A DNA stretch of 64,000 bases, taken from contig JAGIQG010000014.1 of NCBI GenBank assembly GCA_024679065.1, positions 6,386,001 to 6,450,000 on the forward strand, written 5' to 3'. Every line of letters begins with the position of its first letter. The stretch's first letter is position 1. The stretch comes from Sphyrna mokarran. Taxonomy: Eukaryota. The notes below the pieces were generated by a model. The model saw only the letters and a program-made list of their open reading frames with translations, was not told the origin of the DNA and did not search any database. Below are positions 1-64,000 of the stretch, in pieces. The position numbers and the translations under genes were made by a program.

Positions 1-458
1 GCTAAAATTACGCAAATACAGTGGATGCTGGAATCTGAAACAAAAGTAGGGAATGCTAAAAAAAAGCGCCGACTATTTTCTTCCCGACGGAAGCTGTCAG
101 CCCTGCTGAGATTTTCGAAACTTTTTTCATATGTCTCGCACAGTTCAGTTTAGTTTAGTTGTCCATGGTGCTGAGGAGAGCTTTCCATTAACATTCTGTA
201 GACTGAATCTCGCGACCCTCCCCTCAACATGTAGAAAAGGTTATACTTCAGTTCTTGCAACTGGGAGAACATCGCAGGTGCCTAAATATTGAGTTTATGG
301 TGATCTATTTCAATAAATATATCACTCGGCTCGCTTGTACAATAGACTGAGTCCATGTCTATAACTGAGCAAAAATGCATCCAAACATTTCACTAAAGTA
401 TACTCTAAGTGTAAACGGACTGTTTCAATGACTTGGCTTTTCTCCTTCGTTTTTACAG

Positions 459-1390
459 CGAATCTCGTGACCATCGTGATCCTCGCCAAAGGAAATTGCG
501 GCCTTTCCAGATGTGTCTCTATCTACATGGTGGCCATGGCAACAGCAGATTTGTTAGTGATGCTTATCAACGTAATTTTGTATTACATTCTGAGAAAACG
601 TTTTCCAAATTCATTCCTCTCCTACACTGTTGTTTGCAAATTAATGATATATATGCTTTGTAATAACCTGTATATGTCAGTATGGTTTACAGTTTCATTC
701 ACGTTTGACCGATATATTGCTATATGTAGTCAGAAGTTTAGAACAATCTATTGCACCGCGAGAACAGCGGCTGCAGTTTTAACAACATCCTCAGTCCTTA
801 TCTATTTGCAGAACTTGTACGTTTGGTTTGCATTTGAACATGGAAGCACAAGAAATGGTGTTCAATGGGGTGTCGTCCCTAGGCAGGATTTTTATACTTC
901 TCAAATTGGTGATGCATTTGTCTTGTTACAAAGTATCTTATTGAACTGGATTCCGTTCATTTTGATATTACTGTTTAATTTTTTGACAGTCAGAAGGATT
1001 TTGTTGTCCAGCAAAGCTCGTGCCGGCTTGCGGGGTCAAAACAGTGAGAATCAGAATGATCCAGAGATACAGAACCGAAGGAAGTCCATTATTTTATTGT
1101 TCACTATTTCTAGTAGCTTTCTATTGTTGTGGGCGACAAGAGTCATTAGTTATCTAGCCAGTCGGATGCTCGTTTTTATCCGGCCGGATTACACATCTGC
1201 TGCAAATATCGCCACCGAAACCGGAACACTGCTCATTCATTTAAGTTCATGCACGAACACGTGCATTTACGCAGCTACACAAGCTAAATTCAGGGAAGAG
1301 TTGAAGAACATCGTGAAATCTCCTTGGACCATAATTCTGATGTTGCAAAAATATGCGAAATTAAACCTCGTCTTCCTGTTCAGGCAGTAG
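459..1390 (+). CDS. gpr139-like: GPR139/GPR142-like class A orphan GPCR, copy 1, coding exon 2 (exon 1 lies upstream of the window)
   Basis: Pyrimidine tract plus acceptor ttttacAG at 457-458, phase 1. Open frame ANLVTIVIL, YMVAMATADLL (TM2), SFTFDRYIAIC (DRY), LSSCTNTCIYA (NPxxY variant), stop at 1388-1390. The ORF-track ATG at 428 is intronic by comparison with copies 4 and 5. Confidence 0.85.
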
Positions 1391-1590
1391 TGAAGTACAC
1401 GTTTGAATGCTGGCCTTCCTGCAACGAAAATATAACGTGTTTCTTTAAATAAGGGACTCGAGAAGGGCTGGGCCATTCTTTGTTGCATCTTCTGGTGCCT
1501 ACTGCTATTCGCCAATTTTGGTGCTTCTTTTGTTGCGGCTTACTCCAGTCAGTGTGCACTGAAAACACGAATGATATCATTCAACCGTGG

Positions 1591-1596
1591 AATAAA
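1591..1596 (+). promoter_or_regulatory. Putative polyadenylation signal AATAAA of GPCR copy 1 (AGTAAA at the same position in the other copies)
   Basis: ggAATAAAatggg about 200 nt after the stop codon, just before the minisatellite. Confidence 0.35.
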
Positions 1597-3699
1597 ATGG
1601 GTTCGCATCAGTCCTAGCTGCCGTACAGTGTACGCAAAGTCTTATGCCGCATGTTCTCCGGTACATCGCAGGTACTGCCTTGCAGCGCACCTATTGCTTT
1701 ACACTGTAGGTGCTATCTTACACCGCAGTACTGGCTTAAACTATAGGAACTGCGCTGCACCATAGCTACTGTCTACACCGCAGGTGCTGACTACACTACA
1801 GTTGCAACATTACACAGCAGGTATTGCTCACACCACAGGGGCTATCTTATACTTTCTCCGCAGGGTCACCGCAGATACAGCCTTAAACCTGATGTACCAT
1901 CTTCCAGCACAGGTGATTTATTGCACGACAGGAATCGTCCTGCACTGTAGGCACTATCTTGAACCACACTACTCCCTTATACTGCGGCTTCTGCTTGGAA
2001 CCGCAGGCATTAACTTACACGTCACGTACTGCCTTACATCGCAGGCAATGCATACACCACAGTTTCTCCCCTAAACCACAGTGGCTGCCTTATACCACAT
2101 ACTGCCTTACACCACAGGTACCGCATTACACCGCATGTATTACCTGGAACCGCGGACGCTGCATTACACCACAGATGCGGCCTTGCACCAAATATGCTAT
2201 TTTTCACTTAAACTACTTCCTTACGCAACTTGTACACCGCATGGAACTGCGAACACAGCAGCTAGTGCCGGGAACCGGAGATACTGCATTAACAGTGCAA
2301 ACACCGTCTTTCACCACAGGTTCAGTCTTACGCACAGGCGATGCACCGCAGCACAGCTACTGCCATTCCTCTCATGTTCTTCCTTATAGAACAAATATGT
2401 CTTACACCGATCGTTCTGCCTTATACCGCAGGTACTGCCTTACACCACAGTTTCTGGTTACAGCACCGTTTCTGTCTAACTCCGCCAATGTCTCACACCA
2501 CAGGTTCTCCTTGAAAACGCATTCGCTTTCTTACACCACAATACTAATTTGAACCAAAGGTAATGCCTTGAACCACTGATACCGCATTGTATAACAGATT
2601 TTACAGCGAAGGTACTTTCTTGCAAACACGATACCGCTTTACGCCATGGAATTTTATTGCACAACAGATACTGCCTTGCACTACAGCTAATGATTTGCAC
2701 AACAGATATTACAGCTACTGCCTTATGCCACAGGTTCTGCCTTACACTGCAAGTACTCACTGACTCTAAAGGGGCTAACTCACACTGCATACGGTGCCTT
2801 AAAACCTTAGCGTCTATGTAAACTACCTGGATCTTCAGATGCTGCATTACACCACAGAATTTAAACTGAAGCTACTTTCTTACACCATATGTATCACGTT
2901 TCGCTGTAAGCGCTGCCTTACACCACAAATACTTTTTATTTACACCGCCGCAGACTCTTTACACTGCACTGCAGCAATGGCATCCCTTCCAGCATAAGTG
3001 CTGCCTTCAGCGTAGTAGCTACCTTCACTGTAAGTACTGCCCTTCACCACATGTACTACCTTCTACCGCAGGTACTACCTTCCAAAGCGTATATTGTCTT
3101 GACTCCAGAAACAGCATTACAGCGCAGTAAGTACACAAATGGTACTACTTTTCACTGCGAGGAATGACTTCATCTCAGACGCTTCCTTACTCAAAGGTAC
3201 TGTCTTCACCAGTGGTGGATGGCACAGGATAGAAGGCCTTTCATTGAGGTACTGCCTTACTCCACAGCTTTCACAAGTACTTCTATAGGCCACAGGTACT
3301 TTCTTCACTGCCGGAATTGGTTACATCACAGTAGTTGTCTTGTAGCTCATTTATTGCCTTACACCTCAGTTGCTATCTACACCACAGTTGATGTCTTAAA
3401 CCAGAGGTGTTGCCTTACATCATAGATGTTGCCCCACACTGAATCTACTTCCTTACAACATAGCTATTGCCTTACACCACAGGTACTGCCCTGCACTGCA
3501 AGCACAACATAGCACCACAGCTACTGCCTTACACCACAGATGTTCCCTTACCAAACGGTTACTGTCTTATACCACAGGTGCTACCTTTAACCACAAGTTT
3601 TGTGCTACGCCACCGATATCATTTTGCACCAGATACTGCTTGAGACCTCAAGGAACGGCTTATAATGCACAAGTGACGCTACTGTGTTTTAAGAAATGC

Positions 3700-4480
3700 A
3701 ATTTAATCATGTCTCCGTAGTAATAAGCTGGCACCGAGACGCCTGCCTAAATGTCATTTAATTGCTTCTTAAATTATTAAATTGTTTATTTACCTATTTT
3801 CAGTCTGAGCCTAATGCATTCTCATGAAGTTTATGGCAGATGTTTGACAGGACAAGTGGAAGAGTTTTTCTTTTCCTCGCAGGAGTTCTTTCACTTTCAG
3901 TTTCGCTTGCTGGATTGTTAGTAGTTGCTATGACTCCGGGCTAGATGCATGTTTTCAAAATTTGGCTGGCTGATGAAAATAGTCTTTCGTACTTCTCAGC
4001 ATGAACGTTTTGCTGTTGGTGGTTTACTAGCTGGAGGAAAGCAGTGACACTATATCCACCTCCAGTGTGGGAGTCTCAGAATGCAGAAGCCGGTTTTCCC
4101 TTTCTCCATCCAAAGGATTAGTAACTATAGGGTCTGCAGAACTGAAAAATCTCTCAGTATATGTATTTTCTGTGTTAAATCGAAATTAGGTTCATATGTT
4201 AGTAAGTATGTTGTGTTGGTACAGCACATTGAACTATGAAGTTTGACAAACAATGGTTCTTTCTGTTACTGTTTGCGATTGGTAAAAGTTACAGTTAATT
4301 TTCTTTCTGTCTGTTAACTGTATTCTGGAATTAACTTTGTGTGATTAAAGCTCACCGCTTTGTCGTTTAATTCATACCTGAGGTGAAACATCTCATGGTT
4401 ATCCACACCGAATTCAAAATAGAAAACATAGGCACAGACTGACTTCAGAAAACACATGAAATTTCTGACCTGGATTATAG
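3700..4480 (+). mobile_element. AT-rich ~0.8 kb insert in the minisatellite, possibly an old L1/Tx1-clade ORF2 C-terminus plus 3' UTR (paralogues ~19200-20040, 30520-31360, 44210-45040, 58320-59160)
   Basis: The paralogue translation W-x8-W-x-x-IF-x-x-x-S (WRLWQFWNYWGQIFDRIS) and a frameshifted ILL..WK match the spacing of fish L1 HMFWxCxxLxxFWxxIF and ILxxWK motifs. Very decayed. Confidence 0.35.
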
Positions 4481-5093
4481 CACAGACAAGTACTACCTTA
4501 CACTGCAGTTGCTGCGTTACACGACAGTGCTGTCTTATGCACAAGCTACTTGCTTACATCATAGCTTCTGCCTTAAACTACTGGAGCTTCTTGACAGCGC
4601 AGGAACTGATTGCACCACAGGCATTGAATTGCACCATACTCACATCCGTACACTGCACGTATTGTTTTCCACCGCAGGTACTACCTTCCAAATGTAAATA
4701 CTGTCTTCACTGTGCGAACTGCTTCACAGAGCAGTAACGATGTTACATAAATGGTAGTGTCCTATACCTTCGGAGGATGCCCCAGCCTCACTGCCTTCGC
4801 CACAGGAACTTCCTCCACTTCAAAAGTGTTTTATATTGCAAATACTGCATTATATCAAAGGTTTACATAACTGGTATCGAATACTACAGATATGCTGCCC
4901 TGCGCTACAGATGTGCCTTAAACCGCAGGAGGTGTCTTACACCACAAGTTCCGTTTTGGACCACAAATACTGCTTTACATCACAGATGCTGCCTTGCACC
5001 AAAGTTAATACCTTACACCACAGTTCTGCCTTGCACATCAGTTATCCTCTGAAACTGCTGGATCAGACTTAAATCACATGTGCTTTAATCACA

Positions 5094-5252
5094 TGTGTTA
5101 TAATCCAGGTCAGAAATTTCATGTGTTTTCTGAAGTCAGTCTGTGCCTATGTTTTCTAATTTGAATTTGGTGTGGATAACCATGAGATGTTTCACCTCAG
5201 GTATGAATTAAACGACAAACCGGAGAGCTTTAATCACACAAAGTTAATTCCA
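5094..5252 (-). repeat. Inverted duplication of 4326-4483, unique to unit 1
   Basis: 5094-5252 is the reverse complement of 4326-4483 with few mismatches. It is absent at the equivalent site of the other units. Confidence 0.9.
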
Positions 5253-7595
5253 TGTGCGTTACACCACAGCTACTGCATTACGCTGCAAGCGCTTTTGTAC
5301 ACTGCGGTTTCCTCTTAAACTGTAGCAATTGTTTCAGACAAGATACTGCCTTATTCTTTGAATTGACTTACACTACAATTGCTGTGTAATACTTAGTTAG
5401 TGCCTTGCACTGCAATGCCGCGTTCGACCACAGGCAGCATCAGACCACAGATACTTGCACACGGCAGGAGCCACCTGATGATTCTTGTGGCATAATGTCA
5501 TTCCCTAATTCAATGCCAAATGTAAGAGTTTAAAATGCCTATAACCCTTCCGTTCTTTGTCATTTGTCTCCGATCCATCAGTTCATCCAAGTAGTCAGCG
5601 TATATCTATCCTGTTCTAGTTCTTGTCCTATACAATCACCTGATCAGAATTCGTCAACATGCATGGACCTGATATCTATTCAGAACCTGGAGATTGTCAA
5701 AAGACGCAGTTTACCCAGACGAAGTTTAATCGCTTCGTCCAGGAGATTACATTGTCTTTACATTACTGAGTAGCACATAATAGCTGATATAGTTTGGCAG
5801 CTGCAGTAATGAAAGGGGAAATGCAGGATAGATCTCAGTCAAACTTCTTGAACCCCTCCATTTGGAACAGTTCGCCAGAAAATAAACGAATGTTTCCTGT
5901 TCAGTGTTGTGCACAGGCTGACCTTCACTGCGGCTGTGCATGTTAAATTACTGAAGTAGACATGAGCCAATCAAGATGTAATTTACGCGATGTTGTCATG
6001 AACAATTGACCCCAAAACACGCTCCATCATGTGGGTAATATCGCTGTAAGAAATTATTAATATCAGGAAGAGAGTGAGTACATACGTCAAATCCACCCGG
6101 AAGACTCAGTCTTATATACACATGATGGCACATTAAATAAACGAAGGTCAGCAGTTTTGATCCATTTGTGCGATGGGGGAGCTGTTGTCTTCGGATACAA
6201 TTTACTGTTCATCTCAAATGGCCCCTGAGAGAACATTTAGCAATCAATTAGATTCTTGTGTGTCTCCAGCAAGGAAAAAAAAAACTGACCTGAAACATGT
6301 GTGCTTCCTCAATGCGTTTCAACTAGAGCAGATAAAAGTGCAAATAAACAGGCATAAATCCTGAACTGTCACTTTTCCTTCAGGAAGAGAAGTTCGCGCT
6401 GTCTCATCACAGTCATTTCAGCAGAGCGCTCCAATCCTGAAAGCGATTAAATCAAAGTAGTCAAAGGTTTGAACATGGCGCCCTTACAGTGCACAATGGG
6501 TCTTCCGTATTGACAAGACGCGTATGTGCGACGCACAATCTCCTTACGGCGTGATTTTGTACGGACGTTATGACCAATAACTTGCTCATTTTTTGTGGTT
6601 TCCTGAAATTGAAAGCAGCGCCCATACACTGAGTAGCACATTGAACCCCCAGGCTAAATGTTTTGTGGCCACTTTGAAGCAGCATGGCTGTCTTCACTAT
6701 TTGACGAAAGGCACGACACCTTTTTTTAATTTTCATATTCCGATCTTTGGTAATTTACCCTCTCCAGCGCATTTCCCTCACATACAGACTGACTTCATTT
6801 TAGAAGTCGTCTGACTTTCACCTTGCCAGTAGTATGTGATGTGACAATTGCTGTTACCCATTGTCTGCACTGCTTCTTCGGCGGATTCGAAGGTTGCATT
6901 AATTTTGGGAGAAAAAAGAACTAGAGACGGATTGTGCGTGTGTGAAAGGGTTTTATTTGGTGTTCGATGGGGTTGAGTGTCAATGCAGTAAACTGTGCTC
7001 TAAATTGTGTGAATCATAAAAGCTAGAGGTGTAAGTCGGTAGATCAATCCGAGTCTTAATCAAAGAAATTTCACTATTTATCCCTCCCGATTCTTTCCTA
7101 TCTCACGTACAGTAACATAAATTGTTGCATCCTTTCACACAGTTCTTGCTGCAACCATTCAACACGTTGATGGTGCATTTGCAAAAACCTGCAACAAAAA
7201 CAACATAATAAGTATGAATCTGCTGCAGCAAATAACGGATCAAAAGAGATGAGTAGTGGTAGACGACAGCTAACAGAGATTTCCCTAATACGTCACGGAA
7301 CACAAGCCAAAGGGAATTTTGATGATGGCATTAACGTTCATTTTTACAGTGCAATGTAAGAAACTGTGTGAATCGTAAGAAAGGTTCGAACTTTATGAAT
7401 GCAAAATTGAAGAACGAAGGATAGATGTATTTGCGGGGGAGGTGCAACATTGGAACTAAACTGGTTCAAAAAGGGAGGATAACTAACAAATTTGATACTA
7501 ACAGACTATGGGCCTCCAGAAGTTTTATACAACATTTCCTGTCTTTCTCGATGTCGCTGTTTTGATTTGACGCCATGCTTAGAACAAATTCAAAA

Positions 7596-7669
7596 AGGCA
7601 CCGCTGTGATTTGAATTCAGGATACCCTGTTTACTAGGCAAGCGCTTTGACCAACTAAGCAATTTGCAG
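7596..7669 (-). pseudogene. tRNA-Thr(AGT) pseudogene
   Basis: Minus strand gcttagttggtcaaagcgcttgcctAGTaaacagggtatcctgaattcaaatcacagcggtgcct followed by a T run. It matches vertebrate tRNA-Thr-AGT, but the 5' acceptor strand and B box are degenerate. Confidence 0.8.
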
Positions 7670-7907
7670 TTACCGTTGCGCCGGGAAAGTTCGGACTGCT
7701 TTATTAATGGCACTTATTGTATTGTGAAACCATCAGTGGAATTATAAAATGGTCAGAGATTGGTTATAAATATTGCAAAATCATTGAATATGCGATTGTC
7801 GTTGTAAAGTGCGATCCCATCTATTCTTTGTCACACTTTCCCGTGTAATGTTAAGTAACATAAAGCAATCGATTCTGTATTAAAAAAAAAACAGCAAATG
7901 ATGAAAA

Positions 7908-8150
7908 ATTTTCTCTTTGGCGATCAGTGACCAATGAACTCCCATGGGGATCAGTGCTGGGTCCGCAATTGTTTACAATACATGTTAATAACTCGGAGGT
8001 AGGAGGCGAATGCACCGCGTTCAAATTGATAGGTGACACATATTTAGGATAAAATTCTGATTGCGAGAATGATAAAAAACATTTTATAACTTAGGTATAT
8101 TAATGACATCGGAAAACATTGGACAAATATTTTATAACGTGGGAAAATAT
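7908..8150 (+). mobile_element. Old CR1 reverse-transcriptase fragment (paralogues ~35270-35640, 48302-48545, 62410-63485)
   Basis: Translation FSLWRSVTNELPWGSVLGPQLFTIHVN..FKLIGDT is a degenerate GVPQGSVLGP..FADD motif. Confidence 0.75.
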
Positions 8151-8381
8151 CAGTCATATCGCCTTAAGAAAATGTTTTGACTATCTCAGTGAATTTGATA
8201 AATTTATCCAAGAGCATTTTAAAAGTCATCGGTATTATGCCTTAGGAAGACCAACGTTTTATTGTTGAGGGCCTATGTTAAGTTCATCACTAGTCCGACA
8301 GAGTGATTCAGAAACCGTTTCACGAATGAAGTAAAAAATGTTAAAAAAACATTCCATATTAGTCAATTCAATGCGAGATGT

Positions 8382-11372
8382 CTCTATGGGTGGAGTTGAG
8401 GAATAGGAAGGGAGTGGTTACTCTGTTGGGCGTTTACTACAGACCGCCCAACAGCCCGCGGGCCGTGGAAGAAGGGATATGCAGCGACATTCTAGATAAG
8501 TGTAGGAAAAATAGGGTAGTAGTAGTAGGAGATTTCAATTTTCCTGGAGTAGATTGGAGAGAGCCCAGAGCTGTAGGAGTGGACGGGGAGGAATTTGTAC
8601 AGTGTGTTTTGGAAGGGTCCTTGGAGCAGTATGTGGATGGCCCGACTAGAGAGGGGGCTATAATGGATTTGGTTCTGGGGAATGAGCCAGGGCAGGTGGT
8701 TGACATCGAGGTAGGAGAGCATGTGTCAAATAGTGATCACAACTCTGTCTGCTTTAGGATATTAATGGAAAAGGACGAGACCTGCCCAAAAGGGAAGGTA
8801 TTTAACTGGGGGAGGGCTAGATACAGCCAGATTAGGCAAGATCTTAAAGATACTGACTGGGATAAGCTTTTCGAGGGCAGGTCGACGAGGTACATGTGGG
8901 AGTCTTTCAAGGAAAAACTAAACTCTCTGCAGGAAAGATACGTGCCGGCAAGGAGGAAGGATGGGAAAGGTAGGATTAGAGAACTGTGGCTTACCAGGGA
9001 TATTGAGGACTTGATCAGGAAGAAGCGAGAGGCTTACATTTGATCTAGGCAACTGGGGACTGAGACAGCGCTGGAAGATTATAGAGAGTGTAGACGGGAT
9101 CTTAAAAGGGGTGTTAGAAAAGCAAAAAGGGGCCACGAAGTGGCTCTGGCAGGTAGGATTAAAGAAAATCCTAAGGCATTTTACTCCTATGTAAGGAGCA
9201 AAAGGATGGTTAGAGGCAAGATTGGACCTCTCAGGGACAGAGGAGGGAATCTATGCTTAGAGCCTGAGGGAATGGGGGAGATCCTGAATGAATACTTTGC
9301 GTCGGTTTTCACGCAGGAGACTGGACAGATGTCTGTGCCTGATGTTGACAAAGTTGAGGATCGGTTGAGGGAAATAAGGATTACGAGGAAAGAGGTGTTG
9401 GGGCTGTTAGGCAGCTTAAAGACATATAAAGCTCCGGGGCCTGATGGCATTTACCCCAGGCTGCTAAGGGAGGTGAGGGAAGACCTAGCTGGGCCTCTGA
9501 CGCAAATCTTTGTCTCTTCCTTGGACACAGGCGAGGTCCCAGAGGACTGGAGGATAGCAAATGTAGTACCGTTGTTTAAAAAAGGTCAGAGGGATAACCC
9601 AGGGAAGTATAGGCCGGTGAGCTTGACTTCAGTTATAGGTAAGCTAATGGAGAGGATCCTTAGGGACAGGATGTATGAGCATCTGGAGCGCTGCGATCTG
9701 ATCAGGGATACGCAGCATGGCTTCGTCAAGGGGAAGTCTTGTCTTACGAATCTGGTGGAATTTTTTGAAGAAGTGACAAAAACAGTGGATGAAGGACAGG
9801 CTGTTGATGTCGTCTACATGGATTTCAGTAAGGCGTTTGACAAGGTTCCTCATGGTAGACTGATAGAGAAGGTGAAGGCGCATGGGATACAGGGTCGGGT
9901 ATGTAGATGGGTCGAGAACTGACTTGGGAGGAGGAGACAGAGGGTAGTAGTGGAAGGCTCTTTTTCCGGCTGGAAGCCTGTCACTATTGGAGTGCCACAA
10001 GGCTCAGTACTAGGTCCTCTTCTATTTGTGGTCTACATAAACGACTTGGAAGTAGGGGTAGGTGGTGAGATCAGCAAATTTGCTGATGACACCAAGATGC
10101 TTGGATGTGGCGGGTACAGAGGAGCAGGCCAAAGCAATACAACGGACATAGATAGGTGGGTAGACTGGGCAGATAGATGGCAAATGGAATTTAATCCAGA
10201 TAAATGCGAGGTGATGCATTTTGGCCGGAAAAATGTAGAAGAGAGTTATAGGATAAAAGGTAAAACTATTCGAAGTATAGAGACGCAGAGAGACTTGGGG
10301 GTGCAGGTTCACATGTCTTTGAAGGTGTCTTCACAGGTGGAGAAGGTGATAAAGAAAGCGTATAGTATGTTAGCTTTCATTGAAAAGGGTATAGAATACA
10401 AGTGTAGGAGTTTGATGTTGCAATTGTATAGAACGTTGGTTAGGCCTCATTTGGAATACTGCGTCCAGTTCTGGTCGCCGTACTATCGGAAGGATGTGTA
10501 GTCCTTGGAGAGAGTGCAGAGGAGGTTTACCAGGATGCTGCCTGGTATGGAAGGACTGTCTTATGAGGAACGATTAAATAGACTGGGGTTGTTTTCCCTT
10601 AAAAGACGTCGGCTTAGAGGGGATCTAATAGAGGTGTATAAGATTATAAGGGGTATAGATAGAGTAAATGGTGGTAAACTTTTTCCATCTTCAGAAATGG
10701 ATAGGACGAGGGGTCATGGCCTTAGGGTGAGGGGTGCTATGTATAAGACGAATATTAGAGGGCAGTTTTTCACACAAAGGGTAGTGGGGGTGTGGAATGC
10801 ACTGCCGAGTAAGGTGGTGGGAGCAGGCACGCTAGGGCTGTTTAAAGGTCTCTTGGACAGCCACATGAGTGGTATGCAGATAGAGGGATATAGTAGGACT
10901 GTTTAACTATGGCTTTTTTTCCACAGGTAATTCGGTCCATACTTGACCATCAAGGAGCATGCATTTGGCAGGTGGTGCGAGGACAGCTCTTGGATGTTGA
11001 TTCATGGGTTGCCTGGTGCTTCATGTCGTAAATTAGTGCTTTATCTGGACCATCTGAAGGGCACCATGACAGCTCAGTGACTATCGCTGTAGCTGTGCAG
11101 ACACTTGGAATTGGGCCGGTCTCTGCGGGAGTTTGCGCGTTCTCCCTGTGGTTGCGTGGGTTTTCTCCGGGCGCTCCGGTTTCCTCCCACATCCCAAAAA
11201 TTCGCTCTTAGGCTGATTGGGAAACAAATTGTCCCTACATTGAGACTCTTCCATAGTAGGAATAACCTATAATTAGGATAGGATAATGGAATTGTTACTA
11301 TATAGTTACGACGGCGGCGCGGGCTCGTTGGACCGAAGGGCCTGTTTCCCGTGCTGTGTTGCTCTAAAAAAA
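8382..11372 (+). mobile_element. 5'-truncated CR1-clade (HER1-like) LINE: ORF2 (APE endonuclease C-terminal part plus RT, to 10906) and a long V-SINE-containing 3' UTR; TSD AGATGT
   Basis: YYRPP, GDFN, SDH, KAPGPDG, GVPQGSVLGP, FADD and WNALP lie in one frame with in-frame stops at 9041, 9920 and 10499. AGATGT is at 8376-8381 and 11373-11378, with single-copy empty sites at 48777 and 63712. Confidence 0.93.
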
Positions 11373-11896
11373 AGATGTGAAACGTGTGTGAAAAAATAAC
11401 AATACTTTTGAGCTATGTAGCCAACAACGCTGCAGTGGCGTAAAATATTTTGCAGCTACAATCCCATATTTTTGATTGTGTGGAGGTAATAATGTTTGGA
11501 ATTTATTACAAATTTTGTGGTTTACAGTGTGAAAGTTGGTACTGGTCAGAGCCTTGATGATGCCATGGAGACGGGAGGAATCTATCCAGATTTAGAGGAG
11601 ACTGAACTGTGAATTGTTCATCCCATGTTCCAATCTCTTTTTGACTTGAAACTGCAACGCTGCAATAAATCCAGCTCTGTAAGTGTCCAGCCCTTGAACT
11701 GTTGAAATAATATGTTTTTTTTCGTTTTCCATTCATCGGTGGAATGTATTGCACTCAGGCCTGGAACAAGCAAATTTAAAACTTTTGTCAAGAGTTTTGA
11801 ATATCAGGTGGCCCGCTCGTGCATAGGTCGTTTTGACTTTGAAAATGAGCTTTGTTAATATGAAAGAAGTCTTTTCAAACAAACCAAATTAAAACG

Positions 11897-12045
11897 AACA
11901 ACAAGAAATGAGAACAAAACAGCACAGGAAACAGGCCCTTCGGCCCAACAAGCCCGCGCCGCCACCCGATGTTCCCACCTCTACCCGCGATCCCTGTCCA
12001 TGTTTATAGATCTATGGATTAAAAACCAAATTTGAGACAATTTAG
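11897..12045 (-). mobile_element. 3' tail remnant of the composite V-SINE-like element (rest deleted); duplicate at 23214-23362
   Basis: Same insertion site and sequence as 49302-49765, joined to hAT sequence at tttag|tattg. Confidence 0.75.
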
Positions 12046-12611
12046 TATTGTCATGCGTGTTCAAAATAATTACAACTCAATGGAAGCAGAGGTAAACTAA
12101 CGTTAGCAAAAATAAAATCATGACTTTTGGATGATGAAAAGCTCGCAAGACACAGGAAGTCAGTTTTTTGATGAAACTAGAAACAATGGCACCTTTTTCA
12201 GAACGGAAATAAAAGATCATCATTGAGACTATCAATGTTACTTGTGACCAAAGAATAATGAAATTGCAGAATAGAATGAACCCCTGAAGAAAACTGTAGA
12301 CTTATCTTTGTGCATTTCGACTGATGTTGGATGAGAATACCAAAGGCTACTGAAGTGAGACCGCAGTATAGAATATTCTTCCTGGCATCCTCAGATGAAG
12401 TAAGTGTCGATTTCAATTCAGCAATTGCAGGCATGATTTTTGGAAGTAACTAAAAAAGCATGAAAGCAGTTCATCAGAAATAAACTTGCATACTATTGTG
12501 AACTGTGCTTTTCTGTCCTCTGGATGATGGAGGACGGGGCATGACGTCATTGGCATGATGGGCATGATGTAATTGAGGCGGGGTTGGAGGCTGATATCAA
12601 GGTGAGTAATC

Positions 12612-12870
12612 CTTTTTATTCAGTTATGGGATGGGGACACCGCTGGTAGAAGTCATAATTCACTATTAATCCCAAATCGTCTTTAAGAGAGCAGGTAGAG
12701 TCAAATAGGTTGCTGTATACCTGGACTGGCATGCAGACGACAGTAGGTGAGGATGGAATGTTTCCTTCCCCATTGGCGTAAGTGAAACCGACAAGTATTT
12801 ATGAAAATTCATTCATGGTGACCACAGGATTTTTGTAAATGATGATTTGTAATTCTGCACCCTGATGACA
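12612..12870 (-). mobile_element. Old SacSINE1/DeuSINE-like SINE (paralogues ~23929-24187, 37097-37355, 50512-50770)
   Basis: atgggatggggacaccgctgg..agagtcaa..ggtgaggatggaatgtttccttccc..agtgaaacc..ttcatggt resembles the reverse strand of the common shark DeuSINE. Recognised from memory, not by search. Confidence 0.55.
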
Positions 12871-13424
12871 ATTCACACCCGGAACTCCACAATATACATT
12901 TTATATTAGAATTTTACAATTGGGTTTCAATGCTTCGAAGCCAACTACCTTTGCTGCCTCAACAAAGGTCACAGAATCAATACACAGATCAAATTCTCAG
13001 ACACACAGATACTCAGAAGATCCAGTCTGGTCAGGATTTTCTCAATGTCATTTAGGAAAACTATGCTGGTGAGTTGATGCAATCGCCAGAATGCCAGACA
13101 ACTGATTTCATCTCAAATCAGCGGCGCACAAAAGAAATGTTTCAAGGGAACTTTTCAAGTTATCATCCAAGACAACAAAAATTTGCACAAATTAAATACT
13201 GGCCAAGTGATCAGAGGAGACTTCTGCAAAAGCAATTTCAATGGGTGAAATATCGTGTCCACACGGCAAGAAACTATTTTCATCGCTTATTGATTGACTG
13301 AGATCTCAAATAGGTAAAATATATCAACGCATATATCTGAAATTTTCTTTGCAGCTCGGTTGCATTGAGGTCAATCGCCAGCAGTAGAGTGATGCAACGT
13401 GTCCATCAAGCTGTGTCAAGCTCT

Positions 13425-13860
13425 CGGTCCGCCTTGTATAACAGAGGGAATACACGCGATGTGCCGTGAGAGGGCTGTTCTTGGATTTTTCAAGAGTAGC
13501 CTGTTGCTTCACATTGTTAGTATACGCTTGACCTGGGCCAGTTGATGGGCAACACGACAGCTGACTATTGCTGTGCTGTGCAGATACATGGATTTGGGCC
13601 CGTGTCTGTGGGAGTGTACGCATTTTCCCCGTGCTTGCGTGGGTTTTCTCCGGGTGCTCCCAAAGATCCCAAAGATGTGTTCTTAGGCTGATTGGCAGAA
13701 CAAATTCTCCTAAATTGTCTCAAATTTGGTTCTAATGCATAGATGTATAAAAATTGACAGGGATCATGGGTAGAAGTTGGAACATCGAGGTTGCAGAGCG
13801 GGCTCGTTGGGCCAAGGGCCTGTTTCCCGTGCTGTTTCGTGTTTTGTTCTTTGTTCTTTG
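13425..13860 (+). mobile_element. Composite V-SINE-like element (intron copy), 5' end lost in the exon-1 deletion; duplicate at 24742-25177
   Basis: V-domain gtctgtgggagtgtacgcattttccccgtgcttgcgtgggttttctccgggtgctcc plus CR1-type tail gggccaagggcctgtttcccgtgctgt. Confidence 0.8.
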
Positions 13861-14599
13861 TCACTCACTGCTCACTGATTCAGCAAACTGATTGCGAGCA
13901 GGTCATTTTTGCAATGTCTTTTCTCTGCCGAGATAAATTATTGAATATCAGTGAGCGTCTCAACAGTTGGCATGGCGTGTGAGCCGCGGTTCAGCTCAGA
14001 AGAATGTGACACCTGAAGTTTAAATTCCCTCCCAACATTAACGGAGATTAGGCTGAAACTCTTCCCTTCCGACAGTTCATAGATCTGTATGCGAATTATT
14101 TGCAGTGACAATCTGTATTCTTACTTCTTTAAGATGACAATACCTCGAAATGCGGCCTCTCCGGAAAGCAACAATCACTGGAGTGTATTTCAAGGAAAAC
14201 GAAAACCTGTTCAGGAGGCTGCTGCTCTCCTCAGGGTTGCAAATCAGTTCTGTTGTTTCCCTTTCTGTGCCCGACAGCTCCCTTCCGCTGATGATAAACG
14301 TTAGAATCCCACCTTTTCGAATTAATTTCAATAGCTATTTTCTCATCTTACTGATTTATTTGAAAGACTATTATTATCTACATAACGAGTGAATATTACG
14401 CTTACCGCCCCGATATTGGACGCAGCTCTTGAAAGTAAACTTAAGACGCTAAGTTCAACGGATTGCCTCACCGTGCCGCCGCGATCACTTATACAATTGG
14501 TGGGTGCATCACCTGACACAAACCTCGTGGTGGATGGATTGAGTTGTCAAAGCTGCAGCGCAGCAAATTACTATATAGAAATGAATCATTTGTTTGGTC

Positions 14600-15720
14600 G
14601 CATTCATTTTATTTATTTGTGTGATGTGGGCATCCATGTCCTTTATTTTTCATTTTTCGCTGCTCTTCGGATACGGGTGGTGAGTTGCTTTCCTGATTCG
14701 CTGCTTTCGAAGTTGTAAGTGCACCCACGGTGCTGGTAGAGCAAAAGAGAGTTCCAAGATTTTGACACAATTACAGTGAAGGAACAGCGATATATTTTGC
14801 ACTCTGTTCGTTCAGTGACTTTGTGATAACATTAAGATGGCGGTGTTCCAGATATCTGCTGCCCGTTACTTTTTAGATGATAGTGGTGGAGTGTTTGTTA
14901 TAATGCTGTGTAATGTGCCTGGTGAGTTCCTTAAGTGCTGCTCACGGCTGCTATAGAGCGTCTGCGGTAGCGGTAGTTAACATTTTGTGGGCCTGTTAGC
15001 AATCCGACTGCCTGCTTTGTCCTTCATTGTCTAGAACATCTTGAGGGTCTTTGGAGCTGCCTTCGGGCAGGTAAGTGGAGAGTATTCCATCACTCCATCA
15101 ACTTATAAACAGTGCATAGGATTTTGGGAGACAAGAGGTCTGTTATTCATATTCGCAGCATTCCAAACCGCTGATCTGCTTTTGTGGACATTATTTATTT
15201 GCTAAAATTAGCCAAATAAAGCGCATGCTAAAATCTGAAATAAAAGTAGGGAATGCTAGAAAAAGCGCCGACTATTTTCCTCCCGACTGAAGCTGTCAGC
15301 CGTGCTGAGATTTTCTCAACTTTTTTTTTCATAGGGCTCGCACAGTTCAGGTATTGTTTATGGTTGATACTAATAGTTGCGGACTCAATGATGGTATCGA
15401 ATGTCAAGGGGAAGTGGTTAGATTATGTATTGGTGTAAGCGGCCATTCCCTGAGATTTGCGTGACACAGCCATTATTCCCACTCGTGAGCCCAATCTGGA
15501 TTTTGTCCAGATCTTCCTGCATTTAGACACGGGCTGCTTCGGTATCTGAAGATTCACATGTGATACATTGTGTAGCCATCAATGATCATTCTCAATTATG
15601 ACGTTATATTGGAGTAATATAGAAGAAGATGAAGACGTTTGGGACGAGGACACTCACTGAGGAAATGACAAAATGTACAATTTATTGAGCAAACCGGAAT
15701 TTCCTTCCTGAGGATTTCCC
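14600..15720 (-). mobile_element. Old antisense CR1-like LINE remnant in the GPCR intron, with a short palindromic shark repeat at ~15200-15330 (paralogues ~25917-27037, 40010-41120, 53420-54530, 1-130)
   Basis: gatgtgggcatc..ggtggtgagttgc..gagttccaagattttgac..cagtgaaggaacagcgatatatt..ggcaggtaagtggagagtattccatcac resembles an abundant elasmobranch LINE 3' region. Boundaries are approximate. Confidence 0.5.
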
Positions 15721-16187
15721 TTAGGGCACGCGGCATGAAGTTTGATTTCGACTTAGGGTGAATCGAGTCTCGGGCGAGTGGCAGGGGTGATGCTAAATGT
15801 AATTAAATCGATATAGATGCGAGGAAGCTGATCCCAGATCACCCGGTTTATACAAGTCTCCGAAATCATAACTGATGCCATTTAAGACTCGGGTTCTTTA
15901 GTTGTCGATGGTGCTGAGGAGAGCTTTCCATTAACATTCTGTAGACTGAATCTCGCGACCCTCCCCTCAACATGTAGAAAAGATTATACGTCTGTGACTG
16001 CGACTGGGAGAACATCGCAGGTGCTTAAATATTGATATTTCAATGCATATATCACCTCTGCTGTCTTGTGCAATAGACTGAGTCCATGTGTATAACTGAG
16101 CAAAAGTGCATCCAAACATTTCACGAAAGTATACTGAGTGTAACCAAACTGTTTCCATGACTTGGTTTTTCTCCTTTGTTTTTATAG

Positions 16188-17116
16188 CGAATCTCGTGAC
16201 CATCGTGATCCTCGCCAAAGGAAATTGCGGCCTTTCCAGATGTGTCTTTATCTACATGGTGGCCATGGCAACAGCAGATTTGTTAGTAATGCTTATCAAT
16301 GTAATTTTATATAACGTTTTGACAAAACGTTTTCCAAATTCATTCCTCTACTACACTGTTGTTTGCAAATTAATTATATATATGCTTTGCAATAACTTCT
16401 ATATGTCAGTATGGTTTACAGTTTCATTCACGTTTGACCGATATATTGCTATATGTAGTCAGAAGTTTAAAACAATCTATTGCACCGCGAGAACGGCGGC
16501 TGCAGTTTTAACAACATCCTCAGTCCTTATTTATTTGCAGAACGTGTACGTTTGGTTTGCATATGAACATGGAAGCACAAGAAATGGTGTTCAATGGGGT
16601 GTCATCCCTAGGCAGGATTTTTATACTTCTCAAATTCGTGATGCATTTGTCTTGTTACAAAGCATCTTATTGAACTGGATTCCGTTCATTTTGATATTAC
16701 TGTTTAATTTTTTGACAGTCAGAAGGATTTTGTTGTCCAGCAAAGCTCGTGCCGGCCTGCGGGGTTAAAACAGTGAGAATCAGAATGATCCAGAGATACA
16801 GAACCGAAGGAAGTCCATTATTTTATTATTCACTATTTCTAGTAGCTTTATATTGTTGTGGGCGACAAGAGTCATTAGTTATCTAGCCAGTCGGATGCTT
16901 GTTTATATCCGGCCGGATTATACATCTGCTGCAAATATCGCCACCGAAACCGGAACACTGCTCATTCATTTAAGTTCATGCAAGAACACGTGCATTTACG
17001 CAGCTACACAAGCTAAATTCAGGGAAGAGCTGAAGAAGGTCGTGAAATTTCCTTGGACCATAATTCTGATGTTGCAAAAATATGCGAAATTAAACCTAGT
17101 CTTCCTGTTCAGGTAG
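16188..17116 (+). pseudogene. gpr139-like: GPR139-like GPCR pseudogene, copy 2
   Basis: Acceptor at 16186-16187. CAA>TAA nonsense at 16766-16768 in ICL3, T>K in TM7 (SSCKN), and exon 1 with its promoter deleted at junction 13424|13425. Confidence 0.9.
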
Positions 17117-17344
17117 TAGCGAAGTACATGTTTGAATGCCGGCCTTCCTGCTACAAAAATATAACGTGTTTCTTTAAATAAGGGACTTTAGAAGGACTGG
17201 GCCATGCTTTGTTGTATCTTCTGATGCCTACTGCTATTCGTCAGTAAGTTTTGGTGTTTCCTTCTGTAGCGGCTTACTCCAATCAGTGTGCAATCAGGGA
17301 AAATACGAATGTTATCATTCAACAGTGGAGTAAAATGGGTTCGC

Positions 17345-20300
17345 ATCAGTCCTAACTACTGTACAGTATATGCAAAATCTTCCACCGCATGTTCTACGAT
17401 ACATCGCAGATACTGCCTTGCAGCGCATCTATTGCCTTACATTCTAAGTGCTATCTTAAACTATAGGAACTGCGTTGCACCGTAGCTACTGTCTACACCG
17501 CAGATACTGACTACACTACAGGTGCAACATTACACAGTACGTATTGCTCACACCACAGGGGCTATCTTATACTTTCTCCGCAGGCTCACCGCAGACACAC
17601 CCTTAAACCTGATGAACCACCTTCCAGCACAGGTGATTTATTGCATGAGATGAATCGTCCTGCACTGCAGGCACTATCTTGAATCACACTACTGCTTTAT
17701 GCTGCGACTTCTGCCTGATACCGCAGCACTACCTTACACGTCACTGCCTTACATCGCAGGCAATGCATACACCACAGTTTCTCCCTTAAACCACAGTGGC
17801 GGCCTTGTACCACGGACTGCCGTACAACACAGGTACCACATTTCACCGCAGGTATTACCTTGAACCGCGGACTCTGCATTACACCACAGATGCGGCCTTG
17901 CACCAAAGATAATGTTTCACACTTGTACCTGTTTCACACAACAGGTACAACATGTACAGCGCAGGCAACTGCTTACCCAGCAGCTTGTGCCGGAAACCGT
18001 ACTACATTACATTTCAAACTCTGTCTCACACCACAGCTTTTGTCATACGCACAGGCTATCCAAAGCAGCACAGCTACTGCCATTCCTCTCATGTTCTTCC
18101 TTATACAACGAATGTGTCTTACACCGATTGTTTTGCCTTACACCGCAGGTACGACCTTGAACCACTGATACCGCAAAGTACAACAGTTTTTACACCGAGG
18201 CTACTACCTTGCAAAAAACGATACCGCCTTACGCCTGGAATTTTATTGCACAACAGATACTGCCTTGCACTACAGCTAATGATTTGCACAACAGGTGTTG
18301 CAGCTACTGCCTTATGCCACAGGTTCTGCCTTACACTGCAGGTACTCACTGACTCTAAAGGAACTAACTCACACTGCATGCGTTGCTTAAATCCGCAGTG
18401 TCTATGTAAACCATAGGTACTACCCTGAACTTCAGAAGCTGCAGTTACACAACAGGATCTAAACTGAAGCTACTTTCTTAAACCATACATATCACCTTTC
18501 ATTTTAGGTGCTGCGGTCTACCACAAATATTTTTGATTTACTCTCCACTACAGCAATGGCATGCCTTCCACCATAAGTATGCCTTCAGCGTAGTGGCTGC
18601 CTTCATTGTAAGTACTGCCCTCCACCAAACATGTACTACTTCATACCGCAAGTACTACCTTTCAAAGCGTATATTGTCTTTACTCCAGGAACTGCATTAC
18701 AGTGCAAGAACGACACCAATGATACTACCTTGCACCGCGGGGAATGACTTCATCTCAGACACTTCCTTACACAAGGGTACTGTCGTCACCAGCACACAGG
18801 TACTGTGGAGGCCTTACTCCACAGCTTTTTCCTTTCACGACAATTACTTCCATAGGCTGCAGGTACTTTCTTCACTACGGGAATTGGTTTGCAGCACAGT
18901 TATTGCCTTACACCTCAGTTGCTTTCTATACCACAGCTGATGTTTTAAACCACAGATGTTTCCTTACATCATAAACGCTGTCTTACGCTGAATCTACTTC
19001 CTTACAACATAGCTACTGCTTTACACCATAGGTAATGCCCTGCACTGCAAGCACAACATAGCTCCACAGCTACTGCCTTTCACCATAGATACTCCCTTAC
19101 AAAGCGGTTACTGTCTTATACCGCAGCTGCTACCTTAAACCACAAGTTTTGTGTTCTGCTACCGATACACTTTGCACCTCAAGGAACGTTTAATAATGCA
19201 TAAGAGACGCTATTGTGCTTTAAAAAATGCAATTTAATCATGTTCTCTGCAGTAATAAGCTGGCATTGAGCCGCCTCCTAAATGTCATTTAATTGTTCCT
19301 TAAGTTATTAAATTGTTTATTTATTTATTTTCAATCTAGGCCTAATGCATTCTCATGGAGGTTATGGCAATTTTGGAATTATTGGGGGCAGATTTTTGAC
19401 AGGATAAGCGGAAGAGTTTTATTTTTTCCTCGCAGGAATTCTTTCACTTTCTGTTTCGCTTGCTGTTTTGTTAGAAATTGTCTGGACTCCAGGCTGGATG
19501 CAGTGTTTTGTCCGTACCTGGTATTAAAAATTCTGCTGGCTAGTGGAAATAGACTTTCGTACTTTTCAGCATGAACATCGTGCTGTTCGTGTTTCATTAG
19601 CTGGAGGAAAGCAGTGGCACTATATCCACCTCGAGTGTGGGAGTCTCCGAATGCAGAAGGCATTATTTCATTTCCCCATCCAAAGGAGTAACAACCACAC
19701 GTGTAGCAGAGCTGAAATATCATTCAGCATTTATATTTTCTGTGTTAAATCGAAATTAGGTGCATATTTTGGTAAGTATGTTGCGTTGGTACGCACATTA
19801 TGCTGTGAAGTTTGACAAATCATGGTTGTTTCTGTTAGTGTTTGCGATTCGTGAAAGTTACTGCTAATTTTCTTTCTGTTAACTGTATTTTGAAATTAAA
19901 TTTGTGTGATAAAAGCTCACCGGTCTGTCGTTTAATTCATATCTGAAGTCATCTCATGGCTATCCGCACCAAATTCAAAATGCAAACATAAGGTTTTGTG
20001 ACTTCATAAAACACATGAAATATCTGACCTGGATTGTACCCAGGCAAGTAGTGCCTTACACCGCAGTTTTTGGGTTACAAAGACAGATGCTGTCTTATGC
20101 ACGAGATACTTGCTTACATCATAGCTTCTGCCTTACACTACTGGAGCTTATGCCAGCGCAGGAAGTGATCGCACCGAAGGTATTGTATTGCACTATACTC
20201 ACATCCTTACACTGCACGCACTGCTTTACACCACAGGTATACCTTGCAAATGCAAATGCTGTCTTCACTGTACAACATTCCTTACAGAGCAGTAACGATG

Positions 20301-20833
20301 TCATATAGATGGTACTGTCTTACACGGTCGGACGATACCTCACCCCATAGACACTGCCTTCACCGGAGGAACTGCCTCGTCTTCAGAAATTGCAGATACT
20401 GCTCTGTTTCAAAGGTTTATATAACTGGTGCCGCCAACTACAGATATGCAGCCTTGCGCCACAGATATATCTAAAACCGCAGGAAGTATCTTACACCACA
20501 TGTTCCATTTTGGACCACAGATACTGCCTTACATCACAGATGCTGCCTTGCACGAAAGTTAATACCTTACACCACAGTTCTGCGTTGCACATCATTTATC
20601 CCCTGAAACTGCTGGGTCAGACTTAAATCACATGTGCTTTAACTGGTTATGCCTTACACCACAGCTACAGCATTGCAGCACAAGTACTACCGAACACTGC
20701 GGTTTCCTCTAAAACTGTAGCAATTGTTTCAGATCTCTGATACTGCTTTATTGTGTGGATTGACTTACACTACAGTTGCTGTGTAACACAGAGTTAGTGC
20801 CTTCCACTACAACTGCCGCTTCGAACACGGGCA
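17345..20833 (+). repeat. 19-bp minisatellite, unit 2 (interrupted ~19190-20040)
   Basis: Same tactgccttacaccacag periodicity as unit 1. Confidence 0.8.
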
Positions 20834-20834
20834 A

Positions 20835-22689
20835 GTCTCTTCCTTGGACACAGGCGAGGTCCCAGAGGACTGGAGGATAGCAAATGTAGTACTGTTGTTT
20901 AAAAAAGGTCAGAGGGATAACCCAGGGAACTATAGGCCGGTGAGCTTGACTTCAGTTATAGGTAAGCTAATGGAGGGGATCCTCAGGGACAGGATGTATG
21001 AGCATCTGGAGCGCTGCGATCTGATCAGGGATACGCAGCATGGCTTCGTCAAGGGGAAGTCTTGTCTTACAAATCTAGTGGAATTTTTTTGAAGAAGTGA
21101 CAAAAACAGTTGATGAAGGACAGGCTGTTGATGTCGTCTACATGGATTTCAGTAAGGCGTTTGACAAGGTTCCTCATGGTAGACTGATAGAGAAGGTGAA
21201 GGCGCATGGGATATAGGGCCGGGTATGTAGATGGGTCGAGAACTGGCTCGGGAGGAGGAGACAGAGGGTAGTAGTGGAAGGCTCTTTTTCCGACTGGAAG
21301 CCTGTCACTATTGGAGTGCCACAAGGCTCAGTACTAGGTTCTCTTCTATTTGTGGTCTACATAAAAGACTTGGAAGTTGGGGTAGGTGGTGAGATCAGCA
21401 AATTTGCTGATGACACTAAGATGCTTGGATTGGCGGGTACAGAGGAGCAGTGCCAAGCAATACAACAGGACATAGATAGGTTGGTAGACTGGGCAGATAG
21501 ATGGCAAATGGAATTTAATCCGGATAAATGCAAGGTGATGCATTTTGGCCGGAAAAATGTAGAAGAGAGTTATAGGATAAAAGGTAAAACTATTCGAAGT
21601 ATAGAGACGCAGAGAGACTTGGGGGTGCAGGTTCACATGTCTTTGAAGGTGTCTTCACAGGTGGAGAAGGTGATAAAGAAAGCGTATAGTATGTTAGCTT
21701 TCATTGAAAAGGGTATAGAATACAAGTGTAGGAGTTTGATGTTGCAATTGTATAGAACGTTGGTTAGGCCTCATTTGGAATACTGCGTCCAGTTCTGGTC
21801 GCCGTACTATCGGAAGGATGTGTAGTCCTTGGAGAGAGTGCAGAGGAGGTTTACCAGGATGCTGCCTGGTATGGAAGGACTGTCTTATGAGGAACGATTA
21901 AATAGACTGGGGTTGTTTTCCCTTAAAAGACGTCGGCTTAGAGGGGATCTAATAGAGGTGTATAAGATTATAAGGGGTATAGATAGAGTAAATGGTGGTA
22001 AACTTTTTCCATCTTCAGAAATGGATAGGACGAGGGGTCATGGCCTTAGGGTGAGGGGTGCTATGTATAAGACGAATATTAGAGGGCAGTTTTTCACACA
22101 AAGGGTAGTGGGGGTGTGGAATGCACTGCCGAGTAAGGTGGTGGGAGCAGGCACGCTAGGGCTGTTTAAAGGTCTCTTGGACAGCCACATGAGTGGTATG
22201 CAGATAGAGGGATATAGTAGGACTGTTTAACTATGGCTTTTTTTCCACAGGTAATTCGGTCCATACTTGACCATCAAGGAGCATGCATTTGGCAGGTGGT
22301 GCGAGGACAGCTCTTGGATGTTGATTCATGGGTTGCCTGGTGCTTCATGTCGTAAATTAGTGCTTTATCTGGACCATCTGAAGGGCACCATGACAGCTCA
22401 GTGACTATCGCTGTAGCTGTGCAGACACTTGGAATTGGGCCGGTCTCTGCGGGAGTTTGCGCGTTCTCCCTGTGGTTGCGTGGGTTTTCTCCGGGCGCTC
22501 CGGTTTCCTCCCACATCCCAAAAATTCGCTCTTAGGCTGATTGGGAAACAAATTGTCCCTACATTGAGACTCTTCCATAGTAGGAATAACCTATAATTAG
22601 GATAGGATAATGTACTATATAGTTACGACGGCGGCGCGGGCTCGTTGGACCGAAGGGCCTGTTTCCCGTGCTGTGTTGCTCTAAAAAAA
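20835..22689 (+). mobile_element. Duplicated, further 5'-truncated copy of the 8382-11372 CR1
   Basis: RT motifs, a +1 frameshift in a T run near 21085, the shared TAG at 21823, and the same 3' UTR and right TSD. Confidence 0.9.
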
Positions 22690-25600
22690 AGATGTGAAAC
22701 GTGTGTGAAAAAATAACAATACTTTTGAGCTATGTAGCCAACAACGCTGCAGTGGCGTAAAATATTTTGCAGCTACAATCCCATATTTTTGATTGTGTGG
22801 AGGTAATAATGTTTGGAATTTATTACAAATTTTGTGGTTTACAGTGTGAAAGTTGGTACTGGTCAGAGCCTTGATGATGCCATGGAGACGGGAGGAATCT
22901 ATCCAGATTTAGAGGAGACTGAACTGTGAATTGTTCATCCCATGTTCCAATCTCTTTTTGACTTGAAACTGCAACGCTGCAATAAATCCAGCTCTGTAAG
23001 TGTCCAGCCCTTGAACTGTTGAAATAATATGTTTTTTTTCGTTTTCCATTCATCGGTGGAATGTATTGCACTCAGGCCTGGAACAAGCAAATTTAAAACT
23101 TTTGTCAAGAGTTTTGAATATCAGGTGGCCCGCTCGTGCATAGGTCGTTTTGACTTTGAAAATGAGCTTTGTTAATATGAAAGAAGTCTTTTCAAACAAA
23201 CCAAATTAAAACGAACAACAAGAAATGAGAACAAAACAGCACAGGAAACAGGCCCTTCGGCCCAACAAGCCCGCGCCGCCACCCGATGTTCCCACCTCTA
23301 CCCGCGATCCCTGTCCATGTTTATAGATCTATGGATTAAAAACCAAATTTGAGACAATTTAGTATTGTCATGCGTGTTCAAAATAATTACAACTCAATGG
23401 AAGCAGAGGTAAACTAACGTTAGCAAAAATAAAATCATGACTTTTGGATGATGAAAAGCTCGCAAGACACAGGAAGTCAGTTTTTTGATGAAACTAGAAA
23501 CAATGGCACCTTTTTCAGAACGGAAATAAAAGATCATCATTGAGACTATCAATGTTACTTGTGACCAAAGAATAATGAAATTGCAGAATAGAATGAACCC
23601 CTGAAGAAAACTGTAGACTTATCTTTGTGCATTTCGACTGATGTTGGATGAGAATACCAAAGGCTACTGAAGTGAGACCGCAGTATAGAATATTCTTCCT
23701 GGCATCCTCAGATGAAGTAAGTGTCGATTTCAATTCAGCAATTGCAGGCATGATTTTTGGAAGTAACTAAAAAAGCATGAAAGCAGTTCATCAGAAATAA
23801 ACTTGCATACTATTGTGAACTGTGCTTTTCTGTCCTCTGGATGATGGAGGACGGGGCATGACGTCATTGGCATGATGGGCATGATGTAATTGAGGCGGGG
23901 TTGGAGGCTGATATCAAGGTGAGTAATCCTTTTTATTCAGTTATGGGATGGGGACACCGCTGGTAGAAGTCATAATTCACTATTAATCCCAAATCGTCCT
24001 TAAGAGAGCAGGTAGAGTCAAATAGGTTGCTGTATACCTGGACTGGCATGCAGACGACAGTAGGTGAGGATGGAATGTTTCCTTCCCCATTGGCGTAAGT
24101 GAAACCGACAAGTATTTATGAAAATTCATTCATGGTGACCACAGGATTTTTGTAAATGATGATTTGTAATTCTGCACCCTGATGACAATTCACACCCGGA
24201 ACTCCACAATATACATTTTATATTAGAATTTTACAATTGGGTTTCAATGCTTCGAAGCCAACTACCTTTGCTGCCTCAACAAAGGTCACAGAATCAATAC
24301 ACAGATCAAATTCTCAGACACACAGATACTCAGAAGATCCAGTCTGGTCAGGATTTTCTCAATGTCATTTAGGAAAACTATGCTGGTGAGTTGATGCAAT
24401 CGCCAGAATGCCAGACAACTGATTTCATCTCAAATCAGCGGCGCACAAAAGAAATGTTTCAAGGGAACTTTTCAAGTTATCATCCAAGACAACAAAAATT
24501 TGCACAAATTAAATACTGGCCAAGTGATCAGAGGAGACTTCTGCAAAAGCAATTTCAATGGGTGAAATATCGTGTCCACACGGCAAGAAACTATTTTCAT
24601 CGCTTATTGATTGACTGAGATCTCAAATAGGTAAAATATATCAACGCATATATCTGAAATTTTCTTTGCAGCTCGGTTGCATTGAGGTCAATCGCCAGCA
24701 GTAGAGTGATGCAACGTGTCCATCAAGCTGTGTCAAGCTCTCGGTCCGCCTTGTATAACAGAGGGAATACACGCGATGTGCCGTGAGAGGGCTGTTCTTG
24801 GATTTTTCAAGAGTAGCCTGTTGCTTCACATTGTTAGTATACGCTTGACCTGGGCCAGTTGATGGGCAACACGACAGCTGACTATTGCTGTGCTGTGCAG
24901 ATACATGGATTTGGGCCCGTGTCTGTGGGAGTGTACGCATTTTCCCCGTGCTTGCGTGGGTTTTCTCCGGGTGCTCCCAAAGATCCCAAAGATGTGTTCT
25001 TAGGCTGATTGGCAGAACAAATTCTCCTAAATTGTCTCAAATTTGGTTCTAATGCATAGATGTATAAAAATTGACAGGGATCATGGGTAGAAGTTGGAAC
25101 ATCGAGGTTGCAGAGCGGGCTCGTTGGGCCAAGGGCCTGTTTCCCGTGCTGTTTCGTGTTTTGTTCTTTGTTCTTTGTCACTCACTGCTCACTGATTCAG
25201 CAAACTGATTGCGAGCAGGTCATTTTTGCAATGTCTTTTCTCTGCCGAGATAAATTATTGAATATCAGTGAGCGTCTCAACAGTTGGCATGGCGTGTGAG
25301 CCGCGGTTCAGCTCAGAAGAATGTGACACCTGAAGTTTAAATTCCCTCCCAACATTAACGGAGATTAGGCTGAAACTCTTCCCTTCCGACAGTTCATAGA
25401 TCTGTATGCGAATTATTTGCAGTGACAATCTGTATTCTTACTTCTTTAAGATGACAATACCTCGAAATGCGGCCTCTCCGGAAAGCAACAATCACTGGAG
25501 TGTATTTCAAGGAAAACGAAAACCTGTTCAGGAGGCTGCTGCTCTCCTCAGGGTTGCAAATCAGTTCTGTTGTTTCCCTTTCTGTGCCCGACAGCTCCCT

Positions 25601-27504
25601 TCCGCTGATGATAAACGTTAGAATCCCACCTTTTCGAATTAATTTCAATAGCTATTTTCTCATCTTACTGATTTATTTGAAAGACTATTATTATCTACAT
25701 AACGAGTGAATATTACGCTTACCGCCCCGATATTGGACGCAGCTCTTGAAAGTAAACTTAAGACGCTAAGTTCAACGGATTGCCTCACCGTGCCGCCGCG
25801 ATCACTTATACAATTGGTGGGTGCATCACCTGACACAAACCTCGTGGTGGATGGATTGAGTTGTCAAAGCTGCAGCGCAGCAAATTACTATATAGAAATG
25901 AATCATTTGTTTGGTCGCATTCATTTTATTTATTTGTGTGATGTGGGCATCCATGTCCTTTATTTTTCATTTTTCGCTGCTCTTCGGATACGGGTGGTGA
26001 GTTGCTTTCCTGATTCGCTGCTTTCGAAGTTGTAAGTGCACCCACGGTGCTGGTAGAGCAAAAGAGAGTTCCAAGATTTTGACACAATTACAGTGAAGGA
26101 ACAGCGATATATTTTGCACTCTGTTCGTTCAGTGACTTTGTGATAACATTAAGATGGCGGTGTTCCAGATATCTGCTGCCCGTTACTTTTTAGATGATAG
26201 TGGTGGAGTGTTTGTTATAATGCTGTGTAATGTGCCTGGTGAGTTCCTTAAGTGCTGCTCACGGCTGCTATAGAGCGTCTGCGGTAGCGGTAGTTAACAT
26301 TTTGTGGGCCTGTTAGCAATCCGACTGCCTGCTTTGTCCTTCATTGTCTAGAACATCTTGAGGGTCTTTGGAGCTGCCTTCGGGCAGGTAAGTGGAGAGT
26401 ATTCCATCACTCCATCAACTTATAAACAGTGCATAGGATTTTGGGAGACAAGAGGTCTGTTATTCATATTCGCAGCATTCCAAACCGCTGATCTGCTTTT
26501 GTGGACATTATTTATTTGCTAAAATTAGCCAAATAAAGCGCATGCTAAAATCTGAAATAAAAGTAGGGAATGCTAGAAAAAGCGCCGACTATTTTCCTCC
26601 CGACTGAAGCTGTCAGCCGTGCTGAGATTTTCTCAACTTTTTTTTTCATAGGGCTCGCACAGTTCAGGTATTGTTTATGGTTGATACTAATAGTTGCGGA
26701 CTCAATGATGGTATCGAATGTCAAGGGGAAGTGGTTAGATTATGTATTGGTGTAAGCGGCCATTCCCTGAGATTTGCGTGACACAGCCATTATTCCCACT
26801 CGTGAGCCCAATCTGGATTTTGTCCAGATCTTCCTGCATTTAGACACGGGCTGCTTCGGTATCTGAAGATTCACATGTGATACATTGTGTAGCCATCAAT
26901 GATCATTCTCAATTATGACGTTATATTGGAGTAATATAGAAGAAGATGAAGACGTTTGGGACGAGGACACTCACTGAGGAAATGACAAAATGTACAATTT
27001 ATTGAGCAAACCGGAATTTCCTTCCTGAGGATTTCCCTTAGGGCACGCGGCATGAAGTTTGATTTCGACTTAGGGTGAATCGAGTCTCGGGCGAGTGGCA
27101 GGGGTGATGCTAAATGTAATTAAATCGATATAGATGCGAGGAAGCTGATCCCAGATCACCCGGTTTATACAAGTCTCCGAAATCATAACTGATGCCATTT
27201 AAGACTCGGGTTCTTTAGTTGTCGATGGTGCTGAGGAGAGCTTTCCATTAACATTCTGTAGACTGAATCTCGCGACCCTCCCCTCAACATGTAGAAAAGA
27301 TTATACGTCTGTGACTGCGACTGGGAGAACATCGCAGGTGCTTAAATATTGATATTTCAATGCATATATCACCTCTGCTGTCTTGTGCAATAGACTGAGT
27401 CCATGTGTATAACTGAGCAAAAGTGCATCCAAACATTTCACGAAAGTATACTGAGTGTAACCAAACTGTTTCCATGACTTGGTTTTTCTCCTTTGTTTTT
27501 ATAG

Positions 27505-28433
27505 CGAATCTCGTGACCATCGTGATCCTCGCCAAAGGAAATTGCGGCCTTTCCAGATGTGTCTTTATCTACATGGTGGCCATGGCAACAGCAGATTTGT
27601 TAGTAATGCTTATCAATGTAATTTTATATAACGTTTTGACAAAACGTTTTCCAAATTCATTCCTCTACTACACTGTTGTTTGCAAATTAATTATATATAT
27701 GCTTTGCAATAACTTCTATATGTCAGTATGGTTTACAGTTTCATTCACGTTTGACCGATATATTGCTATATGTAGTCAGAAGTTTAAAACAATCTATTGC
27801 ACCGCGAGAACGGCGGCTGCAGTTTTAACAACATCCTCAGTCCTTATTTATTTGCAGAACGTGTACGTTTGGTTTGCATATGAACATGGAAGCACAAGAA
27901 ATGGTGTTCAATGGGGTGTCATCCCTAGGCAGGATTTTTATACTTCTCAAATTCGTGATGCATTTGTCTTGTTACAAAGCATCTTATTGAACTGGATTCC
28001 GTTCATTTTGATATTACTGTTTAATTTTTTGACAGTCAGAAGGATTTTGTTGTCCAGCAAAGCTCGTGCCGGCCTGCGGGGTTAAAACAGTGAGAATCAG
28101 AATGATCCAGAGATACAGAACCGAAGGAAGTCCATTATTTTATTATTCACTATTTCTAGTAGCTTTATATTGTTGTGGGCGACAAGAGTCATTAGTTATC
28201 TAGCCAGTCGGATGCTTGTTTATATCCGGCCGGATTATACATCTGCTGCAAATATCGCCACCGAAACCGGAACACTGCTCATTCATTTAAGTTCATGCAA
28301 GAACACGTGCATTTACGCAGCTACACAAGCTAAATTCAGGGAAGAGCTGAAGAAGGTCGTGAAATTTCCTTGGACCATAATTCTGATGTTGCAAAAATAT
28401 GCGAAATTAAACCTAGTCTTCCTGTTCAGGTAG
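27505..28433 (+). pseudogene. gpr139-like: GPR139-like GPCR pseudogene, copy 3 (identical translation to copy 2)
   Basis: TAA at 28083-28085 and exon-1 deletion junction at 24741|24742. Confidence 0.9.
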
Positions 28434-28659
28434 TAGCGAAGTACATGTTTGAATGCCGGCCTTCCTGCTACAAAAATATAACGTGTTTCTTTAAATAAGG
28501 GACTTTAGAAGGACTGGGCCATGCTTTGTTGTATCTTCTGATGCCTACTGCTATTCGTCAGTAAGTTTTGGTGTTTCCTTCTGTAGCGGCTTACTCCAAT
28601 CAGTGTGCAATCAGGGAAAATACGAATGTTATCATTCAACAGTGGAGTAAAATGGGTTC

Positions 28660-31600
28660 GCATCAGTCCTAACTACTGTACAGTATATGCAAAATCTTCC
28701 ACCGCATGTTCTACGATACATCGCAGATACTGCCTTGCAGCGCATCTATTGCCTTACATTCTAAGTGCTATCTTAAACTATAGGAACTGCGTTGCACCGT
28801 AGCTACTGTCTACACCGCAGATACTGACTACACTACAGGTGCAACATTACACAGTACGTATTGCTCACACCACAGGGGCTATCTTATACTTTCTCCGCAG
28901 GCTCACCGCAGACACACCCTTAAACCTGATGAACCACCTTCCAGCACAGGTGATTTATTGCATGAGATGAATCGTCCTGCACTGCAGGCACTATCTTGAA
29001 TCACACTACTGCTTTATGCTGCGACTTCTGCCTGATACCGCAGCACTACCTTACACGTCACTGCCTTACATCGCAGGCAATGCATACACCACAGTTTCTC
29101 CCTTAAACCACAGTGGCGGCCTTGTACCACGGACTGCCGTACAACACAGGTACCACATTTCACCGCAGGTATTACCTTGAACCGCGGACTCTGCATTACA
29201 CCACAGATGCGGCCTTGCACCAAAGATAATGTTTCACACTTGTACCTGTTTCACACAACAGGTACAACATGTACAGCGCAGGCAACTGCTTACCCAGCAG
29301 CTTGTGCCGGAAACCGTACTACATTACATTTCAAACTCTGTCTCACACCACAGCTTTTGTCATACGCACAGGCTATCCAAAGCAGCACAGCTACTGCCAT
29401 TCCTCTCATGTTCTTCCTTATACAACGAATGTGTCTTACACCGATTGTTTTGCCTTACACCGCAGGTACGACCTTGAACCACTGATACCGCAAAGTACAA
29501 CAGTTTTTACACCGAGGCTACTACCTTGCAAAAAACGATACCGCCTTACGCCTGGAATTTTATTGCACAACAGATACTGCCTTGCACTACAGCTAATGAT
29601 TTGCACAACAGGTGTTGCAGCTACTGCCTTATGCCACAGGTTCTGCCTTACACTGCAGGTACTCACTGACTCTAAAGGAACTAACTCACACTGCATGCGT
29701 TGCTTAAATCCGCAGTGTCTATGTAAACCATAGGTACTACCCTGAACTTCAGAAGCTGCAGTTACACAACAGGATCTAAACTGAAGCTACTTTCTTAAAC
29801 CATACATATCACCTTTCATTTTAGGTGCTGCGGTCTACCACAAATATTTTTGATTTACTCTCCACTACAGCAATGGCATGCCTTCCACCATAAGTATGCC
29901 TTCAGCGTAGTGGCTGCCTTCATTGTAAGTACTGCCCTCCACCAAACATGTACTACTTCATACCGCAAGTACTACCTTTCAAAGCGTATATTGTCTTTAC
30001 TCCAGGAACTGCATTACAGTGCAAGAACGACACCAATGATACTACCTTGCACCGCGGGGAATGACTTCATCTCAGACACTTCCTTACACAAGGGTACTGT
30101 CGTCACCAGCACACAGGTACTGTGGAGGCCTTACTCCACAGCTTTTTCCTTTCACGACAATTACTTCCATAGGCTGCAGGTACTTTCTTCACTACGGGAA
30201 TTGGTTTGCAGCACAGTTATTGCCTTACACCTCAGTTGCTTTCTATACCACAGCTGATGTTTTAAACCACAGATGTTTCCTTACATCATAAACGCTGTCT
30301 TACGCTGAATCTACTTCCTTACAACATAGCTACTGCTTTACACCATAGGTAATGCCCTGCACTGCAAGCACAACATAGCTCCACAGCTACTGCCTTTCAC
30401 CATAGATACTCCCTTACAAAGCGGTTACTGTCTTATACCGCAGCTGCTACCTTAAACCACAAGTTTTGTGTTCTGCTACCGATACACTTTGCACCTCAAG
30501 GAACGTTTAATAATGCATAAGAGACGCTATTGTGCTTTAAAAAATGCAATTTAATCATGTTCTCTGCAGTAATAAGCTGGCATTGAGCCGCCTCCTAAAT
30601 GTCATTTAATTGTTCCTTAAGTTATTAAATTGTTTATTTATTTATTTTCAATCTAGGCCTAATGCATTCTCATGGAGGTTATGGCAATTTTGGAATTATT
30701 GGGGGCAGATTTTTGACAGGATAAGCGGAAGAGTTTTATTTTTTCCTCGCAGGAATTCTTTCACTTTCTGTTTCGCTTGCTGTTTTGTTAGAAATTGTCT
30801 GGACTCCAGGCTGGATGCAGTGTTTTGTCCGTACCTGGTATTAAAAATTCTGCTGGCTAGTGGAAATAGACTTTCGTACTTTTCAGCATGAACATCGTGC
30901 TGTTCGTGTTTCATTAGCTGGAGGAAAGCAGTGGCACTATATCCACCTCGAGTGTGGGAGTCTCCGAATGCAGAAGGCATTATTTCATTTCCCCATCCAA
31001 AGGAGTAACAACCACACGTGTAGCAGAGCTGAAATATCATTCAGCATTTATATTTTCTGTGTTAAATCGAAATTAGGTGCATATTTTGGTAAGTATGTTG
31101 TGTTGGTACGCACATTATGCTGTGAAGTTTGACAAATCATGGTTGTTTCTGTTAGTGTTTGCGATTCGTGAAAGTTACTGCTAATTTTCTTTCTGTTAAC
31201 TGTATTTTGGAATTAAATTTGTGTGATAAAAGCTCACCGGTCTGTCGTTTAATTCATATCTGAAGTCATCTCATGGCTATCCGCACCAAATTCAAAATGC
31301 AAACATAAGGTTTTGTGACTTCATAAAACACATGAAATATCTGACCTGGATTGTACCCAGGCAAGTAGTGCCTTACACCGCAGTTTTTGGGTTACAAAGA
31401 CAGATGCTGTCTTATGCACGAGATACTTGCTTACATCATAGCTTCTGCCTTACACTACTGGAGCTTATGCCAGCGCAGGAAGTGATCGCACCGAAGGTAT
31501 TGTATTGCACTATACTCACATCCTTACACTGCACGCACTGCTTTACACCACAGGTATACCTTGCAAATGCAAATGCTGTCTTCACTGTACAACATTCCTT

Positions 31601-32175
31601 ACAGAGCAGTAACGATGTCACATAGATGGTACTGTCTTACACGGTCGGACGATACCTCACCCCATAGACACTGCCTTCACCGGAGGAACTGCCTCGTCTT
31701 CAGAAATTGCAGATACTGCTCTGTTTCAAAGGTTTATATAACTGGTGCCGCCAACTACAGATATGCAGCCTTGCGCCACAGATATATCTAAAACCGCAGG
31801 AAGTATCTTACACCACATGTTCCATTTTGGACCACAGATACTGCCTTACATCACAGATGCTGCCTTGCACGAAAGTTAATACCTTACACCACAGTTCTGC
31901 GTTGCACATCATTTATCCCCTGAAACTGCTGGGTCAGACTTAAATCACATATGCTTTAACTGGTTATGCCTTACACCACAGCTACAGCATTGCAGCACAA
32001 GTACTACCGAACACTGCGGTTTCCTCTGAAACTGTAGCAATTGTTTCAGACCTGATACTGCTTTATTGTGTGGATTGACTTACACTACAGTTGCTGTGTA
32101 ACACAGAGTTAGTGCCTTCCACTACAACTGCCGCGTTCGAACACGGGCAGCATCAGACCACAGATACTTGCACAC
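28660..32175 (+). repeat. 19-bp minisatellite, unit 3 (interrupted ~30510-31360)
   Basis: Duplicate of the unit 2 array. Confidence 0.8.
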
Positions 32176-34277
32176 GGCAGATGCCACCTGATGATTCTTG
32201 TGGCATAATGTCATTTCCTAATTCAATGCCAAATGTAAGAGCTTAAAATGAATATAATCTTTCCGCTCTTTGTCATTTGTCTCCGATCCATCAGTTCATC
32301 CAAGTAGTCTGCGTTTATCCTTTTGTAGTTCTGCTCGTATGCATCATCTGATCAGAATTCGTCAACATGCATTGACCTGAAAACAATTCAGAATCTGCAG
32401 AATGTCAATAGGCGCAGTTTACTCAGATGATTAATCGCTTGGCCCTGGAGATTACATTGTTTTTGCATTCCTGAGCAGCGCACAATAGCTGATATATTTT
32501 GGCAGCTGCAGCAATGAAAGGTGAAATGCAGGATAGATACCAGTCAAACTTCTTCAACCCCTCCATTTGGAACAGTTTGTCAGAAAATAAACGAATGTTT
32601 CCTGTTCAGTATCGTGCACAGGCTGACCTTCACTGCGGCTGTGCATGTTAAATTACTGAACTATTCAAATAACAATCAAGATGTAATTTAGGCATAAACA
32701 ATTGCCCCCAAACACGCTCCGTCATGTGGGCAATATCGCTGCAAGAAATTATTAATATGAGGAAGCGAGTGAGTACATACGCCAAACCCAACCGGGAGAC
32801 TCAGGTCTTATATACATATGATGGTAAATTGAATAAACGAAGGTCAGCAGTTTTTTATCCATTTGTGCGCTGGGGGAGCTGTTGGCCTTGGATGCAATTT
32901 ACTGTTCATCTCAAATGACCCCTGAGAGAACATTTAGCAGTCAATTAGATTCTTCTGTGGTTCGGGAAAGGAAAAAAAAACTGACCTGAAATATGTGTGC
33001 TTCTTCCATTCGCTTCAACAGAAGCAGATAATAGTGCAAATAAACAGGCATAAATCCTCAACTATCACTTTTCCTTCAGGAAGAGAAGTTCGCGCTGTCT
33101 CATCACAGTCATTTCAGCAGAGCGCTCCAATCCTGAAAGCGATTAAATCAAGGCACCCAAAGGTTTGAACATGGCGCCTTTACAGTGCACAATTGGATTT
33201 CCGTATCGATAAGACGCGTATGTGCGATACAGAATCTCCGTACGGCGTGATTCTGTACGGACGTTATGACCCAATAACTTGCTCATTTTTTGTGGTTTCC
33301 TGAGATTGAAAGCAGCGCCCGTGCACTGAGTAGCACATTGAACCCCCAGGCTACATGTTTTATGTCCAATTTGAAGCAGCCTGGCTAAAGGCATCATTCC
33401 CGCTTTTATTTTCATATTCCGATCTTTGGTAGTTTATCCTCTCCAGCGCATTTCCCTCACATACAGACAGGCTTCATTTTAGAAGTCGTCTGACTTTCAC
33501 CTTGCTAGTAGCGTGTGATGTGACAACTGCTGTCACCCATTGTCTGCACTGCTTCTTCAGCGGATTTGAAAGATTGCGTTTTTTGCGGAATCAAAAAAAC
33601 AGAGACGGATTGTGCGTGTCAGAAAGGGTTTTATTTGGTGTACGATGGGGTTGAATGTCAATGCAGTAAACTGTGCTCTAAATTGTGTGAATCATAAAAG
33701 CTAGATTTGTAAGTCGGGAGATAAATCCGAGTCTTAATCAAAGAAATTTCACTATTTATCTCTCCCGAGTCTTTCCTATCTCACGTACGGTAACATAAAT
33801 TGTTGCATCTTTTCACACATTTTTCGCTGAACCATTCAACATGTTGATTGTGCATTTGCAAAAGACTCCAACAAAAACAAAATAATAAGTATGAACCTGC
33901 TGTAGCAAATAACGGATCAAAAAAGATGTGCAGTGGTAGATGACAGCTAACAGAGATTTCCCAAATTCATCACGGAACGCAAACCAAAGGGAATTTTGAT
34001 GATAGCATTAACGTTCATTTTAGCAGTGCAGTGCAATGTAAGAAATTGTGTGAATCGGAAGAAAGGTTGGAACTTTATGAAAGCAAAATGTAAGAACATA
34101 GGAGAGATGTATTTGCGGGGGAGGTGCAACATTGGAACCAAACTGATTCAAAAAGGCAGGATAACGAACAAATTTGGTACCAACAGACTATGGGCCTCCA
34201 GAAGTTTTATACAGCATTTCCTGTCTTTTTCGATGTCGCTGTTTTGATTTGACGCCATGCTTCGAACAAATTCAAAA

Positions 34278-34351
34278 AGGCACGGCCGAGATTTGAACTC
34301 AGGGTACCCTGTTTACTCGGCAAGCGCTTTGACCAACTAAGCAATTTGCAG
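34278..34351 (-). pseudogene. tRNA-Thr(AGT) pseudogene
   Basis: gcttagttggtcaaagcgcttgccgAGTaaacagggtaccctgagttcaaatctcggccgtgcct plus a T run. The T arm can pair, but U33 is changed to G and the acceptor stem is broken. Confidence 0.8.
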
Positions 34352-34379
34352 TTGCGGTTGCGACAGAAAACGTCGGACT

Positions 34380-36960
34380 GCTTTGAGATTTGCATTTATT
34401 AATGGCACTTACTGTATTGTGTAAACATCCATGGAAGAATAAAATAGAGATTGGTTTCACGAATTGCAAAATTATTGAATATGCGATTTGTCGTTGTAAA
34501 GTGCGATCCCATCTATTCTTTGTCACTCTTTCCTGTGTAATGTTAAGTAACATCAATCAATCGGTTCTGTGTATAAAACAAAACAGAAAACACTGAATAA
34601 TGTCTGGCGATCCGACGAAAAATTGACACATAAACTTAGTTTTCTATACTCTCCAGAGATGCTGTCAGGCCTGATACGATTTCTGAGCATTTTCTATAAT
34701 TGCTTCAGATTGCAGCGTCCGCAATATTTTGCCGCCACTGCTCAATTTGTTCACTTGTGTTCAGCAATAATTCAAAGCGCTTGCATAGGCATCGCCATCC
34801 CAAAGCACTAATGATCCAGTCTTGTTGTTTTATAGTGGAATATCAGTCCAGAATTTTAGTTCAACTTTGTTAGTTTGATTTAAACTTCAAAACCGCTGTC
34901 TTCGTGTATTTTGTGTTTTTTCTTTACAGATTTAGGCTTTTATCACTTTTTCTCTGTATTAAACGAGCAAAGAACAAAGAAAATTACCGCACAGGAACGC
35001 AGCTCTCCCAGCCTGCACCGACCATGCATAGATAACCCTACAGATTAATGCACTAATGCATCCACAATCTATTTCCAAATATCACAACTATTAACAAGGT
35101 TAATGTATTTCGAGAGGAACTGAAGATTAAATAAGAATCTAATGCTTTAGTTCCACAGCACAATGGCAAGAAGCAGATTCCGGACATAGTGTGAGCTATT
35201 TGAGTATTTGAGACTAATATTTCTTTTAGGGAAGGATGCAAGACTCGTTTTCAACATTTTAACGCAGAAAGCGTCCGACAAGTTTAACTCACACAAGGTT
35301 AAGTCGTAAGAGAAAGCTCATGATATTCTTGTCAGTAAACCATGGAAAGAGGGCTGGCTAACGGGGAGGAAACAACGACTTGGGATAAGGGTTTCCTTTT
35401 CTCTTTGGCGATCAGTAACCAATGAACGCCCATGGGGATCAGTGCTGGGGCCACAATTGTTCATAATACATGTTAATAACTCGGAGATAGGAGGCGAATG
35501 CACCACAGTCAAATTGATAGGGAACACATATATAGGACAAAACTCTGATTGCGAGAATGATAAAAAAACATTTTATAACTCGGATATATTAATGAAGTGG
35601 GCAACGTTGCGTAAATATTTTATAACGTGGGAAAATGTCAGCCATATAGCGTCAAGAAAATGTTTTGAATATCTCAGTGAATTTGATAAACGCAGCAAGG
35701 ATCATTTCAAATGTCATCGCTATTATGCCTTAGGACGACCAACGTTTTATTGTTGAGGGCCTATGCTAAGTTCGTCACAAGTCTGACAGAGTGATTCAGA
35801 AACCATTTCACGAATGAAGTCAAAAATGTTAAAAAAAAATTCCATACTAGTCAATTCAACGAGTGATGTGAATCGTGTATGACAAATTAAAAATACTTTT
35901 GAGCTATGTGGCCAAAAACGCTGCTGTGGGATGAAATATTTTGCAGCTACAATCCCATATTTTTGATTGTCTGGAGGTAATGATGTTTGGAATTCATTGC
36001 AAATTTTGTGGTTTACAGTTTGAAAGTTGGTACTGGTCAGAGCCTTGGTGATGCCATGAAGACGGGAGGAATCTATCCAGATTTAGCGGAGACTGAACTG
36101 TGAATTGTTCATCCTATGTTCCAATCTCTTTTTGACTAAAAACGGCAACGCTGCAATAAATCCAGCTCTATATCTTCGATTGAAGTGTTCAAATAATAAT
36201 AAAGGTGGAATGTATTTCAATCATTCCTGGAACAAGCAAATTTAAAACTTTTGTCAAGAGTTTTGATTATCGGGTGGCCCGCTCGTGCATAGGTCGTTTT
36301 GACTTTGAAAATGTACTTTGTTAATATGAAAGAAGTCTTTTCAAACAAATCAAATTAAAAAGAGTGAAAGTTGAACAAAATTTTTAGCAGAGAAATTTGA
36401 AATGTATGATACTGCTGTTTTTAATGTTTTGTGGATCCACTTGCTTCAAAAAATTAATGCCACCAGAAAACCATTGCTAAAGTTTGATGTAACTTCACTA
36501 AACGTTTCAGATTTGTTAGCATCAGTTAAGAGTGTTGTCAAGCGTGTTCAAAATGATTACAATTCCATGGAAGCAGAGGTACACTAACGTTAGCAAAAAA
36601 AGAAATGACCTTTGGATGATGAAAAGCACGCAAGACAAAGCAAGTCAGTTTTTTTGATGAAACTAGAAACAATGGCACCGTTTTCGGAACGGAAATAAAA
36701 GATCATCATTGAGACTATCAATGTTACTTGTGACCAACGAATGATGAAATTGCAGAATAGAATGAATCCCTGAAGAAAACTGTAGACTTATCTTTGTGAA
36801 TTTCGATAGATGTTGGGATGAGAATACCAAAGGCTACTGAATGAGACCGCAGTATAGAATATTCTACTTGGCATTCTCAGATGAAGTATGTGTCGATTTC
36901 AATTCAGCAATTGCAGACATGATTTTTGGAAGTAAAAAAAAATACACGAAAGCAGTTAAC
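34380..36960 (+). mobile_element. Decayed hAT-Tip100/ZMYM1-like transposase; copy lacking the 3-kb CR1 and the SINE-like insert (interrupted ~34590-35640)
   Basis: IGFTNCKIIEYAI, CFEYLSEFDK..HF..LGRPTFY, GQSL.DA, KFEMYDTAVFNVLWIHLLQKINATRKPL..LLASVKSVV, FFDE, IETINVTCD. Confidence 0.75.
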
Positions 36961-38598
36961 CAGAAATGAAATTGCATACTATTGTGAACAGTGCTTTTCT
37001 GTCCTTTAGACGATGGAGGACGGGGCATGACGTCATTGGAATGATGGGCATGATGCAATTGAGGCGGGGTTGGCGGCTGATGTCAAGGTGAGCAATCCTT
37101 TTTCTTCATTATGGGATGGGGACACTGTTGGTAGAAGTCAGAATTCACTTTTAATCCCAAATCGTCCTTAAGAGAGCAGTTAGAGTCAAATAGGTTGCTG
37201 TATACCTGGACTGACGTGCAGACGACAGTAGGTGAGGATGGCATGTTTCCTTCCCCATTGGCATAAGAGATACCGACAACTATTTATGACAATTCATTCA
37301 TGGTGACCACAGGATTTTTTTAAATCATGATTTGTAATTCTGCACCCTGATGACAATTCACACCCAGAACTCCACAACATACGCTTTATGTCAGAATTTT
37401 ACAACTGGGTTTCAATGCTTCAAAGCCAACGACCTTTGCTGCTCAACAAACGTCACAAAATCAAGACACAGGACAAATAATCATACACACATGTACTCGG
37501 AAGATGCAGTTTGGTCAGGATTTTCTCAATGTTATTGGGAAAACTGTTCTGATGAGTTGATGCAATCGCCAGAATGCCAGACAACTGATTTCATCTCAAA
37601 CCTTCGGTGCCGGGCTGAAGAATAGCGTACGCTTCAGTGGCGCACAAAAGAAAAATTTCAAGGGAACTTTGCAAGTTATCATCCAAGACAACAAACATTT
37701 GCTCAAATTAATTACTAGCCAAGTGATCAGCGGAGACTTCTGCAAATACAATTTCAATGGATGAAATATCGTGTCCACACGGCAAGGAACTATTTTCATC
37801 GCTTATTGATTGACTGAAATCTCAAATAGGTAAAATATATCAACGCACTCTGAAATTTTCTTTGCAGCTCGGTTGCATTGAGGTCAATCGCCAGTAGTAG
37901 CTTGCTGCCACTCGTTCAGAGTGATGCAACATGTCCATCAAGCTGTGTCAAGCTCTGGCTCTCAAACTCTTACTGGTGCGTCAGAGGGACGGTAAAGAAT
38001 GCTACAAAGCCTAATCTATATTTCACGGTTAGGCAAGAGACACTCTGAAATAGTATCACTTCAAGTAATGTTTCATTAGCTCATACATATTGAAGTTCAA
38101 TTAGCATTGATAATGATAGATTAACACTAATGGTAAATTTGTAGTTTAATTCCTACAATTCAGTTTGTAGTAAAGACACTGGAAAGTAAGATAATTGTTA
38201 CAAATAATAACGGCTATTCATCACTAATTATCACAATGCCCATTAAATGAAAAGTTATGGACACAGGAGCGAAATACACGTGAGCTGAACATTGATGCAT
38301 GGTTTAAATAAGTGCATGATGAAGCTGACAGAATCAAACATTGTGTCCATGGGGATGGTTCATTCTGTCTTCAGCGAGCCAGCGCAGAACACATGTGCTC
38401 ATGGTCTAACATTGTGTCGATTGGCCAACCCGGATGCCCTCCAGAGGAAAGGGATTTTTTGATTTAATTTGCTGAAAGAGACGCAATTAATGCGTAGCCT
38501 GATTTTGCCCTCCGGGAATGTATTACATTACAAAAGGCGACAATCTAGGAATCTTTCACGCAATCGAGCGAAACGTTTGCATTCTTCTCGAAATCACA

Positions 38599-38668
38599 AT
38601 GGCCCGCCCATTAATTCTACAGATCAATGAACTTTTCTATCCCGTGCTGGCAGCTTTTGGTACGCCCG
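38599..38668 (+). CDS. gpr139-like: GPR139-like GPCR copy 4, coding exon 1 (MARPLILQINELFYPVLAAFGTP)
   Basis: acaATGG Kozak context, YPVLAAFGxP TM1 start, and donor G|gtaagt in phase 1. It joins CG at 41607 to give P-A-N-L-V-T. Confidence 0.9.
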
Positions 38669-38797
38669 GTAAGTCAATGTTGTTTCATAGTTGCGGAGTC
38701 CCGGTAATGGAGGGATTTAGAAAACTGATTTTAAAATAGGCCTTGGGAGTTCCCTGGGAAATGTGTAAATTTTCGATGATACTGATGTATTTGCTTT

Positions 38798-39271
38798 ATC
38801 CTACAGGGACTTCGGTCCGCCTTGTATAACAAGGGGCATACATGCGAGGGGCCGTGAGAGGGGTGCTCTTGGATTTTTCAAGAGTAGCGTTTTGCTTCAC
38901 ATTGTTAGTGTACGCTTCACCTGGGCCAGTTGGTGGGCAACACGACAGCTCAGTGACTATTGCTGTGCTGTGCAGATACATGGATTAGGGCCTGTGGCTG
39001 TGGGAGTTTGCGCATTCTCCCCGTTCTTGCGTGAGTTTTCTCCGGGTGCTCCAGTTTCCTCGCACATCACAACGATGTGCTCTTAGGCTGATTGGCAGAA
39101 TAAATTCTCCCTAAATTGTCTCAAATTTGGTTCTAATGCATAGATCTATAAAAATAGACAGGGATGACAGGGATCATGGGTAGAAGTGGGAACATCGAGG
39201 TGGCGGCGCGGGCTCGTTGTGCCGATGGGCCTGTTTAGCTGGCTGTTTTGTGTTTTGTTCTTTGTTCTTTG
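38798..39271 (+). mobile_element. Composite V-SINE-like element in the GPCR intron (~135-nt head, degenerate HE1-like tRNA head, V domain, CR1 tail)
   Basis: atcctacaggg head, gggcaacacgacagctcagtgactattgctg, V domain, gccgatgggcctgttt tail and ttgttctt repeats. Confidence 0.8.
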
Positions 39272-41606
39272 TCACTCACTGCTCATGACCCAGCAAACTG
39301 ATTGCGAGAAGGTCATTATTGCAATGTCTTTTCTCTGCCGAGATATATTGTTGAATATCAGTGAGAGTCTCAACGGGTGGCATGGCGTGTTAGCCGCGGT
39401 TCAGCTCAGAAGAATGTGACACCTGAAGTTTAAATTCCCTCCCAACATTAACGGAGATTGAGGCTGATACTCTTCCCTTCCGACAGTTCATAGATCTGTA
39501 TGTGAATTATTTGCAGTGACAATCTGTATTCTTACCCCATTAAGATGACAATACCTCGAAATGCGGCCTTTCCGGAAAGGAAAAATCACTGGAATGTATT
39601 TCAAGGAAAAATAAACCTGTTCAGGGACTGCTGTCTCCGCGGGGTAGCAAATCAGTTCCGTTGTTTCCTTTTCTGTGCCCGACAGCTCCCTTCCGCTGAT
39701 GATAAATGTTAGAATCCCACCGTTTCGAATTAATTTCTCTGGCTATTTTCTCATCTCACCGATTTATTTGAAAGACTATTATTATTTACATAACGAGTGA
39801 ATATTACGCTTACCGCCCCTGATATTGAACGCAGCTCTTGAAAGTAAACTTAAGACGCTAGGTTCAATGGATTGCCCCACCGTGCCGCCGCCCTCACTTA
39901 TACAATTGGTCGGTGCATCACCTGACACAAGCCTCGTGATGGATGGATTGAGTTGTCAAAGCTGCAGCACAGCGAATTACTTTAAAGAAATGAATCATTT
40001 GTTTGGTCGCATTTATTTTATTTATTTGTGTGATGTGGGCATCCACGTCCTTTATTTTTCATTTTTCGCTGCTCTTCGGATACGGGTGGTGAGTTGCCTT
40101 CCTGATTCGCTGCAGTCCAAGTTGTAAGTGTACGCACGGAGCTGGTAGAGGAAAAGGGAATTCAAAGATTTTGACACAATTACAGCGAAGGAACAGCGAT
40201 GTATTTTCCACTCAGATCGTTCAATGACTTTGTGACAACGTTAAAATGGTGGTGTTCCCACATATCTGCTGCCCGTTACTTTTTAGATGATAGTGGTCGA
40301 GGGTTTGGTATAATGCTGTATAAGGTGCCTGGTGAGTTCCGTAAATGCTGCTCACAGCTACTATAGCGCGTCCGCGGTAGATAGTGAACATTTTGTGGGC
40401 GGGTTAGTAATCCAACTGCCTGCATCGACCTTCATTGTCTAGAACATCTTGAGGGTCTTCGGAGCTGCGTTCGGGCAGGTAAGTGGAGAGTATTCCATCA
40501 CTCCATCACTTATAAACAGTGCATAAGATTTTGGGAGACAAGAGATCTATTATTCACCGCAGGATTCCAAACCGCTGATTTGCTTTTGTGGACATTATTT
40601 ATTTGCTAAAATAAGCAAAACGCAGTGGAAACTGGAATCTGAAACAAAAGTAAGGAATGCTAGAAAAAGTGCCGACTATTTTCTTCCCGACGAAGCTGGC
40701 AGCCCTGCTGAGATTTTCTAATCTTTTTTTCATATGGCGCGCACAGTTCAGGTAGTGTTTATGGTTGATGCTAATAATTGTGAACTCAATGATGGTATCG
40801 AATGTCAAAGGGAAATTGTTAGATTATGTATTATGTAAGCGGCCATTCCCTGAAATTTGCGTGACGTAGCCATTATTTCGCACTGGTCAGCCCAAATCTG
40901 GATTTTGTCCCCATCTTGCTTCATTTGGAACCGGCTGCTTCGGTATCTGGAGACTCAAATCTGATACGATACATTGTGTAGCCATCAATGATCATTCCCA
41001 ATTCTGACCTTACATTGGAATAATATAGAAGAAGATGACGACGTTTGAGCGTAGGACACTCATGGAGGAAATGACAAAATGTACAATTTATTGAGGAAAT
41101 CGGAATTTCCTTCCTGAGTATTTCCCTTAGGGCACGCGGCATAAGGTTTGATTTCGAATTAGGGTGAATGGAGTCTCCGACCAGTGTCAGGGGTGGTGCT
41201 TAATGTAATAAAACCTATATAGATGCAAAGAGGCTGATCCCAGATCACCCGGTTTATACAAGTCTGCGAAATCATAACTGATGCCTTTTAAGATTTGGGT
41301 TCTTTAGTTGTCGATGGTGCTGAGAAGAGCTTTCCATTAACGTTCTGTAGACTGAATCTGGCGACCCTCCCCTCAACATGTAGAAAAGATTATACTTCAG
41401 TTATTGCAACTGGGAGAACATCGCTGGTGCCTAAATATTGAGTTTAAGGTGATCTATATCAATAAATATATCACCTCTGCTGTCTTGTACAATAAACTGA
41501 GTCCATGTCTATAACTGAACAAAAGTGCATCCAAACATTTCACTAAAGTATGCTGAGTGTAACCAAATTGTTTCCATGACTTGGTTCTTCTCCCTTGTTT
41601 TTACAG

Positions 41607-42538
41607 CGAATCTCGTGACCATCGTGATCCTCGCCAAAGGAAATTGCGGCCTTTCCAGATGTGTCTCTATCTACATGGTGGCCATGGCAACCGCAGATTT
41701 GTTAGTGATGCTTATCAATGTAATTTTGTACAACGTTTTGAGAAAACGTTTTCCAAATTCATTCCTCTCCTACACTGTTGTTTGCAAATTAATGATATAT
41801 ATGCTTTGTAATAACCTGTATATGTCAGTATGGTTTACAGTCTCATTCACTTTTGACCGATATATTGCTATATGTAGTCAGAAGTTTAGAACAATCTATT
41901 GCACCGCGAGAACAGCGGCTGCAGTTTTAACAACATCCTCAGTCCTTATCTATTTGCAGAACTTGTACATTTGGTTTGCATTTAAACATAAGAACACTAT
42001 TAATGGTGTTCAATGGGGTGTCGTCCCTAGGCAGGATTTTTATACTTCTCAAATTGGTGATGCAGTTGTCTTGTTACAAAGTATTTTATTGAACTTAATT
42101 CCCTTCAGTTTGGTATTGCTATTTAATTTTTTGACAGTCAGAAGGATTTTGTTGTCCAGCAAAGCGCGTGCCGGCCTGCGGGGTCATAACAGTGAGAATC
42201 AGAATGATCCAGAGATACAGAACCGAAAGAAATCCATTATTTTATTGTTCACTATTTCTAGTAGTTTTGTATTGTTGTGGGCGACAAGAGTCATTAGTTA
42301 TCTGGCCAGTCGGATGCTTGTTTATGTCCGGTTGGATTACACATCTGCTGCATATATCGCCACCGAAACTGGAACACTGCTCATTCATTTAAGTTCATGC
42401 ACGAACACGTGCATTTATGCAGCTACACAATCTAAATTCAGGGAAGAGCTGAAGAAGATTGTGAAATTTCCTTGGACCATAATTCTGATGTTGCAAAAAT
42501 ATGTGAAATTAAACCTAGTCTTCCTGTTCAGGCAGTAG
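41607..42538 (+). CDS. gpr139-like: GPR139-like GPCR copy 4, coding exon 2 (spliced product 333 aa, intact)
   Basis: Acceptor ttttacAG at 41605-41606 and an uninterrupted 7TM frame with DRY and NTCIY. Confidence 0.9.
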
Positions 42539-42764
42539 TGAAGTACATGTTTGAATGCCGGCCTTCCTGCTACAAAAACATAACGTGTTTCTTTAAATAA
42601 GGGACTCTAGAAGGACTGGGCCATGCTTTGTTGTATCTTCTGATGCCTACTGCTATTCGTCAGTAAGTTTTGGTGTTTTCTTCTGTAGCGGCTTACTCCA
42701 ATCAGTGTGCAATCAGTGAAAATACGAATGTTATCATTCAATAGTTGGAGTAAAATGGGTTCGC

Positions 42765-45700
42765 ATCAGTCCTAACTACCGTACAATGTACGGGAATTCT
42801 TACACCGCATGTTATACGATACAGCGCAGGTACTGTCTTGCAGCCCATCTATTGCCTTACATTCTAAGTGCTATCTTAAAGTATAGGAAATGCGTTGAAC
42901 CATAGCTACTGCCTACACCGCAGGTACTGACTACAGTACAGGTGAAACATTACACAGCAGGTATTGCTCACACAACAAGGGCTGTCTTGTATTTTCTCCG
43001 CAGGCTCACCGCAGATACACCCTTAAACCAGATGAACCACCTTCCAGCACAGGTGATTTATTGTATGACAGGAATCGTCCTGCACTGCAGGCACTATCCT
43101 GAATCACACTACTGCCTTATGCTGCGACTTCTGCCTGATACCGCAGCACTACCTTACACGTCACTGCCTCACATCGCAGGCAATGCATACACCACACTTT
43201 CTCCCATAAACCACAGTGGCTGCCTTATACCACATACTACCTTACACCACAGGCGCCACATTACACCGCAGGTATTACCTTGAACCGCGGACTCTGCATT
43301 ACACCACAGATGCGGCCTTGAATCAAAGATGCTGTTTCGTGCTTGAACTACTTCACAACACAACAGGTACACCGCAGGCAACTGCTTACCCAGCAGCTAG
43401 TGCTGGAAACCGTGCTACATTACATTTGAAGCGCTGTCTTGCACCGCAGGTTCTGTCTTACGTACAGGCGATTCACCGCAGCACAGCTACTGCCATTCCT
43501 CTCATGTTCTTCCTTATAGAACAAATATGTCTTACACCGATCGTTCTGCCTTACACCGCAGGTACTGCCTTACACCAGAGTTTCTGGTTACAGCACAGTT
43601 GCTCTCGAACTCCGCACCCAATGTCTCACACCGCAGGTTCTCCTTGAAAACACATTCGCTCTCTTCGAGCACAATACTAACTTGAACCAAAGGCACTACC
43701 TTGAACCACTGAGACCGCATTGTACAACAGTTTTTACACCGAGGCTACTTTCTTGCAAAAACGATTCCGCCTTACGCCAGGAATTTTATTGCACAACAGA
43801 TAATGCCTTGCACTATACCTAATGATTTGCACAACAGATATTACACCTACTGCCTTATGCCACAGGTTCTGCCTTACACTGCAGGTATCACTGACTCTAA
43901 AGGAACTAACTCACACTGCGTACGTTGCCTAAAAACGCAGTGTCTATGTAAACCATAGGTAGTTGAATTGAATCTACTAATTGAACCATTGAATCTACTT
44001 CCTTACAACATAGCTACTGCTTTACATCACAGGTAATGCCCTGCACTGCAAGCACAGCATAGCTCCACAGCTACTGCCTTATACCATAGATGGTCCCTTA
44101 GAAAGCAGATGCTTTATACCGCAGATGCTACCTTAAACCACAAGTTTTGTGTTCTGCCACCGATGCCACTTTGCACCTCAAGGAACGTTTAATAATGCAC
44201 CAGTGACACTATTGTGCTCTAAGAAATGCAATTTAATCATGTTCTCTGCAGTAATAGGCTGACATTGAGCTGCCTTCTAAATGTCATTTAATTGTTCTTA
44301 AGTTATTAAATTGTTTATTTATTTATTTTCAATCTAGGTGTAATGCATTCTCATGGAGTTTATGGCAATTTTGGAATTGCTGGGGCAGATTTTTGACAGG
44401 ACAAGCGGAAGAGTTTTATTTTTTCCTCGCAGGAATTCTTTCGCTTTCAGTTTCTCTTGCTGATTTGTTAGAACTTGTTCGGACTCCAGGCTGGATGCAG
44501 TGGTGTATCCCTACCTGCCATTAAAAATTCTGCTGGTGAGTGGAATTAGACTTTCGTACTTTTCAACATGAACATTTTGCTGTTGGTAGTTTATTAGCTG
44601 GAGGAAAGCAGTGGCACTGTATGCACAGTGTGGGAGTCTATGAATGCAGAAGGCAGTGTTTTATTTCTCCATCCAAGGGACCACATGGTTTGCAGAACTG
44701 AAACGTCATTGAGCATTTGTATTTTCTGTGTTAAATCGAAATTAGGTGCATATGTTAGTAAGTATGTCGTGTTGGTACGGCACATTGTGCTCTGAAGATT
44801 GACATATCATGGTTGTTTATGTTATTGTTTGCGATTGGTAAAAGTTACTGCTAATTTTCTTTCTGTCTGTTAACTGTATACTGGAATTAAATTTTCTGAT
44901 CGCACCTCACTGGTCTGTCGTTTAATTCATATCTGAGGTGAAGCATCTCATGGTTATCCACACCAAATTCAAAACGCAAAACATAAGGTTTTATGACTCC
45001 ATGAAACACATGAAATTTCTGACCTGGATTTTAACCAGGCAAGTACTGCCTTACACCACAATTGTTGCGTTACAAAGACAGGTGTTGTCTTACGCATATG
45101 CACTTGCTTACATCATAGCTTCGGCCTAACAGTACTGGAGCTTTTTGCCAGCGCAGGAACTGATTGCACCAAAGGTATTGTATTGCATTATACTCACATC
45201 CTTACACTGCACGCATTGCTTTACGCCACAGCTATACCTTCGAAATCCAAATACTGTGTTCACTGTACGACATTCCTCACAGAGCAGTGAAAATGTCACA
45301 TAGATGGTACTGTCTTACACCGTCGGACAATATCTCACTCCAAAGATACTGCCTTCACCAGAGGAACTGCCTGCTTTTCATTAGTGTCTTATATTGCAGG
45401 TACTGCACTATATCAAAGGTTTATATAACTGGTGCCACGTACTACAGATATGTTGCCTGGCGCCGCAGATATATCTTAAACCGCAGGAAGTGCCTTACAC
45501 CACATGTTCCACTTTGGACCACAGATACTGCCTTATTTCACAAATGCTGCCTTGCACGAAAGTTAATACCCTACACCACAGTTCTGCCTTGCAGATCAGT
45601 TATCCTCTGAAACTGTTGGATCAGACTTAAATCACATGTGCCTTAACTGGTTATGCCTTACACCGCAGCTAATGCATTACACCACAAGTACTACCGGACA

Positions 45701-45860
45701 CTGCGGTTTCCTCTAAAACTATAGCAATTGTTTCAGACCAGATACTGCTTTGTTCGTGGATTGACTTACACTACAGTTGCTGTGTAACACAGAGTTAGTG
45801 CCTTGCACTACAACTGACGCGCCAGATTACAGGCAGCATCAGACCACAGATACTCGCAGG
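42765..45860 (+). repeat. 19-bp minisatellite, unit 4 (interrupted ~44190-45040; ~570 bp internal deletion at ~43960)
   Basis: Same periodicity, compared with unit 2. Confidence 0.8.
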
Positions 45861-47974
45861 TGCCACCTGATGATTTTTGTGTCGTAATGTCACTCCCTAA
45901 TTCAATGCCAAATGTACTTTAAATGAATATAATCTTTCCGCTCTTTGTCATTTGTCTCCGATCCATCAGTTCATCCAAGTAGTCTGCGTTTATTTGTCCT
46001 GTTGTAGTTCTTCTCGTATGCATCACATGATCAGAATTCGTCAACATGCATTGCCCTGATATCAATTCAGAACCTGCAGAATGTCAATAGGCGCAGTTTA
46101 CCCAGATGATTAATCGCTTCTTCCAGGAGATTGCATTGTTTTTGCATTACTGATGAGCACATAACAGTTGATATAGTTTGGCAGCTGTAGCAATGAAAGG
46201 GAAATGCAGGATAAATACCAGTCAAACTTCTTCAACCCCTCTATTTGGAATAGTTTGCCAGAAAGTAAAAGAATGTTTCTTATCCAGTGTTGTGCACAGG
46301 CTGGCCTTCACTGCGGCTGTGCGTGTTAAATTACTGAACTAGACATGAAACAATCGAAATGTAGTTTAGGCGTTGTAATAAACAATTGCCCCAAAACACG
46401 CTCCATTATGTGGGCAATATTTCTGCAAGAAATTATCAATATAAGGAAGAGAGTGAGTACACACGTCAAACCCAACCGGAAGACTCAGGTCTTACACACA
46501 AATGATGGCAAATTGAATAAAGGAAGGGAGTAGGTTTTATCCATTTGTGCGACGGGGGAGCTGTTGGCCTCGGATACAATTTACTGTTCATCTCAAATGG
46601 CCCCTGAGAGAACATTTAGCAGTCAATTAGATTGTTATGTGGTTCGAGAAAGGAAAAGAAGAACTGACCTGAAATATGTGTGCTTCTTCCAATCGTTTCA
46701 ACAGAAGCAGATAAAAGTGCAAGTAAGCAGGCATAAATCCTCAGCTATTACTTTTCCTTCAGGAAGAGAAGTTCGCGCTGTCTCATCACAGTCACTTCAG
46801 CAGAGCGCTTCAATCCTGAAAGCGATTAAATGAAGGCACCCAAAGGTTTGAACATGGCGCCTTTACAGTGCACAATGGGACTTCCGTATTGACAAGACGC
46901 GGATGTGCGACGCACAATCTCCTTACGGCGTGATTTTGTACGGACGATATGACCCAATAACTTGCTCATTTTTTGTGGCTTCCTGAAATTGAAAGCAGCG
47001 CCCATGCACTGAGTAGCACATTGAAACACCTGGTTTAATGTTTTATGGCCAATTTGAAGCAGCATAGCTGCCTTCACTATTTGACTAAAGGCATGACTCC
47101 CTTTTTTATTTTCATATTCCGATCTTTGGTAATTTACCCTCTCCAGTGCATTTCCCTCACATACAGACTGACTTCATTTTAGAAGTCGTCTGACTTTCAC
47201 TTGCCAGTAGTGTGTGATACGACAATTGTTGTTACCCACTGTCTGCACTCCTTCTTCGGCGGGTTTGAAGATTGCATTAATTTTGGGGAAACAAAGAACC
47301 AGAGACGGATTGTGCGTGTCAGAAAGGGTATTATTTGGTGTTCGATGGGTTTGAGTGTCAATGCAGTAAACTGTGCTCTAAATTGTGTGAATCATAAATG
47401 CTAGAGGTGTAAGTCGGTAGATCAATCCGAGTCTTAATCAAAGAAATTTCACTATTTATCCCTCCCGAGTCTTTCCTATCTCACGTACAGTAACATAAAT
47501 TGTTGCATCCTTTCACACAGTTCTTGCTGCAACCATTCAACACGTTGATGGTGCATTTGCAAAAACCTGCAACAAAAACAACATAATAAGTATGAATCTG
47601 CTGCAGCAAATAACGGATCAAAAGAGGTGTACAGTGGTCGATGACAGCTAACAGAGATTTCCCAAATACGTCACGGAGCGCAAGCCAAAGGGAATTTTGA
47701 TGATAGCATTAACGTGCATTTTAGCAGTGCAATGTAAGAAACTGTGTGAAACGGAAGATAGGTTCGAACTTTATGAATGCAAAACTGAAGAACGAAGGAT
47801 AGATGTATTTGCGGGGGAGGTGCAACATTGGAATTAAACTGATTCAGAAAGGGAGGATAACCAACAAATTTTAATACTAACATACTATGGTCCTCCAGAA
47901 GTTTTATACAACATTTCCTGTCTTTCTCGATGTCGCTGTTTTGATTTGACGCCATGCTTAGAACAAATTCAAAA

Positions 47975-48048
47975 AGGCACCGCTGTGATTTGAATTCAAG
48001 ATGCCCTGTTTACTAGGCAAGCGCTTTGACTAACTAAGCAATTTGCAG
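47975..48048 (-). pseudogene. tRNA-Thr(AGT) pseudogene
   Basis: Paralogue of 7596-7669. The ctAGTaa anticodon loop is retained; D loop and B box are degenerate. Confidence 0.75.
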
Positions 48049-48079
48049 TTGCCGTTGCGCCGGGAAAGCTTCGGACTGC

Positions 48080-50370
48080 TTTGAGGTTTGCATTTATTAT
48101 GGCACGTATTGTATTGTGAAACTATCAGTGGAATTATAAAATGGTCAGAGATTGGTTTTACTAATTGCAAAATTATTGAATATGCGATTTGTCGTTGTAA
48201 AATGCGATCCCATCTATTCATTGTCACACTTTCCCGTGTAATGTTAAGTAACATAAATCAATCGATTCTGTATTAAAAAAAAACAGTAAATGATGAAAAG
48301 ATTTCTCTTTGGCGATCAGTAACCAATGAACTCCCATGGGGATCAGTGCTGGGTCCGCAATTGTTTACAATACGTGTTAATAACTCGGAGGTAGGAGGTA
48401 TACGCGAATGCACCGCGTATAAATTGATAGGTGACACATATTTCGGACAAAACTCTGATTGCGAGAATGATAAAAACATTTTATAACTTAGGTATATTAA
48501 TGATGTGGGAAAACATTGGGCACATGTTTTATAACGTGGTAAAGTATCAGTCATATCGCCTTAAGAAAATGTTTTGATTATCTCTGTGAATTTGATAAAC
48601 TTATCCAAGAGCATTTCGGAAGTCATCGGTATTATGCATTAGGAAGACCAACGTTTCATTGTTGAGGGCCTATGTTAAGTTCATCACTAGTCCGACAGAG
48701 TGATTCAGAAACCATTTCACGAATGAAGTAAAAAATGTTAAAAAAAAGAACATTCCATATTAGTCAATTCAACGCGAGATGTGAATCGTGTATGACAAAT
48801 TAACAATACTTTTGAGCTATGTGGCCAACAACGCTGCAGTGGGGTAAAATATTTTGCAGCTACAATCCCATATTTTTGATTGTCTGGAGGTAATAATGTT
48901 TGGAATTTATTACAAATTTTGTGGTTTACAGTTTGAAAGTTGGTACTGGTCAGAGCCTTGATGATACCATGGAGACGGGAGGAATCTATCGAGATTTAGA
49001 GGAGACTGAACTGTGAATTGTTCATCCCATATTCCAATCTCTTTTTAACTTGAAACTGCAACGCTGCCATGAATCCAGCTCTATAAGTGTCCAGCTCTTG
49101 AAGTGTTGAAATAATATGTTTTTTTTTCGGTTTCCATTCATCGGTGAATGTATTGCACTCAGGCCTGGAACAAGCAAATTTAAAACTTTTGTCAAGAGTT
49201 TTCAATATCAGGTGGCCCGCTCGTGCATAGGTCGTTTTGACTTTGAAAATGAACTTTGCTAATATGAAAGAAGTCTTTTCAAACAAATCAAATTAAAAAG
49301 AACAACAAGAATAAAGAACAAAACAGCACGGGAAACAGGCCCTTCGGCCCAACAAGCCCGCGCCGCTACCCGCTGTTCCCACCTCTACCCGCGATCCCAG
49401 TCCATTTTTATAGATCTAAGGATTAAAAAACAAATTTGAGACAATTTAGGAAGAATTTGTTTTGCCAATTAGCCGAAGAGCACACCTTTGGGATGTGGGA
49501 GGAAACCGGAGCACCCGGAGAAAACCCACGCAAGCACGGAGAGAATGCGCAAACTCCCACAGACACAGGCCGAAATCCATGTATCTGCACAGCACAGCGA
49601 TAGTCCCTGAGCTGTCGTGTTGCCCATCAGATGGTCCAGGTCAAGCGTACACTAACGACGTGAAGCACTGGGATACTCTGGAAAACAATCCAAGAGCAGC
49701 TCTCTCACGACCCATCGCGTGTATGCCCCTCGTTAGACAACAAGGTGGACCAAAGCACCTGTAGGATTAAAAAAGAGTGAAAGTTGAACAAAATTTTTAG
49801 CAGACAAATTTGAAATGCATGATACTGCTGTTTTTAATGTTTTGTGGAGCCACTTGCTTCAAAAAATTCATGCCCCAAGAAACCCATTGCTAAAGATTGA
49901 TGCAACTTCACTGAATGTTTCAGATTTGTTAGCATCAGTTAAGAGTATTGTCATGCGTGTTCAAAATGATTACAACTCAATGGAAGCAGAGGTACACTAA
50001 CGTTAGCAAAAACAAAATCATGACTTTTGGATGATGAAAAGGTCGCAAGACACAGGAAGTCAGTTTTTTGATGAAACTACAAACAATGGCCCCGTTTTCA
50101 GAACGGAAATAAAAGATCATCATTGAGACTATCAATGTTACTTGTGACCAAAGAATACTGAAATTTCAGAACAGAATGAAACACTGAAGAAAACTGTAGA
50201 CTTATCTTTGTGCATTTCGACAGATGTTGGATGAGAATACCAAAGGCTACTGAAGTGAGACCGCAGTATAGAATATTCTTCTTGGCATCCTCAGATGAAG
50301 TAAGTGTCGATTTCAATTCAGCAAATGCAGGCATGATTTTTGGAAGTAACTAAAAAAGCATGAAAGCAGT
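48080..50370 (+). mobile_element. Decayed hAT-Tip100/ZMYM1-like transposase, interrupted by an old CR1 fragment and the SINE-like insert
   Basis: VLYCETISGIIKWSEIGFTNCK, SILVNSTRDVNR, DKLTILLSYV, DTAVFNVLWSHLLQKI. Confidence 0.7.
49302..49765 (-). mobile_element. Full composite V-SINE-like element with TSD ATTAAAAA(A)GA
   Basis: TSD at 49292-49301 and 49766-49776, empty site at 36354-36363. V domain and gggccgaagggcctgtttcccgtgctgt tail on the minus strand. Confidence 0.87.
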
Positions 50371-51957
50371 TCATCAGAAATAAACTTGCATACTATTGTG
50401 AGCTATGCTTTTCTGTCCTCTGGACGATGGAGGACGGGGCATGACGTCATTGGCATGATGGGCATGATGTAATTGAGGCGGGGTTGGAGGCTGATATCAA
50501 GGTGAGCAATCCTTTTTATTCAGTTATGGGATGGGGACACTGCTGGTAGAAGTCATAATTCACTATTTATCCCAAATCGTCCTTAAGAGAGCAGGTAGAG
50601 TCAAATAGGTTGCTGTATACCTGGACTGGCATGCAGATGACAGTAGGTGAGGATGGAATGTTTCCTTCCCCATTGGCATAAGTGAAACCGCCAAGTATTT
50701 ATGACAATTCATTCATGGTGACCACAGGATTTTTGTAAATGATGATTTGTAATTCTGCACCCTGATGGCAATTCACACCCAGAACTCCACAATATACGTT
50801 TTATATGAGAATTTTACAACTGTGTTTCAATGCTTCGAAGCCAGCTACCTTTGCTGCCTCAACAAAGGTCACAGAATCAAGACACAGGACAAATTCTCAG
50901 ACACACAGTTACTCGGAAGATGCAGTCTGGTCAAGATTTTCTCAATGTTATGAGGAAAAGTGTTCTGATGATTTGATGCAATCGCCAGAATGCCAGACAA
51001 CTGATTTCATCTCAAATCAGCGGCGCACAAAAGAAATGTTTCAAGGGAACTTTGCAAGTTATCATCCAAGACAACAAAAAATTGCTCAAATTAAATACTG
51101 GCCAAGTGATCAGAGGAGACTTCTGCAAAAGCAATTTCAATGGGTGAAATATCGTGCCCACACGGCAAGGAACTACTTTCATCGCTTTTTTATTGACTGA
51201 AATCTCAAATAGGTAAAATATATCAACGCACTCTGAAATTTTCTTTGCAGCTCGGTTGCATTGAGGTCAATCGCCAGCAGTAGGTTGCTGCCACTCGTTC
51301 AGAGTGATGCAACGTGTCCATCAAGCTGTGTCAAGCTCTGGCTCTCAAATTCCTACTGGTGCGTCAGAGTGACGGTAAAGAATGCTACAAAGCCTAATCT
51401 ATATTTCACGGTTAGGCAAGGGACACTCTGCAATAGTATCACTTCAAGTAATGTTTCATTAGCTCATACATATTGAAGTTCAATTAGCATTGATAATGAT
51501 AGATTAACACTAATGGTAAATTTGTAGTTTAGTTCCTACAATTCAGATTGTAGTAAAGGCACTGGAAAGTAAGATAATTGTCACAAATAATAACGGCTAT
51601 TCATCACTAATTATCACAATGCACATCAAATGAAAAGTTATGGACACAGGAGCGAAATACACGTGAGCTGTACATTAGATGCATGGTTTAAGTAAGTGCA
51701 TGATGAAGCTGACAGAATCTAACATTGTGTCCATGGGGATAGTTCATTCTGTCTTCTGCGAGCCAGCTCAAAACACATGTGCTCCGGGATTCTTTCCTGA
51801 TCGCACATGTTAATTGACAGAACTTCATGGATTAACAGTGTGTCGATTGGCCAACCCGGATTCCCTCTAGAGGAAAGGGATTTTTTGATTTAATTTGCTG
51901 AAAGTGACGCAATTAGTGCGTAGCCTGATTTTTTTTCCCTTAGGGAATGTATTACAG

Positions 51958-51965
51958 TATAAAAG
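51958..51965 (+). promoter_or_regulatory. Putative TATA box (TATAAAAG) of GPCR copy 5
   Basis: About 70 nt upstream of ATG 52035, with ATTGG (reverse CCAAT) at ~51846 and TGACGCAA at ~51905. Confidence 0.55.
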
Positions 51966-52034
51966 GCGACAGTCTCGCAATCTTTTACACAACGGTGCAT
52001 CGAGAGAAACGTTTGCATTCTTCTCGAAATCACA

Positions 52035-52104
52035 ATGGCCCGCCCAATAATTCTACAGTTCAATGATTTTTTCTATCCCGTGCTGGCAGCTTTTGGTACG
52101 CCTG
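52035..52104 (+). CDS. gpr139-like: GPR139-like GPCR copy 5, coding exon 1 (MARPIILQFNDFFYPVLAAFGTP)
   Basis: acaATGG start and phase-1 donor G|gtaagt at 52105. Not present in the ORF track. Confidence 0.9.
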
Positions 52105-52235
52105 GTAAGTTGTCTCATAGCTGCGGCATACCGGGCATGGGGGGATATCGAAAACTGATTTTAAAATAGGCATCATAAGCCTTGCGACTCCCTGGGAAAT
52201 GTGTAAATTTTTGAAGATATTGATGTATTTGTTTT

Positions 52236-52686
52236 ATCCTACGGGGACTTCGGTCCGCCTTGTATAAGAAAGGGAATACACGCGATGTGCCGTGAGAGGG
52301 CTGCTCTTGGATTTTTCAAGAGTAGCCTGTTGCTTCACATTGTTAGTATACGCTTGACCTGGGCCTGTTGATCGGCATCACGACAGCTGACGATTGCTGT
52401 GCTGTGCAGATACATGGATTTGGGCCGGTGTCTGTGGGAGATTATGCATTCTCCCCGTGCTTGCGTGAGTTATCTCCGGGTGCTCCGGTTTCCTCCCACA
52501 TCCCAAAGATGTGCTCTTAGGCTGATTGACAGAACAAATTCTCCCTCAATTGTCTCAAATTTGGTTCTAATGCATAGATCTATAAAAATAGACAGGGATG
52601 ACAGGATTCGTGGGTAGAAGTGGGAATATAGAGGTTGCGGAGCCATTGGGCCAAGGGCCTGTTTCCCGGGCTGTTTTTGTTCTTTG
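52236..52686 (+). mobile_element. Composite V-SINE-like element in the intron of copy 5
   Basis: Paralogue of 38798-39271. Confidence 0.8.
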
Positions 52687-55002
52687 TCACTCACTGCTCA
52701 CTGATTCAGCAAACTGATTGCGAGAAGGTCATTATTGCAATGTCTTTTCTCTGCCGAGATAAATTGTTGAATATCAGTGAGAGTCTCAACGGTTGTCATC
52801 GCCTGTGAGCCGCGGTTCAGCTCAGAATGTGACACCTGAAGTTTAAATTCCCTCCCCACTTTAACGGAGATTGAGGCTGATACTCTTCCCTTCCGACAGT
52901 TCATATTCTCTATGCGAATTATTTGCAGTGACAATCTGTATTCTTACTTCTTTAAGATGACAATACCTCGAAATGCGGCCTCTCGGGAAAGCAAAAATCA
53001 CTGGAATGTATTTCAAGGTAAAAGAAAACCTGTTTAGGAGGCTGCTGCTCTCCTCAGGGTTGCAAATCAGTTTCCCTTTCTGTGCCCGACAGCTCCCTTC
53101 CGCTGATGATAAACGTTAGAATCCCACCGCTTCGAATTTATTTCAATAGCTATTTTCTTATCTCACTGATTTATTTGAAAGACTATTATTATTTACATAA
53201 CGAGTGAATATTACGCTTACCGCCCCTGATATTGGACGCAGCTCTTGAAAGTAAACTTAAGACGCTAAGTTCAACGGATTGCCCCACCGTGCCGCCGCGA
53301 TCACTTATACAATTGGTCGGTGCATCACCTGATACAAGCCTCGTGGTGGATGGATTGAGTTGTCAAAGCTGCAGCGCAGCAAATTACTGTATAGAAATGA
53401 ATCATTTGTTTGGTCGCATTCATTTTATTTATTTGTGTGATGTGGGCATGCATGTCCATTATTTTTCATTTTTCGCTGCTCTTCGGATACGGGTGGTGAG
53501 TTGCATTCCTGATTCGCTGCTTTCGAAGTTGTAAGTGCACCCACAGTGCTGGTAGAGGAAAAGAGAGTTCCAAGATTTTGACACAATTACAGTGAAGGAA
53601 CAGCGATATATTTTCCACTCAGTTCGCTCAATGACTTTGTGACAACATTAAGATGGCGGTGTTCTCAGATATCTGCTGCCCGTTACTTTTTAGATGATCG
53701 TAGTCGAGGGTTTGGTATAATGCTGTGTAAGGTGCCTGGTGTGTTCCTTGAGTGCTGCTCACGGCTGCTATAGCGCGTCTGCAGTAGCGGTAGTTAACAT
53801 TTTGTGAGCGGGTTAGCAATCCGACTGCCTGCTTTGTCCTTCATTGTCTAGAACATCTTGAGGGTCTTTGGAGCTGCATTCGGGCAGGTAAGTGGAGAGT
53901 ATTCCATCACTCCATCAACTTATAAACAGTGCATAGGATTTTGGGAGACAAGAGGTCTGTTATTCACCGAAGCTTTCGAAACCGCTGATCTGCCTTTGTG
54001 GACATTATTTATTTGCTAAAATTAGCCAAATAAAGTGCATGCTAAAATCTGAAATAAAAGTAGGGAATGCTAGAAAAAGCGCCGACAATTTTCTTCCCGA
54101 CGGAAGCTGTCAGCCGTGCTGAGATTTTCTAAACTTTATTTTTCATATGGCTCGCACAGTTCAGGTAGAGTTTATGGTTGAAGCTAACAGTTGCGGACTC
54201 AATGATGGCATCGAATGTTAAGGGGAAATGGTTAGATTATGTATTGGTGTAAGCGGCCATTCCCCGATATTTGCGTGACACAGCCATTATTCCCACTCGT
54301 GAGCCCAAATCTGGATTTTGTCCAGATCTTGCTGCATTTAGACACGGGCTGCTTCGGTATCTGAAGACTCACATGTGATACATTGTGTAGCCATCAATGA
54401 TCATTCTCAATTATGTCGTTATATTGGAGTAATATAGATGAATCTGAAGACGTTTGAGCCGAGGACACTCACTGAGGAAATGACAAAATGTACAATTTAT
54501 TGAGCAAATCGGAATTTCCTTCCTGTGGATTTCCCTTCGGGCACGCGGCATGACGTTTGATTTCGACTTAGGATGAATGGAGTCTCGGGCTAGTGTCAGG
54601 GGTGATGCTAAATGTAATTAAATCGATATAGATGCAAGGAAGCTGATCCCAGATCACCCGGTTTATACAAGTCTCCGAAATCATAACTGATGCCATTTAA
54701 GACTTGGGTTCTTCAGTTGTCGATGGTGCTGAGGAGAGCTTTCCATTAACATTCTGTAGACTGAATCTGGCGACCCTCTCCTCAACATGTAGAAAAGATT
54801 GTACTTCTGTTACTGCGACTGGGAGAACATCGCAGGTGCTTAAATATTGATATTTCAATAAATATATCACCTTTGCTGTCTTGTGCAATAGACTGAGCCC
54901 ATGTGTATAAGCGAGCAAAAGTGCATCCAAACATTTCACGAAAGTATACTGAGTGTAACCAAACTGTTTCCATGACTTGGTTTTTCTCCCTTGTTTTTAT
55001 AG

Positions 55003-55931
55003 CGAATCTCGTGACCATCGTGATCCTCGCCAAAGGAAATTGCGGCCTTTCCAGATGTGTCTCTATCTACATGGTGGCCATGGCAACCGCAGATTTGTTA
55101 GTGATGCTCATCAATGTATTTTTATATAACGTTTTGACAAAACGTTTTCCAAATTCATTCCTCTACTACACTGTTGTTTGCAAATTAATTATATATATGC
55201 TTTGTAATAACTTCTATATGTCAGTATGGTTTACAGTTTCATTCACGTTTGACCGATATATTGCTATATGTAGTCAGAAGTTTAAAACAATCTATTGCAC
55301 CGCGAGAACAGCGGCTGCAGTTTTAACAACATCCTCAGTCCTTATCTATTTGCAGAACTTGAACGTTTGGTTTGCATTTGAACATGAAAGCACAAGAAAT
55401 GGTGTTCAATGGGGTGTCATCCCTAGGCAGGATTTTTATACTTCTCAAATTGGTGATGCATTTGTCTTGTTACAAAGTATCTTATTGAACTGGATTCCGT
55501 TCATTTTAATATTGCTATTTAATTTTTTGACAATCAGAAGGATTTTGTTGTCCAGCAAAGCTCGTGCCGGCTTGCGGGCTCAAAACAGTGAGAATCAGAA
55601 TGATCCAGAGATACAGAACCGAAAGAAGTCCATTATTTTATTGTTCACTATTTCTAGTAGCTTTATATTGTTGTGGGCGACAAGAGTCATTAGTTATCTA
55701 GCCAGTCGGATGCTTGTTTATGTCCGGCCGGATTACACATCTGCTGCATTTATCGCCACCGAAACCGGAACACTGCTCATTCATTTAAGTTCATGCACGA
55801 ACACGTGTATTTATGCAGCTACACAAGCTAAATTCAGGGAAGAGCTGAAGAAGATCGTGAAATTTCCTTGGACCATAATTCTGATGTTGCAAAAATATGC
55901 GAAATTAAACCTTGTCTCCCTGTTCAGGTAG
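55003..55931 (+). CDS. gpr139-like: GPR139-like GPCR copy 5, coding exon 2 (spliced product 332 aa, intact)
   Basis: Acceptor tttatAG at 55001-55002 and an uninterrupted 7TM frame. Confidence 0.9.
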
Positions 55932-56149
55932 TAGTGAAGCTCATGTTTGAGTGCCGGCCTTCCTGCAACAAAAATATAACGTGTTTCTTTAAATAAGGGA
56001 CCCTAGAAGTACTGGGCCATTCTTTGTTGTATCTTCTGATGCCTACTGCTATTCGTCAGTAAGTTTTAGTGTTTCCTTCTGTAGCGGCTTACTCCAATCT
56101 GTGCGATCAGTGAAAATACGAATGTTATCATTCAATAGTGGAGTAAAAT

Positions 56150-56424
56150 AGAACATAGAACATTACAGCGCAGAACAGGCCCTTCGGCCCTCGATGTTGC
56201 GCCGACCAATTAGGAAAAAGCAATGACCCTCTAACCTAAACCATTCCCTTTTCGTCCATAAACGTATCTACTAACCTCTTAAACGCAACCAAACTTGGCG
56301 CATCTACAACTGACGCAGGCAGGGCATTCCATACCCTTACCACCCTCTGGGTAAAGAACCTATCTCTGACATCCGTCCTATAACCACCACCCCTTAATTT
56401 AACGCTGTGTCCCTCATAAAGCTA
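56150..56424 (-). mobile_element. Short 3' fragment of a young CR1 (short-UTR subfamily), specific to unit 5
   Basis: (ttctatg)n-type tail, gggccgaagggcctgttctgcgctgt and the ORF2 end (FFTQRVV..WNALP) on the minus strand. Other units read gagtaaaatgggttcgc at this site. Confidence 0.85.
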
Positions 56425-56429
56425 TGAGT

Positions 56430-59400
56430 TCGCATCAGTCCTAACTACCGTACAGTATACGCAAAGTCTTACACCGCATGTTCTACGATACATCGCAGGT
56501 ACTGCCTTGCAGCGCATCTATTGCCTTACATTGTCGGTGCTATCTTAAATTACAAGAACTGTGTTGCACCATAGCTACTGTCTACACCGCAGGTACTGAC
56601 TACAGTACAGGTTCAACATTACACAGCAGGTATTGCCGACACCACTGGGGCTATCTTATACTTTCTCCGCAGGCTCACCACAGATACAGCAGATACAAAC
56701 CCGATGAACCACCTTCCAGCACAGGTGATTTATTGCATGACAGGAATCGTCCTGCACTGCAGGCACTATCCTGAATCATGCTACTCCCTGATGCTGCGAC
56801 TTCTGCCTGATACCGCAGCACTACCTTACACGTCCCTGCCTTACATCGCAGGCAATGCATACACCACAGTTTCTCCCTTAAACCACCGCGACTGCCTTCT
56901 ACCACATACTGCCTTACGACAGGGGTACCACATTGCACCGCAGGTATTACCTTGAACCGCGGACGCTGCATTCCACCACAGATGCGGCCTTACACCAAAG
57001 ATGTTGTTTCACACTTGAACAACTTCTTTACACAACAGGTACAACAGGTACACCGCACGCAACTGTCTTGCGCCACCGGTTGTATCTTACGCACAGGCGA
57101 TGCTTCGCAGCACAGCTACTGCCACTACATGCCAACGCATACACCATAGTTTCTGGTTACAGCACAGTTGCTCTCGAACTCCGCACCCAATGTCTCACAC
57201 CACAGGTTCTCCTTGAAAACACATTCGCTCACTTCCAGCAGAATACTAACTTGAACCAAAGGTACTACCTTGAACCACTGAGACCGCATTGTACATTTTT
57301 TACACCGAGGCTACTTCCTTGCCAAAACGATACCGCCTTACGCCAGGAATTTTATTGCACAACAGATATTGCCTTGCACTACAACTAATGATTTGCACAG
57401 CAGATATTGCAGCTATTGCCTTATGCCACAGGTTCTGCCTTACACTGCAGGTATCACTGACCCTAAAGGAACTAACTCACACTGCATGCGTTGCTTAAAA
57501 ACGCAGTGTCTATGTAAACCATAGTAACTACCCTGAACTTCAGAAGCTGCATTACACAACAGGATTTAAACTGAAGCTACTTTCTTACACCATATGTATC
57601 ATCTTTCCTTGTAGGTGTTGCGTTCTACCACAAATATTTTTTATTTACAATCCACTGCAGCAATGGCTTGCCTCCCACCATAAGTCTGCCTTCAGCGTAG
57701 TGGCTGCCTTCATTATAAGCACTGCCTTCCACTACATGTTCTACTTTATACCGCAGGTACTACCTTTCAAAGCGTAGATTGTCTTTACTCCACGAACTGC
57801 ATTACAGTGCAGTAACGACACCAATGATACTACCTTACACCGAGGGGAATGACTTCATCTCAGACACTTCCTTACATAAAGGTACTGTCGTCACCAGCAC
57901 AGTGTTAAAGGCCTATCATTGAGACCTTAATCCACAGCTTTTGCCTTTCACGACAAGTACTTCCACAGGCTGCAGGTACTTTCTTCACTGCGGGAATTGG
58001 TTTGCAGCACAGTTATTGCCTTACACCTCAGTTGCTATCTACACCACAACTGATGTCTTAAACCACAGATGTTGCCTTACATCATACATGTTGTCTTACA
58101 CTGAATCTATTTCGTTAAAACATAGCTACTGCATTACACCGTAGGTAATGCCCTGCACTGCAAGCACAACATAGCTCCACAGCTACTGCCTTACACCATA
58201 GATGCTCCCTAAAAAAAAACTGTTACTGTTTTTTTTCGCGCAGCTGCTACCTGAAACCACAAGTTTTGTGTTCTGCAACTGATACACTTTGCACCTCAAG
58301 GAACGTTTAATAATGCACAAGTGACGCTATTATGCTTTAAGAAATGCAATTTAATCATGTTTGCTGTAGTAAGAAGCTGGCATTGAGCCGCCTACTAAAT
58401 GTCATTTAATTGTTCCTTAAGTTATTAAATTGTTTATTTATTTATTTTCAATCTAGGCGTAATACATTCTCATGGAGTTTATGGCAACTTTGGAATTGCT
58501 GGGGGCCGATTTTTGACAGGGCAAGCGGAAGAGTTTTATTTTTTCCTCGAAGGAGATCTTTTGCTTTCAGTTTCTCTTGCTGGTTTGTTGGAAGTTGTTT
58601 GGATTCTAGGCTGTATGCAATGGTTTGTCCCTCCCTGGCAATAAAAATTCTGCTGGCTAGTGGAAGTAGACTTTCGTACTTTTCAGCATGAACATTTTGT
58701 TGTTGGTAGTTTGCTAGCTGGAGGAGAGCAGTGGCAGTATATGCACAGTGTGGGAGTCTATGAATGCAGAAGGCAGTGTTTCATTTCTCCATCCAAAGGA
58801 CCACATGGTTTGTAGAACTGAAACGTCATTGAGCATTTGTATTTTCTGTGTTGAATCGAAATTAAGTGCATATGTTAGTAAGTGTGTTATGTTGGTACGG
58901 CACATTGTGCTCTGAAGATTGACAAATCATCGTTGTTTCTGTTATTGTTTGCGATTGGTAAAAGTTACTGCTAATTTTCTTTGGGTCTCTTAACTGTATT
59001 CTGGAATTAAATTTTCTGATTAAAGCGCACTGGTCTGTCGTTTAATTCATATCTGAAGTGAAGCATCTCATGGTTATCCAAACCAAATTCAAAACGCAAA
59101 ACATAAAGTTTTATGACTTCATAAAACACACGAAATTTCTGACCTAGATTTTAACCAGGCAAGTACTGCCTTACACCGCAGTTGTTGCGTTGCAAAGACA
59201 GGTGTTGTCTTACGCACATGCACTTGCTTACCTCATAGTTTCGGCCTTACAGTACTGGAGCTTTTTGCCAGCGCAGGAAACAATTGCACCAAAGGTATTG
59301 TATTGCACTATACTCACATCCTTACACGGCACGTATTGATTTACACCACAGGTATACCTTCCAAATCCAAATACTCTCTTCACTGTACGACATTCCTCTC

Positions 59401-59985
59401 AGAGCAGTAACGATGTCACATAGATGGTACTGTCTTACATCGTCGGACAATATCTCACCACATAGATACTGCCTTCACCAGAGGAACTGTCTGCTCTTCA
59501 TTAGTGTCTTATATTGCAGGTACTGCACTATATCAAAGGTTTTTATAACTGGTGCCACCTACTACAGATATGCTGCCTTGCGCCACGGATATATCTTAAA
59601 CCGCAGGAAGTGTCTTACAACACATGTTCCACTTTGGACCACAGATACTGCCTTACATCACAAATGCTGCCTTGCACGAAAGTTAATACCTTACACCACA
59701 GTTCTGACTTGCAGATCAGTTATCCTCTGAAATTGCTGGATCAGATTTAAATTACATGTACCTTACCTGGTTATGCCCTACACCACAGCTACTGCATTAC
59801 ACCACAAGTACTACCGGACACTGCGGTTTCTTCTAAAACTGTAGCAATTGTTTCAAACCAGATACTGCTTTATTGTGTGGATTGACTTACACTACAGTTG
59901 CTATGTAACACAGAGCTAGTGTCTTGCACTACAACTGCCGCGTTCGACCACAGGCAGCATCAGACCACAGATACTTGCACATGGC
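56430..59985 (+). repeat. 19-bp minisatellite, unit 5 (interrupted ~58300-59160)
   Basis: Same periodicity as the other units. Confidence 0.8.
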
Positions 59986-62085
59986 AGATGCCATCTGATG
60001 ATTCTTGTGGCATAATGTCATTCCCCAATTCAATGCTAAATGCGAGAGCTTAAAATGAATATAATCTTTCCGCTCTTTGTCATTTGTCTCCGATCGATCA
60101 GTTCATCCAAGTAGTCTGCGTTCATCTATCCTGTTGTAGTTCTTCTCGTATGCATCACCTGATCAGAATTCGTCAACATGCATGGACCTGATATCGATTC
60201 AGAACCTACAGAATGTCAATAGGCGCAATTTATCCAGATGATTAATCGCTTCGTCCTGGAGATTGCATTGTTTTTGCATTCCTGAGCAGCACATATTAGC
60301 TGATATAATTTGGCAGCTGCAGCAATGAAAGGGGAAATGCAGGATAGATACCAGTCAAACTTCTTCAATCCCTCCATTTGGAATAGTTTGCCAGAAAATA
60401 AACGATTGTTTCCTGTTCAGTGTTGTGCACAGGCTAACCTTCACTGCGGCTGTGCATGGTAAATTAGTGAACTAGTCAGGAAACAACCGAGATGTAATTT
60501 ACGCGATGTTGTCATAAACAAGTGCTCAAAAACACAGTCCATCATGTGGGCAATATCGCTGTAAGAAATTATTAATATCAGGAAAAGAGTAAGTACATAC
60601 GTGACACCCAACCGGAAGACTCAGGTCTTATATACATATGATGGCAAATTGAATAAACGAAGGGCAGCAGTTTTTATCCATTTGTGCGACGGGGGAGCTG
60701 TTGGCCTCGGACACAATTTACTGTTCATCTCAAATGGCCCCCGAGAGAACATTTAGCAGTCAATTAGATTCTTTTGTGGTTCGAGAAAGGAAAAGAAAAA
60801 CTGAGCTGGAATATATGTGCTTCTTCCATTCGCTTCAACAGAAGCAGACAAAAGTGCAAACAAACAGGCACATATCCTCAACTATTACTTTTCCTTCAGG
60901 AAGAGAGGTTCGCGTTGTCTCATCATAGTCATTTCAGCAGAGCGCTCCAATCCTGAAAGCGATTAAATCAAGGCACTCAGAGGTTTGAACATGGCGCCTT
61001 TACAGTGCACAAAGGGACTTCCGTATTGACAAGACGCGTACGTGTGACGCACAATCTCCTTCCGGCGTGATTCTGTACGGAAGATATGACCCAATAACTT
61101 GCTCATTTTTTGTGGTTTCTTGAAATTGAAAGCAGCGCCCATTCACTGAGTAGCACATTGAACCCCAGGCTAAATGTTTCATGGCCAATTTGAAGCAGCA
61201 TGGCTGCCTTCACTATTTGATTAAAGGCACGGCTCCCGCTTTTATTTGCATATTCCGATCTTTGGTAGTTTATCCTCTCCAGCGCATTTCCCTCACATAC
61301 AGACTGGCTTCATTTTAGAAGTTGTCTGACTTTCACCTTGCTAGTACCGTGTGATGTGACAATTGCTGTCACCCATTATCTGCACTGCTTCTTCAACGGA
61401 TTTGGAAGATTTCATTAATTTTGGGGAAACAGAGAACCAGAGACGGATTGTGCGTGTGAGAAAGGATTTTATTTGGTGTTCCATGGGGTTGAGTGTCAAT
61501 GCAGGAAACTGTGCTCTAAATTGTGTGAAACATAAAAGCTAGAGATAGATCAATCCGAGTCTTAATCAAAGAAATTTCACCATTTACCCCTTCTGAATCT
61601 TTCCTATCTCACGTACAGTAACATAAATTGTTGCATCCTTTCACACAGTTCTTGCTGCAACCATTCAACACGTTGATGGTGCATTTGCAAAAACCTGCAA
61701 CAAAAACAACATAATAAGTATGAATCTGCTGCAGCACATAACGGATCAAAAGAGATGTGCAGTGGTCGCTGACAGCGAACAGCGATTTCCCAAATACGTC
61801 ATGGAACGCAAGCCAAAGGGAATTTTGATGATAGCATTAACGTTCAGTTTAACAGTGCAATGTAAGAAACTGTGTGAATCGGAAGAAAGGTTGAAACTTT
61901 ATGAAAGCAAAATGTAAGAAGTAGGAGAGATGTATTTGCGGAGGAGGTGCAACATTGGAATCAAATTGGTTCAAAAAGGCAGGATAACTAACAGATTATG
62001 GGCCTCCAGAAATTTTATACCGCACTTCCTGTCTTTCTCGATGTCGCTGTTTTGATTTGACACCATGCTCAGAACAAATTCAAAA

Positions 62086-62159
62086 CGGCACCGCTGAGAT
62101 TTGAACTCAGGATGCCCCGATTACTAGGCAAGCGCTTTGACTAACTAAACAATTTGCAG
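62086..62159 (-). pseudogene. tRNA-Thr(AGT) pseudogene
   Basis: tttagttagtcaaagcgcttgcctAGTaatcggggcatcctgagttcaaatctcagcggtgcc; paralogue of 7596-7669. Confidence 0.75.
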
Positions 62160-62432
62160 TTGCCGTTGCGCCGGAAAAGCTTCGGACTGCTTTGAGGTTT
62201 GCATTTATTAATGACACTTATTGCATTGTGAAAACATTCGTGGAATTATAAAATGGTCAGAGATTGGTTTAACGAATTGCAAAATTATTGAATATGCGAT
62301 TTGTCGTAAAATGCGATCCCATCTATTCTCTGTCATTCTTTCCCGTGAAATGTTAAGTAACATCAATCAACCGATTCTGTATTGAAAAAAAACAGAAAAT
62401 GATGAAAAATTTTCTCTTTGGCGACCAGTAAC

Positions 62433-63263
62433 ATAGAACATAGAACACTACAGCGCGGAACATGCTCTTCGGCCCTCGACGTTGCGCCGACCAATTAGGA
62501 AAAAGCAATGACCCTCCAACCTAAACCATTCCCTTTTCGTCCATAAACTTATCTACTAACCTCTTAAACGCCACCAAACGTGGCGCATCTACAACTGCAG
62601 CAGGCAGGGCATTCCATGCCCCAACCACCCTCTGGGTGAAGAACCTACCTCTGATATTCGTCCTATAACTACCTTCCGTTAATTTAAAGCTATGTCCCCT
62701 CCTGCTAGCTTTCTCCATCCTAGGAAAAAGGCTATCACTGTCCACCCTATCTAAACCTCTAATCATCTTATATGTTTCAATAAAGTCTCCTCTTAGCCAC
62801 CTTCTTTCTAACGAAAGCAACCTCAAATCCATCAGCCTCTCTTCATAAGACCTGCCTTCTATACCAGGCAACATCCTGGTAAACCTCCTCGGTAACCTCT
62901 CCAGTGCGTCCACATCTTTCTTATAATGCGGGGACCAGGACTGCGCACAAGACTCCAAGTGCGGCTGCACTAGAGTTTTGTACAGTTGCAACATGACATT
63001 GCGGCTCCGAAATTCAAACCCCCTACCTATAAAAGCTAAGACTCCATATGCCTTCTTAACAACCTTATCGACTTGATTGTCAGCTTTCAGGGATCTGTGC
63101 ACATATACACCAAGATCCCTCTGTTCTTCAACACTATTAAGAGTCCTACCACTAGCCCTATACTCTACACATTTGTTATTCCTGCCAAAGTGAATTACCT
63201 CACACTTTTCCGCATTAAACTCCATTTGCCACCTCTCGGCCCAGCTCTGCACTTGTCCAATTC
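62433..63263 (-). mobile_element. 5'-truncated young CR1 (ORF2 C-terminus 62521-63260 open), TSD TAAC, inserted antisense into the old CR1 fragment
   Basis: WAERWQMEFNAEKCEVIHFG..RDLGV..LYKTLV.PHLE..FFTQRVVGAWNALP and a (ttctatg)n tail. TAAC at 62429-62432 and 63264-63267. Confidence 0.92.
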
Positions 63264-63489
63264 TAACCAATGAACTCCCATGGGGATCAGTGCTGTGTCC
63301 GCAATTGTTTACAATACATGTTAATAAATCGGAGGTAGGAAGCGAATGCACCACATTGAAATCGATAGATAGCTCATATTTAGGACAAAACGCTGATTGG
63401 GAGAATGATAAAAACATTTTATAACTTAGGTATATTAATGGAGTGGGAAAACATTGGGCAAATATTTTATAACGTAGGAAAATATCAAC

Positions 63490-64000
63490 CATATAGCCTC
63501 AAGAAAATGTTTTGACTATCTCAGTGAATTTGATAAACTTATCCAAGAGCATTTCAAAAGTCATCGGTATTATGCCTTAGGAAGACGAACATTTTATTGT
63601 TGAGGGCCTATGCTAAGTTCACCAGTAGTCTGACAGAGTGATTCAGAAACCATTTCACGAATGAAGTAAAAAATGTTTAAAAAAACATTCCATGTTAGTC
63701 AATTCAACGCGAGATGTGAATCGTGTATGACAAATTAACAATACTTTTGAGCTATGTGGCCAACAACGCTGCAGTGGGATGAAATATTTGGCAGCTACAA
63801 TCCCATATTTTTGATTGCCTGGAGGTAATAATGTTTGGAATTTATTGCAAATTTTGTGGTTTACAGTTTGAAAGTTGGTACTGGTCAGAGCCTTGATGAT
63901 GCCATGGAGACAGGAGGAATCTATCCAGATTTAGAGGGGACTGAACTATGAATTGTTCGTCCCATGTTCCAATTTCTTTTTGACTTGAAACTGCAACACT
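63490..64000 (+). mobile_element. hAT-Tip100-like transposase remnant of the next unit, running off the window
   Basis: CFDYLSEFDKLIQEHFKSH, LVNSTRDV, GQSLDDA. Implies a sixth GPCR unit downstream. Confidence 0.65.

Follow-up and report, generated by a model that had tools for sequence, protein, structure and literature searches.

A tandem array of GPR139-related receptors in Sphyrna mokarran belongs to a family expanded in cartilaginous fishes, a candidate chemosensory repertoire

What do the repeated receptor genes of this Sphyrna mokarran locus encode, how did they multiply, and what might they detect? In the window, the whole 64-kb stretch of DNA that was analysed, five receptor copies lie on the + strand with exon-2 acceptors at 459, 16188, 27505, 41607, and 55003. 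The spacings given in the preliminary description (15729, 11317, 14102, and 13396) were reproduced exactly from these acceptor positions. A tblastn search of both strands of the window found five copies of exon 2 at 92-100% and no additional ones, while only two copies of exon 1 were found. The gene parts are as follows.

459..1390, + strand: coding exon 2 of copy 1, open and probably intact, with exon 1 left of the window (Pfam 7tm_1, E 5e-17)
13420..13428, unstranded: deletion junction in copy 2, about 910 bp gone; the same junction lies near 24741 in copy 3
16188..17116, + strand: exon 2 of copy 2, a pseudogene with a TAA at 16766 and without exon 1
27505..28433, + strand: exon 2 of copy 3, a pseudogene identical to copy 2 in exon 2, with a TAA at 28083 and without exon 1
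38415..38598, + strand: putative promoter of copy 4, from sequence, with CCAAT-like, CAATTA, and TATA-like (TACAAAA) motifs
38599..38668, + strand: coding exon 1 of copy 4, 23 codons plus 1 base, GTAAGT donor
41607..42538, + strand: coding exon 2 of copy 4, giving a complete gene of 333 aa
51840..52034, + strand: putative promoter of copy 5, from sequence, with a CCAAT-like motif, CAATTA at 51910, and TATAAAA at 51958
52035..52104, + strand: coding exon 1 of copy 5, 23 codons plus 1 base, GTAAGT donor
55003..55931, + strand: coding exon 2 of copy 5, giving a complete gene of 332 aa
59779..64000, + strand: a sixth unit, represented by its upstream part, together with spacer; a LINE fragment lies in antisense near 62433-63500

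The introns are of the GT-AG type, 2938 bp in copy 4 and 2898 bp in copy 5, and the 910-bp block missing from copies 2 and 3 contains the promoter and exon 1. The earlier count of two intact, one probably intact, and two dead copies stands: copies 4 and 5 are whole, exon 2 is open in copy 1, and copies 2 and 3 carry the TAA. As had also been stated, the array runs off both ends of the window, the left edge lying inside the copy 1 intron and the right edge inside the sixth unit. No flanking genes, immune gene neighbours included, were found in the 64-kb window, and Rfam gave no match there. A promoter scan of the 64 kb found neither an exact EBF site nor an EBF site paired with a homeodomain site within 60 bp; there are 11 one-mismatch EBF sites, of which four are independent, and two lie within 300 bp of exon 1.

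By their sequences, the genes in the window are class A (rhodopsin-like) GPCRs. All four copies tested exceed the curated Pfam cut-off for 7tm_1 (46-63 bits versus 30.5), and the D2.50, DRY, and N7.49/Y7.53 motifs are present. The predicted model of copy 5 exon 2 (pLDDT 86, pTM 0.83) has six helices beyond TM1 and a beta-hairpin in ECL2, and compares with class A structures at a TM-score of about 0.7. The ECL2 cysteine seen in 108 of 120 shark relatives is missing from the window copies. Pfam found no OR, TAAR, V1R, V2R, or T2R profile match in the window copies; the only matches were to 7tm_1 and, in one of the four translated copies (copy 5), to Srw at 29.8 bits against a cut-off of 22.2.

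Are these receptors GPR139 itself, multiplied? Human GPR139 is the best match among solved structures (PDB 7VUG, 9M42), with 43 bits for the single sequence and 83 bits for the profile; chemokine and peptide receptors follow far behind in the profile search (59 versus 83 bits). Better scores were obtained with proteins of coelacanth (P0212, 122 bits), salamander (P0215, 119 bits), and silverside (101 bits), which themselves reach only 62-70 bits against GPR139. In the fold search, GPR139 ranked 25 among near-equal class A matches; because it was not singled out, this search is uninformative on the ligand. The GPR139 gene has two exons. The window copies share with GPR139 W6.48, R6.51, and the absence of a proline at 7.50, but have T in place of P6.50 and occur as many copies per genome, not one. 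The Trp/Phe site of GPR139 (F109, H187, W241, N271) reads C, Q, W, T in copy 5. With three of the four residues, all essential in the GPR139 pocket, changed, this aromatic amino-acid site is not conserved. Orthology to GPR139 was rejected on these site changes and on the scores (43 bits versus 101-122 for other vertebrate paralogues), GPR139 being outside the tree described below. The label GPR139-like survives as a statement of related lineage and fails as a statement that GPR139 or GPR142 has expanded, given the 43 bits to human GPR139 and a separate branch sister to an amphibian/sturgeon gene. GPR139 has been grouped with FMRFamide/MIP receptors (PMC12208981). Orphans beside GPR139 and GPR142, named GPR210A and GPR210B with a third unnamed subtype, are reported from coelacanth, gar, and fishes (Rinne et al. 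2019, PMC6504862). The present trees likewise contain three vertebrate lineages. The main text of that paper describes no expansion and does not contain the word "shark".

How widely is the family distributed? The best 120 of 986 matches (E<=0.001) are all elasmobranch, from 16 species, and form at least 30 clusters at 90% identity in Pristiophorus, at least 27 in Heptranchias, and at least 26 in Heterodontus. RefSeq already lists the shark genes under the name "probable GPR139". In the ESM Atlas, chordate clusters labelled "probable GPR139" were seen along with clusters of Srw, as leads only. Metagenomes were scanned twice for shark loci that include promoters, with no match to the exon-1 pattern in one scan and 118 pattern matches, none confirmed, in the other. 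A tree of 36 rows was built; GPR139 and GPR142 are not among the rows, and a motif search of 393 proteins found neither receptor, its two matches both being shark proteins. A branch with support 100/99 unites 18 chondrichthyan rows with four amphibian/sturgeon rows, while the chondrichthyan rows by themselves are only weakly supported as monophyletic (87/68). The chimaera protein P0141 of Callorhinchus is nested within a shark subclade supported at 99/96, and deep subfamilies are older in the tree than the chimaera-shark split. For this reason, an elasmobranch-specific lineage was rejected, and the repertoire described earlier as elasmobranch-specific is better called chondrichthyan-expanded. 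The sister gene is found as 20 clusters from 20 amphibian species, one each, and one sturgeon (21 of 25 matches), and amphibians appear to keep a single member of the lineage. This "probable GPR139" (Pleurodeles XP_069092602.1, Xenopus tropicalis P0414, Acipenser P0430; supported at 100/99 as sister to the shark family) resembles the shark family in its short N-terminus and cytoplasmic motifs, with 29% identity to copy 5, but it forms one cluster per species, its pocket is 96% identical between species, and it keeps P6.50. On this phylogeny, the window genes are members of an orphan GPR139-related lineage, sister to a conserved amphibian/sturgeon gene.

Are the copies maintained, and where do they vary? 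In nine of ten copy pairs, dN/dS is 0.26-0.43 (each p<0.03), the tenth pair being identical; by this measure, the copies are under purifying selection. Pocket positions were picked via class A numbering, so that the pocket is a predicted one. Among the 120 shark proteins (best of 986), entropy is 1.71 in the pocket versus 1.33 at other outer-half positions (p=0.028) and 0.79 in the inner half. The pattern is reversed in clade B (0.17, 0.60, and 0.57, respectively; p=3e-5) and in clade A (0.56, 0.93, and 0.80; p=0.008). Paralogues within one shark species are 0.47-0.51 identical in the pocket and 0.74-0.81 in the inner half, as against 0.96 and 0.81 for the amphibian orthologues; within species, the pocket is more variable than other outer-half positions by a modest margin (p=0.039, 0.044, and 0.056). 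Amino-acid changes among copies 1, 4, and 5 affect 20 of 132 outer and 13 of 175 inner codons (p=0.04). Between outer and inner codons in the window, the N/S ratios do not differ significantly (p=0.12). A hypervariable predicted pocket with a conserved cytoplasmic face would be the signature of a many-ligand repertoire. The family size in sharks and rays, the purifying selection, and the predicted-pocket hypervariability bear out the earlier proposal of an uncharacterised, diversified receptor repertoire.

How did the copies multiply? It had been proposed that each was amplified together with a long transposon cassette. This was not borne out: the unit consists of an approximately 3-kb degenerate 19-bp minisatellite (lag-19 match 0.36-0.46 versus a mean of 0.26; TRF period 18-19), spacer DNA, and a short dispersed repeat, while the long LINE pieces are mostly insertions specific to single copies. 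A unit made mainly of transposable elements was rejected on the same grounds. The repeats of the array are as follows.

1500..5100, unstranded: 19-bp minisatellite 3' of copy 1, degenerate and belonging to the amplified unit; ends approximate
17500..20600, unstranded: 19-bp minisatellite 3' of copy 2, approximate
29000..31900, unstranded: 19-bp minisatellite 3' of copy 3, approximate
43000..45600, unstranded: 19-bp minisatellite 3' of copy 4, approximate
56500..59700, unstranded: 19-bp minisatellite 3' of copy 5, approximate
8382..11372, + strand: young EN-RT LINE insertion with an A-tail and AGATGT on both flanks; the copy-5 unit is the empty site
20835..22689, + strand: 5'-truncated LINE at the copy 2/3 junction, a hybrid
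9512..32149, + strand: near-identical 11.3-kb tandem duplication (9512-20833 versus 20835-32149, 99.63% identity) carrying copies 2 and 3

Copies would arise through unequal crossing-over and conversion between units of 11-16 kb, which LINEs could seed. Along exon 2, the partner with which sites are shared changes between copies. A birth-and-death array, as first described, agrees with the tandem same-strand copies, pseudogenes included, and with the family size across sharks and rays. For copies 2 and 3, a second explanation falls somewhat short of an even chance: two haplotypes of a single locus may have been joined via the LINE, an assembly artefact that would affect the copy count and not the family. 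The differences between the two halves are concentrated in the first 700 bp (25), with 10 events across the remaining 10.6 kb, and this difference of about 0.1% is in the allelic range. The LINE at the junction is a hybrid; the LINE at 20835 diverges by 3.6% from that at 8382 over the first 700 bp or so and is nearly identical in the remainder. However, the same structure is expected from unequal crossing-over between the LINE on one chromosome and its neighbour. Copies 2 and 3 may be one locus, and the independent copy number may be four. An artefact of the whole array was rejected, since copies 1, 2, 4, and 5 diverge by 4-7% in exon 2, too much for alleles, and have private insertions and deletions.

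What, then, may the family be for? The family probably represents a many-chemical detector set that has been overlooked, possibly one for smell or taste; I give about an even chance to the reading that the cartilaginous-fish expansion would serve as a chemosensory repertoire. Each intact copy would bind a different ligand set and signal via a shared G protein, and the expressing cells would be sensory (nose, taste, or solitary chemosensory cells). Peptides or molecules derived from amino acids are the predicted ligands, and they would originate beyond the cell type or the body. In favour of this reading are the breadth of the family, the purifying selection, the variable predicted pocket with a conserved cytoplasmic face, the ranking of peptide receptors after GPR139 among solved relatives, the ECL2 hairpin of the model, and the nematode srw precedent described below. 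Clusters of OR, TAAR, V1R, V2R, MRGPR, and FPR genes share with the shark family the tandem arrangement, pseudogenes, a variable pocket, and a conserved cytoplasmic face, whereas the shark family belongs to a different GPCR branch, and a single intron, located in TM1, interrupts its coding sequence. Immune and somatosensory GPCRs (MRGPR, FPR) show tandem turnover and variable pockets too, which counts against the sensory reading. So do two reports from the catshark: the nose has almost wholly Go/TRPC2 microvillous neurons, which fits a V2R repertoire (PMC10116579), and no GPCR is reported among the 50 most specific genes of the olfactory library (PMC11979771). Further points against it are the modest pocket excess within species, the N/S ratios that do not differ significantly, the Srw match in one of four copies, the missing ECL2 cysteine, and the weakly supported monophyly of the chondrichthyan rows.

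A narrower form of the chemosensory reading is put forward tentatively, as possible rather than probable: the genes would constitute a fifth olfactory or gustatory receptor family of cartilaginous fishes, larger than the V2R set, derived from the GPR139-related peptide-receptor lineage, and a vertebrate counterpart of nematode srw. The srw genes, relatives of FMRFamide/myosuppressin receptors, have been proposed on the basis of their turnover to be receptors for environmental peptides (Thomas and Robertson 2008, PMC2576165). The likeness lies in a birth-and-death expansion from that neighbourhood and in the Srw match of copy 5; the difference is that the expansions are independent, in different phyla, and the environmental-peptide role is speculative in nematodes too (PMC2576165).

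An unlikely alternative is internal surveillance, in which leukocytes, mast-like cells, or somatosensory neurons would use the receptors for microbial, parasite, or damage peptides, as MRGPRs or formyl-peptide receptors do. The same tandem turnover, purifying selection, variable pocket, and conserved cytoplasmic face fit it, and chemokine and peptide receptors come next after GPR139 in the profile search, though at the far lower score given above; the 64-kb window is without immune gene neighbours, and the kin of the family, GPR139 and FMRFamide-type receptors, are neuronal (PMC12208981). There is only a slim chance that the family is a largely neutral by-product, with a recombination-prone, satellite-bearing unit amplifying itself, most copies as passengers, and pocket variability reflecting relaxed constraint. 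Two of the five copies are dead, it was a pseudogene that the most recent duplication copied, and the minisatellite and LINEs ride in the unit; pocket variability would rise under relaxed ligand constraint too. Against this stand the dN/dS values, reading frames kept open over hundreds of millions of years in 16 species, and a pocket more variable than the lipid-facing outer positions next to it, a pattern not expected under simple relaxation. Equally improbable is a reproductive repertoire of gonad, oviducal gland, or sperm receptors for seminal or mate-derived peptides, comparable to the related insect sex-peptide receptor. The ties of GPR139 to the MIP/sex-peptide receptor group (PMC12208981) and the repeated shift of catshark V2Rs to the testis (PMC11979771), showing that such moves happen in sharks, are set against subfamilies that predate the chimaera-shark split and persist across orders, which would exceed usual species-recognition genes.

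Accounts of shark chemoreception are built on four known families, and in the catshark they list about 30 V2Rs beside a few OR, TAAR, and V1R genes (PMC11979771, PMC10116579). Those surveys did not take in the present class A family, which is large, has diversified predicted pockets, and is annotated as GPR139. A literature search found no paper on a shark expansion of GPR139-related receptors, and the searchable supplements of PMC13188829, PMC10115646, PMC8455134, and PMC4362833 have no GPR139 entry. Whether sensory or immune, the family is a sizeable receptor repertoire, as yet undescribed, in an old vertebrate lineage; its conserved single amphibian orthologue offers a route toward the ancestral ligand. 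If it is indeed a fifth chemosensory family, it would explain how sharks smell well despite having very few OR genes.

It was found that five exon-2 acceptors lie on the + strand, at 459, 16188, 27505, 41607 and 55003, which reproduces the five same-strand copies and the exon-2 spacings of the preliminary description. A tblastn search of the 64-kb window with copy 5 matched five exon-2 copies and no further gene copy, and found exon 1 only twice. Copies 4 and 5 are complete: each has a first coding exon of 70 bp and an intron of about 2.9 kb with GT-AG ends, and the encoded proteins are 333 and 332 amino acids long, respectively. In copy 1, exon 2 is open and exon 1 lies beyond the window edge; about 540 bp of the intron present in the other copies is absent (window 154-157), while the acceptor is intact. 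Copies 2 and 3 are broken by a TAA at exon-2 codon 193 and lack 910 bp containing the promoter and exon 1. Thus, the earlier count of two intact, one probably intact and two dead copies holds. By self-alignment, the window starts inside an intron and ends inside the upstream portion of a sixth unit, so the array does overrun both ends. The dN/dS ratio is 0.26-0.43 in nine of the ten copy pairs (p<0.03 each, Fisher test), the remaining pair (2/3) being identical; neutral amplification is an improbable explanation of the array.

The repeat unit is 11-16 kb in size and consists of the gene, a minisatellite and spacer DNA. Every gene copy is followed by a degenerate minisatellite of about 3 kb with a 19-bp period; these tracts (ends approximate) and two LINEs lie at:

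1500-5100, 19-bp minisatellite after copy 1
17500-20600, 19-bp minisatellite after copy 2
29000-31900, 19-bp minisatellite after copy 3
43000-45600, 19-bp minisatellite after copy 4
56500-59700, 19-bp minisatellite after copy 5
8382-11372, LINE insertion with a target-site repeat; empty site in the copy-5 unit
20835-22689, hybrid junction LINE of copies 2 and 3; one additional base at 20834

A long co-amplified TE cassette had been proposed. The shared 11-16 kb unit is real, but its content is not mainly LINE, the long LINE pieces being mostly insertions private to single copies. A dispersed repeat of about 450 bp occurs in both orientations (13424-13860, 24741-25176, 38795-39270, 49297-49775 and 52229-52685). 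Its end is similar to the 3′ tail of the LINE, and the repeat presumably resembles the elasmobranch HE1 SINE/HER1 LINE pair. A 159-bp inverted pair (4326-4484 and 5094-5252, 97% identity) is restricted to the copy-1 unit.

Across 11.3 kb, copies 2 and 3 share 99.63% identity. The first 700 bp, within the junction LINE, holds 25 differences, and the remaining 10.6 kb has 10 events. The hybrid LINE clearly stems from one of two events, unequal crossing-over between LINEs or the misjoining of two haplotypes, either of which would give this pattern. Along exon 2, pair-shared sites change partner: eight of the first 10 link copy 1 with copy 4, while six of the last seven do not. This switching points to recombination or conversion among the copies.

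All four copies tested contain Pfam 7tm_1. The exon-2 structure model is confident (pLDDT 86), with a hairpin in ECL2, and has a TM-score of about 0.7 against class A structures, favouring no single one. The label GPR139-like is partly right: the best PDB sequence match is human GPR139, but at only 43 bits (83 bits using the family profile), while coelacanth, salamander and silverside proteins, the highest outside cartilaginous fishes, score 122, 119 and 101 bits. On these scores, the shark family is probably neither GPR139 nor GPR142, neither of which is among the tree rows. Four residues are described as essential to Trp/Phe activation of GPR139 in PMC5430874; copy 5 retains one of the four, so the ligands of GPR139 cannot be assumed for the family. 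The ECL2 cysteine, which 108 of 120 aligned relatives have (mostly as WGC), is valine in all five copies (55410-55420 and paralogous sites), while C3.25 is retained in all five. Neither cysteine remains in a few relatives, among them P0001 and P0035. Some members of the family (P0258 and P0244-P0247) carry an extended N-terminus in which WNVTT glycosylation-type motifs recur; the complete genes of the window have a 23-residue start.

The best 120 of 986 matches are all elasmobranch (16 species), mostly labelled "probable GPR139", and include at least 30, 27 and 26 separate 90% clusters in three sharks. Of 20 further representatives, 19 are named: 16 elasmobranch, one Callorhinchus and two Branchiostoma. 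Trees of 59 and 36 rows, chosen by hand from the matches without GPR139 and GPR142, were rooted on Aplysia and other rows assumed by inference to be invertebrate. Three vertebrate lineages were found above amphioxus:

Clade A (teleosts, sturgeon, coelacanth, amphibians, turtles, sharks; conserved): P0212, P0226, P0350
Clade B (20 clusters from 20 amphibian species, plus one sturgeon): P0215, P0414, P0430
Clade C (a single anchovy row): P0252

Clade B groups with the shark family at 100/99. A chimaera protein is nested within the family, so the proposed restriction to elasmobranchs is not borne out, and diversification likely started before chimaeras and sharks diverged. Clades A, B and C are conserved vertebrate orphan GPCRs labelled "probable GPR139" yet not GPR139; no mammal or bird is among their listed matches. 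GPR210A/B and a third subtype are placed alongside GPR139/142 in bony fishes, sharks not being included, in the accessible portion of Rinne et al. (PMC6504862).

Pocket variability was assessed in an alignment of copy 5, 120 close shark matches, 27 deeper chondrichthyan, 21 clade-B and 79 clade-A rows (the last mostly limited to 300-365 aa, remaining matches dropped). At 36 pocket positions, set by class A numbering and an assumed TM4 anchor, shark paralogues have an entropy of 1.71, against 1.33 at the remaining outer-half helix positions (p=0.028) and 0.79 in the inner half. The corresponding values are 0.17, 0.60 and 0.57 in clade B, and 0.56, 0.93 and 0.80 in clade A. Within Heptranchias, identity is 0.51 in the pocket and 0.81 in the inner half; between amphibians it is 0.96 and 0.81. 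Within-species tests of the pocket against the outer-half control gave p = 0.039, 0.044 and 0.056. The clade-A pocket is charged and nearly fixed (E2.61, R3.28, D3.29, R6.51, D7.36), and that of clade B differs (R2.61, K6.51, K6.55, E6.58, R7.35). The two pockets suggest two different endogenous ligands.

What the comparisons show is a family of many copies that is under selection and recombines, and in which the predicted pocket varies and the cytoplasmic face is conserved. The diversified birth-and-death repertoire first proposed is thus supported by the dN/dS values, the broken and intact copies, the many clusters and the predicted pocket. An external chemosensory role is the favoured reading, at about even odds. 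The family's kin are peptide and amino-acid receptors, and nematode srw offers an earlier example of a chemoreceptor-like family expanding out of the same neighbourhood (PMC12208981 and PMC2576165, respectively). Against an olfactory role, almost every olfactory neuron of the catshark is described as a Go/TRPC2 cell, consistent with V2Rs (PMC10116579), and the top 50 olfactory-library genes include no GPCRs (PMC11979771); the latter point is tempered by the low abundance that any one receptor of a repertoire would have in such a library. In a motif scan, CAATTA occurs in both putative promoters, and the 64 kb contains no exact EBF site; of 11 sites with one mismatch, four are independent and two lie less than 300 bp from exon 1. 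Internal surveillance, immune or somatosensory, is rather unlikely, and a reproductive role is quite doubtful.

The family genes are already in RefSeq under the misleading name "probable GPR139". No account of the expansion was found in literature or supplements (including PMC10620051 and a 2026 manta preprint), most subscription papers being outside coverage. New here are the placement of the sister group and the test of pocket variability. Birth-and-death GPCR repertoires as such are known, and the branch giving rise to the shark one is undescribed. Its members may together recognize many ligands and would share one signalling route.
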